The position numbers and the translations under genes are program-made. The notes under the pieces were generated by a model, which searched no databases, was not told the origin of the DNA, and saw nothing but the letters and a program-made list of their open reading frames with translations. This document shows positions 1 through 53,269 of a stretch of 53,269 bases of DNA, piece by piece. Origin of the DNA: a bacterium (lineage in GTDB: Bacteria > Zhuqueibacterota > Zhuqueibacteria > Oceanimicrobiales > Oceanimicrobiaceae); assembly GCA_037446635.1 (NCBI GenBank), contig JBBIIG010000007.1, forward strand, positions 14,395-67,663, read 5' to 3'. How positions within the stretch are numbered: the stretch's first letter is position 1; every line of letters starts with the position of its first letter.

Positions 1-99
1 TATGACTTTGTTTTGTACATCGTCTCCGCGGCGGTCATCGCCGAAAATCCGCAACACTTCGGGTTTGAATTTAAAAATCTCTTGGAAGAAATTAGTTAA
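1..99 (+). CDS. 3' end of an upstream gene, possibly a lytic transglycosylase (MltD-like C-terminus)
   Basis: Frame 1 reads YDFVLYIVSAAVIAENPQHFGFEFKNLLEEIS* (TAA 97-99); the AAxIAENPxxFGF motif resembles the end of MltD-type SLT domains; truncated by the window edge. Confidence 0.45.
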   Translation, partial: YDFVLYIVSAAVIAENPQHFGFEFKNLLEEIS

Positions 100-190
100 C
101 CACGAATTCCACAAAGGTAGGCCGCATTAACCTGACCCCAAAGGCACACAGGTCACCTGTTAATTCCTGAAACTTAGAGAATTCGTGGTT
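98..190. repeat. Short inverted-repeat element with AACCACGAATT...AATTCGTGGTT ends, no cargo
   Basis: Perfect 11-bp inverted repeat at 98-108 and 180-190; related ends at 5000-5028, 6181-6211 and 8404-8432. Confidence 0.7.
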
Positions 191-225
191 CCTGGTTCCA
201 AATTCAAAAAAGGAGACTGAATCTC

Positions 226-1833
226 ATGAATGTGGACGCCATTCGCGAGTTGGAAAAACAGGGCATCAAAAACGTCAATCGCATTTTCTGGAATCTTTCC
301 ACCCCCGCGCTTTATGAAGAAGCCATAAAACGCCGCGAGGGATTGTTGGCGCACTTGGGGCCATTCCTCGTTCGCACCGGGCATCACACCGGGCGTTCGC
401 CCAACGACAAATTTATTGTCAAAGAGAAGAGCAGCGACCAGCACATCTGGTGGGGAAAAATCAACCGTCCATTTGAGGAAAACAATTTCAATAAGCTGCA
501 CAATCGTATGCTGGCCTATTTGCAGGGGCGAGATATTTTTGTGCAGGACTGCTACGCCGGCGCCGATCCCAATTATCGCATCTCGGTGCGGGTGATCACC
601 GAAACCGCCTGGCACAACATCTTCGTGCGCAATTTGTTCATTCAAGTGCCCCGCGAGGAATTGGACAAATTCGAGCCGGATTTCACCATTATCAACGCGC
701 CGCGTTTTCACGCGGTGCCGGAATTGGACGGCACCAACTCCGAGGTGTTCATCATCGTGAATTTCGGGAAGAAATTGGTCTTAATCGGCGGCACCAGTTA
801 TGCCGGCGAAATCAAGAAATCCGTGTTCACGATTTTGAATTATCTGTTGCCGCTCGATCCCAATAATAAGGGCACGAAAGTGCTGTCGATGCACTGCTCC
901 GCCAACGTTGGCAAAAGCGGGGACGTGGCGTTGTTCTTCGGACTGTCCGGCACCGGCAAAACCACGCTCTCCGCCGATCCCAATCGCGGCCTGATCGGCG
1001 ATGACGAGCACGGTTGGAGCGACAAAGGAATTTTCAACTTCGAGGGCGGCTGCTACGCCAAAGTGATTCGGCTGTCTAAAGAGGCCGAGCCGGAAATTTA
1101 CGAAACGACGCGCCGCTTCGGCACCATTCTCGAGAACGTTGCCATCGACACCCAGTCGCGGCTGCTCAACCTCGACGACGCCTCACTGACGGAAAACACG
1201 CGCGCGGCGTACCCGCTTTCGCACATCAACAATGCGGTCATTCCCAGCGTAGCCGGACATCCCAAAAATATTATTATGCTCACCGCGGATGCCTTCGGCG
1301 TGCTGCCGCCCATCGCCAAGCTCACGCAGGAGCAGGCCATGTATCACTTTCTCTCCGGCTACACCGCGAAAGTCGCCGGCACCGAAAAGGGCTTGGGCAA
1401 AGAACCGCAGGCGACGTTCAGCACCTGTTTTGGCGCGCCCTTCATGGCGCTGCACCCGACGGTTTACGCGCAGCTGCTCGGCGAGAAAATGGCGCAGCAC
1501 AAAGTCGATTGCTGGCTGGTGAACACCGGCTGGAGCGGCGGGCCCTTTGGCGTCGGCAGCCGCATGAAAATTGCTTACACCCGCGCCATGATTACCGCCG
1601 CGCTCGATGGCTCGCTGGCCAACGTATCCACTGAAGAAGATCCGATTTTTGGGCTGCACATTCCGGTGTCCTGTCCCAACGTGCCAAACGAAGTTTTGAA
1701 ACCGCGCAATACGTGGCCGGACAAATCCGCGTACGATGATCAGGCCCAAAAGCTCTCCGCGATGTTCAAGAAAAATTTCGAGCAGTTTGCGGATCAGGTG
1801 ACGGAGGCGGTGAAGAAGGCGGGTCCGAAGTAA
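226..1833 (+). CDS. pckA: Phosphoenolpyruvate carboxykinase (ATP)
   Basis: [29 protein letters not shown]-loop, [18 protein letters not shown] motifs; AGGAG RBS upstream. Confidence 0.97.
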
Positions 1834-1866
1834 TTACCTAACACAACATTCATGTTGTGTTACTCT

Positions 1867-1892
1867 GAGCATCAAGCTTCATCTTGACACTC
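1867..1892. repeat. REP-like palindrome, TGTCAAGC...GCTTGACA family (degenerate copy)
   Basis: gagcatcaagcttcatcttgacactc just after the pckA stop; matches copies at 4501-4553 and 45281-45303. Confidence 0.55.
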
Positions 1893-1970
1893 AAAGCAAG
1901 TCGAAAGCGAAAGTTGAAATTCAGAATTTATGCTATATTGATGTGAACGTTTGTAGATTGGAGAACTATA

Positions 1971-2180
1971 ATGGATTCTAAAACACTGTTGAAAGCAGCG
2001 CTGCAATTGCGGCCATCAGAAAGGCTACAACTTATGGAGTGGCTGGCTCAAAGCCTTGATAAGCCCGACGAAAAAATTGATGCGACCTGGGCGGAGGAGT
2101 CAGAAAAAAGATACGAGGCATTAAAAACCGGCAGGGTTAAAACCATTCCTTTAGATGAAATAATCAAAAAATACAAGTAA
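1971..2180 (+). CDS. Putative addiction-module antitoxin component (ParE/RelE partner)
   Basis: 69 aa with ALQLRPSERLQLMEWLAQSL...WAEESEKRY...G-V-TIP pattern typical of the family; GGAG RBS; directly upstream of a ParE-like gene. Confidence 0.85.
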   Translation: MDSKTLLKAALQLRPSERLQLMEWLAQSLDKPDEKIDATWAEESEKRYEALKTGRVKTIPLDEIIKKYK

Positions 2181-2184
2181 GCAA

Positions 2185-2481
2185 ATGGATGTTGAATTCA
2201 TAGAGCCGGCTTCCATTGAGTTGGATGACGCAATTCAATATTACAATTTGCAGTCTGACGGACTTGGCGATACGTTTTTGAGGAAGTTTTGAAAACTGGT
2301 CGATCTCATAATACTTTTCCCGAAAGCTTGGGCGCAAAATACCAAGCATACTCGGAAGGCGATTCTGGAAAAGTTTCCCTATAACTTGATTTACACAATC
2401 TACAAAAATAAAATCTTCATTCTTGCTGTGGCTCATCAGCACAGAGAGCCAGAGTACTGGATTGATAGACTCTTTGAGTGA
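2185..2481 (+). pseudogene. ParE/RelE-family toxin, interrupted by in-frame TGA at 2290-2292
   Basis: MDVEFIEPASIELDDAIQYYNLQSDGLGDTFLRKF*KLVDLIILFPKAW...RKAILEKFPYNLIY...ILAVAHQHREPEYWIDRLFE*; ParE-type FPY and AVAHxxRxP-YW motifs. Confidence 0.85.
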
Positions 2482-2496
2482 TTCGCTATTTAGAAA

Positions 2497-2706
2497 ATGA
2501 AGATCAACGACGATGCCGCAGTGGATGCGCTCTACATTGAGCTCCGCGCGTTAAAGAAAGGGCAGGCGGAAACGCGCCCATTGAGCGATGATGTGATAGC
2601 GAACTACGGACCCGATGGCAAATTAGCGGGTCTGGAAGTTTTGGATGTAAGTGTTGTCTTGGGACGGACTTTAGAGAAAGTGATTATTGAGGTTTCACCG
2701 ATTTAA
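2497..2706 (+). CDS. DUF2283 family protein (putative antitoxin, orphan)
   Basis: VDALYIEL...DDVIANYGPDGKLAGLEVLD pattern. Confidence 0.75.
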   Translation: MKINDDAAVDALYIELRALKKGQAETRPLSDDVIANYGPDGKLAGLEVLDVSVVLGRTLEKVIIEVSPI

Positions 2707-2918
2707 GAAAAAAGCAGCGGCTTAGAAATTTTGCGGTTCAGTTTAAATTACTACTTACAAGACTATTTGTAAAATTGTTAGATACGCCGGTAACGCACAC
2801 TATGTGTTCCCTACATGGAACCTTTGTAAATTGGATTTTTAAACGTCGTGTACTTCATGGTTGAATACGTGCTTTTGTGATTTTTACAATAGTCTTGTTA
2901 ATGTCAGCCCACCGTCTG

Positions 2919-4484
2919 CTAAAATAATCTTCCCCTTCGCGAGCGCCCGCCCATTCCCAGCACGCCCAAAAGTCCGCGCGTCAATTCCCGCGCCACGGTG
3001 CGCCCAACCTGCCGGGTAATGGGCGAGTCGATGACCGTCTCGAACGTGCTTTTCTGTTTGCGTCCAGTAGTACGCGGACTCGGCATTCGTTCCCACTCAC
3101 GCCGCAACTGTTCCTGTTTTTCGGCTTGCTGAAATTCCGCGATTTTCGCGTTCAGCATCTCGTAGGCGCTCTCGCGGTCGATGGCCTGATTGTATTTCTT
3201 TACCAGCGCTGAGCGACTGACCACCTCATCAATTTCCTGCGGGGTCAAAATATCCATGCGCGAGCGCGGCGCGCACAACAATGTGGCGGCTAGCGGAGTC
3301 GGCACGCCTTTTTCGTTGAGCACGGTGATTGCCGCTTCGCCGATTCCCAGTGAAGTGAGCAGCGTCTCGGTTTCATAAAATTCCGAGATAGGATAATTCT
3401 CGGCGATGAGCTTGATCATTTTGCGATCCTTCGCGGTGAATGCCCGCAGCGCGTGCTGCACTTTCATGCCCAACTGACTCAACACCGCGTCCGGAACATC
3501 GGTGGGATTTTGGGTGCAGAAGAAAATGCCCACGCCTTTCGAGCGGATTAATTTGATGATGGTTTCGATTTGATCGAGCAATGCCTTCGAGGCTTCTTCA
3601 AAAATCAAATGCGCTTCATCGATGAAGATGACGAGTTTGGGTTGATCGAGATCCCCTTCTTCCGGAAAAGTTGAATAAATCTCCGCCAGCAAACTCAACA
3701 TAAAAGTGGAAAACAGTTTTGGGCGATCTTGTATGTCAGTTAGGCGAAGAATGGAAATCACGCCGCGCCCCTGCTCGTCAATTCGCAGCAGGTCTTCCAC
3801 CTCGAAGGATTTTTCGCCGAAAAATAGTTCCGCGCCCTGCTGCTCCAATTCGATGACTTTGCGCAAAATCGTGCCGACGGAGGTTGGCGAAATGCTGCCG
3901 TACTGTTCGGTGATTTTCGCCTTGCCTTCGTTGGAAATGAAATTGAGTGTTTTCTTGAAATCTTTGAGATCCAAAAGCGGCAGTTGCTCGTCGTCGCAGT
4001 ATTTGAACACCAGCGCGACGACGCCGGCTTGCGTGTCGTTCAGTCCGAGAATCTTTGAAAAGAGCACCGGGCCAAATTCCGAAACTGTGGCGCGCAGCCG
4101 CACCCCTTTTTCCGCGGAGAGGGAAAGCAGCTCCACCGGAAATGCCTGCGGCTGAAATGGAATGCCGATTTTCTGATGGCGATCCTCTATTTTTGCATTC
4201 GAAGCCCCGGCTTTGGCGATGCCGCTGAGATCGCCTTTGATATCCATCATCAAAACCGGGACGCTTTTTTCAGAAAGTCCCTCGGCGATCATTTGCAAAG
4301 TTTTGGTTTTGCCAGTGCCCGTGGCGCCGGCGATGAGCCCGTGCCGGTTGAGCGTTTTCAGCGGAACTCGCACCAGCGTGTTGGGCAGACATTCGCTGTC
4401 CAACATGGCGGCGCCGAGCGCCAGCGATTCGCCTTCGAATTGGTATCCCGCAGAGATGGTTTCCTGGAATTTTTGCTTGCTCAT
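2919..4484 (-). CDS. HerA-like ATPase, DUF853/YjgR family
   Basis: NRHGLIAGATGTGKT Walker A, DIKGDLSG, FIDEAHL Walker B, LIRSKGVG, TQNPTD, QHALRAFT. Confidence 0.9.
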   Translation of the reverse strand: MSKQKFQETISAGYQFEGESLALGAAMLDSECLPNTLVRVPLKTLNRHGLIAGATGTGKTKTLQMIAEGLSEKSVPVLMMDIKGDLSGIAKAGASNAKIEDRHQKIGIPFQPQAFPVELLSLSAEKGVRLRATVSEFGPVLFSKILGLNDTQAGVVALVFKYCDDEQLPLLDLKDFKKTLNFISNEGKAKITEQYGSISPTSVGTILRKVIELEQQGAELFFGEKSFEVEDLLRIDEQGRGVISILRLTDIQDRPKLFSTFMLSLLAEIYSTFPEEGDLDQPKLVIFIDEAHLIFEEASKALLDQIETIIKLIRSKGVGIFFCTQNPTDVPDAVLSQLGMKVQHALRAFTAKDRKMIKLIAENYPISEFYETETLLTSLGIGEAAITVLNEKGVPTPLAATLLCAPRSRMDILTPQEIDEVVSRSALVKKYNQAIDRESAYEMLNAKIAEFQQAEKQEQLRREWERMPSPRTTGRKQKSTFETVIDSPITRQVGRTVARELTRGLLGVLGMGGRSRRGRLF

Positions 4485-4500
4485 GGTATCCTCATCATTT

Positions 4501-4553
4501 TGTCAAGCTGAAGCTTGACACTCCTTTCTTGTCAAACTAACGTTTGATACTCC
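4501..4553. repeat. Two tandem REP-like palindromes with GGAG foot
   Basis: tgtcaagctgaagcttgacactcc (4501-4524) and degenerate tgtcaaactaacgtttgatactcc (4530-4553). Confidence 0.7.
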
Positions 4554-4622
4554 GTTCTTGACAAAGAAAAGGGGCGATCCCGAGATCGCCCCAGACAACC
4601 AACGGCGTCACTGAAACCCAGA

Positions 4623-4793
4623 CTACACGCCTTTCATCGCGGTGCCGAGAGCCAGCAAAGCAAACCCCACGGTGACCAGCCAGAAGGCGTTGGCTGAAAC
4701 AAAATTGATGGCGACAAAATTTCCGAGGATGCCGAGAACGCCGACGATTACCGCCACCAGCCATACTGCTTGTTTAGGGGCACTGAGTTTCAT
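4623..4793 (-). CDS. Small two-TM membrane protein, hypothetical (56 aa)
   Basis: MKLSAPKQAVWLVAVIVGVLGILG...FWLVTVGFALLALGTAMKGV; strong GGAGG RBS before the ATG at 4793. Confidence 0.75.
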   Translation of the reverse strand: MKLSAPKQAVWLVAVIVGVLGILGNFVAINFVSANAFWLVTVGFALLALGTAMKGV

Positions 4794-4961
4794 GTTCCCT
4801 CCTTCCGTTAGGTTAGTTGACTTTATGATAATAATTTCTCGACCAAAGTCAAGCAAAATGTCTGGTTATCTTGAGCGAGAAATTTTTGGATTTAAATTTT
4901 CACCCACACATACTCTCGGTCAGTCGTGTGTGTGATCGTTAGATGCAACCGCCAGAGATTT

Positions 4962-5028
4962 GATACGGGGTTTGTTTGATAGTTTGTGGAAAAGCTTTGA
5001 ACCACGAATTACACGTATTGCACGAATT
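4962..5028 (+). repeat. Direct repeat of 6143-6211, ending in an AACCACGAATT-type left end
   Basis: gatacggggtttgtttgatagtttgtggaaaagctttgaaccacgaattacacgtattgcacgaatt versus gatacgggttttgtttgatgagtttgtggaaaggctataactacgaattacaggaattgaaaacgaatt. Confidence 0.75.
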
Positions 5029-5087
5029 GTTTATTTGTGCGCGCCTCAGAAAATTCTTATTTTACAATAGCCAATTGAGGCAATTAG

Positions 5088-5289
5088 ATGCGAGTCTTCA
5101 AGGACGTCGATAGTCGAGACGTTCGATTGCTGTTGAACGATATGAGCACTTGATAGAGAAACCACCAATGACGCCGTTATGGAGAAAGTCGATGACAAGG
5201 GTAACGTCATCGGGTTCTCGATACTAAAAATGAGTGCGTTGCGTGGACAAAAACCGCTGGCGGTAACATTGGCAAGCAAAGCTGCGTGA
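5088..5289 (+). pseudogene. Collapsed toxin-antitoxin remnant: toxin-like N-terminus fused by deletion to a DUF2283-like C-terminus
   Basis: ATG 5088 gives MRVFKDVDSRDVRL, then after a frameshift VERYEHLIE; from 5155 RETTNDAVMEKVDDKGNVIGFSILKMSALRGQKPLAVTLASKAA* is a DUF2283-type C-terminal half with no start. Confidence 0.65.
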
Positions 5290-5450
5290 ATTAAACCTTG
5301 AACAGATCCAACACAGTCTGTGACTGTGTTTTGAAATTGCCGGCGGCGGGTTGCACCGCAAATACACCGTCAGAGACGGTGTAGGATCGGTTAGTGGCGC
5401 AGCAACGAGGGCAGCCGCCAGCGCACGAAGCCCTTCTGTGCGCGGGTTGC

Positions 5451-5611
5451 TGTCATTCCCTGCCTGCAGCAGGCAGGCGAGCGAGCGAAGCGAGTCGAGG
5501 AATCTGACGGAGAGTTGTATCTGTGAGTGCGCACAGGATTCAATTGGCATATCACGATCGGTGCACCGCCAGATTTCTCATCCCGTAAAAAGCACGTGAT
5601 TCGAAATGACA
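5451..5611. repeat. TGTCATTCC...GAGGAATCT / AGATTTCTC...GAAATGACA palindromic element, with a 19-bp CCTGCC-type insert
   Basis: Same family as 5835-5971 and 35655-35794; extra cctgcctgcagcaggcagg at 5459-5477. Confidence 0.8.
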
Positions 5612-5652
5612 AATACGTGTGACTGTGTTTTGAAATTGCCGGACGCGGGTTT

Positions 5653-5754
5653 GTTCCTCCCCCATTTTGTTTTTTAAATGGGGGAGGTTAGGTGGGGGTC
5701 CGACCCCCTCTCGGCCTCCCCCAAATTCTAAAAAGCATAATTTGGGGGAGGAGA
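5653..5754. mobile_element. Gene-less (MITE-like) copy of the DUF559-associated hairpin element
   Basis: Left and right ends of the 11697-12157 element joined as GGGGGT-cc-GACCCCC with no ORF. Confidence 0.8.
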
Positions 5755-5834
5755 ATTTGGTACGCCAACGCTGGCAGCAACGAGGGCAGCCGCCAGCGCA
5801 CGAAGCCGCTCCGCGCGGTGCAGTTCATACGGAG

Positions 5835-5971
5835 TGTCATTCCGAGCGAGCGAAGCGAGTCGAGGAATCTGACGGAGAGTTGGAGCTGCAAATGCGCACA
5901 GGATTCAATGCGCATACCATGATCTGTGCGCCGCCAGATTTCTCTCCCGAAGTGGCGGGATTGAAATTACA
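5835..5971. repeat. TGTCATTCC-family palindromic element
   Basis: tgtcattccgagcgagcgaagcgagtcgaggaatct...agatttctc...gaaattaca. Confidence 0.8.
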
Positions 5972-6227
5972 AATACGGGTGACTGTGTTTTGAAATTGCC
6001 GGCGGCCAGTGGCATGCAAATACACCGTCAGAGACGGTGTAGGATCGCTTAGTGGACGATGGCAGCAACGAGGGCATGCGCCAGCGTACGAAGCCGTTCT
6101 GCGCGGTGTAGTTTTTATACGGAGGCTTTGCCGGGGCCGCTCGATACGGGTTTTGTTTGATGAGTTTGTGGAAAGGCTATAACTACGAATTACAGGAATT
6201 GAAAACGAATTAATAAACTGAAGTTGA

Positions 6228-6938
6228 TTGTACCCATCTGACAGTTTGCGAAACATTTCTCCGATGCCATCGGGTCAATTAAAATTCTCATTACCTCTGC
6301 AAAAACTCAAATTTGAACTTGATATAGAGGAATTACTCATCGAAGAAGAGAAATCTCTCGATATGCAAAAGGGTTCTGACACACCATACGACAACAGCAA
6401 ACAAATTACTGATCTACTCCAAAAGATTATCTCGTTAAAAGGTAAATTTGACCAACGGGCTGAGAGAGTTGGACCGAATGGCGAACCTGACGCACTAGCT
6501 TCTGTGAAGAATGAGTTGGAAGCCACTATCAACTCCGCAAGGTTGGAGGTAAAAAAACGAGACATATTCTACAAAATATATATGAGCCTTAATCAATCCC
6601 TTCCTGTCAGAAAAAAAGTAGCTAAACACATATTCGATTTTGTTTGGAGCTTGTCAAATCAAATTAGCATCTCTGCTGTAATCTTGTTTGGATCTCAGGT
6701 GACTGGCACGGCTCATAAATGGAGCGATATTGATCTCGCAATTATTTCACCAGAATTTGAGAACAGATCTAGGTTCTATAGAAAGGCTTTTCTTACAAGA
6801 GTCGCTATATCCACGAACGCAACTAAGATACAGGCTGTAGGCTATTCCCTTTCGGAATGGTCTTCAAACAGATTAGACGGATTTGCCATGATAGTAAAAA
6901 AGACTGGGATCAGTATCTTGAGCTTCCCGGGAAACTAA
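6228..6938 (+). CDS. Helical N-terminal region fused to a minimal nucleotidyltransferase (MNT) domain; start uncertain (6228, 6264 or 6363)
   Basis: C-terminal half has VILFGSQVTGTAHKWSDIDLAIIS (GS...DxD Pol-beta motif); AT-rich. Confidence 0.7.
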   Translation: MYPSDSLRNISPMPSGQLKFSLPLQKLKFELDIEELLIEEEKSLDMQKGSDTPYDNSKQITDLLQKIISLKGKFDQRAERVGPNGEPDALASVKNELEATINSARLEVKKRDIFYKIYMSLNQSLPVRKKVAKHIFDFVWSLSNQISISAVILFGSQVTGTAHKWSDIDLAIISPEFENRSRFYRKAFLTRVAISTNATKIQAVGYSLSEWSSNRLDGFAMIVKKTGISILSFPGN

Positions 6939-6955
6939 AACTATGTGAGGTAATC

Positions 6956-7828
6956 ATGCCTACAAGAATTGATAGTTTTATTGAGCGCGTGTTATTTCTG
7001 GAAAACTATTCCGCACCGCTTCGTGCAGTCACCATTGATGGTCGTGAAACATCAAATGAAAATTTTCAAAGGAATCTATCTCGGATATTTTTACTGCCCA
7101 CAAGACAAATTATGGAACACCGACATTGGGTGGGATTAGGAAGAAGAATTTCAAAGTCGATCTCTGACGAAGGCTTTCTTTCATGGCTATCCGAAGAACG
7201 CCTAATATCTGGTGACCGAGAATCACAAAAATTGGCACGAGAAAGAATTGATGCTCATAGACAGGAACTCCTCAGGAAACTTTCGAACTATTTCGATGAT
7301 GACGCTCAATTTGCTCATGATGCAATTCGCAACGTTGTTTTTCTTGCTTCTGACGGGTCTTTAATCTACGATCCATACGACATCGACGAAAATAAAATAT
7401 CAATTTCTCCATTAATTCGACAATTTGTATTTAACAAGTTAGTCAGTAGTGATAAAGACAACATATCACAAGACGAATATTCTTTTTGGTTAAAAACAAC
7501 TAACCTGTTGCTTCAACCGGTGTCCCAAAACTTTAAAGATGATTTCCAACATCTTTTCGATTATGAGGTTCGTTTTGGTCTTTCTCCAGCAACAGAGTCT
7601 CGAACACTTAGCAATCTGCTGTCACATGCAAATAAGATCGCTTTATTCCCTCTCATTCAAGGTGTGGGTGAGGTAGGAAATGCCATCGCATCTCATCAAT
7701 GGGGTGTAGCTATAGAAGCCGCAGCAACAACTGGAGCTACTGTCATCATAATCATATCAGCCATAGCCATTCTTGATAAATTGTCGCGATGGTCAAGATC
7801 AAAAGAAGAAGATCAGGAACAAGTGTAA
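6956..7828 (+). CDS. Hypothetical protein with a C-terminal hydrophobic segment
   Basis: Long AT-rich ORF; GAGG RBS before ATG 6956; C-terminal GVAIEAAATTGATVIIIISAIAIL hydrophobic stretch. Confidence 0.65.
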   Translation: MPTRIDSFIERVLFLENYSAPLRAVTIDGRETSNENFQRNLSRIFLLPTRQIMEHRHWVGLGRRISKSISDEGFLSWLSEERLISGDRESQKLARERIDAHRQELLRKLSNYFDDDAQFAHDAIRNVVFLASDGSLIYDPYDIDENKISISPLIRQFVFNKLVSSDKDNISQDEYSFWLKTTNLLLQPVSQNFKDDFQHLFDYEVRFGLSPATESRTLSNLLSHANKIALFPLIQGVGEVGNAIASHQWGVAIEAAATTGATVIIIISAIAILDKLSRWSRSKEEDQEQV

Positions 7829-7875
7829 GTCTATCGAACAAGGTCAGTTTTTATTGTCATTTTATTGAATGAGAT

Positions 7876-8382
7876 ATGCAGACAGAATCACTATTACCTT
7901 TTCTTTCTTTAATCGTGGCAGCGCTTGCTGTCTTCTTTGGCCCGATTCTTTCATGGTATGTCGCTAAACGCCAGACTGCAGTAGCCCTGAGGAATGCGGA
8001 ACTACAATCCTCCACCTCGTTGCGTATAGCGAATAAGCAAATAATTGCTCCGATGAGGCAGGCTTGGATTAATAACTTGCGTGACCTGCTATCTGAACTA
8101 CTGGGCAAATGTGAACATTATTGGGCTGCGGGATTCGAAGAGAGGCAAGACGACGAGTATCGCGGTATTACCGAACTCAAAAACAGATTGGTTCTCTTTA
8201 TCAACCCAGAAGAGGATGATCATAGAAAATTATTAGAACATGTGAAGATGATGGTAGAAGTATTAGAGGGTGGCAGTGGTCTCGAAGGTGATAAGAAATT
8301 CTGGGACAATTACCGAGTTACTTTGCAATTATCGCAATCCGTTTTAAAGAAAGAGTGGAATCGAGTAAAAGAAGAAATATGA
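7876..8382 (+). CDS. Hypothetical protein with an N-terminal TM helix
   Basis: LLPFLSLIVAALAVFFGPILSWYV anchor then helical domain (RQAWINNLRDLLSELL...VLKKEWNRVK). Confidence 0.75.
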   Translation: MQTESLLPFLSLIVAALAVFFGPILSWYVAKRQTAVALRNAELQSSTSLRIANKQIIAPMRQAWINNLRDLLSELLGKCEHYWAAGFEERQDDEYRGITELKNRLVLFINPEEDDHRKLLEHVKMMVEVLEGGSGLEGDKKFWDNYRVTLQLSQSVLKKEWNRVKEEI

Positions 8383-8403
8383 ACCAGAATCGCAAAAAAA
8401 ATC

Positions 8404-8432
8404 ATTCGTGTCATTTCGTGAAATTCATGGTT
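8404..8432. repeat. Right end of the AACCACGAATT-type inverted repeat bounding the AT-rich island
   Basis: Reverse complement aaccatgaatttcacgaaatgacacgaat matches 5000-5027 and 6181-6210. Confidence 0.65.
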
Positions 8433-8465
8433 CATCTTTTTTGAAACTCACGGTCCAACCCCCGA

Positions 8466-11400
8466 ATGAATAAATCCCCCAAAAAAGTCATCATCCTCGG
8501 CAGCTCGGCGCTGAAGATTGGCGAGGCGGGCGAGTTCGATTACTCCGGCAGTCAGGCCATCAAAGCGCTGAAAGAGGCGGGCGTGAAAACCGTGCTGGTG
8601 AATCCCAACATCGCCACCATTCAAACCTCCGAGCATCTCGCGGATGAAGTCTATTTCCTGCCGGTCAACGCCTACTTTGTGGAACGGGTGATCGAGAAAG
8701 AACGCCCCGACGGCATCTTCCTTTCCTTCGGCGGACAGACCGCCCTCAACTGCGGCCTCGAGCTGGCGGAAAAAGGCGTCTTCGAAAAATACGGCGTGCG
8801 CGTGCTGGGCAGTCCCATTCAAGCCATTAAAGACACCGAAGACCGCGGCATCTTCGTGGAGCGCCTGCGGGAAATCGACGTGCTGACGCCCCGCAGCGTG
8901 GCGGTGAATTCCACCGAAGAGGCCGTGCGCATCGCGGCGCAAATCGGCTACCCGGTGATGATTCGCATCGCGTATGCCCTCGGCGGATTGGGCTCGGGAC
9001 TGTGCGTCAACGAGGCGGCGCTGCGCGAGCTGGCGAACAAAGCCTTTTCGCACACCAATCAAATTTTGGTGGAAGAATACTTGGAAGGGTGGAAGGAAGT
9101 GGAGTACGAGGTGGTGCGCGATATTTACGACAACTGCATCACCGTGTGCAACATGGAGAATTTCGATCCGCTGGGCATTCACACCGGCGAGAGCATCGTG
9201 GTGGCGCCCAGCCAGACCCTCAACAACAGCGAGTACCACCGGCTGCGCGAGATCGCCATTCGCGTGGTGCGGCACATCGGCATTGTCGGCGAGTGCAACA
9301 TTCAATATGCGCTCAATCCGCAGACTGGCGACTACCGCGTCATCGAAGTGAACGCGCGGCTGTCGCGCAGCTCGGCGCTGGCCTCGAAGGCGACGGGCTA
9401 CCCGCTGGCGTTCATCGCCGCGAAATTAGCGCTGGGCTTCGGCCTCACCGATTTGAAAAATTCCATCACCCAAAGCACGATGGCGTGCTTCGAGCCGGCG
9501 CTCGATTACGTGGTGGTGAAAATCCCGCGCTGGGATTTAAAAAAATTCCGCCGCGTTTCCACTCGCCTCGGCTCGGGGATGAAATCGGTGGGCGAAGTGA
9601 TGGCCATTGGCCGCTCGTTCGAAGAGGCGCTGCAAAAAGCGCTGCGCATGTTGGACATCGGCGTGATTGGACTCATCGGCAACGAGCAGCTGAAGTTTGA
9701 TGACGTGCGCGAGGAGCTGCGGCATCCGACGGACGAGCGCGTGTTTGCGATTGCGCAGGCGATTGCGTCGGGCATGACGGTGGAGGAAGTTCAGAAGCTC
9801 ACCAACATCGACAAATGGTTTCTGTTCAAAATCAAAAATATTTTGGAAGTGGAGAAGTCGCTGGGCCAGTACGCCAACGGAATTTGTCCGCGCGGGATTT
9901 TGGTGGAAGCGAAAAAGGCCGGCTTTTCAGATTTTCAAATCGCGAAAGTTTTGCGGACGACGGAAGACGACGTGCGGGCGATGCGCAAAAATTACGGACT
10001 GCATCCGTGCGTCAAACAGATCGACACGCTGGCGGCGGAGTACCCGGCGCAGACCAATTATTTGTATCTCACTTATCACGGCGAAGCGGATGACGTTGAA
10101 TACGAGCAGACGAGTTCGGTGATTGTTTTGGGATCGGGCGTGTATCGCATCGGCAGCTCGGTGGAGTTCGATTGGTGCTGCGTCAACGCGGTGATGACGC
10201 TGCGCAAGCTGGGCTACCCGACGGTGCTGATCAACTACAATCCCGAAACCGTCAGCACCGATTACGACGAATGCGACCGGCTCTATTTTGACGAGCTGAG
10301 CTTCGAGACCATTTACGAGATTTATCAAAAAGAAAATCCCGCGGGGATGATCATCGCCATGGGGGGGCAGATTGCCAACAATCTCGCGCTGCGATTTCAC
10401 GAGGCGGGATTGAATGTGATCGGCACGTCGCCGGCGGATATCGATCGCGCGGAGAATCGCCACAAATTTTCGTCGCTGTTAGATGAGCTGCAGATCGATC
10501 AGCCGGAGTGGGAAGAGCTGGTTGCCCTCGAGGAAGCCAAAGCATTTGCAGAGAAAGTGAAATACCCGGTGTTAGTGCGGCCGTCGTACGTGCTCAGCGG
10601 CGCGGCCATGGGCGTGGCCTCCACTGACGCGGAACTGACGCGCTTTTTGGAACGGGCGGCGATCATCTCGCGCGAGCATCCGGTGGTGATCAGCAAATTT
10701 TTGGAAAATGCGAAGGAGATCGAATTCGATGGCGTGGCCAAAGACGGGGAGGTGATCATCGACGCGATTTCCGAGCACGTGGAGAACGCCGGCGTGCACT
10801 CTGGCGATGCCACACTGGTGCTGCCGCCGCAGCGCACGTACATCGAGACCATTCGGCAGATTCGCAGCAGTGCGCGTAAGATTGCCAAAGCATTGCAAAT
10901 AACGGGGCCGTTCAACATTCAGTTTATCGCCAAAAACAACGCGGTGAAAGTAATAGAATGCAATTTGCGCGCGTCGCGGAGCTTCCCGTTTGTGTCGAAG
11001 GTGTACAAAACCAATTTCATCGACATTGCGACGCGGGCAATGATGGGCGAGAAAGTTGAACGCAGCGACAAGTCATTTATGGAATTGGAATATGTCGGCG
11101 TGAAAGCGCCGCAATTTTCGTTCACGCGACTCGATGGCGCCGATCCGACGCTGGGAGTAGAGATGGCGTCCACGGGCGAAGTCGGCTGCCTCGGCGATGA
11201 TTTCGACGAAGCGTTTTTGAAAGCGCTGATTTCAGTGGGCTACAAACTGCCGATTCGCTCAATTCTAATTTCCACCGGACCGCTGGAGGATAAAGCGGAT
11301 TTCATTTCCAGCGCCCGCATTTTGCAGGATTTGGGGATAAAGATTTACGCCACCCGCGGCACCGCGCATTTTATGAAACAGTACGGCATCGAGACCGAGA

Positions 11401-11666
11401 TTCTCAACTGGCCGTTGGAGAAGAAAAGTCCAAACGTGGTTGAGTTTGTCAGCGGACGAAAAATCGATTTGGTGATTAATATTCCCAAAAACTATCAAGA
11501 AGAGGAATTAACGAACGATTATATAATTCGGAGGAAAGCGGTCGATTTTGGCGTGCCGCTGATTACGAATTTGCAGTTGGCGCGGCGGTTTGTGGAGGCG
11601 ATTAGCAACCGCAGTGCCGAGAATTTGAGTATTCGGAGTTGGAGAGAGTACGTGGATAATGGATGA
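8466..11666 (+). CDS. carB: Carbamoyl-phosphate synthase large subunit
   Basis: GEAGEFDYSGSQA, NPNIATIQT, two ATP-grasp halves (HTGESIVVAP, EVNARLSRSSALASKATGYP; RPSYVLSG, HSGDA), C-terminal MGS domain. Confidence 0.97.
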   Translation: MNKSPKKVIILGSSALKIGEAGEFDYSGSQAIKALKEAGVKTVLVNPNIATIQTSEHLADEVYFLPVNAYFVERVIEKERPDGIFLSFGGQTALNCGLELAEKGVFEKYGVRVLGSPIQAIKDTEDRGIFVERLREIDVLTPRSVAVNSTEEAVRIAAQIGYPVMIRIAYALGGLGSGLCVNEAALRELANKAFSHTNQILVEEYLEGWKEVEYEVVRDIYDNCITVCNMENFDPLGIHTGESIVVAPSQTLNNSEYHRLREIAIRVVRHIGIVGECNIQYALNPQTGDYRVIEVNARLSRSSALASKATGYPLAFIAAKLALGFGLTDLKNSITQSTMACFEPALDYVVVKIPRWDLKKFRRVSTRLGSGMKSVGEVMAIGRSFEEALQKALRMLDIGVIGLIGNEQLKFDDVREELRHPTDERVFAIAQAIASGMTVEEVQKLTNIDKWFLFKIKNILEVEKSLGQYANGICPRGILVEAKKAGFSDFQIAKVLRTTEDDVRAMRKNYGLHPCVKQIDTLAAEYPAQTNYLYLTYHGEADDVEYEQTSSVIVLGSGVYRIGSSVEFDWCCVNAVMTLRKLGYPTVLINYNPETVSTDYDECDRLYFDELSFETIYEIYQKENPAGMIIAMGGQIANNLALRFHEAGLNVIGTSPADIDRAENRHKFSSLLDELQIDQPEWEELVALEEAKAFAEKVKYPVLVRPSYVLSGAAMGVASTDAELTRFLERAAIISREHPVVISKFLENAKEIEFDGVAKDGEVIIDAISEHVENAGVHSGDATLVLPPQRTYIETIRQIRSSARKIAKALQITGPFNIQFIAKNNAVKVIECNLRASRSFPFVSKVYKTNFIDIATRAMMGEKVERSDKSFMELEYVGVKAPQFSFTRLDGADPTLGVEMASTGEVGCLGDDFDEAFLKALISVGYKLPIRSILISTGPLEDKADFISSARILQDLGIKIYATRGTAHFMKQYGIETEILNWPLEKKSPNVVEFVSGRKIDLVINIPKNYQEEELTNDYIIRRKAVDFGVPLITNLQLARRFVEAISNRSAENLSIRSWREYVDNG

Positions 11667-11691
11667 TCGATGATCGATGATTGATGATTGA
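11655..11691 (+). repeat. Heptamer tandem repeat (GATGATY-type) overlapping the carB stop
   Basis: gataatg gatgatc gatgatc gatgatt gatgatt ga. Confidence 0.75.
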
Positions 11692-11696
11692 GAGAC

Positions 11697-12157
11697 GTTC
11701 CTCCCCCATTTTTGCTTTTTAAAATGGGGGAGGTCAGGAGGGGGTATGCACAAGCGCACAACACCAAATATTTTCAGACGTGCTAAAGAGTTGCATCGTA
11801 ACATGACACCAGCCGAAGCAAGACTCTGGGCGCGGTTACGGTCGCACCGTATGAAGGGTGTTCATTTTCGAAACCAGCATGCAATTGGTAAGTATGTTGT
11901 TGATTTTTGTGCACCACGCAGGAAAATCGTTATTGAGTTGGACGGCGGTCAGCATCTGGAACAAGACGAATACGATGCTGAGCGCACGTTGTTTTTGGAA
12001 TCCAAAGGCTATCGTGTTTTGCGTTTTTGGAATAACGACGTGATGAACAATATCGATGGTGTTTTGGGTACTATAGAGCAGGCCTTGGGTGCTGACGATA
12101 GATGACCCCCTCCTGGCCTCCCCCAAATTTTAAAGAGCGAAAATTTGGGGGAGGAGA
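11697..12157 (+). mobile_element. Hairpin-flanked DUF559 endonuclease element
   Basis: Terminal hairpins CCTCCCCCATTTT..AAAATGGGGGAGG and CCTCCCCCAAATTTT..AAAATTTGGGGGAGG; inner 11-bp inverted repeat CAGGAGGGGGT/ACCCCCTCCTG abutting the ATG and TGA; empty copy at 5653-5754. Confidence 0.75.
11746..12105 (+). CDS. DUF559 (Vsr-like, PD-(D/E)xK) endonuclease domain protein
   Basis: RAKEL.RNMTPAEARLW.RLR, FRNQHAIGKYVVDF, IELDGGQH, YDAERT.FLES.GYRVLRFWN. Confidence 0.92.
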   Translation: MHKRTTPNIFRRAKELHRNMTPAEARLWARLRSHRMKGVHFRNQHAIGKYVVDFCAPRRKIVIELDGGQHLEQDEYDAERTLFLESKGYRVLRFWNNDVMNNIDGVLGTIEQALGADDR

Positions 12158-12184
12158 CGGCTCCGAACTGAAATTTGACATGAA

Positions 12185-13933
12185 ATGAAAAATACCTCAA
12201 CCCAAAAAACAGATTCAAATCTCACCGGCGCGGCTTCCACCCCGCCGGGCATCAAAAAATATTTGCCGCGAAATACATTCACTTTGAAAATCAAGCCGGC
12301 ACCTGCGCTGATAATTTTGATGGCCGCCGGGTTCGCGCTGCGGTTATTTTTTCTGCGTTACCGATTTGCCGTGGCGTATGATGAAGTCAACTACGCCAAG
12401 TTAGGCGTGAGCGGATATTTGAACGGGCTGGCGGATATTCTGCACACGTACTGGTCGCCGCTGCTGCCGGCATTCATCACGTTCTTCTGTAACTTTTTTA
12501 GCGATTACGAATTAGCGGGACGAATGGTGTCGGTTTTGGCGGGCATGCTGTTGGTGGTTCCGGTTTACTTTCTGGGAAAGACTGTTTACGATCAAACCGT
12601 CGGCATCGTCGCGGCGGCGTTCGTGGCGATTTTCCCGCCGCTGGCGTTTCAGTCGACGCTGATTTTGACCGAAGCCCTGAGCATGTTGTTCGGCGGGCTG
12701 GCAGTGCTGTTCGGTTTGTTGATGCTGAAGCGCTACTCGATTGGCTTTGCTTGGCTCGCCGGCCTGTCTGCTGGTTTGGCGTATCTCAGTCACCCGCAGG
12801 GATTGGGATTCATAATTTTGTTGGCCGCGTGGATTCCATTTGCCGCGATCACCAAGTTGTTTCTCATTCGTCCCTTGCGAATGGGCTACATGCTGATGGT
12901 TCTACTAATCGGATTTCTCGGCGTTGCTTCTCCCTATTTGATTTATTTGAAGAACACCACCGGCACGTGGACGTTCAGCGCGAAGGGCGCGGCGAATCAG
13001 CAGATGTCCACGCCGCTGAAAGGGGAGGGCAGTTCGTTTCGCGATCTCGATCCGACGAACACCAGCGTGCCCATCGATCAGGTTTTTCATCAGGGCACTT
13101 TTTTGCAGGCCACCGACGGCGGAAAAAAGCCGGTGCGTTCGGTGCAATTGGCAACGTTCGTCGTTAAGTACATCAAAAATGTTGCGGACATGCTGCAAAC
13201 CGCGATTCCTTCCACCTTGACAACTATTCCAATGTTGCTGTTTGCGATCGGATTACTGGGAACAACCTGGCAGCCGCAGCAGGGCAAAATGGTGCTGTAT
13301 CTTTTAAGCTTCGTCGTGTTTTTCTGGCTGGTTTTGATTCCAAGTTTTCATATTCATTTGCGTTACCTCACTCCGCTGTGGCCTATTTGCGCTCTGTGGA
13401 TTGCCAAAGGCGCGGAGACGATTTACGGCTGGCTCAGCAAGTACCAGCCGCTTTTGAAATTCTCGGCACTGCGAAATCTTCATCCCAATTTACTGGCCAT
13501 GGTGTTTTTGTTGGTTGCCTTCTTCGGTCTGTCTTTTCTGCCGGAATTTGGCCGGGTGATTTCCCGCAAAGCCGATTCGTCGGATTATTACGCCGATGCC
13601 GTCGAACAGAAGAAAGCCGGACGGTGGCTGAAGGAACACGCCAAAGAAACGCCGGTCATCATGAGCCGCAACCACGTGGTGGATTTCTACGCCGGCAACT
13701 ACGACATCACTCAGTCCGTCACCATTCCCACCAACAGTTTTGCGCGCGTGCTGGCCTACGCAAAACATCGCGGCGTCAAGTATTTAGTACTCAACGAGCG
13801 CTACCTGCGAGATTATCCGCAACTTGCGTTTTTGTTGGAGAATACCGATAAAGCAGGCGAGTATCAATTAAATTTGATTTATCAAGACACCGATTTAGCC
13901 GGTTTGAAAACCGTGATCTACGAATTGCAATGA
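12185..13933 (+). CDS. Polytopic GT-C glycosyltransferase (ArnT/PMT-like)
   Basis: RLFF...YDEVNY first-loop acidic motif, many TM helices, LILTEAL, RYLTP; C-terminal soluble domain. Confidence 0.75.
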   Translation: MKNTSTQKTDSNLTGAASTPPGIKKYLPRNTFTLKIKPAPALIILMAAGFALRLFFLRYRFAVAYDEVNYAKLGVSGYLNGLADILHTYWSPLLPAFITFFCNFFSDYELAGRMVSVLAGMLLVVPVYFLGKTVYDQTVGIVAAAFVAIFPPLAFQSTLILTEALSMLFGGLAVLFGLLMLKRYSIGFAWLAGLSAGLAYLSHPQGLGFIILLAAWIPFAAITKLFLIRPLRMGYMLMVLLIGFLGVASPYLIYLKNTTGTWTFSAKGAANQQMSTPLKGEGSSFRDLDPTNTSVPIDQVFHQGTFLQATDGGKKPVRSVQLATFVVKYIKNVADMLQTAIPSTLTTIPMLLFAIGLLGTTWQPQQGKMVLYLLSFVVFFWLVLIPSFHIHLRYLTPLWPICALWIAKGAETIYGWLSKYQPLLKFSALRNLHPNLLAMVFLLVAFFGLSFLPEFGRVISRKADSSDYYADAVEQKKAGRWLKEHAKETPVIMSRNHVVDFYAGNYDITQSVTIPTNSFARVLAYAKHRGVKYLVLNERYLRDYPQLAFLLENTDKAGEYQLNLIYQDTDLAGLKTVIYELQ

Positions 13934-13952
13934 ATGGTTGAGGAGCTGATAG

Positions 13953-15326
13953 TTGCAAACCCGCATTGAAAAATACGTGATGGCGGCGGTGCTGTTTACC
14001 CTGCCGTTTGGGACCGGATTCGCGTACACACCCATTTTGAAAGTGGATTTGGTATTGATGTGCGATGGATTCCTGGCGCTGCTTTACGTTCTGTGGTTGT
14101 ACCGCACAAACTTGCTCACCAGCGTTCGCTTGCGCGCCGGCGCGCTGTTCAAACCCGCGATGCTCATTTTGTTGTGGTCGCTGCTCTCATTGACTTCGGC
14201 GATTGCCATGACGGCGACCGGATTCGGGATCTTCTTCACCGTCAAGGCCTACCTGCTTTATTTTTACCTCGTCAACAACATCAAAACCAAATCGCAGCTG
14301 CTCTTTGCGGTGAACGCGTTGGTCTCTTCATTACTGTTTCAGGGAATTGTTGGCATGGGACAATTCATAACCGGCGGGGATTTGGGTTTGGGTTTTCTTG
14401 GCAGCCAGTACAAAGCAGGCAGGGAACTGTCCCGAATGCGAGGAACCCTGGGATATCCCAATCAGTTTGGCGCGTTTCTGATTTTGCTTTTGCCGCTCGC
14501 CATCAGTTTGGCTGTTTTTGTGAGACGCTCAGCGTATAAGTGGCTGCTGATTGTGATCTCGGCACTGGGTTTGGGGACGTTGTTTCTGACCTTTTCGCGG
14601 TCGTCATGGTTTGGGTTCCTGATTGCGACTGCGTTCTTTCTGTTTCTGCTATTCCGCCGGGGTTTGTTAAAGCCAAAATTTATTGGGGGGTTCGCCGCCT
14701 TAGCTGTGGCCGTGACGTTGATTGCGATTTTAAATTGGGACAAAATTCTCTTGCGCTTCGAGACCGGCTCCGAGGCGAAGTGGCGCATCCTGATGATCGA
14801 AATCGCGTTTCCGATCATCGCCGATTATCCCGTGTTTGGCGTTGGGCTCAACAATTATCAGTGGCATTCATTCGATGACTTTCGATTCTGGCATCCGGTG
14901 CACAATGAGTTTCTGCGAATGACAGCCGAGTTGGGGATTCCCGGCGGCCTCTTTTTCATTTGGATGTTCGGGTGTGTCTTGCGCGAGTGCTATCGCAATA
15001 TTCGCATTAAAGACGCCACCATTAATGCGGTGGCCATTGGCATCTATTGCGGCATCATCGCGTTCATGGTTGCCATCAATTTCGGACCGGAGTACCAACA
15101 CTATCGCATTCAAATGACGTTTTGGGCGTTGTGCGGATTGGCATTTTCATTTCAACAAATCCGCGCTCTGGAGTTGAAAGCGAAAAATCAGACACCAATG
15201 CGCCCCGGGGTGCCACATCACCCCAGCGGGGTGTCGCCGGTAAATGGCCGGGTGGCACAAACTCCATCTTTAGCTTCCCCGGGAAATGGAATAGCAGCTA
15301 ACCATTCGCGCGTGGGCCGCTCATGA
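13953..15326 (+). CDS. O-antigen ligase/polymerase (Wzy_C/WaaL-like)
   Basis: RMRGTLGYPNQFG, TFSRSSW, PVFGVGLNNY, PVHNEFLRMTAELGIPG; TTG start after GAGGAG. Confidence 0.88.
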   Translation: MQTRIEKYVMAAVLFTLPFGTGFAYTPILKVDLVLMCDGFLALLYVLWLYRTNLLTSVRLRAGALFKPAMLILLWSLLSLTSAIAMTATGFGIFFTVKAYLLYFYLVNNIKTKSQLLFAVNALVSSLLFQGIVGMGQFITGGDLGLGFLGSQYKAGRELSRMRGTLGYPNQFGAFLILLLPLAISLAVFVRRSAYKWLLIVISALGLGTLFLTFSRSSWFGFLIATAFFLFLLFRRGLLKPKFIGGFAALAVAVTLIAILNWDKILLRFETGSEAKWRILMIEIAFPIIADYPVFGVGLNNYQWHSFDDFRFWHPVHNEFLRMTAELGIPGGLFFIWMFGCVLRECYRNIRIKDATINAVAIGIYCGIIAFMVAINFGPEYQHYRIQMTFWALCGLAFSFQQIRALELKAKNQTPMRPGVPHHPSGVSPVNGRVAQTPSLASPGNGIAANHSRVGRS

Positions 15327-16579
15327 AGATTTTGATGATTGACAAATATTATTTTGTCAAAGGCGGCGCCGAGCGCTACATGTTCGAGTTGTCCAAAGTG
15401 CTGGAGGCCTATGGCCACGACGTCATCCCCTTTTCGATGAAGCATCCGCTCAATTTTCCAACGCCGTATTCAGAGTACTTTGTCGAGAATATCGAATACA
15501 ACGGGGTTTCAACGCTCTCGAAAGTAACCACAGCTGTCAAGGCCACGGCGCGGATGATTTATTACATCGAAGCGCGCAAGCGGCTGGAACGTTTGATTGA
15601 AGATCACTCGCCCGATTTGGCTCATTTGCACATGATTGATCACCAGCTCTCGCCTTCGATTTTGCATTCCCTCAAAAAGTTTGGAATACCGGTAATTCAA
15701 ACCGTGCACCAATATAAACTGGTATGTCCCAATTACAAACTCTACAATCCGCGTACCGGCGCAATTTGCGAAAAATGTCTGTCGGGAAATTTGTGGCATC
15801 CGGTAATCGAGCGCTGTCACAAAGATTCGGTGACCGCCAGCTTTATGATTGCATTAGAAAGTACATTGCACCGTATGATTCACATTTATGAAAACCATGT
15901 CGATATTTTTCATGTGCCGAGCCATTTCATGGGCAAGAAGTATTGCGAAGCCGGCGTGGCGCCGGGGAAAATCCGGCATCTGTTTTATGCGATCGAATTG
16001 CAGAAATTTGCGCCCAGTTTTGCGACCGGCGATTATCTTTTGTACTTTGGCCGGCTGTCCCAAGAAAAAGGAATTCTGACGCTGCTGAAAGCCGCAAAAA
16101 ATTATCCCACGGCGCCTTTGTATATTGTGGGCGATGGGCCGCAGGAAACTGAGTTGAAAGAATATGTCCGGCAAAATCATCTCACGCAAGTCAAATTCTG
16201 GGGCGTCAAAACTGGGGCGGAGTTGGAGGCGCTGGTGAGAAATTCTCGAGCCGTGATTGTTCCGTCGGAGTGGTTCGACAATTCGCCGCTGGTGATTTAT
16301 GAATCGTTCGCTTACGGCCGACCCGTCATTGGCGCGCAGATGGGCGGCATTACGGAACTGATAGATGACGGCGACACCGGCTACCTGTTCGAGGCCGGCA
16401 ATGTTGAACAATTGGTTGCGAAGATGCGCCGTCTGTGGGAGGAACCACAGCGCGCCCTGCAATTCGGAAAAAACGCCCGCGCCAAAGCCGAACGTGAATT
16501 TGATCCCACTGTCCACTACAATCGAATCTACGACTGGTACTGCGAGTTGACTCGTCACCAACCTGTGCTGGCTAACTAA
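15323..16579 (+). CDS. Glycosyltransferase family 4
   Basis: KGGAERY, FGRLSQEKG, PSEWFDNSPLVIYES, GGITELI. Confidence 0.9.
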   Translation: MKILMIDKYYFVKGGAERYMFELSKVLEAYGHDVIPFSMKHPLNFPTPYSEYFVENIEYNGVSTLSKVTTAVKATARMIYYIEARKRLERLIEDHSPDLAHLHMIDHQLSPSILHSLKKFGIPVIQTVHQYKLVCPNYKLYNPRTGAICEKCLSGNLWHPVIERCHKDSVTASFMIALESTLHRMIHIYENHVDIFHVPSHFMGKKYCEAGVAPGKIRHLFYAIELQKFAPSFATGDYLLYFGRLSQEKGILTLLKAAKNYPTAPLYIVGDGPQETELKEYVRQNHLTQVKFWGVKTGAELEALVRNSRAVIVPSEWFDNSPLVIYESFAYGRPVIGAQMGGITELIDDGDTGYLFEAGNVEQLVAKMRRLWEEPQRALQFGKNARAKAEREFDPTVHYNRIYDWYCELTRHQPVLAN

Positions 16580-16585
16580 TCTTTA

Positions 16586-18028
16586 ATGAGTTCAAGAACC
16601 TTAATTTCCAACTCGGCGTTGATTCTCACCGCTGAGATATTCGAGCGCGTTATGCGCCTCGTGCTGGTGATTTTTTCGGCGCGATTGCTCGGCGACGAAG
16701 CTTACGGCAAGTTTACGTTTGCTTTGGCGTTCACCAGCTTGTTTCTGATCCTCGCAGACGGCGGCATCCACCAATTGATCGTGCGGGAGTTGGCGCGCTT
16801 ACCCGAAAAGGGTAAAGAGTACGTTGCCAACGGATTGTTCATCAAACTTTTCGCGTCGGCTTTTACTATTGGGTTGATTTACGTTTGCGCCATTTTTACC
16901 GGCAAACCCTCCGATGTTTTGACTTCGGTGGTGATCGTTGGCATCGCGCAAGTGCTGGGCACGTTTGCGGATTTTTTCAATTCGGTTTTTCGCGCCTTCC
17001 AAAAAATGGCCTACGAGGTTTACTCGACGCTGATATTCGGAACGCTGGTGGCCGGAATCGGCATCGCCATTCTTTTCGCCGGGCATGATTTCATCGTGCT
17101 ATCTTACGTTTATCTTTTTGCTCACATCGCGCGGGTGCTCTACTGCTACTTTGTCGTTCACTTCAAGTTTGTAAGAGTTACATTGCGGGTCAACCTCTCA
17201 ACTCTCAAGTTTTTGCTTCGCGAAGGATTCCCATTCGGGCTGTTGTACTTTTTTTCACTCATGTATACCTATGTCGATTCCACGCTGTTGTCGTTTATGA
17301 AAGGCGATCAAGCGGTTGGCTGGTATAACGCCGCCTATCGTCTCGTCTTCGCGATGCTGTTCATTCCGGTCGCAACCATGAAAGCGGTGTTCCCGGCGTT
17401 GTCGATTTATTTCAAGCAATCGCCGGAAGCCTTCAAAGCGCTTTTCGAGCGCAGTTTCAAAGTGATGTTTTTGATTGGATTTTCACTGGCGTCGGTAATT
17501 TTCGTTTTGGCCGATAAAATCGTGCTGACGATTTTCGGTGTCGAATATGCCCCGGCCGCTGGTGCGCTGAAGATTCTCGTCTGGTCAACGGCGATCATTT
17601 TTATCGGCACCGTGCAAACGCACACCACCCGCGCATCCGATCGCCAACGCTTCACGGCAAAGGTGGTGACCACCAGCGCGGTCGTCAACTTGTTGCTCAA
17701 TTTTTGGCTGATTCCGAAATACAGCCTCTATGGCGCGGCTATTGCAACGCTGGGGGCGGAATTATTTACGTTTTTGTTTCACAGCGGGTACCTGGCCAGG
17801 AATCTGGTTGCGCCGCCGTTTTTCAAACTGGTTCCCAAAATTGCGCTGATTAATTTGGTGACGGCAGCATATATTTATATAATTTATGACTTTAATCTGC
17901 TCATCACCGTCCCTTCGGCTCTGCTGATTAATTTCATAATGCTGCTGATCACGCGCTATTTTTCAAAGGAAGAGCTGCAGTTTATCCGCGGCTTGTTCAA
18001 ATCGCGCCAGAAAATTGCCATAACCTAA
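16586..18028 (+). CDS. wzx: Wzx-type flippase
   Basis: ARLLGDEAYGKF, DSTLLSFMKGDQAVGWYNAAYRL, LIPKYSLYGAAIAT; multi-TM. Confidence 0.88.
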   Translation: MSSRTLISNSALILTAEIFERVMRLVLVIFSARLLGDEAYGKFTFALAFTSLFLILADGGIHQLIVRELARLPEKGKEYVANGLFIKLFASAFTIGLIYVCAIFTGKPSDVLTSVVIVGIAQVLGTFADFFNSVFRAFQKMAYEVYSTLIFGTLVAGIGIAILFAGHDFIVLSYVYLFAHIARVLYCYFVVHFKFVRVTLRVNLSTLKFLLREGFPFGLLYFFSLMYTYVDSTLLSFMKGDQAVGWYNAAYRLVFAMLFIPVATMKAVFPALSIYFKQSPEAFKALFERSFKVMFLIGFSLASVIFVLADKIVLTIFGVEYAPAAGALKILVWSTAIIFIGTVQTHTTRASDRQRFTAKVVTTSAVVNLLLNFWLIPKYSLYGAAIATLGAELFTFLFHSGYLARNLVAPPFFKLVPKIALINLVTAAYIYIIYDFNLLITVPSALLINFIMLLITRYFSKEELQFIRGLFKSRQKIAIT

Positions 18029-18081
18029 ATGTAATTGCTTAACACAATGCACTAAATTGAAACAGTTGGTAAGAATATTTT

Positions 18082-20040
18082 ATGTGTGGAATCGCTGGAA
18101 TTGTCAACTTTGATGGCCGCCCGGCATCCGAAGAGATGCTGCGCCGGATGACGGATATTCTCAGCCACCGCGGTCCGGACGATGACGGTTTTTATTTTGA
18201 TGGCAGCATCGGGCTCGGGCATCGCCGCCTGAGCATCATCGATCTCTCGGAAAAGGGCCATCAGCCCATGACCAATGAGGACGGCAGCGTTTGGATTACC
18301 TTCAACGGCGAGATTTACAATTATAAAAACATCAACCAGGTTTTGCTTCCCAAGGGCCATGCCTTCCGCAGCAACTGCGACACCGAAACCATCATTCATG
18401 CTTACGAGGAATTTGGCAGCGAGTGCGTCCACCAATTGCGCGGCATGTTTTCGTTCGCGCTTTGGGATAAGAAGCGAAAGAAACTTTTTGCTGCCGTCGA
18501 TCGCCTGCGCATCAAGCCGCTCTACTACGCCACGGTCGGCAGCACCTTCCTGTTTGCATCCGAGTTGAAATCACTGCTGGCCTCCGGTTTGGTGAAACCG
18601 ACTTTGAACTACGAAGCCATTCACCATTACCTCTCGCTGCAAGCCGTGCCGGTGCCGATGACGATCTACGAGGATGTTTACACGTTGCCGGGCGGACACT
18701 GTCTCGAAATCACAGACGGCCGCGTCAATGTTTCTCGCTATTGGGACATCCCGCAGCGCGAGCAGGATCCGGGATACGACGAGGATTATTATAAAAAACG
18801 TTTGCGCGAACTCTTGTTCGAGGCCGTGGAATTACGGCTGATGAGCGATGTGCCGCTGGGCGCGTTTCTGAGCGGCGGCATCGATTCCACCACCATTGTC
18901 GCCATTATGAGCCAGCTCATCAAAGAACCCGTGCGGACGTTCTCCATCGGATATGACGTGGGCGGATCTGATTACGACGACACCTATTACGCCAAACTAG
19001 TCTCTAAACAATTTCGCACGCAACATAAAGTGCGACACGTTGCCGCGGGCGACGTGCTGACCCATCTGCCCGATTTTCTCTATTATCTCGATCAGCCTTC
19101 GAGTGATGCCATCAACAGCTACTTCGTTTCGAAGCTTGCGGCCGAGGATGTGACCGTGGTGTTGTGCGGCCAGGGCGGCGACGAGCTTTTTGCCGGCTAT
19201 TCATCGTTTCGACTATTGCAAAAATTTATGGAACGCGACGCGCAATGGCAGCGGCTGCCCGCGCCGTTGCGAAACTCGCTCGCCGTTTCAGTGCAGAAGT
19301 TACCGAACGGGCTGCGCGGCATTTCCCCGGTTCAAAAAATGAATCGCTTCCTTGACGAGTATGGATCGTTTCTCAAAAAATACGCCCGCATCCGCATGGA
19401 ATTGTACGAGTCCGAGAAACGCAGCCTCTATTCCGAAACTTTCTCTGCGCAGCTCAACGGCGCCGACACCAACAAAATTTATGAGCGCTACTATCGCAAT
19501 CTTCCCAACGGAGTTGATGCGCTGAACAAAGTTTCTTACCTCGATCTCAAAACCCACCTGGGCGATATCTTGATGCGCGACGTCGATGTGATGAGCATGG
19601 CGTTTTCGCTCGAAACCCGCGTGCCGCTCATCGATCACAAGTTGGTGGAATTTGCCAGTGGCATTCCGGCCTCTCTAAAATTGAAGAATGGCAAGACCAA
19701 ACATATCTTCATCGAGAGCATTCGCGACCTGCTGCCAGCGGAAGTTGTCTCGCGCAAGAAACTGGGCTTCAACTTTCCATTTGCAATTTGGCTGCGCAAG
19801 GATTTGTATCCCCTGGTGGATTTTGTGTTGTCGCGCGAACATGTCGAAGCGCGTGGCTTCTTCCGCTACCCGGAAGTTGAAAAACTGAAGCGAATTTTCC
19901 TGCGCAGCAACATCACCTATCGCCGCGTGTGGGGATTAGTGCTGCTCGAATTGTGGCTGCGCGGCGTTCACGAAAACGATCGCCAGTTCATTGAAAAAGT
20001 TCAGAACATTACAAAATCGCATCATCGAATGACAACATAG
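18082..20040 (+). CDS. asnB: Asparagine synthase (glutamine-hydrolysing)-type amidotransferase, probably sugar amidation
   Basis: N-terminal MCGI, HRGPD, HRRLSIID, NGEIYN, LSGGIDS, GQGGDELFAGY, SLETRVP. Confidence 0.92.
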   Translation: MCGIAGIVNFDGRPASEEMLRRMTDILSHRGPDDDGFYFDGSIGLGHRRLSIIDLSEKGHQPMTNEDGSVWITFNGEIYNYKNINQVLLPKGHAFRSNCDTETIIHAYEEFGSECVHQLRGMFSFALWDKKRKKLFAAVDRLRIKPLYYATVGSTFLFASELKSLLASGLVKPTLNYEAIHHYLSLQAVPVPMTIYEDVYTLPGGHCLEITDGRVNVSRYWDIPQREQDPGYDEDYYKKRLRELLFEAVELRLMSDVPLGAFLSGGIDSTTIVAIMSQLIKEPVRTFSIGYDVGGSDYDDTYYAKLVSKQFRTQHKVRHVAAGDVLTHLPDFLYYLDQPSSDAINSYFVSKLAAEDVTVVLCGQGGDELFAGYSSFRLLQKFMERDAQWQRLPAPLRNSLAVSVQKLPNGLRGISPVQKMNRFLDEYGSFLKKYARIRMELYESEKRSLYSETFSAQLNGADTNKIYERYYRNLPNGVDALNKVSYLDLKTHLGDILMRDVDVMSMAFSLETRVPLIDHKLVEFASGIPASLKLKNGKTKHIFIESIRDLLPAEVVSRKKLGFNFPFAIWLRKDLYPLVDFVLSREHVEARGFFRYPEVEKLKRIFLRSNITYRRVWGLVLLELWLRGVHENDRQFIEKVQNITKSHHRMTT

Positions 20041-20048
20041 GGTACACC

Positions 20049-21452
20049 ATGGATATCGAACACGTTCTCGAAAACGGCAATTGTCATCAATGTGGATTCT
20101 GCGTCGGAGTTTGTCCCACCAACGCCATAACTTTGGAGCAGCATCCGCAAAAGGGACTGTTCCCGGTGTTTCATCGCCATGCCTGCACGGACTGCGATCT
20201 CTGTTACCTGGTCTGTCCCGGCGAGGAATTTGACTGGAATGCTTTGCAGAAAGACGTCTTCGGGACGGTGCCGTGCGATAAAGACTTGGGCTATGTGCGC
20301 GAGTTTTTGAGCGGCTATGCGCGCGCTACTGAAGTGCGGCGGCGCGGCGCCTCCGGCGGAATTGTGTCTGCGATTTTGATCGCGCTGCTGGAGCAGAAAA
20401 AAATCGACGGCGCGGTGGTGGTGAAAATGGACGAAGAAAAGCCGCTGCAACCAAAAGTTTATATCGCCAAAACCCGCGATGAAGTTTTGGCCGCGCAGCA
20501 GTCGAAATATTTGCCGGTGCCGACCGGCGAGATCATCAAGGAGATCATGAAACAGGATGGCCGCTACGCGCTGGTGGGGCTGCCGTGTCATTTACACGGC
20601 GTGCGATTGGCGCAGCAGAAAATGCCGCGGCTGAAAAAACGCATCGTGCTGCAGATTGGCTTGATTTGCGGCTTTCATCCCTCGTTCACCAACACGGTCT
20701 ATCTCACGCGCCGCGCCGGGGTTAAAGATTTTGATCAAATCAAAGAAATCCGTTATCGCGACGACACCTGGCCGGGCGGGTTCAACGTCATCAAAAAAGA
20801 TGGCAGCAATAACATGATTCATCCGGTGCAGGATTTCTTCTGGGCACATGCGGTATTCGAGCGCGTGCGCTGCGCCACCTGCACCGACGCCATGTCCGAG
20901 TTTGGCGATATTATCTGCGGCGATGAATGGCGCGGCGACGGCCTCGAACGACCGGATTACAAAGAAGGATGGTCCTACATTCTCACCCGCACGGAGGTTG
21001 GATCGCAGGTGGTCGCCGAGCTCGCGCGTGACGGCGTGCTTTACGTTGAACCTGTGCATCGCAACATCGTCAAGTTGGGGATGCTGCCGACCATCAATCT
21101 CAAAAAGAAGATTGCTTATGCCTACATTCGCATCCGAAAGTTTTTGGGGCTCGCGGTGCCGAACTACCACAGCCTGGAGCCTCACACTCCGATTAAATTC
21201 AAACACTACCTCGGCGCTGGCATCATCATGGTGGTCTCTCGACTTTTTGAGAACAGACTGATTAACACTCTGTTTCTGCACGTGCCCACCAAAATTATGA
21301 AGCAGTATCTGCGGGTGCTGTACAAGTGCATGTGCGATAAAGAAGAGTTGGCAAATCTCAAAGATCCCAACTTCTGCGAAGTGCCGACACTGGAGGCGGT
21401 CATCCGCGATAATAAAAAGACTTTGCACTTGCAGCCGGAAAGAGTCAGTTGA
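20049..21452 (+). CDS. Coenzyme F420 hydrogenase/dehydrogenase beta-subunit family protein with 4Fe-4S ferredoxin domain
   Basis: CHQCGFCVGVCP and CTDCDLCYLVCP; ASGGIVS, QSKY, VGLPCH, IGLICG, C.TCTD...GDI.CGD.W. Confidence 0.85.
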   Translation: MDIEHVLENGNCHQCGFCVGVCPTNAITLEQHPQKGLFPVFHRHACTDCDLCYLVCPGEEFDWNALQKDVFGTVPCDKDLGYVREFLSGYARATEVRRRGASGGIVSAILIALLEQKKIDGAVVVKMDEEKPLQPKVYIAKTRDEVLAAQQSKYLPVPTGEIIKEIMKQDGRYALVGLPCHLHGVRLAQQKMPRLKKRIVLQIGLICGFHPSFTNTVYLTRRAGVKDFDQIKEIRYRDDTWPGGFNVIKKDGSNNMIHPVQDFFWAHAVFERVRCATCTDAMSEFGDIICGDEWRGDGLERPDYKEGWSYILTRTEVGSQVVAELARDGVLYVEPVHRNIVKLGMLPTINLKKKIAYAYIRIRKFLGLAVPNYHSLEPHTPIKFKHYLGAGIIMVVSRLFENRLINTLFLHVPTKIMKQYLRVLYKCMCDKEELANLKDPNFCEVPTLEAVIRDNKKTLHLQPERVS

Positions 21453-21589
21453 TATCCTGAAGGCAATCGACTATTCGGTGTGCGTTTTCGGCAAACGGAG
21501 GAAATGCAGATTCTGCGTTTCTCCAAGGTATTTGCTCAAATCATTAGTGAGGATTGAATAGAAATCAGGTCGGCTGATTTTTTTGGACG

Positions 21590-23419
21590 ATGAGTTTTTA
21601 TTTAGACATTGCTGCCGGACTATGGTCATGGTTAGCGGATTTACAAATAAAGCAAAGGGCGATTTCCACAAAACTTGTCGATGGCGAGTTTTGTTATGAA
21701 TTGGAACATCCGCTGCAAGGGAAAGTTGTAGTTCGCCAAAAAATTGAAAACAATGATATCATCTCTGCACACGGAATTGCGCTGCGACGGAGCGAGCGCG
21801 ATTCCGCTTGGATCGAAGTCTTCGACGCCGGCGGCATCTTCGATCCCATCGACGGCCGCGTGCAAGGCGAGCATTATAGCACTACGCATTTTGCGTTGCT
21901 GAGCGCGATTTTATTTTCCGAAACCAGGGATGAAAAATATCTCACTGCCGCCAAACAGGCGATCGAATTTCATCTCCGCACTTCACCCACGGAATACGCC
22001 CCTATCTCCGCGTGGATGTATCACTGGGATTTTCAGAATTACGCGTTTATACTAAGCTATCGCTTGGTGAAAGATTATCTCCCCGCTAATGAGCGCGCGG
22101 CATGGGAACGCGGCATTTTGGCCATGAAAACGAATCATAAAAATAAACTCACCAATTGGGCAGCGATGCGGGCGTGGGCTTTTGCAGAGCGCGCGCAGTT
22201 ATTTGGCCGCCGAATCGATAATTTGCGGAGGCGCCGGAATCTGCGCGATGTTAAAAAGGCACGCCACCGCGATGGCTGTTTCGATGATGACTGCAATCGC
22301 AGCCGGCCGCTGCAGTATCATCTTTTCACGATCGCGATTTTGCATCGCCTGTGGCTGCTTAACAAAAATGCGACGCTCAAGCAGTGGATTGAATCCGGCG
22401 TCGACTATTTTCTGCCATTCATCGATCCCGAAGGCGATTTCAATTACCTCGGCCGCGGGCAGGAACAAATTTTCGGTTCCGCTGCCGCCATTTATGTTTT
22501 GGAAGCGGCTTACCAAATGAATGGCAACGTTGAGATGCTGCGGCTGGCGCGGCTCGTCGCGCAGCATCTTTTGCAGTTCAGACGCGGGAATTACTTTCCG
22601 CTGGTTTTAAATGATCGCCCGGATGATGAGCGCGGCGGCTGGTACGATTATCATCACCTCACCGTTTACAATGCTTTCCTCGGCGCATGGCTGGGGCTTG
22701 CCCATTTGCTGAAAAACCCGCAGGTTGATGAAGCGCCAAAACCTCGGCGCTATTTCAATTTTTCGGAGCCCACGCGGGTGGCCGCCGTTTCCAAGGAAAA
22801 CTATTTCGCAGCGTTTTATGGCGGGCTGCCGGAGTACCTCACCGAGGCCGGCGTGACGCCCTATCATCTTTGGTGGCGGGATTTTGGCGTGGTGTTTTCC
22901 TGTCCGGGCGCGCCCTCTCCCGAAAGATTCAGCCGGTTCAGTCCCAAAGGCGGCGAGCAGAATTTTTTTTCGCCCATTGCTACAAACGGCACAGGGTGGA
23001 TTATCCCGGCGGGCAAAACCTCCGACCGATTTTTGTTGAAGGACGATCAAATTGACATCGAATATGACTGCGGTGGGTTCGCAATCCATCGCCGCGTCTC
23101 ATTTGGTGACAACTCACTGCACTTCAGCGATGCGATTCGTTTTACCGCAGCACGCAAATTTGATGAATTTCGGCTTTTCAATTTTCCAATTTTAGCCGAT
23201 AAAATTAACATCACGATTCTCGATCATCACCACGCGTTATTAGAACAAAACAATTGCTCACTGCTGCTGGAATTGGAGGGCGGGGAGGGCGTTTTCGAGT
23301 TGCTCGACGCCTTCTCCGGCGCGCGCGGCAGGTTGCGCCCGTTGGTCAAACGCCAATTGCATTTTGAAGCGCGCCGCGGGCAAAAGCTCGACGTGAAGTT
23401 TAATTTTCGAATGGTTTAA
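21590..23419 (+). CDS. Hypothetical protein, possibly alpha/alpha-toroid carbohydrate-active enzyme
   Basis: 609-aa ORF co-oriented in the operon; helical repeats with His/Tyr-rich motifs (LQYHLF, YLGRGQEQIFG, WYDYHH) and a beta-rich C-terminus. Confidence 0.55.
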   Translation: MSFYLDIAAGLWSWLADLQIKQRAISTKLVDGEFCYELEHPLQGKVVVRQKIENNDIISAHGIALRRSERDSAWIEVFDAGGIFDPIDGRVQGEHYSTTHFALLSAILFSETRDEKYLTAAKQAIEFHLRTSPTEYAPISAWMYHWDFQNYAFILSYRLVKDYLPANERAAWERGILAMKTNHKNKLTNWAAMRAWAFAERAQLFGRRIDNLRRRRNLRDVKKARHRDGCFDDDCNRSRPLQYHLFTIAILHRLWLLNKNATLKQWIESGVDYFLPFIDPEGDFNYLGRGQEQIFGSAAAIYVLEAAYQMNGNVEMLRLARLVAQHLLQFRRGNYFPLVLNDRPDDERGGWYDYHHLTVYNAFLGAWLGLAHLLKNPQVDEAPKPRRYFNFSEPTRVAAVSKENYFAAFYGGLPEYLTEAGVTPYHLWWRDFGVVFSCPGAPSPERFSRFSPKGGEQNFFSPIATNGTGWIIPAGKTSDRFLLKDDQIDIEYDCGGFAIHRRVSFGDNSLHFSDAIRFTAARKFDEFRLFNFPILADKINITILDHHHALLEQNNCSLLLELEGGEGVFELLDAFSGARGRLRPLVKRQLHFEARRGQKLDVKFNFRMV

Positions 23420-23424
23420 CGCGC

Positions 23425-24627
23425 ATGGCGCGGCAGCAATTGAAAATTGTCTATTTGAATTATTTGTACGATCCGCATGACAGTTCCGTCGGCGCGGCCG
23501 TGCACGTGCGCGAGTTTGTGCGCGCCGCTGAAGAAACAGGCGCGCAGGTGAAATCGTTCGACATGAACAAGTTTACTTTGAATGGCGGCGCGCAGCCTTC
23601 GCCAACGCGCTCGTGGCTGAAGAAAAAGTTGTCGCGTTATCTCAACGAACCCAACGCCCTGCTATCGAACATCGGTTACTTTTTTCGCGAATTGAAAATC
23701 GTTGCGCGCGAAAATCCGGACGCTTTGTTGGTGCGTTACAATCTGCTCAACGTGTCGGCCGCGCTGATCGCCAGGCTGAAACGCATCCCGATGATACTCG
23801 AAGTGAACGCGCCGATGGCGCTGGAGAATCGAAAATTCAATCGCCGCGTGTGGCATTTGCCGTGGATACCGGAATGGATTGAGCGCATTAATTTGCGGCT
23901 GGCTGAACGGGTGATCACGGTTTCAAAAATTCTGAAGGATCATTTTGTGCAAGCTGGAGTGAACCCCCGCAAAATTCACGTGGTGCCGAACGGGGTCAAC
24001 GTCGAGGCCTTCCATCCGCATGTTGATGGCCGCGTTTTGCGCCAGCAATTGGGATTTGAAGATGCAGTAGTCATTGGTTTTGTCGGTTCGTTCCACTACT
24101 GGCATGGCGTCGAGCAGCTCGAGGATTTTGTCAAACACTTGGCGCAGAAATATCAATCCGTGCGGTTTCTATTCGTCGGCAGCGGCCCGCTGAAAGATGA
24201 ATGCGAAGCGGCCATGAAGCAGAACGGACTGCAAGCGCGCGTGCATTTTGCCGGCTATGTGCCATACGAGCAGGTGCCGCAGTACCTGGCGGCGATGGAC
24301 ATCGCGCTGGCGCCGTATCCGCAAATGGATTTGTTCTATTTTTCGCCGCTGAAATTGTTTGAATACATGGCGGCTGGCAAAGCCGTGGTGGCGAGTCGCG
24401 TGGGGCAAATTGCTGAGTTGGTGGAAGATGGCGAAAACGGCTTATTGTTTGCGCCGGGAAATTTTGAAGAGTTGCTAGCGAAAACTTCGCAACTCGTTGA
24501 AGAAAGTGATTTGCGAGCTCGCCTGGCGCGAAACGCGCGCGCCACGATTTTAAAACAATACACCTGGCAAAAGAACGCCGAGCAGATTTTGAACATCATC
24601 AACAGCAGTTTGAACGGTAAACATTAA
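23425..24627 (+). CDS. Glycosyltransferase family 4
   Basis: VVPNGV, GFVGSFHYWHG, SPLKLFEYMAAGKAVVAS. Confidence 0.9.
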   Translation: MARQQLKIVYLNYLYDPHDSSVGAAVHVREFVRAAEETGAQVKSFDMNKFTLNGGAQPSPTRSWLKKKLSRYLNEPNALLSNIGYFFRELKIVARENPDALLVRYNLLNVSAALIARLKRIPMILEVNAPMALENRKFNRRVWHLPWIPEWIERINLRLAERVITVSKILKDHFVQAGVNPRKIHVVPNGVNVEAFHPHVDGRVLRQQLGFEDAVVIGFVGSFHYWHGVEQLEDFVKHLAQKYQSVRFLFVGSGPLKDECEAAMKQNGLQARVHFAGYVPYEQVPQYLAAMDIALAPYPQMDLFYFSPLKLFEYMAAGKAVVASRVGQIAELVEDGENGLLFAPGNFEELLAKTSQLVEESDLRARLARNARATILKQYTWQKNAEQILNIINSSLNGKH

Positions 24628-24643
24628 CAGAACGGGTCAAAGT

Positions 24644-25651
24644 ATGTTAGAGAAAAATTTGGAAACGTATTGGTCGCAGTTTACTTCACTTCTCAAAAAA
24701 GAAGACCAGAATGGTTATCCGGAATTTTTTTATTACTACTGCCGGCACATTCTCGACAAAAACGTTTTTGAAAAACACGTGCTGAACATCAAATACATGT
24801 TTGGTTTGACCAAGCGTCCCGTTCGCGATGCGGTGATTTTGGACGTCGGCTGCGGCTTTGGTATCGACAGCCTGATCATGGCTGGCTTGGGCGCGCGCGA
24901 AGTCTGCGGCATCGATGTGAATCCCTCGTGGGTGGAGAGCATCGAAAAATATATGCGTGAGTTGAATTGGAACTTGCCCATCAAAGTGAAGGTCGCAGAC
25001 GCCGCCAAACTGCCTTATCCCGACAACACGTTTGATTTCTTAATTTCGGTAGAGGCGATTTCACATTATCGCAACGTCGAAGGTTTCTTCAGTGAAGCCC
25101 ATCGCGTGCTTAAGCCGGGAGGGATGCTGATCGTATCCGACGCCAACAACGGCGCCAACCCGTTCATCCGCCGCAGAACCGATGACATTTGGCAGCGCTT
25201 CGAGTTCGGTCCGCCCACTGCTTCCTTTCATGGGCATCGCATTCAAAAATCGTTTCGCGACATGCGGCGCGAGATCATTGTGAAGGACTTTCCGCACCTG
25301 AAGGAAGCAGAGGTAGAAAAGTTGGTGGACAACACGTTCGCCATGGGCAGCGAGGAAGTCAAAAAAGCGGCGGCGCGTTATCTCAAAGATGGCGTGCTTC
25401 CCACGCGCCGGTTCCAACGCGGCGTGCCGGCATTCAACCCGGTGATGAACGATTACATTGAGCGAGTTTTCGATCCGATCGAGTTGGCGCAGCAGATGCG
25501 CGCCATCGGTTTCAAAGTGAAGGTACACGCGCATTTCGGCGGCGCCGGCAGAAAAGATTTCATTGGTTTGACGAATTCTTTTCTGCGGTTGTTTTCGCCT
25601 ATCACCATTTACGCCGCGCGCGTTTACAAAATCGTTGCTGCCAAGTCGTAA
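24644..25651 (+). CDS. Class I SAM-dependent methyltransferase
   Basis: ILDVGCGFG, LPYPDNTFD, RVLKPGG. Confidence 0.88.
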   Translation: MLEKNLETYWSQFTSLLKKEDQNGYPEFFYYYCRHILDKNVFEKHVLNIKYMFGLTKRPVRDAVILDVGCGFGIDSLIMAGLGAREVCGIDVNPSWVESIEKYMRELNWNLPIKVKVADAAKLPYPDNTFDFLISVEAISHYRNVEGFFSEAHRVLKPGGMLIVSDANNGANPFIRRRTDDIWQRFEFGPPTASFHGHRIQKSFRDMRREIIVKDFPHLKEAEVEKLVDNTFAMGSEEVKKAAARYLKDGVLPTRRFQRGVPAFNPVMNDYIERVFDPIELAQQMRAIGFKVKVHAHFGGAGRKDFIGLTNSFLRLFSPITIYAARVYKIVAAKS

Positions 25652-25672
25652 CCAGTTTTAACAAGGAGTGAC

Positions 25673-27466
25673 ATGATGGAACATATCAAACTTCGATTTA
25701 CCTCGAGCGCATTTGCCTGCGCGAACGTTGTTTTAATGACGGCTGCTCTTATCAGTTTTTCGCCGCCGCAGCTTTGCGCCCAGGGCGGGCATCCGTATCC
25801 GCGCATCGGCACGTTTCATTTCGGCCCAGGCGCGCCGGCGGAGTGGTACGCTAAATTTGATCTCGTCATTTTTCGCAAAGAGAATTCAAACTTTGTGCAA
25901 AAGATCAAGAGCTTGAATCCAAAAGTGATGATCTTTCCCACGCGCGATTGGAATCGCGGCGCGCAAATTGACCCGATGCCAGAAGAATGGATTCCTGTGA
26001 ATTCCAGAGGACAGAAGATCAACATCTACAGCTCGACCTCATGGTACACGATCGACTTTTCCGACTACTGCCCGCGCTCGTCGCGCTACGGCAACAAACG
26101 CTTCAACGAATATTTGCCGGAGTATCTCCTTAACACGCACGATCTTTCGGTACTCGACGGCATCGCCACCGACGGACTGTGGATTACGCCGCGCGAGGCC
26201 AACGGCGACATCGATCTCGATCGCAATGGCCGCAACGATTTTGAAGAACACGGTGAGGCCTGGGTCAACCAAGTTTGGGGAGATGGCGTCGCCAAAGTGT
26301 TCACGGCCCTGCGCGCCGGTATGCCGAACAACAAAATGCTGATCATCAACTCTGGCGGTTTTCACGATTGGCATTGGGAGGAAAGCAACGGCCTGATTTT
26401 GGAAAATTTCAATCGCATGATCGACTTCGATTGGTTCAGCCGCATGTACGATAATTTTATGCGCGATGCGCGCGCGCCGCACGCATTGATGGTCGATGCC
26501 ATCGCCTTTGATAAAAATGATTTTACCACCATGCGCTTCATGCTTGGCCTTACGCTCTATGGCGATGGTTATCTTGGGTTCACCGAAGATAATTTGCACA
26601 ACTACCATTTTTTCTATGATGAGTTTGAGGTACAGCTTGGCTTCCCTCGCGGCGCAATGGAACAGTTGAAATCCACCGGATCAAAGAAGCGCGGGGTGTG
26701 GGCGCGATTTTTCGACAACGGCGCGGTCATCGTCAACTTGGATGACAAGTCCAATTCCGTTTCGGATGCCGAGCTGCGCAGCCTCTCCGGTTATGCTGGA
26801 CCGTATTACCGATTTCTCGGCGGACAAAATCCGGCGTTTAATAACGGTGCCCGTTTTGATCAAATTACATTAGCCGGCGAAGTCAACCGTAACGGCTACG
26901 TCGGCGATGCGATCTTACTTGTCAAAACTCCGGCCACGATCGTCACCGACATTTTTATCGACAGCGACAACGAAGGCACTTCGCCAACTTGCGAGCCAGC
27001 CAAATTTGTTGGCGCCTGGCAGCAAGTCAACAATTCCAACGAAGACGCGTGGAGTTTGAATTACAAAGATTGGAAAGACATTTGGGCGATGGCGGTTTCG
27101 GCGCCCGGCAAAGGCGAGAATACAGCGACCTTCACGCCCAACATCACCGTCGCGGGTTCTTATGAAGTGTTCGAATGGCACGGCACGCCGGACGGCCAGT
27201 CGGCCTCCAATGTGCCGCATATCATCAAAGTGAATAACACTGAGAAAACTGTCATCGTCGATCAGACGCGGCGGCGGGCGCAGTGGAACAGCCTCGGAGT
27301 TTACAATTTTCCCAAAGGCAAAAGCAGCCAGGTGATCATCACCAACAACGCCAATGGCGCGGTCGTGGCCGATGCCATCCGTTTTCAGTACCGCAGCGGC
27401 GGCGCGCCGATCTCGGATACAACTCCGCCCAATGCACCCTCCGGCGTGAAGGCCGCGGCGAATTAA
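25673..27466 (+). CDS. Secreted putative glycoside hydrolase (TIM-barrel-like) with a C-terminal golvesin/xanthan-lyase-type CBM-like domain
   Basis: Signal-like N-terminus ending CAQ; DGIATDG, WARFFDNGAVIVN; C-terminal GSYEVFEW...VDQ...WNSLG.YNF...VVADAIRF. Confidence 0.6.
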   Translation: MMEHIKLRFTSSAFACANVVLMTAALISFSPPQLCAQGGHPYPRIGTFHFGPGAPAEWYAKFDLVIFRKENSNFVQKIKSLNPKVMIFPTRDWNRGAQIDPMPEEWIPVNSRGQKINIYSSTSWYTIDFSDYCPRSSRYGNKRFNEYLPEYLLNTHDLSVLDGIATDGLWITPREANGDIDLDRNGRNDFEEHGEAWVNQVWGDGVAKVFTALRAGMPNNKMLIINSGGFHDWHWEESNGLILENFNRMIDFDWFSRMYDNFMRDARAPHALMVDAIAFDKNDFTTMRFMLGLTLYGDGYLGFTEDNLHNYHFFYDEFEVQLGFPRGAMEQLKSTGSKKRGVWARFFDNGAVIVNLDDKSNSVSDAELRSLSGYAGPYYRFLGGQNPAFNNGARFDQITLAGEVNRNGYVGDAILLVKTPATIVTDIFIDSDNEGTSPTCEPAKFVGAWQQVNNSNEDAWSLNYKDWKDIWAMAVSAPGKGENTATFTPNITVAGSYEVFEWHGTPDGQSASNVPHIIKVNNTEKTVIVDQTRRRAQWNSLGVYNFPKGKSSQVIITNNANGAVVADAIRFQYRSGGAPISDTTPPNAPSGVKAAAN

Positions 27467-27484
27467 TCTGCCAACACTTCGGCG

Positions 27485-29317
27485 ATGATGAAAAGACTGC
27501 TACTCGGGATTATCATTTTAGGACTTGCCTTTGTTGGAATTGTTTTCTTTGTCCCCAACAGCAAGTATCATATTAAAAAGTTCATCAAAAGCAATTCCGT
27601 GCTTTATGATGCCGCGCGCAAAGCGGCGGAGTGGAAGCACGCGCTGGTCACAAAATTTGCGAAATCAGAATCAGCGGGCGGAACAGCGCTGCCGGATTTC
27701 TCGCGCACGAGTTGGCAGTTCAGTTTCGATTGCGCGCAGCCGGTTTCGCCGGTGCGCAACTTCTGGGGCAATTTAGGATTCGAATCGTTCAAAGGCGGAA
27801 TTCTCAATCGCGACACGCGAATTTTGTTCGATTACATGCGCGACACCAACCAGCGCGTCACCAGTGGTGATTTTCAAAACCAGGCGTTTCGTTACATTCG
27901 CGCGCACAATTTGTTCAGCAATGGCGAACCACCATGGGGCGAGGGCTGCGACATCTATCAAGTCGATGCCAGCGGCCGCGTGACGTACAACTGGCAAACC
28001 CTTGATGATGTGTTTGATCGCATTCTGCAAAGCGGCTTCAAACCGATTGTCGAATTCGGGTTCATGCCAGACGCCCTGGCTTCGATTCCAGAACGCCGGC
28101 AGAAATGGGGCAAAGCCAATATTTCGCCGCCCAAAGATTACGACCGCTGGCACGAGTTGGTGTTTGAAACCGTCAAACATTTTCGCGAACGCTACGGCGA
28201 TGCGGAAGTCGCAACCTGGTATTTCGAAGTTTGGAATGAACCAGATTTGGGCTGGGTCTTTTGGATCGAAGATCCCGATCCCAAGCGCAAGCCGTTTGGC
28301 GACATCCGCGAGTATCATAAGCTCTACGATTACGCCGCGGCAGCGGCAAAGTCCGCGTTCCCAGAAATCCGCGTCGGCGGCCCGGCCAGCGCCGGCGGCG
28401 ACGTTGAGTTGCTGCTGGAACATGTGACTCTGGGCGAAAAATATTACACCAACTCCGTGCCCATCAGCATCGATTTTGTTTCCACGCACACCTATGGCAA
28501 AGTCGGCACGTCTTGGAATAGCGGAGTGAAAAAAGGCATTTTGAATTCCGTCAAATGGAAGGTGGATCGCGCGCTGTATCACGATCACGAAAAGGTGCGC
28601 AAAACGATGCGCGAACTTCCGCTGCTGCTCACGGAAGTTGGCCCTGCGGGCGACAACTTCCCGTTTTTCAACACCCGTTACGTGGCCGCGTGGATGGTGA
28701 AAGTGGTGGATGGTTTGCTTGCCATGTCTCGCGACGCGGGCGAAGTCTACTTGCCGCAGGAGATCGTTTATTGGTCCGGTTCGCAGGTAGTGCGCCAGTT
28801 TCAGGCGGGCAAAGGCATTGCGGTATCACTGAAATGCGAGGGCGACAATGTGGTGCTGAAGCGGCCGCTGTACAATGCATTCGAAGCGCTGGCATATTTG
28901 AGAGGCCATTACATTGAGATGATCGAAGGTGCCCAGTTCGGTGACGCCGTGCGCGCGCTAGCCGCCGCGGATGCCAATCGTGTCGCCGTTATTTTTTATC
29001 ATTTAAATGAAAACGATCGCGACAACACCTCGAGTGGAAGTGTCAACATCAAACTGGCGCTGCGGAACCTTCCGTTCCAGAAATTTCAGGTGCAGTGGTA
29101 CGCAATCGATGAAGCGCATTCCAATTCATACAGCCTTTGGCAGAGCATGGGCTCGCCTAACAAAGTGCGTCGCGAACAATTTCAGGCGCTTAACAGCCGC
29201 GACGACCTCGAGTTGATGGTTGCCCCCTGGCGCGAAGAGACGGCCGACAGCGCATTTGAAAAAGAATTTGATCTTCAGCATAACAGCGTCGCCCTTTTTG
29301 TTTTGACCAGAATCTGA
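27485..29317 (+). CDS. GH39-like glycoside hydrolase, N-terminally anchored
   Basis: YIRAHNLF, KPIVEFGFMP, PPKDYDRW, WYFEVWNEPD (acid/base), VGGPA, DFVSTHTY, LLTE (nucleophile). Confidence 0.85.
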   Translation: MMKRLLLGIIILGLAFVGIVFFVPNSKYHIKKFIKSNSVLYDAARKAAEWKHALVTKFAKSESAGGTALPDFSRTSWQFSFDCAQPVSPVRNFWGNLGFESFKGGILNRDTRILFDYMRDTNQRVTSGDFQNQAFRYIRAHNLFSNGEPPWGEGCDIYQVDASGRVTYNWQTLDDVFDRILQSGFKPIVEFGFMPDALASIPERRQKWGKANISPPKDYDRWHELVFETVKHFRERYGDAEVATWYFEVWNEPDLGWVFWIEDPDPKRKPFGDIREYHKLYDYAAAAAKSAFPEIRVGGPASAGGDVELLLEHVTLGEKYYTNSVPISIDFVSTHTYGKVGTSWNSGVKKGILNSVKWKVDRALYHDHEKVRKTMRELPLLLTEVGPAGDNFPFFNTRYVAAWMVKVVDGLLAMSRDAGEVYLPQEIVYWSGSQVVRQFQAGKGIAVSLKCEGDNVVLKRPLYNAFEALAYLRGHYIEMIEGAQFGDAVRALAAADANRVAVIFYHLNENDRDNTSSGSVNIKLALRNLPFQKFQVQWYAIDEAHSNSYSLWQSMGSPNKVRREQFQALNSRDDLELMVAPWREETADSAFEKEFDLQHNSVALFVLTRI

Positions 29318-29352
29318 AATCATAACCAGCACATTCTTCTTTGGGAGGAAGC

Positions 29353-31395
29353 ATGCAACAGGGACTTTCTTTCGGGGAGCGGATTAAATCTGCGCTTCCA
29401 GTTTCAGGATTAATTTCGGCTTTAGTTGGCATCGTGGATAGCTTCTCGGTCATTCGCGCCACCGCATTGTTTTTTCCATCGGCGCTGGACAAGTTTTTTT
29501 ATGTGATTTTCGCGATGGGCGTTTATATGATGATCGGCGTGGCGGTGGCCGTGATACTGGCAATCGTGCCGTTGACATTTTTTGCCTCGAAAAAAGATAT
29601 CGCGCCGACCAGACTTTCGGCCTTCTATTTCAGCCTGTTGATTGGATTGGGCGCCGGCTTTGTAACCATTGTTGAATCCGTGACTTTTTTCTATCTTTAT
29701 CTCAATCCGATTAGAGATCTATTGAAAATCGCTGGTGTCTTGATCGCAACGTACGGACTGATTCGCGTGCTGACACTCGCCTTCAGCAGAATTGATGCGC
29801 TTTGCAACGGCGTTCATGCAATCGTGAACTTCTTGGTTCGAAAACCGGTGCTCATCGGCTTCGCAATTCTTTTCGCCATTTCATGCTTTCCGGTTTTCAA
29901 TATTTGGCCACAAACCCAGATGGCCGCACAGGAGCGTCCCAACGTCATTTTAATTTCATTTGATACCTTGGCCGCACGCCACATGAGTGCGTATGGCTAT
30001 CCGAAGCAAACCACGCCCAACCTCGATCAATTAGCTGAAGCGGGGGTGCTGTTTCAAAACCACTATTCGGTCTCGCGAACCACGCTGACTTCGCACATGT
30101 CGATTCTAACGTCAACCTATCCGGGCGTGCACAAAGTCGTAGATTCCTACACCAGCGTCTTGGATGATCGCTTTATCACCCTTGCCGAGGTTTTAAAAGA
30201 AGCCGGCTATGAAAATGCCGCGTTCGTGGATGGCACCCGCGAGCTCAACATCGGCGCGGCGCACGGTTTCGACAAAGGCTTCGATTTCTACGGTCACTCC
30301 GAGGAACGGCTTACCAAGTTCGAGCGGTTGTACGTGCTCAAGCGCTTCCTCAATTTTATTGAGACTCTTTTGCACAGCCACGGCATCCCCGACATGCACA
30401 GCGAAAAAATTTTTAGCGCGGCAGCGAATTGGCTCGGGCAGCGCCGCGGCGCTCGCCCATTTTTTCTCTTTCTACACACGTATGATATCCACTCAGATTT
30501 CGGCACCACCTTACCATACGTCTCGCCGGCTGATTTCCACAAGCATGTTTACCATGAATACCAAGGAGATTTCACCGGCTGCGGCGAAAGTGGCAAATGC
30601 GCCACTGACTATTTGGTGGAAATCAACGTCAAGCTGAGAAAGGGCAAAGCGCAGGCAGCGAAGTTGCTCTCGGACGAAGACGTCAAATACATTGCATCGC
30701 TGTACGACGCTGGCATCGAATATACCGATTACCAATTTGGCCAGTTCATGGCGAAGTTGAAAAAATTAGGCTTGTTGGAAAACACACTGATTGTCGCCAC
30801 TTCCGATCACGGCGAAGAATTTTTTCAGCACGGACAAATGAAACACACGCAATATTATGATGAAATTTTGCACGTGCCGCTGATCATGTATTTCCCCAAA
30901 AAGCTGCCATCCGGTGCACGGGTTGCGAAGCTCACGCGCTCAATTGATATTTTGCCGACGATTCTCGATCTGGTTGAAGTTGATAAAACCGCGCCGCAAT
31001 TTCAGGGGAACTCGCTCTTGGCGTTTGTAAGCGGCGAAACCAACGGCGCGGAAGTCAGCCTCTTCGGCGGCGAAGATCGCCCCGTGGATATCGATACCAA
31101 ATTTTTGCGAACGGCTTCGCACAAGATCATTCTCAATGGCGCCGATCGCCGGGATTATGAATTCAATCTCGACAAACCGTTTGAGTTGTATGATCTCACG
31201 CTCGATCCAGGTGAGCAGCAAAATCGCGCGTTGTCGGATACTGCCCGGTTTAGACAGATGTTCGTGCAAATTGAGCAGTGGACGAAGGCCTGTGCTGAAC
31301 TGCGGCAGAAACTGATACCAACAGAAAACGAGAAAAAGTTGACGTTAGATGAAAAGACCAAAGAGACCTTGCGGTCGTTAGGTTATATAAAGTAA
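29353..31395 (+). CDS. Membrane-anchored sulfatase-fold (alkaline phosphatase superfamily) protein, Thr-type, LGY tail
   Basis: About 5 N-terminal TMs; PNVILISFDTL, TLTSHMS, FLHTYDIH, TSDHGEE, HVPLI; ends TLRSLGYIK; ATG 29353 after GGAGG. Confidence 0.85.
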   Translation: MQQGLSFGERIKSALPVSGLISALVGIVDSFSVIRATALFFPSALDKFFYVIFAMGVYMMIGVAVAVILAIVPLTFFASKKDIAPTRLSAFYFSLLIGLGAGFVTIVESVTFFYLYLNPIRDLLKIAGVLIATYGLIRVLTLAFSRIDALCNGVHAIVNFLVRKPVLIGFAILFAISCFPVFNIWPQTQMAAQERPNVILISFDTLAARHMSAYGYPKQTTPNLDQLAEAGVLFQNHYSVSRTTLTSHMSILTSTYPGVHKVVDSYTSVLDDRFITLAEVLKEAGYENAAFVDGTRELNIGAAHGFDKGFDFYGHSEERLTKFERLYVLKRFLNFIETLLHSHGIPDMHSEKIFSAAANWLGQRRGARPFFLFLHTYDIHSDFGTTLPYVSPADFHKHVYHEYQGDFTGCGESGKCATDYLVEINVKLRKGKAQAAKLLSDEDVKYIASLYDAGIEYTDYQFGQFMAKLKKLGLLENTLIVATSDHGEEFFQHGQMKHTQYYDEILHVPLIMYFPKKLPSGARVAKLTRSIDILPTILDLVEVDKTAPQFQGNSLLAFVSGETNGAEVSLFGGEDRPVDIDTKFLRTASHKIILNGADRRDYEFNLDKPFELYDLTLDPGEQQNRALSDTARFRQMFVQIEQWTKACAELRQKLIPTENEKKLTLDEKTKETLRSLGYIK

Positions 31396-31419
31396 ACTTG
31401 ATGAGGTTTGAAACGAGCG

Positions 31420-33282
31420 ATGAATGAAAGAAAGACGTTAGTGAATGCGATCAAGTTGAGTTTGTATTGGGGATTGCTTTTCGGATCGCTGATTGGGTTG
31501 GCGTTGGCGGTTTACGACGTGTACGTTTCCAACCACTTTTTCCAAAAGGGGTTGACGCTGATTGTGTTCGAGGTGTTTTTCGAGAAGCTGATGCGGTCGG
31601 TCGCCAGTGCCGTGGCCATACTGTTGCTGCTCTTGCCGGCGATTGATTTCGCCAGCCGCGCCTTGTCTGAAATTAAGGACACCCGGCTCGCCAGATTTGC
31701 AGCGATCCTTGGCGGCATGCTGCTGGTTGGTGGCGGCTACTCTCTCAACAAATCGACCTGGTACCCGCCGCTACTGTCGCCCGCCGGCCTGTTGAGCAAC
31801 GGTTTCTTTGCATTGGCCTGCCTGGGTTTGACGATCGCGCTTTACAAAATTTTCCTGAAACTGAATTTGAAATTGCCGACGCCGTTTCCGGGCGCCCTGG
31901 GTAAGTTATACAACAAATGGGCGTGGGGTGGATTGCTCGTCATATTTGTGGCATTCAACGCTTACGCATATTGGCGAATCAACTCGCAGCAGCCGCAGGG
32001 ACCGAATCTTGTCATCATCACCATTGACACGTTGCGCGCCGATCGCCTCGGCTGCTACGGCTACGAACGCAACACCAGTCCAACCATCGATCGGCTGGCG
32101 CGCGAGGGCACGCTGTTCAAACACGCCTACGCCCAACGCGGCTTGACCTGGCCTTCGCTGACTTCGATGATGACGTCGCTTTATCCAAAAACCCACGGCG
32201 TTTTGAACAATCAGGTGCCGCTGGACGGCGAATTTATTACGCTAGCTGAAATTTTAAAAAACGGCGGTTATAAAACCGGCGCGTTTTTGGCGAATTTTTA
32301 CCACTCGCCCAACCGCGGTTTCGATACCAAAAAAGGCGGCGAAATCGGCGACCTCGATAAAGCCGTCACGAGTTACGCGCTGGAGTGGCTCGATTCCATC
32401 AACCCCCAAAATGATAAATTTTTTATGTGGGTGCATTATAAAAATCCCCACGATCCCTATGAGCCGCCGAAGCCCTTCACGACCTTTTTTGATTCCACTT
32501 ACACCGGCTCGTTCAACGGCAGCCGGCCAGTGCTGGATTCTATCTACGTCAACCAAATCGATCTGAGCGAGCGCGATTTGTTTCATCTCAACGCGCTCTA
32601 CGACGCCGAGATCCGATCTTCGGACAGCTACATCGAAAAAGTTTTGGCGAAGCTCGAAAAAATGGGCGTGCTGGAAAACACGCTCATCGTTTTCGCCTCC
32701 GATCACGGCGAAGAGATGTACGATCACAATTACTACTTTTTCCACAGTTGCTCGATGTACGAGGGCGTGCTGCACATTCCGCTCATCATGAAATTTCCCG
32801 GCGTCATCCCGGCCGGCAAAATCGTTGACAATCAAATCGAAAGCATCGATATTGTGCCCACGGTTTTGCAGTTAATGAAGCTTCCGCTACGAGAGGAGTT
32901 TGAGGGCCGCAGCATTATTGGTTTACTGTTTGAAGATTCCAGCGATCTCTGGCATCCGGCGTTTGGCGAGCGCGCCAGCGCCATTTATTCGATTCGCACT
33001 CCGCAGTGGAAATACATCTATAATCCCGACAACTACCACACCTACTGCTCACGCAGCGACGACGATCAAGGGGAAGGTTACATCATCGAGGCGGAGGAGC
33101 TCTATGACGTGCAAAAGGATCCGCACGAGAAGCACAACATCGTGTCGCAGCATCGCGAGGTGGCGCTGGAGCTGCGCGCCCAAATTCTCGAATGGCTCAA
33201 CACCAACAAGCGCGTTCACAAAGAATACGAACTCACCAAAGAAGCCGAGGAACGGCTGCGCGCGCTGGGGTATATAAAATGA
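31420..33282 (+). CDS. Membrane-anchored sulfatase-fold protein, Thr-type, LGY tail (alternative TTG start 31408)
   Basis: PNLVIITIDTLRAD, TWPSLTS, WVHYKNPHDPY, SDHGEE; ends RLRALGYIK. Confidence 0.85.
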   Translation: MNERKTLVNAIKLSLYWGLLFGSLIGLALAVYDVYVSNHFFQKGLTLIVFEVFFEKLMRSVASAVAILLLLLPAIDFASRALSEIKDTRLARFAAILGGMLLVGGGYSLNKSTWYPPLLSPAGLLSNGFFALACLGLTIALYKIFLKLNLKLPTPFPGALGKLYNKWAWGGLLVIFVAFNAYAYWRINSQQPQGPNLVIITIDTLRADRLGCYGYERNTSPTIDRLAREGTLFKHAYAQRGLTWPSLTSMMTSLYPKTHGVLNNQVPLDGEFITLAEILKNGGYKTGAFLANFYHSPNRGFDTKKGGEIGDLDKAVTSYALEWLDSINPQNDKFFMWVHYKNPHDPYEPPKPFTTFFDSTYTGSFNGSRPVLDSIYVNQIDLSERDLFHLNALYDAEIRSSDSYIEKVLAKLEKMGVLENTLIVFASDHGEEMYDHNYYFFHSCSMYEGVLHIPLIMKFPGVIPAGKIVDNQIESIDIVPTVLQLMKLPLREEFEGRSIIGLLFEDSSDLWHPAFGERASAIYSIRTPQWKYIYNPDNYHTYCSRSDDDQGEGYIIEAEELYDVQKDPHEKHNIVSQHREVALELRAQILEWLNTNKRVHKEYELTKEAEERLRALGYIK

Positions 33283-33304
33283 AACTCCGCGTTTCCCTCT
33301 CTAT

Positions 33305-33426
33305 CTCGTTCCCACGCTCTGCGTGGGAACGCCACGGTTAGCGAAACTTCGTTTCGCCAGGGCAAGGCAGAGCTTTGCGTTACAATGCGTGTCCGTAGGG
33401 GCGTATTGCGATACGCCCCTACGGAC
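33305..33426. repeat. Nested REP-like palindromes (CGTTCCCACGC-type plus GTAG-type)
   Basis: cgttcccacgc-tct-gcgtgggaacg at 33307-33331; perfect 16-bp stem gtccgtaggggcgtat-tgcg-atacgcccctacggac at 33391-33426. Confidence 0.85.
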
Positions 33427-33462
33427 GAATGATCCTGTTCAGATGAAAAACGAGAGAGATGA

Positions 33463-35643
33463 ATGAAACAGATGAAACAAAATTCCATTTTCACAGGCGC
33501 GCTCACCGGGTTGGCTGGCGGACTCGTGCTTTTTTTCAGCGAGTTGATATTAACCTGGGTCCACGCCGAAATCGATGTTCGAACCTATGGGTTTTATTTC
33601 TTACTTTACGTCGCCTCCGGTTTGGCGGGCGGTGCCGTGTTTTCATTTTTGTTGAAGGTGTTAACGGCGCGCATCAATTGGCTTGCAAAATTTTTAGAAA
33701 GTCCGAGCTTTTTTCTGTCGGCTTTTTTGTTTATCGTTTTTTGGGGATACACCTTCTATTACTTAAATCAGGTTATTACTCCGGGGGTGGGTGTTTTTCA
33801 ACCCTTTAGCATCGTCATTAATCTCATAATGCTTGCTTGCGCGAGCGGCATTTTCTTTTTGGCACTACGCTTTCCAGTTTCCCAAAACGCCGCGCTATCT
33901 TTTTTGGGAATGTCGGCGCTGCCGTTATCAGCGCTGGTGGCGGTGAATGTGCGCTTTTTTATTTGGCAGCCGCTGTACACGCAAACTGAGGTCGCGATTC
34001 GTGCGACCTTTGCGTTTGGCGCCGTGAGCATCATTGGCGCGGGAATCGGCTTGTTGATTTCACGACTTGTTGAAAAGAAGCCGACGCTATTCCCGCTCAT
34101 CAACTCCATTTTAGGGCTGTGCACGTTGATAGCAGTTGTTTTCTCGGGACGGCCGTCGGCGGCAAGTTTTCAAATCCATGAGCCGACGTTGTTGCGTCAG
34201 CACGAATTGCCGAACGCGAAGAACATCATTTGGATTGTGATGGACACCGCGCGCCGCGATCAATTTTCGATTTACGGCGGTGAGCCTGCCCGCCGTGACG
34301 GATCCGCTTCGCAGACGCAGGCAGGCGAGCTCGCGCGCACGCCCAATATCGACCAATTTGCCCAGGACGCGCTGGTGATGAATCGTGCCATCTCCGCCGC
34401 GCCGTGGACCATCCCGTCGCACGCCTCGATGTTCACTGGCATGTTTCCTTCGAAGCACGGCGCCGATCGCAACGTCCCCGGCGGCCGCTTCACCAATCCG
34501 CTCTCGCCGGATAATTTGACCATCGCGGAAATTCTGCAAAGCTACGGCTACGATACTGCCTGCATCGCCGCCAACGTCGCCGGCTTGTCGCGCGATTTTG
34601 GCTTCGATCAGGGCTTCAATTATTATTTTGATACCCGGCCGTTGGCGTTTCATCTGTTTTGGGGACAGGTGTTGACGATGCTGCCGGAATCTTTTCGCGC
34701 CAATCAATTGCGGGTGAATGAAATTCCCATTTCATCGGAGATCAACGGCGTGGTGTATGATTGGTTGGATCGCCGGCCAAAAAATCAGCCCTTCTTTCTG
34801 TTCATCAACTACATGGAACCGCACGATGGCGTTGAGTACATCCCCGAGCCGTTCTATTCCATGTACGGATTCAAAAAATCGGAATACGACAAAGTCTTCG
34901 AAGGCTTCGATCAATCGAAGATTGTGCATTTTGAAGCCGAGGTGACGCCAGCGCAGCAAGCGATGTTCGTGAAACTGCTGGCGCGCCGCATCTACTTTCT
35001 CGATCATCACATCGGAAAACTGCTGGCACGACTCAAAGCTGATGGCTTGTATGACGATTCGTTCATCATCATTACCTCTGATCACGGCGAGCTGAACGGC
35101 GAGCACTACTCATTTGGCCACAACACCGATTTGTACAACGAGCTGATCTGGGTGCCGCTGCTGGTGAAATATCCGGGCGCCGCTAAAACCGGCTTCAGCA
35201 ATCGCACGGTGCAGACCCTCGATATCATGCCGGAGCTGCTCAAGCATTTGAACATTCCAATTCCGGAAGAAGTGCAAGGCCAGCCTTTCGCGGAAGTGAA
35301 TCATCAAATTATTTCCGAGTTGTTTGAGCAGAAGAAGGCGCAGGCGCTGTTGTTTCCCGAACGCTACTATCGCGATCTGCGCGCCATTTACAGCACCGTC
35401 GATGGTGATTCGCTGAAATACATCTGGTCTTCCAACGGAAAAGATGAAGTGTATGACATGGCAGCCGATATATATGAGCGGAACAATATTGTGCATCTCA
35501 AGCCGGAGGCCGTCAAAAAATTGGAGCAGGAATTGAATGAGTGGTTGAAAAGTTTCCGGCCCATTGGCACGGACAACGAGGGCAAAATGAAATACAGTAA
35601 AGAAGTGGAAGAGCGGCTGCGATCGCTGGGATATTTGAAGTGA
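33463..35643 (+). CDS. Membrane-anchored sulfatase-fold protein, Thr-type, LGY tail
   Basis: About 7 TMs; NIIWIVMDTARRD, WTIPSHASMFTG, FINYMEPH, TSDHGE; ends RLRSLGYLK. Confidence 0.85.
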   Translation: MKQMKQNSIFTGALTGLAGGLVLFFSELILTWVHAEIDVRTYGFYFLLYVASGLAGGAVFSFLLKVLTARINWLAKFLESPSFFLSAFLFIVFWGYTFYYLNQVITPGVGVFQPFSIVINLIMLACASGIFFLALRFPVSQNAALSFLGMSALPLSALVAVNVRFFIWQPLYTQTEVAIRATFAFGAVSIIGAGIGLLISRLVEKKPTLFPLINSILGLCTLIAVVFSGRPSAASFQIHEPTLLRQHELPNAKNIIWIVMDTARRDQFSIYGGEPARRDGSASQTQAGELARTPNIDQFAQDALVMNRAISAAPWTIPSHASMFTGMFPSKHGADRNVPGGRFTNPLSPDNLTIAEILQSYGYDTACIAANVAGLSRDFGFDQGFNYYFDTRPLAFHLFWGQVLTMLPESFRANQLRVNEIPISSEINGVVYDWLDRRPKNQPFFLFINYMEPHDGVEYIPEPFYSMYGFKKSEYDKVFEGFDQSKIVHFEAEVTPAQQAMFVKLLARRIYFLDHHIGKLLARLKADGLYDDSFIIITSDHGELNGEHYSFGHNTDLYNELIWVPLLVKYPGAAKTGFSNRTVQTLDIMPELLKHLNIPIPEEVQGQPFAEVNHQIISELFEQKKAQALLFPERYYRDLRAIYSTVDGDSLKYIWSSNGKDEVYDMAADIYERNNIVHLKPEAVKKLEQELNEWLKSFRPIGTDNEGKMKYSKEVEERLRSLGYLK
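34285..34325. repeat. CCTGCC...GGCAGG palindromic insert, in frame within the CDS
   Basis: cctgcccgccgtgacggatccgcttcgcagacgcaggcagg between imperfect direct repeats ggtgagc/ggcgagc 45 bp apart. Confidence 0.7.
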
Positions 35644-35654
35644 GCATAATAAAA

Positions 35655-35794
35655 TGTCATTCCGAACGGAGCGCAGCGGAGTGAGGAATCTGGCGGAGAA
35701 TCGTCGCAGCGAATGCACTATGATCGAGCGTGAATGACGAATAGTGCGCCACCAGATTCCTCAGCCGACAGAAATCGTCGGCTTCGGAATGACA
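35655..35794. repeat. TGTCATTCC-family palindromic element
   Basis: tgtcattccgaa...gaggaatctgg...ccagattcctc...ttcggaatgaca; intergenic. Confidence 0.85.
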
Positions 35795-35826
35795 CGTTTT
35801 CTGTAAACATTGTAGGTTAAAAGCAC

Positions 35827-37572
35827 ATGAAAAACACTATCATCAAAATTTTTGGGGGAATGGTTTGGATCGGGTTGTTCATCTACGCCATGCGCTACAT
35901 TGGCATGCAGTGGGAATATGAGGGACTCGTCAGCCGCGGGCTGATTGTTGGAATCTCGGTGCGCAACGCCACCCATATTTTATACTCCATCGCCACGCTG
36001 GCAGCCAGCGCTTTCATCGCCACGACCATCCTGGCGTTTTTCATTCTGTTATTTCGAAAACAGCGCAGCAGCGCGCAGAATGCTGGCTTGGTGTTTTCGC
36101 TGTTATCTATCGCTATTATTGGCGGCGCGTTTTATTGGAACCAACGTACCATCGCCATGAGCAAATTGCCGGTGATTTACCGCTACTATGACAGCACCGG
36201 CCGCCTGCTGGAGCCGGAGAAGCATCTCAAAAATTTGCGCAAAGTCAACGTCATTTTTATTTCGATCGACACCTTGAATCCGATGCATCTCGGCGCGTAT
36301 GGCTATGAACGCAACACCTCGCCCACCATCGATAGTCTCGCGCGCGCCGGCGTATTTTTTCAACATGCCTTCAGCCATTCGCCGAAAACCTCGCCTTCGC
36401 ACATGAGCATGTTTACCTCGCTCTATCCCTCGGTTCATAAGATCAGCAATTGGGATAAAAATCAGGGCGGTTACTCACTCGATCATCGCATCATCACGCT
36501 GCCGGAAATTCTCAAACATGCCGGCTATCGCACCGTGGCCGTGACTGGCGGTGGCAACGTGCAGAGCTTCATCGGCTTTGGCGATGGTTTCGATGAATAC
36601 GATAACGACGAAAAAGTCTGGAGCCGCGCCCTCGAGTGGCTGGATCAAAATTACCACTCGGCGCAGCAAGGCGACTCGACGTTTTTTATGTTCCTGCACA
36701 CGTTCAAAGTACATTCGCCGTATTTGCCGCCGCCGCCGTACAACACTATGTTTGGCGAGCCATACCATGGCAAGATGGTGGACTCGGAGCAAGGGCTGCA
36801 TGAAATTTTCAGAAAGAATTACAAACCGGACGATCCGTTTCCCGGTTCGCACGATCTCTTTTGGTCGGTCGTGGATAAAAACGATCCGCGTGACGTTCAG
36901 CGCTTGATCGCTCAGTACGACGGCTGCATACGGTTTGTGAATGATAAAATGATCGGCGCGCTGCTCTCTCGCCTCAAAAAATATGATCTCACCAAAAACA
37001 CCCTCATTGTTTTCACCTCCGATCACGGCGAGGAATTTTTGCAGCACGGCGATTTTCTTCACAAAGAGCTTTACGACGAGCACATCCGCGTGCCGCTGAT
37101 CTTCAAATTTCCGGATGGCGACACCTGGAACCAGCGCGTGGTGAGCCAGCAGGTGGCGATGATCGATTTGATGCCGACGATTTTGGAATATCTCGGATTG
37201 CCGATTCCCGAAATGGTACAGGGCACCAGCCTGTTCTCCATTTTGGAAGGCAAAGAATTGAACCTGCCGGTGATGAGCGAGTGCATTGCGCTTGGCGACG
37301 TGCCGGATTACAAAAAGTCCATCCGCACCTTAGACTGGAAATATATTTTTTGGCCTACGAAAAAAGTCGAGGAACTTTACAACCTGCCCACGGACCCCGG
37401 CGAGCAAGTCAACGTTTTCAAAGAGCAGCCGGCCGTGGCGGCAGACTTCAATCGGCAGATTATGGAGTGGATGAACGACAACTCCCAGCGCGGGCAGTCC
37501 ATCCGGACGATCACCAAAGAATTTGACCAGGCCACGATCGAAAAGCTGAAATCGTTGGGATACATTCGCTAA
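35827..37572 (+). CDS. Membrane-anchored sulfatase-fold protein, Thr-type, LGY tail
   Basis: 3 TMs; NVIFISIDTL, KTSPSHMSMFTS, FLHTFKVHSPY, TSDHGEE; ends KLKSLGYIR. Confidence 0.85.
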   Translation: MKNTIIKIFGGMVWIGLFIYAMRYIGMQWEYEGLVSRGLIVGISVRNATHILYSIATLAASAFIATTILAFFILLFRKQRSSAQNAGLVFSLLSIAIIGGAFYWNQRTIAMSKLPVIYRYYDSTGRLLEPEKHLKNLRKVNVIFISIDTLNPMHLGAYGYERNTSPTIDSLARAGVFFQHAFSHSPKTSPSHMSMFTSLYPSVHKISNWDKNQGGYSLDHRIITLPEILKHAGYRTVAVTGGGNVQSFIGFGDGFDEYDNDEKVWSRALEWLDQNYHSAQQGDSTFFMFLHTFKVHSPYLPPPPYNTMFGEPYHGKMVDSEQGLHEIFRKNYKPDDPFPGSHDLFWSVVDKNDPRDVQRLIAQYDGCIRFVNDKMIGALLSRLKKYDLTKNTLIVFTSDHGEEFLQHGDFLHKELYDEHIRVPLIFKFPDGDTWNQRVVSQQVAMIDLMPTILEYLGLPIPEMVQGTSLFSILEGKELNLPVMSECIALGDVPDYKKSIRTLDWKYIFWPTKKVEELYNLPTDPGEQVNVFKEQPAVAADFNRQIMEWMNDNSQRGQSIRTITKEFDQATIEKLKSLGYIR

Positions 37573-37599
37573 TCGGATTTGATTGAAATGCTTCTTTTT

Positions 37600-37967
37600 T
37601 CATGAATCCATCTGGGTTTCGGGAGCCGGGGGGATGAGAGGATCGATTTAATTCAATAAGCTCGGGGATTTTTTCGGTTGCGGTAAGCCAAATTCGTTCA
37701 GCCAGAATTTCACCGTACTTATGCGCCAGAATATTGCGCTGACCAATTATTGCATTCCATGGAATCTCCGCGTGGGCTTGTTTAAAATCTTCGGAAATAT
37801 GCTTTGCCGCCTCACCGATAACCAAAATCTGCCTCTCGATGGCATATCGCATCATTTTGTTAGAGACGAATTGGACATACTCAATACCTTTGATGGAACT
37901 CACTGATTTCGCCAGCGGCCACGCGCATATCCCAAAGCAAAGCGCTGTTACGTTCTTCCGGAGTCAT
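37600..37967 (-). pseudogene. HepT-like (DUF86/HEPN) RNase toxin with two +1 frameshifts
   Basis: ATG 37967 MTPEERNSALLWDM...ISEF, extra base at 37895-37896, then IKGI...AIERQILVIGEAA...IPW...RNILAHKY (Rx4HxY), extra base at 37647-37649, corrected end IDPLIPPAPETQMDS*. Confidence 0.85.
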
Positions 37968-38262
37968 AAATGATTTCCTGGTTATTAAGAATATGAAAAC
38001 GGCGGAAGGGATTTCGCAAAGACGCTTTTTCTACAAGGTCAACCTTGTGTCCGAAAATAGCCATCAATTCTTCTCGTATGGCGATAAGATCAAAAGAGTT
38101 ATAACGTGCACCCGGCGCAAACGTCACAAGCACATCAATGTCGCTTTCCGGGCGAAAATCACTCCGCAACACAGATCCGAATAAGGAGAGTTCGGTTATA
38201 TTTCGCCGGCGGCAGAAATCCGCAATTTTGTTGCGCGGAATTTTAATGTTACGATTATTCAT
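37948..38262 (-). CDS. MntA-like minimal nucleotidyltransferase antitoxin
   Basis: IADFCRRRNITELSLFGSVLRSDFRPESDIDVLV...FGHKVDLV...LRNPF; overlaps the HEPN gene start. Confidence 0.9.
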   Translation of the reverse strand: MNNRNIKIPRNKIADFCRRRNITELSLFGSVLRSDFRPESDIDVLVTFAPGARYNSFDLIAIREELMAIFGHKVDLVEKASLRNPFRRFHILNNQEIIYDSGRT

Positions 38263-38326
38263 GGCGATAGTCAAAAAGGCGTGTGCAAATTTACTGGTTC
38301 TATAGATTATTATCAAGCTTAACTTA

Positions 38327-40903
38327 ATGGATTTGTCAACTGACAAAAAAGTAGCTCTTGGCTTAAAATTGGGTTTGATCCTCGGCGTCAGCGCCGGCGT
38401 TAGCAGCCTCGTCTGGTTTCTACTTTCTGAAAATTACCAACTCCTAGAAACTCGCTACACGCTTCTCAATCTAGCCGCGAACAGCGTCAACACCTTTACG
38501 TTTTGGGCGCTGGCAGCGGCGATGATTTTCACGATCATTTGGATTTTTTATCCTCGCCTCGAGGGAATGTGTTTGGCCGGCTTAATTGCTGGCCTCCTTT
38601 TTTTACCCATTGTTTTTTACATCAACAAAAATTATCTGCCGGGGTTGCGCGAAGTCAAAAGCCTTGTCGGCAATGGCATGTTGGCGGTGACGGCGTTGGC
38701 GTTTGCGTTTCTGATTTTCAGGTGGGTGCGCAACGCGCATTTTTTTCATCTGCTCGCCCGCACCGCGATTTTTGTTGCCGCCGTGGTCGTTTTGGCGGCC
38801 AGCAACCTTGCTTTCCAATTGCAACCGATTCATCAGCGGTTGCAATCCGCGTCAGCCGACCCCCAAAAACTGATGGCGCTTTTTGATTTAAAAAAGATTG
38901 CCTCCGCTCAAACAAACGGCGAAGAAGCGGTTACTTCGGAATCCTTCAAAAATTATTTTACAAAAAAATTTGCGGCGCGGCAGCCCGAGCTGCGAAAGCG
39001 CATCGCGCAATTAGACAGCGCGAAGATCATCAGCCACGCGGATTCCATTCTTGCGCGGCGGTTTACGTTTGTCGGCGTCAGCAAAACCTTGCCGGAAAAA
39101 ATCCAGTGGCGAAACAATCCCACTAAAGATTTTGTGTGGCTGTTCAATCTCAATCGCCAGGAATGGCTGTGGGATTTGGCCGCGGCTTATTTTTTAACGG
39201 GGAATGAAAAGTACGCCCGCGACTTCGAGTTAATTTTATCCGACTGGTTTCCGCAAAATCCAATGATGAAATGGAAGAACGAATCCGACCCGGTGTGGCG
39301 GCTCATCGATAGCAGTCTCCGTCTCACCGCCAGTTGGCTCGATGCGCTGACGGTGTTTTTTCCAAGCGACGCCATCAGCGCTGATCTCAAATGGAAGATG
39401 TTAGCCTCGATTCACGACCACGCGCAATTTCTCATGCACTTCCGCTCGCCGGGCCGCAATCACCTCATGCAGGAGACGTTTGGGTTGATGGCAGCGGCCG
39501 CGGTGCTGCCGGAATTCAAAATGTCAGAAAAGTGGCTTGGAATTGCGAAGCTGCGGTTGGATCGCGTGTTGACCGAAGAAATTTATCCCGACGGCGGCTA
39601 CAATGAGCTTTCGACTTTTTATCACCGTTTCGTGATCCGCATCGTGCAGCAGATCGCCGATTTCGCGGAAGAAAATGGGGTGAAGCTGACCGACCTGTTT
39701 TACGAGCGGCTTGAGGAGATGTACGAGTTTTTGATGTATCTTTCGTGGCCCGACGGCACCATGCCAGCGATGAACGACGGCTTCCACGCCAAAAATATGC
39801 GCGTGCTTTACGACGCGCCGGCCAAAACTTTTGCTCGCCCCGACTTCAAATTTTTCGCAACCGCTGGCAAAGAGGGGACTGAGCCGCCCGCGAAGTCGAT
39901 TGAGTTTCCGTACTCCGGAATTTATGTGATGCGCAGCGATTGGTCGAGCGACGCGCGCTACCTGATCGTCGATGCCGGGCTGTTCGGCTCTTCTCACGGC
40001 CACGAAGACAAATTGAGCTTCGAGCTGTTTGCGTTCGGCAAGCCGTTCATCATCGAGAGCGGAACCTACACCTACGTTTACAATCGCTGGCACCAGTATT
40101 TTGAAAGCTCATTTGCACACAACACCATCGTCGTTGACCAACGCAGCCAGTTGCGCCACGCGGATGAAAAGAACTGGGTGAGTTCGCCGCCGCAAAAGCA
40201 GCCCAATGTTTGGATTTCTAATCAGAATTTCGATTACCTCGAATCGCGCTACGATGAGGGCTACGGCAATCGCAAAGAGGATGTTCTCAGAGGCATCACT
40301 CACACGCGGCGCATTTTGTTTGTGAAACCAGACTACTGGATTTTATGGGATATCGTCGATGGCGCGGGCAGCCATTCCGCCGAGCAGCTTTTTCATTTTG
40401 CCGCGGAAACTGAAGTTGAATTTTTCGATCAGAAAAATATCCGAGTGAATTATGCAGCTGGACCGGCGTTGTTGATTTCCAACTTGGCCGGCGAGTTGGC
40501 TTTCACAAAAATGATTGGAGAGGAGAAACCCATTCAGGGTTGGATTTCTCCGGAGTACGGCAGCAAAACGGCGGCGCCGGTAGTTGGCATCGAAAGCAGC
40601 GGAGAGATGCCGCGGGTATTTGTCAGCATTTTGTATCCGGCTGAAAATGCGGCCGCGCTCGACCAACTCAAAATCGAGTTGCTGCCCGTCGAGAGCGACG
40701 GTGAGTTTTTGAATATTTCAAAAGCCGCGGCCGTCAAAATTCAATCTAAAAATTCTGTTGATCACATTCTGCTCGCACCAGTGGTTGTGGGGGAAAAGCA
40801 ATTCCGCAGTAACAAAACCACCTCCCAACTTTTTCTTCACCGCCAGCTCGCCAATGGCGCGCAAGTCAAAGACGAAATTTCCGTGATGCCGTCATCGAAT
40901 TAA
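38327..40903 (+). CDS. Membrane-anchored heparinase II/III-like polysaccharide lyase
   Basis: N-terminal TMs; LNRQEW, NHLMQE, PDGGYNELSTFYH, VMRSDW, HGHEDKLSFEL, AHNTIVVD. Confidence 0.85.
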   Translation: MDLSTDKKVALGLKLGLILGVSAGVSSLVWFLLSENYQLLETRYTLLNLAANSVNTFTFWALAAAMIFTIIWIFYPRLEGMCLAGLIAGLLFLPIVFYINKNYLPGLREVKSLVGNGMLAVTALAFAFLIFRWVRNAHFFHLLARTAIFVAAVVVLAASNLAFQLQPIHQRLQSASADPQKLMALFDLKKIASAQTNGEEAVTSESFKNYFTKKFAARQPELRKRIAQLDSAKIISHADSILARRFTFVGVSKTLPEKIQWRNNPTKDFVWLFNLNRQEWLWDLAAAYFLTGNEKYARDFELILSDWFPQNPMMKWKNESDPVWRLIDSSLRLTASWLDALTVFFPSDAISADLKWKMLASIHDHAQFLMHFRSPGRNHLMQETFGLMAAAAVLPEFKMSEKWLGIAKLRLDRVLTEEIYPDGGYNELSTFYHRFVIRIVQQIADFAEENGVKLTDLFYERLEEMYEFLMYLSWPDGTMPAMNDGFHAKNMRVLYDAPAKTFARPDFKFFATAGKEGTEPPAKSIEFPYSGIYVMRSDWSSDARYLIVDAGLFGSSHGHEDKLSFELFAFGKPFIIESGTYTYVYNRWHQYFESSFAHNTIVVDQRSQLRHADEKNWVSSPPQKQPNVWISNQNFDYLESRYDEGYGNRKEDVLRGITHTRRILFVKPDYWILWDIVDGAGSHSAEQLFHFAAETEVEFFDQKNIRVNYAAGPALLISNLAGELAFTKMIGEEKPIQGWISPEYGSKTAAPVVGIESSGEMPRVFVSILYPAENAAALDQLKIELLPVESDGEFLNISKAAAVKIQSKNSVDHILLAPVVVGEKQFRSNKTTSQLFLHRQLANGAQVKDEISVMPSSN

Positions 40904-41028
40904 AACAGTGTTTCAAGTTGCGTCAAAAACTCATTATTGGATTGCTTGTTCACCAGCAATATTGAAGCTTTTGAATGTCGACTAAGTTTATTTAAAATAG
41001 ATGATTAATCCAATTTCAGAAAACTGGC

Positions 41029-41037
41029 TGGTATAAT
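41029..41037 (+). promoter_or_regulatory. Candidate extended -10 promoter (TGnTATAAT)
   Basis: TGGTATAAT in an AT-rich intergenic gap about 105 bp upstream of ATG 41143; no clear -35. Confidence 0.45.
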
Positions 41038-41142
41038 GTTTGCCTCAAAGTAGCGACTGATTTACAAAGGCGTGCGCCCCCAGCTATGCGGGCGGCTAAA
41101 ACGGGATTCGGAGTCGAATTCGGAAATTCTCACGGAGTGCAG

Positions 41143-43305
41143 ATGAGTCGAAAAAATTGGGTTTGGTTAAGTCTGTTCGTCACCCTTCTTTTCATGAGTG
41201 ATACCCAGCCGGTGTTAGCCTATATTGGCCCGGGCGCGGGCTTCGCATTTCTCACTTCATTTTTGATGTTGTTCGCCAGTTTTTTTATGGCGTTTTTTAC
41301 GCTACTTACTCTGCCCATCCGCATGATCTTTCGCTTTTTCCGGCAACGCAAAGCATTGGCGAAAGCGAAAGCCAACCGCGTGGTAATTCTGGGTCTGGAC
41401 GGGCTTGAACCGACCATAACCGAGCGGCTCCTCAAAGAAGGGAAGCTGCCCAACCTGGCGAAACTGCAAGAACAGGGATCGTATTCGGAATTGCAAACTA
41501 CCTATCCCGCGTTGTCACCGGTGGCGTGGTCGACTTTTGCTACCGGGGTGGGACCCGGCGGTCACAACATTTTCGATTTTCTTTCTCGTGATAAGCACTC
41601 CTATCTTCCGGATCTGTCTTCTTCGAAGGTCGGAACCACCAGTCGAAAGCTGAATATCGGGAGCTTCCAAATTCCGCTTGGCAAACCGGTCGTTCGCTTT
41701 CTGCGGCGGAGCAAAAGTTTTTGGAAGATCTTAGGCGACCACGGCATCTTCAGTCACGTGCTGCGCGTGCCGATCACCTTCCCGCCGGAGAAATTCAACG
41801 GCGCGCTGCTCTCCGCGATGTGCGCCCCGGATTTGTGGGGAACGCAGGGCACGTTTTCTCTTTTCACAACGGAAGAAAAATCCCACAAGTTCAAAGAAGG
41901 CGGAGAGGTGATGCGGGTGCAGATGGTGGGAAAGCGAGTGGAGGGGTACATCAAAGGCCCGGAGAATACTATCAAAAAGAATCCAGAGCCGATGCGTCTG
42001 CCGTTTGTGGTGAATGTGCTCAGCGAAGATGAGGCGGAGCTGATTATCGAAAAGAAAAAGTATTCGCTGAAAAAGAACACCTACACTGAGTGGATCGAGC
42101 TGAAATTCAAAGCCGGGCTGGGCATCAAAGTGCAGGGCATCGCGCGGTTTTATTTGCTGGAGACGCAGCCGAACTTTCGCCTTTACATGACGCCCATCAA
42201 CATCGATCCGGAAAATCCCGCGCTGCCGATTTCGTTTCCCTATTTTTACTCGGTCTATCTTTCGAAGCTGTTTGGCAAATTCGCCACGTTGGGATTGGCG
42301 GAGGATACGTGGTCGCTCAACGAGCGCGTGCTCAACGAAGACGCCTTTTTAGAGCAAGCTTATTTGATTCACGAGGAGCGCGAGAAGCAGTTTTTCCACG
42401 CGCTGGACAAAACGAAAAAAGGCGTGTGCGGCGTTGTGATTGACGCCACCGATCGCATTCAGCACATGTTTTTCCGCACGCTTGAGGCGGATCATCCCGC
42501 CAACCGTGACAAAGAAACCGAGAAGTACAAAAACGTCATCGAAGATCTTTATGTTCGAATGGACGATCTCGTTGGCCGCACGATGGCAAAAATTGGCAAG
42601 AACGATGTGTTCATCGTGCTCTCGGATCACGGCTTCAAATCGTTCCGCCGCGGCATTAACTTGAACGCGTGGCTGAAAGTCAATGGTTATCTTAAATTGA
42701 AAGAGGGCGTCACGGAAAGCGGCGAGTTTTTCAAAGGTGTTGATTGGGAACACACCAAAGCCTACGCCTTCGGGCTCGCCGGCATTTATCTCAACGTAAA
42801 AGGGCGGGAAAAGCACGGCGTGGTGGAGCCGGGCGAAGAATACAATCGCTTGAAGCAGCAGCTCATCGAAGAGCTATCGGGTTTGATCGATCCGCAGACC
42901 GGCGAAGTAGCCATCACGGAGATGTTCGACAATCGGGAAATTTACCAGGGCCCGTACGCCGACAGCGGCCCGGATTTGATCAGCGGCTACAATATCGGCT
43001 ACCGCATTTCGTGGAACGGCGCCACCGGCGTGGTCAACGACGAGATTTTTGAGGACAACACCAAATCGTGGAGCGGCGACCACTGCATGGATCCGCGGCT
43101 CTTGCCGGGCGTGATTTTCAGCAACCGCAAAATCACTGCCGCCAAACCGGGATTGGTTGATCTCGCGCCCACGGTGCTCGATCTGTTCGGCGTCAACGCG
43201 CCCGCGTACATGGAAGGCAAAAGCATTTTTAACGAAGTGGAAGCCGCGCCGCAAAAACAAGTCAAATTGAAAAAACAAGAAGAGGTGGTTGCGATTAATG
43301 GTTAG
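41143..43305 (+). CDS. Alkaline phosphatase superfamily (NPP/phosphodiesterase-like) protein with signal-like leader, YIGPG motif and TM anchor
   Basis: VVILGLDG, PALSPVAWSTF, DRIQHMF, LSDHGF, WSGDH, DLAPTVL; GGAG RBS before ATG 41143. Confidence 0.85.
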   Translation: MSRKNWVWLSLFVTLLFMSDTQPVLAYIGPGAGFAFLTSFLMLFASFFMAFFTLLTLPIRMIFRFFRQRKALAKAKANRVVILGLDGLEPTITERLLKEGKLPNLAKLQEQGSYSELQTTYPALSPVAWSTFATGVGPGGHNIFDFLSRDKHSYLPDLSSSKVGTTSRKLNIGSFQIPLGKPVVRFLRRSKSFWKILGDHGIFSHVLRVPITFPPEKFNGALLSAMCAPDLWGTQGTFSLFTTEEKSHKFKEGGEVMRVQMVGKRVEGYIKGPENTIKKNPEPMRLPFVVNVLSEDEAELIIEKKKYSLKKNTYTEWIELKFKAGLGIKVQGIARFYLLETQPNFRLYMTPINIDPENPALPISFPYFYSVYLSKLFGKFATLGLAEDTWSLNERVLNEDAFLEQAYLIHEEREKQFFHALDKTKKGVCGVVIDATDRIQHMFFRTLEADHPANRDKETEKYKNVIEDLYVRMDDLVGRTMAKIGKNDVFIVLSDHGFKSFRRGINLNAWLKVNGYLKLKEGVTESGEFFKGVDWEHTKAYAFGLAGIYLNVKGREKHGVVEPGEEYNRLKQQLIEELSGLIDPQTGEVAITEMFDNREIYQGPYADSGPDLISGYNIGYRISWNGATGVVNDEIFEDNTKSWSGDHCMDPRLLPGVIFSNRKITAAKPGLVDLAPTVLDLFGVNAPAYMEGKSIFNEVEAAPQKQVKLKKQEEVVAING

Positions 43306-45277
43306 ATTTTCAAAAAGCTTGGTGATTGCTTTGCTATTATCGATCGCCTGCATGGTTGTGCTGATTGCCAACTCCGGCTGCAGCAAAGGCCGGGCAAAGA
43401 CCGTCAATCAAAAAGTGATCGTCGTTGGTTTTGATGGCCTCGATCCGGATCTTGTCAAACAATACATGGCGCAGGGCCGAATGCCCAACTTCGCAAAGCT
43501 GGCGGAACAGGGAGATTTTCGTTCCCTCGGCACCAGCGTGCCGCCGCAGAGTCCGGTGGCGTGGTCGAATTTCATTACCGGCATGAATCCCGGCGGCCAT
43601 GGTATTTACGATTTCATCCATCGTGATCCGGAACACATGGTGCCGGTATCGTCCACCTCTAAAACCGAGGGCTCGAGCAAATCAATTCGCTTCGGCAAAT
43701 GGGTGCTGCCGCTCGCCGGCGGCAAGATTCACAATCTCCGCGAGGGCGACGCCTTTTGGGTGATGTTAGAAAAGAGCGGCGTCCCGACGACAATTTTCAG
43801 AGTGCCGGCCAATTTTCCGCCCGTAGAATATGAGGGCAAATCGTTGAGCGGAATGGGGACACCGGATATTCTCGGATCGTTCGGGACGTTTTCGTTTTAC
43901 ACGGATGATCCGCCGCCCAATCGCGATGACATCTCCGGCGGCGTGGTGTATCCGGTCGAGGTCAAAGACCACGCTTTTGAAGCGAAATTAGTTGGTCCCA
44001 AAAACGCTTTTTTGAAAGATCAACCCGACGCGGTGATTCCATTCAAAGTCTGGCTCGATCCCGAATATCCCACCGCCAAAATTGAAGTGCAGGGCAAACA
44101 ATTTTTGCTGAAGGAAAAAGAGTGGAGCGATTGGCTGCGCTTGGATTTTGCGATGATTCCCTATGTGACCGGCGTCAAAGGCATCTGCCGGTTTTATCTC
44201 AAACAAGTACGGCCAAACATCAAGCTGTACGTTTCGCCGATCAATATCGATCCTTCCGAGCCAGCGATGCCGATTTCCACGCCCGAGGACTGGTCGCAGC
44301 AATTGCATCACGACTGCGGCGATTTTTACACCAAAGGCATGCCGGAGGAAACCAAGGCGCTGTCCTGGGGCGTGTTCGATTATGATGATTATCGTACCCA
44401 GAGCAACCACGTTATGGGCGAGAGCATTCGCCTGTTCGATTACCTGTTCGATAAATTTACAGATGGTTTTCTGTTCTTCTATTTTGGTACCACGGATCTC
44501 AACGCGCACATGTTTTACAGCATGATCGATCCGCAGCACCCGAGCTACGACGCGGAGAAGGCCAAAGAGTTCGGCGATGAACTGCCGTCGCTTTATCAAA
44601 CTGTCGATGGCGTTGTTGGCAAGATTATGAACCGCCTGGACGACAAAACCACCTTGCTGGTGATTTCCGATCATGGTTTTGCGCCGTTTCGGCGCGCGTT
44701 TCATTTGAATACCTGGTTGAAGAACGAGGGTTACATTACGCTGATCGATGAGTCGAAACAAACGGAGAGTGAATATTTTGCGAACGTGGATTGGGCGCGA
44801 ACGCGCGCGTATGGCTTGGGCTTCAACGGCTTGTACTTGAATCTGCGCGGCCGCGAAGCCAATGGTAGCGTCTCGAAGCGCGAACGCGAGGCCTTGCTCA
44901 CCGAACTCACTGAAAAGCTGCTGGCGCTGCGCGACCCCCAAAACGGTGAGCGCATCGTCCATCGCGTGGACCGCGCCGAAAAGGTTTACTCCGGCAGGAA
45001 CATTGACTCTGCGCCGGATTTAATTGTGGGGTATGCGCGCGGTTACCGCGCTTCCTGGGAGACGACCATCGGGAATTTTCCGCTGGAAATCATTGAAGAC
45101 AACCGCGACCCGTGGAGCGGCGACCATCTCATGGCGGCCGACCTGGTCCCCGGAGTCATAGTGACGAACAAGAAAATTAAAGCCGAGAATCCCATGCTAT
45201 ATGATATCGCGCCGACGATTTTGAGTCTGTACGGCGTGGAGAAGAACGACGAAATGGTTGGTCATTCGATTTTCTGA
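43298..45277 (+). CDS. Alkaline phosphatase superfamily (NPP-like) protein, probable lipoprotein
   Basis: Leader ending LIANSG-C; VVGFDGLD, PQSPVAWSNF, TDLNAHMF, ISDHGF, WSGDH; paralogue of the upstream gene; ATG overlaps its stop. Confidence 0.85.
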   Translation: MVRFSKSLVIALLLSIACMVVLIANSGCSKGRAKTVNQKVIVVGFDGLDPDLVKQYMAQGRMPNFAKLAEQGDFRSLGTSVPPQSPVAWSNFITGMNPGGHGIYDFIHRDPEHMVPVSSTSKTEGSSKSIRFGKWVLPLAGGKIHNLREGDAFWVMLEKSGVPTTIFRVPANFPPVEYEGKSLSGMGTPDILGSFGTFSFYTDDPPPNRDDISGGVVYPVEVKDHAFEAKLVGPKNAFLKDQPDAVIPFKVWLDPEYPTAKIEVQGKQFLLKEKEWSDWLRLDFAMIPYVTGVKGICRFYLKQVRPNIKLYVSPINIDPSEPAMPISTPEDWSQQLHHDCGDFYTKGMPEETKALSWGVFDYDDYRTQSNHVMGESIRLFDYLFDKFTDGFLFFYFGTTDLNAHMFYSMIDPQHPSYDAEKAKEFGDELPSLYQTVDGVVGKIMNRLDDKTTLLVISDHGFAPFRRAFHLNTWLKNEGYITLIDESKQTESEYFANVDWARTRAYGLGFNGLYLNLRGREANGSVSKREREALLTELTEKLLALRDPQNGERIVHRVDRAEKVYSGRNIDSAPDLIVGYARGYRASWETTIGNFPLEIIEDNRDPWSGDHLMAADLVPGVIVTNKKIKAENPMLYDIAPTILSLYGVEKNDEMVGHSIF

Positions 45278-45280
45278 ATA

Positions 45281-45303
45281 GGAGTGTCAAGCTTTAGCTT
45301 GAC
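45281..45303. repeat. REP-like palindrome with GGAG foot
   Basis: ggagtgtcaagctttagcttgac, near-identical to the reverse complement of 4501-4524. Confidence 0.7.
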
Positions 45304-45368
45304 GAGCGGGATGCTCAAATATGCAATTTTCAAGTTGCCGAAATGTAAATGCAAAAAAGGAGACGTAG

Positions 45369-45560
45369 ATGTTAGGCCCTAAAATCAAATTGGAAAAAGA
45401 TCTCTATGATCGCGTGAAAAAATATTCTGAAATCGCCGGCTATTCTTCCATCGATGAGTTTGTCACACACGTTTTGGAGAAAGAATTGTCGAACGTCGAT
45501 GACTCCGCCTCCGAAGAAGAAATCAAAAAGCGGCTGCAGGGGTTGGGGTATTTGTCATAG
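45369..45560 (+). CDS. Small ribbon-helix-helix (CopG-like) protein with C-terminal LGY tail
   Basis: PKIKLEKDLYDRVKKYSEIAGYSSIDEFVTHVLEKEL then SEEEIKKRLQGLGYLS; AGGAG RBS. Confidence 0.8.
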   Translation: MLGPKIKLEKDLYDRVKKYSEIAGYSSIDEFVTHVLEKELSNVDDSASEEEIKKRLQGLGYLS

Positions 45561-45626
45561 TCGGCAGTAGGCGGTACGCAGTAGGCAATTGACAATTAAC
45601 AATTGATCGTTCACAATTCACAATGA
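45561..45626. repeat. Short heptamer-type repeats
   Basis: ggcagta/ggcggta/cgcagta followed by caattga/caattaa/caattga and ttcacaa x2. Confidence 0.55.
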
Positions 45627-45640
45627 GCTAGTCGAAAAAA

Positions 45641-46468
45641 ATGTTTGACATCATAAACAGTATTTTCAGCGGGATTTTTAACGCTCTCTTTTTCCCCTTC
45701 AAAAATCTCAACCCGCTTTGGGGGATGCTAGCGATTTCCTTGCTGGCAAGCATTGTCATCCTGCTGATCTTGAAAGCCACATCGGATCAAGCGGGCATCA
45801 AACGGGCGAAAAATTTGATGAAGGGCCATTTTCTGGCGTTTCGCCTTTACCGTGATGACATCGGCCTGATGCTGGATACATTCAAAAACATGCTCTTCAG
45901 CAATCTGTTGTATTTGCGAAAGTCGTTCAAGCCGATTCTGTTTTTTATCCTTCCGGTGGTGGTGATTATCATTCAACTCGGGGCGCGTTACGAGTACCGG
46001 CCATTTCGGATCGGGGAACCGATCATCGTCACCTTGCAGGCAGACGATCTCGCCGAGAAAGTTGATTTGAGTCAGGTTGAGCTGCAATTGCCGGAGGGTT
46101 TGACCGCCGATATGCTGCCGGTGCGCATCAAGCAGCTTCGTGAAATCAACTGGCGTTTGCTGGCTGAGAAGCCGGGCGTGTATGAGATCGTTTTTAAATT
46201 CGGTGAGAATAGCGTCAAAAAACGCATCGAGGTGGAGCAGCCGCTGGTTGCCGTTTCTCCAGCCGTGGAACAGCCGTCGTTCAAGGCCTTGATTAATCCC
46301 GCTGAGCGTAGTCTGCCGACGTCCAGCTTTGCCGCGGCGATTTCCATTCTTTATCCCCGCCGCGATTTTGACGTGTTTGGATTCAACCTGCATTGGTTGG
46401 TTGCGTTTTTTGTGGTCAGCCTGATATTGGCCCTGGCTTTAAAAAGGGTGTTTGATGTGGAATTTTAG
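45641..46468 (+). CDS. DUF106/EMC3/TMCO1-like (Oxa1 superfamily) membrane protein with an inserted soluble domain
   Basis: Amphipathic N-helix, TM1, TSDQAGIKRAK coiled region, SFKPILFFILP TM2, soluble insert, HWLVAFFVVSLILALALKRVF TM3. Confidence 0.65.
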   Translation: MFDIINSIFSGIFNALFFPFKNLNPLWGMLAISLLASIVILLILKATSDQAGIKRAKNLMKGHFLAFRLYRDDIGLMLDTFKNMLFSNLLYLRKSFKPILFFILPVVVIIIQLGARYEYRPFRIGEPIIVTLQADDLAEKVDLSQVELQLPEGLTADMLPVRIKQLREINWRLLAEKPGVYEIVFKFGENSVKKRIEVEQPLVAVSPAVEQPSFKALINPAERSLPTSSFAAAISILYPRRDFDVFGFNLHWLVAFFVVSLILALALKRVFDVEF

Positions 46469-46537
46469 CGAACTTATGTTCTGCACATGCGAAGAACTTG
46501 TGTACTATATTTCTGACAAATTTGAAATAGGAGAGCG

Positions 46538-47359
46538 ATGAGTTACAGGCTGCTGTCGTTCAAATCAGGCCGGGAACATGATTTAGATCAGTGGAATAAT
46601 CGCAGTCTTGCAGGGGAATTGAGAAGCTTTGAAGGGAGGACGTTAGTTCGAATTTTCGAACAACATCTGAATGGGAGCAAGCTAAGGATCCTTGAGGGCG
46701 GGTGCGGCTTCGGCGCTTGGTGTGAATGGTTCCAACGCAAGGGTTATGAGATTGTTGGCATTGAATATGATCGCGAGATAGTGTCGCGCGCCCGGCAATT
46801 CAAACCGGATGTGGCGGTGGAGTTTGGCGATATCACTAATCTCAATTATCCCGACAATTCTTTTGACGCTTACATTTCATTGGGCGTGATCGAGCATTTT
46901 GAGCATGGCCCAGAAAAGGCGCTGCGGGAAGCCCATCGCGTTTTAAAACCGGGCGGCCTGGCTTTCGTGACTACGCCGGTGGTGACGCCGTTGCGGCGAG
47001 TCGTTGCCCATCCGGTGCGCAGCCTCTATTTTTTGATTCGGCGGCTGAAGGGCAAGCCAAATTATTTTTGGGAATACCGCTTCACCCGCCGCGAGTTGCG
47101 CAGCTTTTTGGAGCAAACGGGTTTTGAAATCATTCACGAAGATATTGATGATTACGAGCCCAGCGAAAAAAATCGGCACATCGGACTTTGGGCGGATTGG
47201 TTTCCGCTGCGCAAGCGCGATGGAGAAATTTGGGAACTCAACGTCGTCGGCAAAGTTTTGCTGCGGATTCTGCGCCTATTCCCCGCAACGTGGTTTTGCT
47301 CGGGTCTGCATCTGGTGGCCAGAGCCAGAAAAGAGGGTCTCAAGGAAATAAAGAAATAG
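46538..47359 (+). CDS. Class I SAM-dependent methyltransferase
   Basis: ILEGGCGFG, YPDNSFD, SLGVIEHF, RVLKPGG. Confidence 0.88.
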   Translation: MSYRLLSFKSGREHDLDQWNNRSLAGELRSFEGRTLVRIFEQHLNGSKLRILEGGCGFGAWCEWFQRKGYEIVGIEYDREIVSRARQFKPDVAVEFGDITNLNYPDNSFDAYISLGVIEHFEHGPEKALREAHRVLKPGGLAFVTTPVVTPLRRVVAHPVRSLYFLIRRLKGKPNYFWEYRFTRRELRSFLEQTGFEIIHEDIDDYEPSEKNRHIGLWADWFPLRKRDGEIWELNVVGKVLLRILRLFPATWFCSGLHLVARARKEGLKEIKK

Positions 47360-47430
47360 GTAATGAAGAAATTAGGGCCTATGGCCGAACCTACTTATTT
47401 CCCGAGCTCTTTAATTTTCCTAAATTTCCT
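47342..47430. repeat. Inverted short-unit repeat (GGAAAT-type)
   Basis: aaggaaata/aagaaatag/aagaaattagg mirrored by tatttccc/aattttcct/aaatttcct. Confidence 0.5.
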
Positions 47431-47488
47431 CTTATATTGTTACATCATTTGATCAAACTCCAATAGGAAAACAGCCGAAAGGAATACC

Positions 47489-48652
47489 ATGGATTTAATT
47501 GCACCACACGGGGGTAAGCTGATTGATCGGGAATTGCGGGGCGATGCCCGCGCCGCGGCGCTTGAAAGAGCGCGGTCCCTCAAACAGCTTAAAATCAACT
47601 CCACCACCATCTCCGATCTCGAGCTTATCGCCACGGGCGTGTTCAGCCCGCTCACCGGCTTTTTGAAGCGCGCGGATTATCAGAGCGTGGTGGAAACGAT
47701 GCACTTGAAAAATGGGTTGGTTTGGTCCATCCCCATCACACTGGCCGTGACCTCCGACTTCGCTGAGAAAGTCAAGCTTGGCGAGGAAATCGTTTTGACG
47801 ATGGAAAGTGGCCTGCCGTTGGCGTTGATGACGGTGGAAGAGAAATATCCCTACGACAAAACCCGCGAAGCGCAGATGGTTTACAAAACCACCGAAACCG
47901 CGCACCCCGGCGTAGCTCGGCTAATGAATCAGGGCGATGTGCTTTTGGGCGGCGACATTCAACTGCTCAATCGCGTTCCCAACCAGCCGTTTGCCGAATT
48001 CCGCTTCGATCCCGCGCAGACTCGCCGCATGTTTGCGGAACGCGGCTGGAAGCGGGTAGTGGGATTTCAGACGCGCAATCCCATTCATCGCGCCCACGAG
48101 TATATTCAGAAATGCGCCCTCGAAATTGTGGACGGCCTGTTTTTGAATCCACTGGTGGGCGAAACCAAAAGCGATGATATCCCCGCGGACACCCGCATGT
48201 TGAGTTACCAGCGCTTGCTCGCCGATTATTATCCGATGAACCGCACCCTTTTGTGTGTATTCCCGGCAGCGATGCGCTATGCCGGCCCGCGCGAGGCGAT
48301 CTTTCACGCGGTATGCCGCAAAAATTACGGCTGCACCCATTTCATCGTTGGCCGCGACCACGCCGGCGTCGGCAACTACTACGGAACCTTCGATGCGCAA
48401 AAGATTTTCGATGATTTTTCCCCCGAAGAAATCGGCATCACACCGCTGTTTTTCGATCACACTTTTTATTGCAAAAAGTGCGGGGGCGTTGTGTCGAGTA
48501 AAACCTGCCCGCATGAACGCAGCCACCACCTGATACTGAGCGGCACGCAGGTGCGCGAAATGCTAACGAAAGGCGAACTGCCGCCGCCGGAATTCACCCG
48601 CGCGGAAGTGGCGGACATTTTAATTGATGGCTATCGCCGGCAAACGGCTTAG
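47489..48652 (+). CDS. sat: Sulfate adenylyltransferase (ATP sulfurylase, Sat type)
   Basis: [52 protein letters not shown]. Confidence 0.96.
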
Positions 48653-48693
48653 CTAAGCGATAAACAATTCATTTTCTAAGGAGACACCAATCA

Positions 48694-49260
48694 ATGTATT
48701 CAACTCGTGAAAAGGCCTGCACGATCTGGTTCACCGGCTTACCATCCTCCGGAAAATCGACTTTAGCTGAAATGCTCGAAAAGGAACTGCGCAAGCGCGG
48801 TCGCTACGTGGAAATTTTGGACGGCGACGTCGTGCGCACCCACCTGAGCAAGGGGCTGGGCTTTAGCCGTGAAGATCGCGACACCAACATTCGCCGCATC
48901 GGCTTCGTTTGCCATCTACTCACCCGCAATGACGTGTTTGCGATTTCCGCTGCTATCTCGCCCTATCGCAACATCCGCGACGAAAACCGCGCCATGATTG
49001 GCGATTTTGTCGAGGTGTATGTGCGCTGCCCGTTGGAAGAGTGCATCCGGCGCGATGTCAAGGGGCTCTACAAAAAAGCGCTTGCCGGAGAAATTACCGA
49101 CTTCACCGGAATTTCCGATCCCTACGAAGAACCGCTGAATCCCGAGGTGATTGTGGATACCATGACGGAAGAACCAGCGGAAAGCCTTCAAAAAATCCTC
49201 TCAAGATTGATTGAGTTGGGATACCTGGCGGAAGAAAAAAGTCAGAAGGCAGCGGCTTAA
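48694..49260 (+). CDS. cysC: Adenylyl-sulfate (APS) kinase
   Basis: [50 protein letters not shown]. Confidence 0.96.
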
Positions 49261-49325
49261 TTTCCATTTACATTTTTCGCATCATAAAAAGTGATGATGA
49301 CTAAATTGAGGTTATTGATCACAAT

Positions 49326-49402
49326 GGTTTACTGGATTAATGGAGTATTGGATCGGTGCGGTTGCTTTTCATTAATTCATCACTCCATCACTCCAGTAAT
49401 CC
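49326..49402. repeat. Inverted octamer-unit repeat (TGGAGTGA-type)
   Basis: ggtttactggattaatggagtattggat mirrored by attcatcactccatcactccagtaatcc. Confidence 0.7.
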
Positions 49403-49454
49403 GCGTGCGAAATTGACTTACTCAAAAATCCGTGAATAGCCCAAAATCATAAAC

Positions 49455-50588
49455 ATGCCCAACAGAAAGACCATTAACGTTCTGCAACTGATTGAAGGGC
49501 TGAGTTTCGGCGGCGCGGAAACCAAGCTGCTGGAGCTCATCTCACAAATGGATCGCAATCGCTTCAACACGGTGGTTTGTAGTCTTGGCATGGGCGACCG
49601 CATAAAAAACAAATTTGACGATCTCAACGTCAAGTTTGTCAATCTCAAACGGCGTGGGCGTATCGATCCCAAGATTATCTGGGAGGTGGCCAAACTCATC
49701 CGCAATGAAAAGATCGACGTGGTGATGACCACGCTGTTTTATGCCGACGTGGTGGGCGCGCTGGCCCGCGCCATCAGTCCCGCCAAAGCGGTGTTTTCCT
49801 GGGAAACCATTTCCGCGCCGGAGTGGCTGCTGCGGCATCGACTGCTGACGTATCGTTTCGCCATGCACTTTTGCGACAAAGTGGTTTCGGTGTCGAACGC
49901 CACCGCAGATTGGCTGGTGAAAAAACGCGGCCTCCCGCCCAACAAAGTGATGGTGATTCCCTACGGAGTAGATTTGAAGCTTTATCAGGTGGGAAGGAAT
50001 CCCGAGCTGAAAGCTAAGTTGGGAATTCCAGTGGAATCGCCGGTGGTGGGAGTCGTCGCGCGTTTGCATCCCCAAAAAGGACATTGTTATTTGATCGAAG
50101 CGGCGCGCGCGATTGTCGCAGCGCATCCCGCCGTTCGATTTGTGTTTGTTGGTGATGGCGAATTGCGGCCGCAATTGCAAAGGCAAGTTCGCGATCATGG
50201 CCTCGCGCAGCATTTTCATTTTCTGGGTTTTCGCGAAGACGTTAAAGATCTGCTCCAGACGTTCGATATTTTTGTATTGCCGTCGCTCTATGAAGGGCTT
50301 CCCAATGTGGTGTTGGAAGCGATGGCCACCGGGCTGCCGGTGGTGGCGACAGCCGTGGATGGCACCACCGAGCTCATCGTTGACAGTGAAACTGGGTTTC
50401 TCGTACCCCCAAGAAACGCGCAAGCTCTGGCCGATAAAATTTCGATTTTGCTGGGCGACGCCAACCCTCGTCAAGCTTTTGGACAAAAGGGGCGGCAGCG
50501 GGTTGAGCAGCACTACTCATTGGAAAAACAGGTGGCAGGTTTCCAGGATTTGTATGAGAGCTATTGCGGCGAAGTGAATCATTTATGA
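49455..50588 (+). CDS. Glycosyltransferase family 4
   Basis: GGAE, VARLHPQKGH, PSLYEGLPNVVLEAMA. Confidence 0.92.
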   Translation: MPNRKTINVLQLIEGLSFGGAETKLLELISQMDRNRFNTVVCSLGMGDRIKNKFDDLNVKFVNLKRRGRIDPKIIWEVAKLIRNEKIDVVMTTLFYADVVGALARAISPAKAVFSWETISAPEWLLRHRLLTYRFAMHFCDKVVSVSNATADWLVKKRGLPPNKVMVIPYGVDLKLYQVGRNPELKAKLGIPVESPVVGVVARLHPQKGHCYLIEAARAIVAAHPAVRFVFVGDGELRPQLQRQVRDHGLAQHFHFLGFREDVKDLLQTFDIFVLPSLYEGLPNVVLEAMATGLPVVATAVDGTTELIVDSETGFLVPPRNAQALADKISILLGDANPRQAFGQKGRQRVEQHYSLEKQVAGFQDLYESYCGEVNHL

Positions 50589-51322
50589 CATCAAAAAAGA
50601 AGGTTGCGGTTATCATTCCGGCGCTGAACGAAGCGCGCTCCATCGCCAGAGTCGTCGCCAACATCAAGAGTCTTCACGCGGATTTCGAGGTGGTGGTCAT
50701 CAATGACGGCTCCACCGACGACACTGCGGAGTTAGCCGAACAAGCCGGCGCTACGGTGCTGTCTCACACCGTGAACCTTGGCTATGGCGCCGCGCTGCAG
50801 ACCGGGTATCGCTACGCTCTGCTCAATGGCTACGACTATACGGTGCAAATCGACGGCGACGGCCAACACGACCCCAAGTTTATTGACAAGCTGCTGGAGT
50901 CGTTGAACAACGGCAGCGATGTTGCCATTGGCTCGCGCTTTCTGGGGAACTTGGCCCACTACGACAACCCTACGCTGCGCAAGCTCGGCATGATGTTCTT
51001 TCGCTTTCTGATTTATCTTTTCATCAAGCAAAAGGTAACCGACCCCACCTCCGGTTTTCAGGCTTTGAACAGAGAGGTGCTCAATTTTTACGTCAACAGC
51101 AAACAGTTTCCGGCAGATTTTCCGGATGCCGATATCATCATCCTTTTGCATTTTGCCGGCTTTCATATTACTGAAGTTCCGGTGGTGATGTACAAAAGCG
51201 AAACCGGCAAATCCATGCACAGCGGTTTCAAGCCGCTGTATTACATCGTCAAAATGTTGTTATCGATTTATGCCGTACTTTTTGGAAATCAAAAATTGGT
51301 GAAATCCAAACATGCCGCTTAA
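50585..51322 (+). CDS. Glycosyltransferase family 2 (DPM1-like, polyprenol-phosphate sugar transferase)
   Basis: IIPALNE, NDGSTD, NLGYGAALQTG, DGDGQH, GSRF, TDPTSGF. Confidence 0.9.
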   Translation: MTSKKKVAVIIPALNEARSIARVVANIKSLHADFEVVVINDGSTDDTAELAEQAGATVLSHTVNLGYGAALQTGYRYALLNGYDYTVQIDGDGQHDPKFIDKLLESLNNGSDVAIGSRFLGNLAHYDNPTLRKLGMMFFRFLIYLFIKQKVTDPTSGFQALNREVLNFYVNSKQFPADFPDADIIILLHFAGFHITEVPVVMYKSETGKSMHSGFKPLYYIVKMLLSIYAVLFGNQKLVKSKHAA

Positions 51323-51695
51323 AGGCCGTATCATTATCATCCTTTTCAGTCTGGCGCTTTTTGTGTTTGTTTTAAATTTAATCAGAAAGCGGCAATTGAA
51401 GATTGAGCACTCCATCCTCTGGCTGCTAGTCAGCGCCACAATTTTGCTGGCGTCCATCTGGCAGGACTTTGCGGATAACGTGGCTTATTTCGTGGGCATC
51501 GATTACCCGCCGGCGCTATTTTTATCCATCGCCATTTTCTTTTCCCTGGGAATTTTGATGCACTTCTCCATCGAGCTCTCCAAATTAAAAGACCACAACA
51601 AGACTCTCACGCAAGAGCTCGCCATACACAAGAACCTCGTAAAAAAGCTCGAAAGAAAACTCAAATCACTTGATGAAAGTCATACAGCTAACTAA
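51312..51695 (+). CDS. DUF2304 family small membrane protein
   Basis: Three TMs, SILWLL, GIDYPP.LF, LTQELAI coiled tail; typical partner of DPM1-like GT2. Confidence 0.8.
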   Translation: MPLKGRIIIILFSLALFVFVLNLIRKRQLKIEHSILWLLVSATILLASIWQDFADNVAYFVGIDYPPALFLSIAIFFSLGILMHFSIELSKLKDHNKTLTQELAIHKNLVKKLERKLKSLDESHTAN

Positions 51696-52710
51696 AGATA
51701 TCGAGGCGAGTTGGGATGACTTCGTTGAAGCGCATCCCCGCGCCACGATGTATCATTTAGTCGGGTGGAAAACTGTCTTTGAAACCGTCTTCCGCTACCG
51801 GCCATTTTACCTGCTTGCCGTTCATGACGGCGGCAAAATCGAGGGGATTTTGCCGATGTTTCAAATGACCGATATTTTCGGGCGCAAATATCTGGTCTCC
51901 AATCCCTTCTCGAATTTTGCCGGCGTTTGCGCCAACACCCCCGAAGCCGAAAACGCTCTGGTTGACCACGCTATGAAAATTGCCGGGGAAATGGGCGTTC
52001 AGTACGTGGAGTTCCGGCAATTGCAATCCCGTTTAAATCACGACCTTCCCAGCAAAGACTCTTTTGTCACTTTGATGCTCAAGCTTCCTGCCAGCTCCGA
52101 CGCGGTGATGAAATCGCTGTCGTCGCGCAACCGCAACAAAATCCGCAAAGCGGAGAAGAGCCAGTTCGAAATTGATTTTGGCATGAAATATTTGGAGGAG
52201 TTTTACGGCATCTACGCCAAAAACCTGCGGCATCTCGGGACGCCGGTTTTTCCGCTGGCCATGTTTAAGGCAGTTGCTCAAGTTTTTGCCAGCCGCGTCG
52301 AATTGCTGGTTTTGAAGTTGCAGGGCCGGCCGGTGTCGGGCATGTTTTTGTTCAAATTCAAGAAAATGATTTCAGAACCCTGGGTGGCTTCGCTGCGGGA
52401 ATACAACAAGATTTACGTCAACAATTTTTTGTACTGGCAAGCCATCGATTATGCCTGCCGGCACGGCTTTGAATTTTTTGATTTTGGCCGCTCCACCATC
52501 GACGCCGGCACCTACGTTTTCAAGGCGCAGTGGGGGGCCGAACCGAAGCCGCTTTGTTATCAATATTATCTGAACAAGGCGCGGACTGTCCCAATTGTGG
52601 ATGCCGTTAACAACAAGTATCAAATCGCCATCGACATTTGGAAGCGCTTGCCCCTGGCGTTCACCAATTTTGTTGGACCCAAGTTGGTACGGTATTTGCC
52701 GGAATTATGA
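51673..52710 (+). CDS. FemAB-like GNAT protein of the type seen in exosortase/PEP-CTERM EPS loci
   Basis: WDDFVEAHP, RNKIRKA, FY.IY..N.R.LGTP, FDFGRS, FKAQWGA, WKRLPL. Confidence 0.82.
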   Translation: MKVIQLTKDIEASWDDFVEAHPRATMYHLVGWKTVFETVFRYRPFYLLAVHDGGKIEGILPMFQMTDIFGRKYLVSNPFSNFAGVCANTPEAENALVDHAMKIAGEMGVQYVEFRQLQSRLNHDLPSKDSFVTLMLKLPASSDAVMKSLSSRNRNKIRKAEKSQFEIDFGMKYLEEFYGIYAKNLRHLGTPVFPLAMFKAVAQVFASRVELLVLKLQGRPVSGMFLFKFKKMISEPWVASLREYNKIYVNNFLYWQAIDYACRHGFEFFDFGRSTIDAGTYVFKAQWGAEPKPLCYQYYLNKARTVPIVDAVNNKYQIAIDIWKRLPLAFTNFVGPKLVRYLPEL

Positions 52711-52728
52711 AAAAAAAATTCTTAACTC

Positions 52729-53269
52729 ATGCTGAATTTGTTGACATTCGATATCGAGGACTGGTACCATCCCAACCTGGCGGTTATCGAGTCTTTAGGA
52801 AAAACTAAGATCGAAGACCGCGTCGTCGAGCCTACCCTTCGTATTCTCAATATGTTAGATCGCACCAATAATCGGGCGACTTTTTTCGTTTTGGGAGAGG
52901 TGGCCGCCAAATTCCCTCAATTGGTGGCGGAGATGGTGACGCGCGGACATGAGGTCGCCTCCCATGGCTATGCCCACAATTTGGTTTATGATTATACAAG
53001 ATACCAATTTGAAACAGATATTGGCCGGGCGGTGGAGGTGCTCGAAAGCGCCGCGAATCAAAAGGTTATCGGATACCGCGCGCCCTCCTGGTCGTTGAGC
53101 GGCCGCCAGACTCCCTGGGCCTGGGAGGTGCTTCACAACCATGGCTTCGAATACGATTCCAGTTTGTATCCCTATAAAACATTTTTGTTCGGCGACAACC
53201 AGGCGCCGCGATTCGAATACGAAATCCCAGTTAATGGTGGCCAGAAGCTGCGCGAGATTCCGCCCTCGG
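52729..53269 (+). CDS. Polysaccharide deacetylase (CE4, DUF3473-type), truncated by the window end
   Basis: MLNLLTFDIEDWYH, ATFFVLG, GHEVASHGYAH, GYRAPSWS, YDSSLYP; not in the ORF track because it has no stop. Confidence 0.88.
   Translation, partial: MLNLLTFDIEDWYHPNLAVIESLGKTKIEDRVVEPTLRILNMLDRTNNRATFFVLGEVAAKFPQLVAEMVTRGHEVASHGYAHNLVYDYTRYQFETDIGRAVEVLESAANQKVIGYRAPSWSLSGRQTPWAWEVLHNHGFEYDSSLYPYKTFLFGDNQAPRFEYEIPVNGGQKLREIPPS

Follow-up and report, generated by a model that had tools for sequence, protein, structure and literature searches.

LtaS, EptA and OpgB combine an N-terminal bundle of transmembrane (TM) helices with an outward-facing domain carrying a Thr nucleophile, and caprazamycin is said to be sulfated in two steps, from Cpz8 to Cpz4, via a phenolic shuttle. 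Periplasmic arylsulfate sulfotransferases (ASSTs) are PAPS-independent and use aryl-sulfate donors, the physiological roles of most of them being poorly understood according to the accessible part of the source (PMC13426309). In Halobacterium salinarum, two sulfatase/AP-fold proteins encoded in a glycan cluster, Agl30 (VNG1056C) and Agl31 (VNG1057C), are each required for sulfating a distinct sugar and are sufficient for glycan sulfation in Haloferax volcanii; Agl31 is cytosolic, the donor is unknown, and the accessible text neither addresses the mechanism nor contains the term 'PAPS' (PMC11980604). The Dlt (DltB/DltX/DltD) and PatAB systems shuttle an activated group between enzymes across the membrane by an invariant Tyr within a short terminal peptide, microprotein and fused-tail forms coexisting, as the available portion of the text has it (PMC12148441).

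The window, a 53,269-nucleotide stretch of contig C7 from a genome of the Zhuqueibacterota, encodes four Thr-type sulfatase-fold enzymes (S1-S4) and a quartet consisting of APa, APb, a 63-aa LGY-tailed mini-protein and an Oxa1-family protein. S1-S4 can be likened, by description, to Agl30 and Agl31, for which the accessible text describes no trans-membrane module. With Dlt and PatAB the likeness is one of logic only, with no sequence relation: an acyl group and an MBOAT channel there (in the text available), a proposed sulfuryl group, an Oxa1-fold protein and AP-fold enzymes on both faces here, and no Pfam match to MBOAT/SGNH relay enzymes of the FxYxxF shuttle type among the 37 window proteins. 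By analogy, Agl30/Agl31 and Dlt/PatAB are partial precedents for the relay proposed below. S1-S4 share the TM bundle and outward Thr domain of LtaS, EptA and OpgB, at the level of hydropathy-based topology, but are far nearer to sulfatase profiles, are LGY-tailed, and are linked to sulfate activation rather than to phospholipid donors. ASSTs and Cpz8-Cpz4 differ in their beta-propeller/His chemistry and small-molecule shuttle; PAPS-independent aryl-sulfate transfer is the point of likeness to ASST, which was not found in this genome, and arylsulfotransferase genes adjoin the quartet in one locus (L092).

Gene content of the locus

Every ORF that an earlier note had listed for 29353..49260 is present on the + strand with the same start. 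The features of the window are:

13953..18028, + strand: Wzy/O-antigen-ligase-like gene, GT4, Wzx flippase (PF04932, PF00534, PF01943)
29353..31395, + strand: S1 (PF00884 E 7e-52; T-L-T-S-H; ends LRSLGYIK; 5 TM)
31420..33282, + strand: S2 (PF00884 E 8e-56; T-W-P-S-L; ends LRALGYIK)
33463..35643, + strand: S3 (PF00884 E 1e-40; T-I-P-S-H; ends LRSLGYLK; 7 TM)
35827..37572, + strand: S4 (PF00884 E 7e-44; T-S-P-S-H; ends LKSLGYIR; 3 TM)
38327..40903, + strand: membrane-anchored heparinase II/III-like lyase (PF16889, PF07940; 5 TM)
41143..43305, + strand: APa (PF01663), with signal peptide, mature N-terminal Tyr, one TM helix and Ser-type AP/NPP domain
43298..45277, + strand: APb (PF01663), exported Ser-type paralogue, lipobox-like here
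45369..45560, + strand: mini-protein, 63 aa, RHH-like body and LGY tail (Tyr61; LGY in 86/88 homologues)
45641..46468, + strand: Oxa1-superfamily (DUF106/TMCO1-type) 3-TM protein, 275 aa (MJ0480 profile match)
46538..47359, + strand: SAM-dependent methyltransferase (PF08241; orthologues in 5/80 loci)
47489..48652, + strand: sat, ATP sulfurylase (TIGR00339 over cut-off)
48694..49260, + strand: cysC, APS kinase (TIGR00455 over cut-off)

In the Pfam scan of the window, the sulfatase-fold and quartet genes are co-directional and embedded among genes for glycosyltransferases, Wzx and Wzy; the Wzx/Wzy cluster is the likely acceptor pathway of the sulfate. The lyase gene is accessory and confined to close relatives (6/80 loci by neighbour clusters), and hints at a uronate-containing polymer, whereas the methyltransferase is a family-specific passenger. 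The lyase gene and an MNT-HEPN pair, both inside 29353..49260, had been overlooked in the first reading.

That four of the proteins are membrane-anchored and of the Thr-type sulfatase fold was confirmed by PF00884 matches above the cut-off (E range 1e-40 to 8e-56), Thr nucleophile motifs and N-terminal TM segments. The TM counts come from plain hydropathy scanning rather than from purpose-built topology software (for S2, 3 by the scan and 5 by eye, with two weaker segments), and their odd numbers are consistent with outward-facing catalytic domains. The formylglycine motif of the S1 family of sulfatases is [CS]xPxR; it is absent from the scanned stretches of our S1-S4, that of S3 ending just past the motif. 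In that family, formylglycine arises from Cys or Ser (PMC9825549, accessible part). The AP-like fold fits formylglycine-dependent sulfatases of this kind, but the assignment was rejected, the catalytic residue being Thr, with Arg at +4 in 0/4. From their sequences, S1-S4 are predicted to be periplasmic sulfotransferases. All four share with the mini-protein a C-terminal LxxLGY tail, which had escaped the earlier note.

APa and APb, recognized in that note as Ser-type AP-superfamily paralogues, indeed both match PF01663, both contain S-P-V-A-W and are 38% identical; with this match and a two-metal site they group with NPP/AP bimetallo-enzymes. The APa ligands, with roles assigned by motif as in APb (D60, S99, D411, H415, D469, H470 and H621 in mature-chain numbering), are conserved, and across 85 APa and 71 APb sequences conservation of the two-metal set with its Ser/Thr nucleophile reaches 97-100%; a search for sequence relatives of APa in the PDB found none (best E 0.53). 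In 87/87 APa homologues, YxGPG follows A/G at a signal-peptidase-type site, with an invariant Tyr at a fixed 55-56 aa from the catalytic motif/domain; a median of 8 K/R follows the TM helix, and the AP/NPP domain is predicted to face the cytoplasm. The mature N-terminal Tyr here (codon 41221-41223) had gone unremarked. YxGPG occurs in none of 69 APb homologues, among which a loose regex finds 42 Tat-like and 24 lipobox-like signals and 14 cases of neither, these last retaining hydrophobic signals. Sequence features support the placement of APa and APb on opposite membrane faces.

The mini-protein is a predicted cytoplasmic carrier. Its ORF stands as first described, and the RHH label is weakly backed (NikR E 0.3-1.3; DUF7557 E 0.009). 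Co-folding, which the earlier note had suggested as a check, gave a passing APa-mini complex, with a score of 0.74 against 0.00 for the best of 3 controls (the pass mark is reached by 116/157 solved complexes and 2/215 mismatched pairs), agreement between runs in at least 93% of contacts and partner pLDDT of at least 77. The predicted interface comprises mini-protein residues 52-62 and, on APa, H415 (a metal ligand by motif), W617, T363 and F120, cleft residues that an alignment shows conserved in APb; the APa residues contacting the RHH body (S164, P578, Y579, P661) are not. Because the nucleophile S99 is not listed in this interface and no partner is named for Tyr61, the tail may be a docking or inhibitory peptide. 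The sequence L..LGY also stands in the last helix of CysC itself, in keeping with a tail derived from a docking element.

The DUF106/Oxa1-like label holds: a profile of 32 homologues matches archaeal MJ0480 (5c8j) with E 3.9e-9, although the 275-aa protein as a single sequence has 0 Pfam matches and PF01956, matched by 5/32 members with a best E of 0.0059, stays below the cut-off. The AF2 model (pLDDT 94.8) has a cytoplasmic coiled coil, and its top VIA match is a multipass translocon chain (7tut_8; Z 9.0, rmsd 3.9, 134 aligned over 21-275). Like MJ0480, TMCO1, EMC3 and Get1, it shows an amphipathic N-helix, TM1, cytoplasmic coiled coil, TM2 and TM3; unlike archaeal DUF106/MJ0480, it is bacterial, operon-bound and patchy (31/131 and 57/201 genomes) and carries an inserted outward beta-sandwich of ~135 aa.

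Sulfate activation and the distribution of the quartet

As noted earlier, sat and cysC lie beside the quartet, both exceeding NCBIfam cut-offs, and the window has no sulfotransferase signature, with no family match anywhere on contig C7 in the genome profile search. The claim that canonical sulfotransferases are lacking fails for the genome, which encodes four of the P-loop type on other contigs (two on C54, one each on C74 and C82), the C82 one orthologous to a quartet-flanking gene. The window cysC is the sole match found in the genome and must therefore also supply the other three, which could consume PAPS; PAPS is not orphaned here. The C82 sulfotransferase (C82:5078-5650) exceeds the PF13469/PF00685 cut-off, has an invariant RSGTS loop followed by a second motif, R...S, scores 365 bits against the quartet-flanking family profile and shares 63% identity with the copy next to the quartet in L015; its best PDB matches, weak at E 1e-3, are the phenol sulfotransferases SULT1A.

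All four quartet genes are present together in 52 of 57 well-flanked loci (drawn from 80 fetched), across many phyla; L104 and L057 are without APb. A C82-type gene lies within 10 kb in 31/80 loci, and in 28 of these 31 it immediately precedes APa or immediately follows the Oxa1-like gene. Since its orthologue flanks the quartet in 28/57 loci, the C82 sulfotransferase is the likely loader. Across the 131 genomes of the phylum, profiling links the quartet to sulfation genes as the earlier note anticipated: comparing genomes with and without the Oxa1-like gene, cysC is found in 30/31 versus 60/100, the C82-type sulfotransferase in 20/31 versus 21/100, and long Thr-type/LGY profile matches in 24/31 versus 0/100, the last with a cut (frames of at least 570 aa) chosen after the data were seen, which one Oxa-negative 565-aa frame just misses, and with only 12 or 8 candidates scored per genome. 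Family members adjacent to the quartet were the source of the profiles, and related genomes are not independent.

In the 201 genomes of the G131 phylum, the C82-type sulfotransferase occurs in 40/57 quartet genomes versus 9/144, and a 430-aa AP protein in 14/17 quartet genomes that lack it; 7/31 quartet genomes of the home phylum (89-96% complete) have neither. The two share 0/57 quartet loci; they coexist in 5 quartet genomes and are at most 4 kb apart in G062, G082 and G104, and so are not simple substitutes. Thr-type/LGY matches in the G131 phylum number 39/57 versus 30/144 without the Oxa1-like gene. Of these 30 genomes, 25 have a long APa/APb-like protein, and all 14 loci read contain a lone exported enzyme of this kind with no mini-protein or Oxa1-like neighbour; Thr/LGY enzymes can thus exist without the quartet channel.

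Fusions and gene order point the same way as co-occurrence: L111 encodes an 878-aa Sat-AP fusion; 8 loci, every one of them with the 430-aa AP, encode a CysC extended by an LGY tail; and L095 and L107 have Thr-type genes between APa and APb with sat-cysC upstream. Directly upstream of APa in L092 lie three membrane-anchored genes, both of the two scanned being PF14269 arylsulfotransferases, and a free signal-Tyr-TM peptide. A conserved, sulfation-linked unit of AP pair, carrier-like peptide, Oxa1-family protein and Thr-type enzymes is supported; of the sulfuryl-relay reading in the earlier note, this part survives, and PAPS use without a canonical sulfotransferase does not.

A candidate sulfuryl relay and its alternatives

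Envelope sulfation by some route is likely. That the quartet relays the sulfuryl group of PAPS, probably bound to tyrosines, through the inner membrane to S1-S4 we consider evenly poised between right and wrong; gene content, conservation, motifs and co-occurrence behind it are observed, and topology, fold and APa-mini binding are predicted. PAPS, the predicted product of Sat and CysC, would be used by the C82 sulfotransferase to sulfate the tail tyrosine of the mini-protein, which would dock on APa and pass the sulfuryl group to Ser99. From there it would move to the mature N-terminal Tyr1 of the same or a neighbouring chain, an Oxa1-type groove letting Tyr1 move between membrane faces; this is the weakest of the steps. 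Periplasmic APb would accept the group on its Ser and load the LGY tails of S1-S4, each of which, via its Thr, would transfer it to a sugar hydroxyl of the Wzx/Wzy polysaccharide outside. Lineages that have a separate ~430-aa AP or a Sat-AP fusion are a better match for direct loading from PAPS onto an AP enzyme in the cytoplasm.

The quartet could also serve periplasmic sulfation with a lipid or small aryl carrier, the LGY motifs being docking tags and the Oxa1-like protein a dedicated insertase or scramblase. Oxa1-family proteins are insertases, the co-occurrence data fit equally well, the LGY-like helix that ends CysC is duplicated where CysC bears the tail, and the lone, channel-less APb-like enzymes, which carry an inserted TM hairpin, suit a membrane-borne donor. 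This reading is nevertheless unlikely: it leaves unexplained the invariant APa Tyr with its fixed spacing and the L092 free peptide among arylsulfotransferase genes, and the predicted interface with the tail region includes a metal ligand.

Distinctly improbable is cytoplasmic sulfation of lipid-linked repeats by the canonical sulfotransferases before flipping, with the AP-fold proteins as polymer-editing or PAP-recycling hydrolases. Four such sulfotransferases served by one cysC would agree with it, as would the S2 model (AF2 pLDDT 81.7; sulfatase/PMH fold), whose nearest solved folds by structure comparison are hydrolases (top Foldseek match 4uph, TM 0.74). However, three of the four sit in or beside other gene clusters, the C82 enzyme tracks the quartet rather than glycosyltransferases, S1-S4 are without the formylglycine motif, and Agl30/Agl31, in the accessible text, show the fold able to add sulfate (PMC11980604).

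We find it very improbable that S1-S4 are LtaS/EptA-like phospho-transferases acting on phospholipids, the quartet handling a phospho group or envelope quality control beside sat and cysC as neighbours of convenience. The Thr nucleophile and N-terminal TM bundle of S1-S4 and the NPP-type bimetal site of APa/APb would suit this, and weak NCBIfam EptA/MCR/LtaS matches exist, all far under cut-off (best 18-46 bits versus 400-1250); yet sulfatase-type profiles match far better (E 1e-39 to 1e-51 versus 1e-8 to 1e-12), the Sat-AP and CysC-LGY fusions speak for sulfate, and sulfur genes recur among the neighbour clusters, where no recurring phospho-donor genes were found.

Hardly credible is an inward, catabolic role in which lyase, GH39 and sulfatases desulfate glycosaminoglycan-like substrates and the quartet imports sulfate for Sat/CysC: GH39 and heparinase II/III-like genes do flank the sulfatase-fold genes, and in ~10 Vicinamibacterales-type loci the quartet adjoins an apparent assimilatory cluster (identified by inspecting N-terminal sequences rather than by a scan), but the sulfite reductase NIR_SIR was not found in the 97%-complete genome (PAPS_reduct giving only weak matches of 47 and 23 bits among long frames), the window gave no Pfam match to an outer-membrane uptake gene, and both the co-directional biosynthetic setting and the PAPS-dependent sulfotransferase partner point outward.

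If true, the tyrosine-sulfate relay would give bacteria a way of sulfating polysaccharides of which we have found no description in the literature.

Gene content of the window and sulfation genes of the genome

All genes named in the earlier note were found in the window, and all run in the same direction. The source genome is 97% complete and its nearest named relatives, judged by the PF01663 enzyme APa (predicted to face the cytoplasm), are MAGs labelled KSB1/Caldithrix (71-77% identity). The features of the polysaccharide cluster, annotated with Pfam and NCBIfam, and of its surroundings are as follows.

Polysaccharide cluster: Wzy-like protein, Wzx, GT4/GT2
Genes held in the cluster: four Thr-type sulfatase-fold genes (S1-S4), two PF01663 paralogues (APa and the exported APb), a methyltransferase, sat and cysC
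Further ORFs in the cluster: a membrane-anchored heparinase II/III-like gene, a 63-aa ORF (the mini-protein) and a 275-aa membrane ORF (the Oxa1-like protein)
20049-23419: an FrhB-like 4Fe-4S protein and a 609-aa ORF without a Pfam or NCBIfam match, within the cluster
25673-29317: immediately upstream of S1, genes for a secreted 597-aa protein (Golvesin domain at the C-terminus) and a membrane-anchored GH39
37511-38346, minus strand: an MNT nucleotidyltransferase and HepT-like HEPN pair, likely a toxin-antitoxin insertion, which separates S4 from the lyase gene and runs opposite to them

At the nucleophile position, S1-S4 carry Thr without the +4 Arg; the same position is occupied by Cys or Ser in S1 sulfatases, according to the excerpted text of PMC9825549. 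A membership test did not place S1-S4 among the S1 sulfatases. FGE, which by established chemistry cannot modify Thr, is represented by family genes elsewhere in the genome. S1-S4 and the mini-protein share an LxxLGY C-terminus (hereafter the LGY tail), present in 8 of the approximately 35,000 six-frame ORFs of the genome, 5 of these being in the window. Another of the eight is a second RHH-LGY mini-protein on contig C58, which adjoins a glycosyltransferase and a fifth Thr-type sulfatase-fold gene, soluble and without an LGY tail of its own (22594-24455 for the group); could the tail be supplied to this enzyme in trans by the second mini-protein?

The earlier note had proposed a sulfuryl relay with no canonical sulfotransferase. 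This premise did not survive an HMM check of the genome: contig C7, which holds the window, encodes no P-loop sulfotransferase, and four were found on other contigs, two on C54 and one each on C74 and C82 (the last, at 5078-5650, a small enzyme denoted ST). Given these four enzymes and the single cysC copy, the argument from orphan PAPS was rejected. Because one cysC and no sulfite reductase were found in the genome, the PAPS made in the window appears to serve sulfation without being reserved for this locus. Arylsulfotransferase PF14269 was not found in this genome, and a PF03567 search gave no match anywhere, with the controls equally silent. The C54 sulfotransferase pair sits in another glycan cluster, without cysC and with a 725-aa fusion (9076-11253) of a pyruvate-kinase-like N-terminal part, recognized by eye, and a Sat-like domain with an altered active-site motif.

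Architecture and conservation of the quartet

APa, APb, the mini-protein and the Oxa1-like protein make up a quartet. In all 87 APa ORFs with intact N-termini, a YxGPG motif, preceded by Ala in 76 and Gly in 11, lies 55-56 residues ahead of the catalytic motif; behind the YxGPG come one TM helix and a basic cluster. From this arrangement we infer that signal-peptidase-type cleavage would leave Tyr as the first residue on the outer face, with the AP domain inside. APb, placed outside on account of its Tat-like or lipoprotein-like signals, retains, as does APa, the complete two-metal site and the Ser nucleophile. The mini-protein keeps its LGY tail in 86/88 cases. A PDB sequence search with APa gave no useful match. 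The 275-aa protein belongs to the Oxa1 superfamily (profile match to MJ0480, E 3.9e-9; model pLDDT 94.8) and carries an outward beta-sandwich insert, the sole part of the model matched by Foldseek; the VIA match to chain 7tut_8, which we take to be TMCO1, has a Z of 9.0, in the range usual for helical proteins, and was counted only beside the MJ0480 match.

We fetched 80 loci that encode relatives of APa, drawn from many phyla, and left out 23 with short flanks; all four genes are present in 52 of the remaining 57. Of two candidate loaders, an orthologue of the C82 ST (~200 aa) was found in 28 of the 57 loci and a cytoplasmic ~430-aa AP protein in 19, with both in none and 10 loci without either. 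When all 80 loci are counted, ST immediately precedes APa in 13, immediately follows the Oxa1-like gene in 15 and has another position in 3. Strict mutual substitution of the two loaders is true only per quartet locus: they occur side by side in the genomes G062, G082 and G104, and seven quartet genomes of the window's phylum have neither. In the window's own family, ST is kept in 9/12 quartet genomes, this one included, mostly on a separate contig. Among the 57 loci from many phyla, sat or cysC lies within 10 kb of the quartet in 19. Neighbour clustering was swamped by shadow ORFs, and only clear clusters were used. In four loci (L099, L100, L101, L102), a ~475-aa cytoplasmic AP paralogue, a candidate third loader type, is encoded directly downstream of the Oxa1-like gene. 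Upstream of the quartet in L093 and L096 is a sulfatase-fold gene with 7 TM segments and an LGY tail, together with DUF6057 and a PD40 beta-propeller lipoprotein.

Further links between parts of the module and sulfate come from fused and inserted genes. Locus L111 encodes, in order, an 878-aa Sat-AP fusion, CysC with an appended LGY tail and the 430-aa AP; such CysC tails were seen in 8 loci, every one with the 430-aa AP. Loci L095 and L107 have Thr-type genes inserted between APa and APb, downstream of sat-cysC. In L092, APa is preceded by three similar membrane-anchored genes, two of which were scanned and proved to be arylsulfotransferases (PF14269); between the arylsulfotransferase genes, upstream of APa, a free 60-aa signal-peptide/Tyr/TM peptide that copies the APa N-terminus is encoded (12675-12857, minus strand).

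Co-occurrence across genomes

Uncultured lineages often carry the module: the Oxa1-like gene is present in 31 of the 131 genomes of the window's phylum and in 57 of the 201 Acidobacteriota genomes. In the former phylum, cysC was found in 30/31 positive vs 60/100 negative genomes, ST in 20/31 vs 21/100, and matches to the Thr/LGY profile in 24/31 vs 0/100, the last count referring to frames of at least 570 aa, a cut set after the data were seen, and to the 12 candidates that were scored in each genome; in 20 loci the presence of Thr, TM segments and tails was checked. In Acidobacteriota, ST accompanies the Oxa1-like gene in 40/57 genomes vs 9/144 without it, and 14 of the 17 quartet genomes that lack ST encode the 430-aa AP. 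The Fisher values of the analysis overstate the strength of association, since the profiles derive from genes next to the quartet, certain genomes are represented more than once (L014 = L110) and related genomes are not independent.

Thr/LGY matches occur in 39/57 Acidobacteriota genomes with the Oxa1-like gene but also in 30/144 without it. Strict dependence of the Thr/LGY enzymes on the quartet, true in the window's phylum, fails in this second one. A long APa/APb-like protein is present in 25 of these 30 genomes; in the 14 loci read this protein is an exported enzyme that stands alone, and 7 of the 9 that were aligned contain an inserted TM hairpin. These loci (L112-L125, e.g. G157:C1:142332-144449) come from Acidobacteriota-group genomes without the quartet that are rich in Thr/LGY proteins.

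A putative tyrosine-sulfate relay and its alternatives

The quartet very probably has a role in envelope sulfation by some carrier. The route we favour, at about an even chance, is a tyrosine-sulfate relay leading from the C82 ST to the glycan. ST would place sulfate on Tyr61 of the mini-protein, from which it would pass to Ser99 and then Tyr1 of APa; Tyr1 would cross the membrane via an Oxa1-type groove to reach APb, which would hand the group to the tails of S1-S4 and, through their Thr, to the glycan. The crossing, with Tyr1 reaching a cytoplasmic active site, is the least supported step.

Co-folding of mature APa (48-672) with the mini-protein supports binding of the two: the score of 0.74, vs 0.00 for the best control, passes a mark that was reached by 116/157 solved complexes and 2/215 mismatched pairs, counts that apply only approximately to our own alignments. 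At least 93% of contacts agree between runs, and partner pLDDT is at least 77. The firmest predicted contacts join mini-protein residues 23-34 to APa 163-165, 577-579 and 661-663; the predicted interface also includes mini-protein 52-62 and APa F120, P203, G207, T363, H415, W598 and W617, and its conservation is 0.75 vs an average of 0.63. The cleft residues are common to APa and APb, and the body-docking residues are not, a pattern that fits APb accepting the tails of S1-S4 and not the mini-protein. The nucleophile S99 is absent from the listed interface, and the output names no partner of Tyr61. A reading in which the LGY tails serve only for docking and the group travels on a lipid or another small carrier is rather unlikely. 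With P-loop enzymes elsewhere in the genome, sulfation could be canonical and cytoplasmic and the AP-fold proteins hydrolases, a reading that we find quite unlikely. Phospho-transfer appears very unlikely, and a membership test did not place S1-S4 with LtaS/EptA. Catabolic import, in a cluster with Wzx and a Wzy-like protein, is hardly credible.

The tyrosine-sulfate relay would share the logic of Dlt and is not an MBOAT-SGNH relay; acyl-group Tyr shuttles are established (excerpts of PMC12148441). In Halobacterium, sulfatase-fold glycan sulfotransferases have been established genetically, with no donor named in the excerpted text (PMC11980604); the likeness proposed between S1-S4 and Agl30/Agl31 (VNG1056C/VNG1057C) is one of chemistry, separate from family membership. 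The properties of ASST used for comparison come from excerpts of PMC13426309. No description of the quartet was found in the literature searched, the scope of which excluded subscription papers and bioRxiv supplements, and we came upon no published machine equivalent to it. Tentatively, we envisage a dedicated bacterial sulfuryl-export machine, in which sulfate from PAPS would be loaded on Tyr of a soluble microprotein, a signal-peptidase-exposed N-terminal Tyr would cross via an Oxa1-fold protein repurposed from insertion, and paired AP-fold enzymes would deliver to the LGY tails of a large mis-annotated "sulfatase" family and to periplasmic arylsulfotransferases; in many phyla, surface glycans would thereby be sulfated after polymerisation and at specific positions.

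Such a relay suggests, in specific terms open to experiment, how bacterial polymers could come to be sulfated on the PAPS-free side of the membrane, and points to a possible donor for sulfatase-fold sulfotransferases such as Agl30/31 and for periplasmic arylsulfotransferases. Mini-protein-like sequences form 1186 clusters at 50% identity. If the relay is real, many annotated Thr-type LGY-tailed "sulfatases" would move from degradation to biosynthesis, an Oxa1-fold protein would have its first non-insertase role, Tyr-shuttle logic would widen from acyl to sulfuryl groups, and enzymes would be available to make heparin-like polymers.
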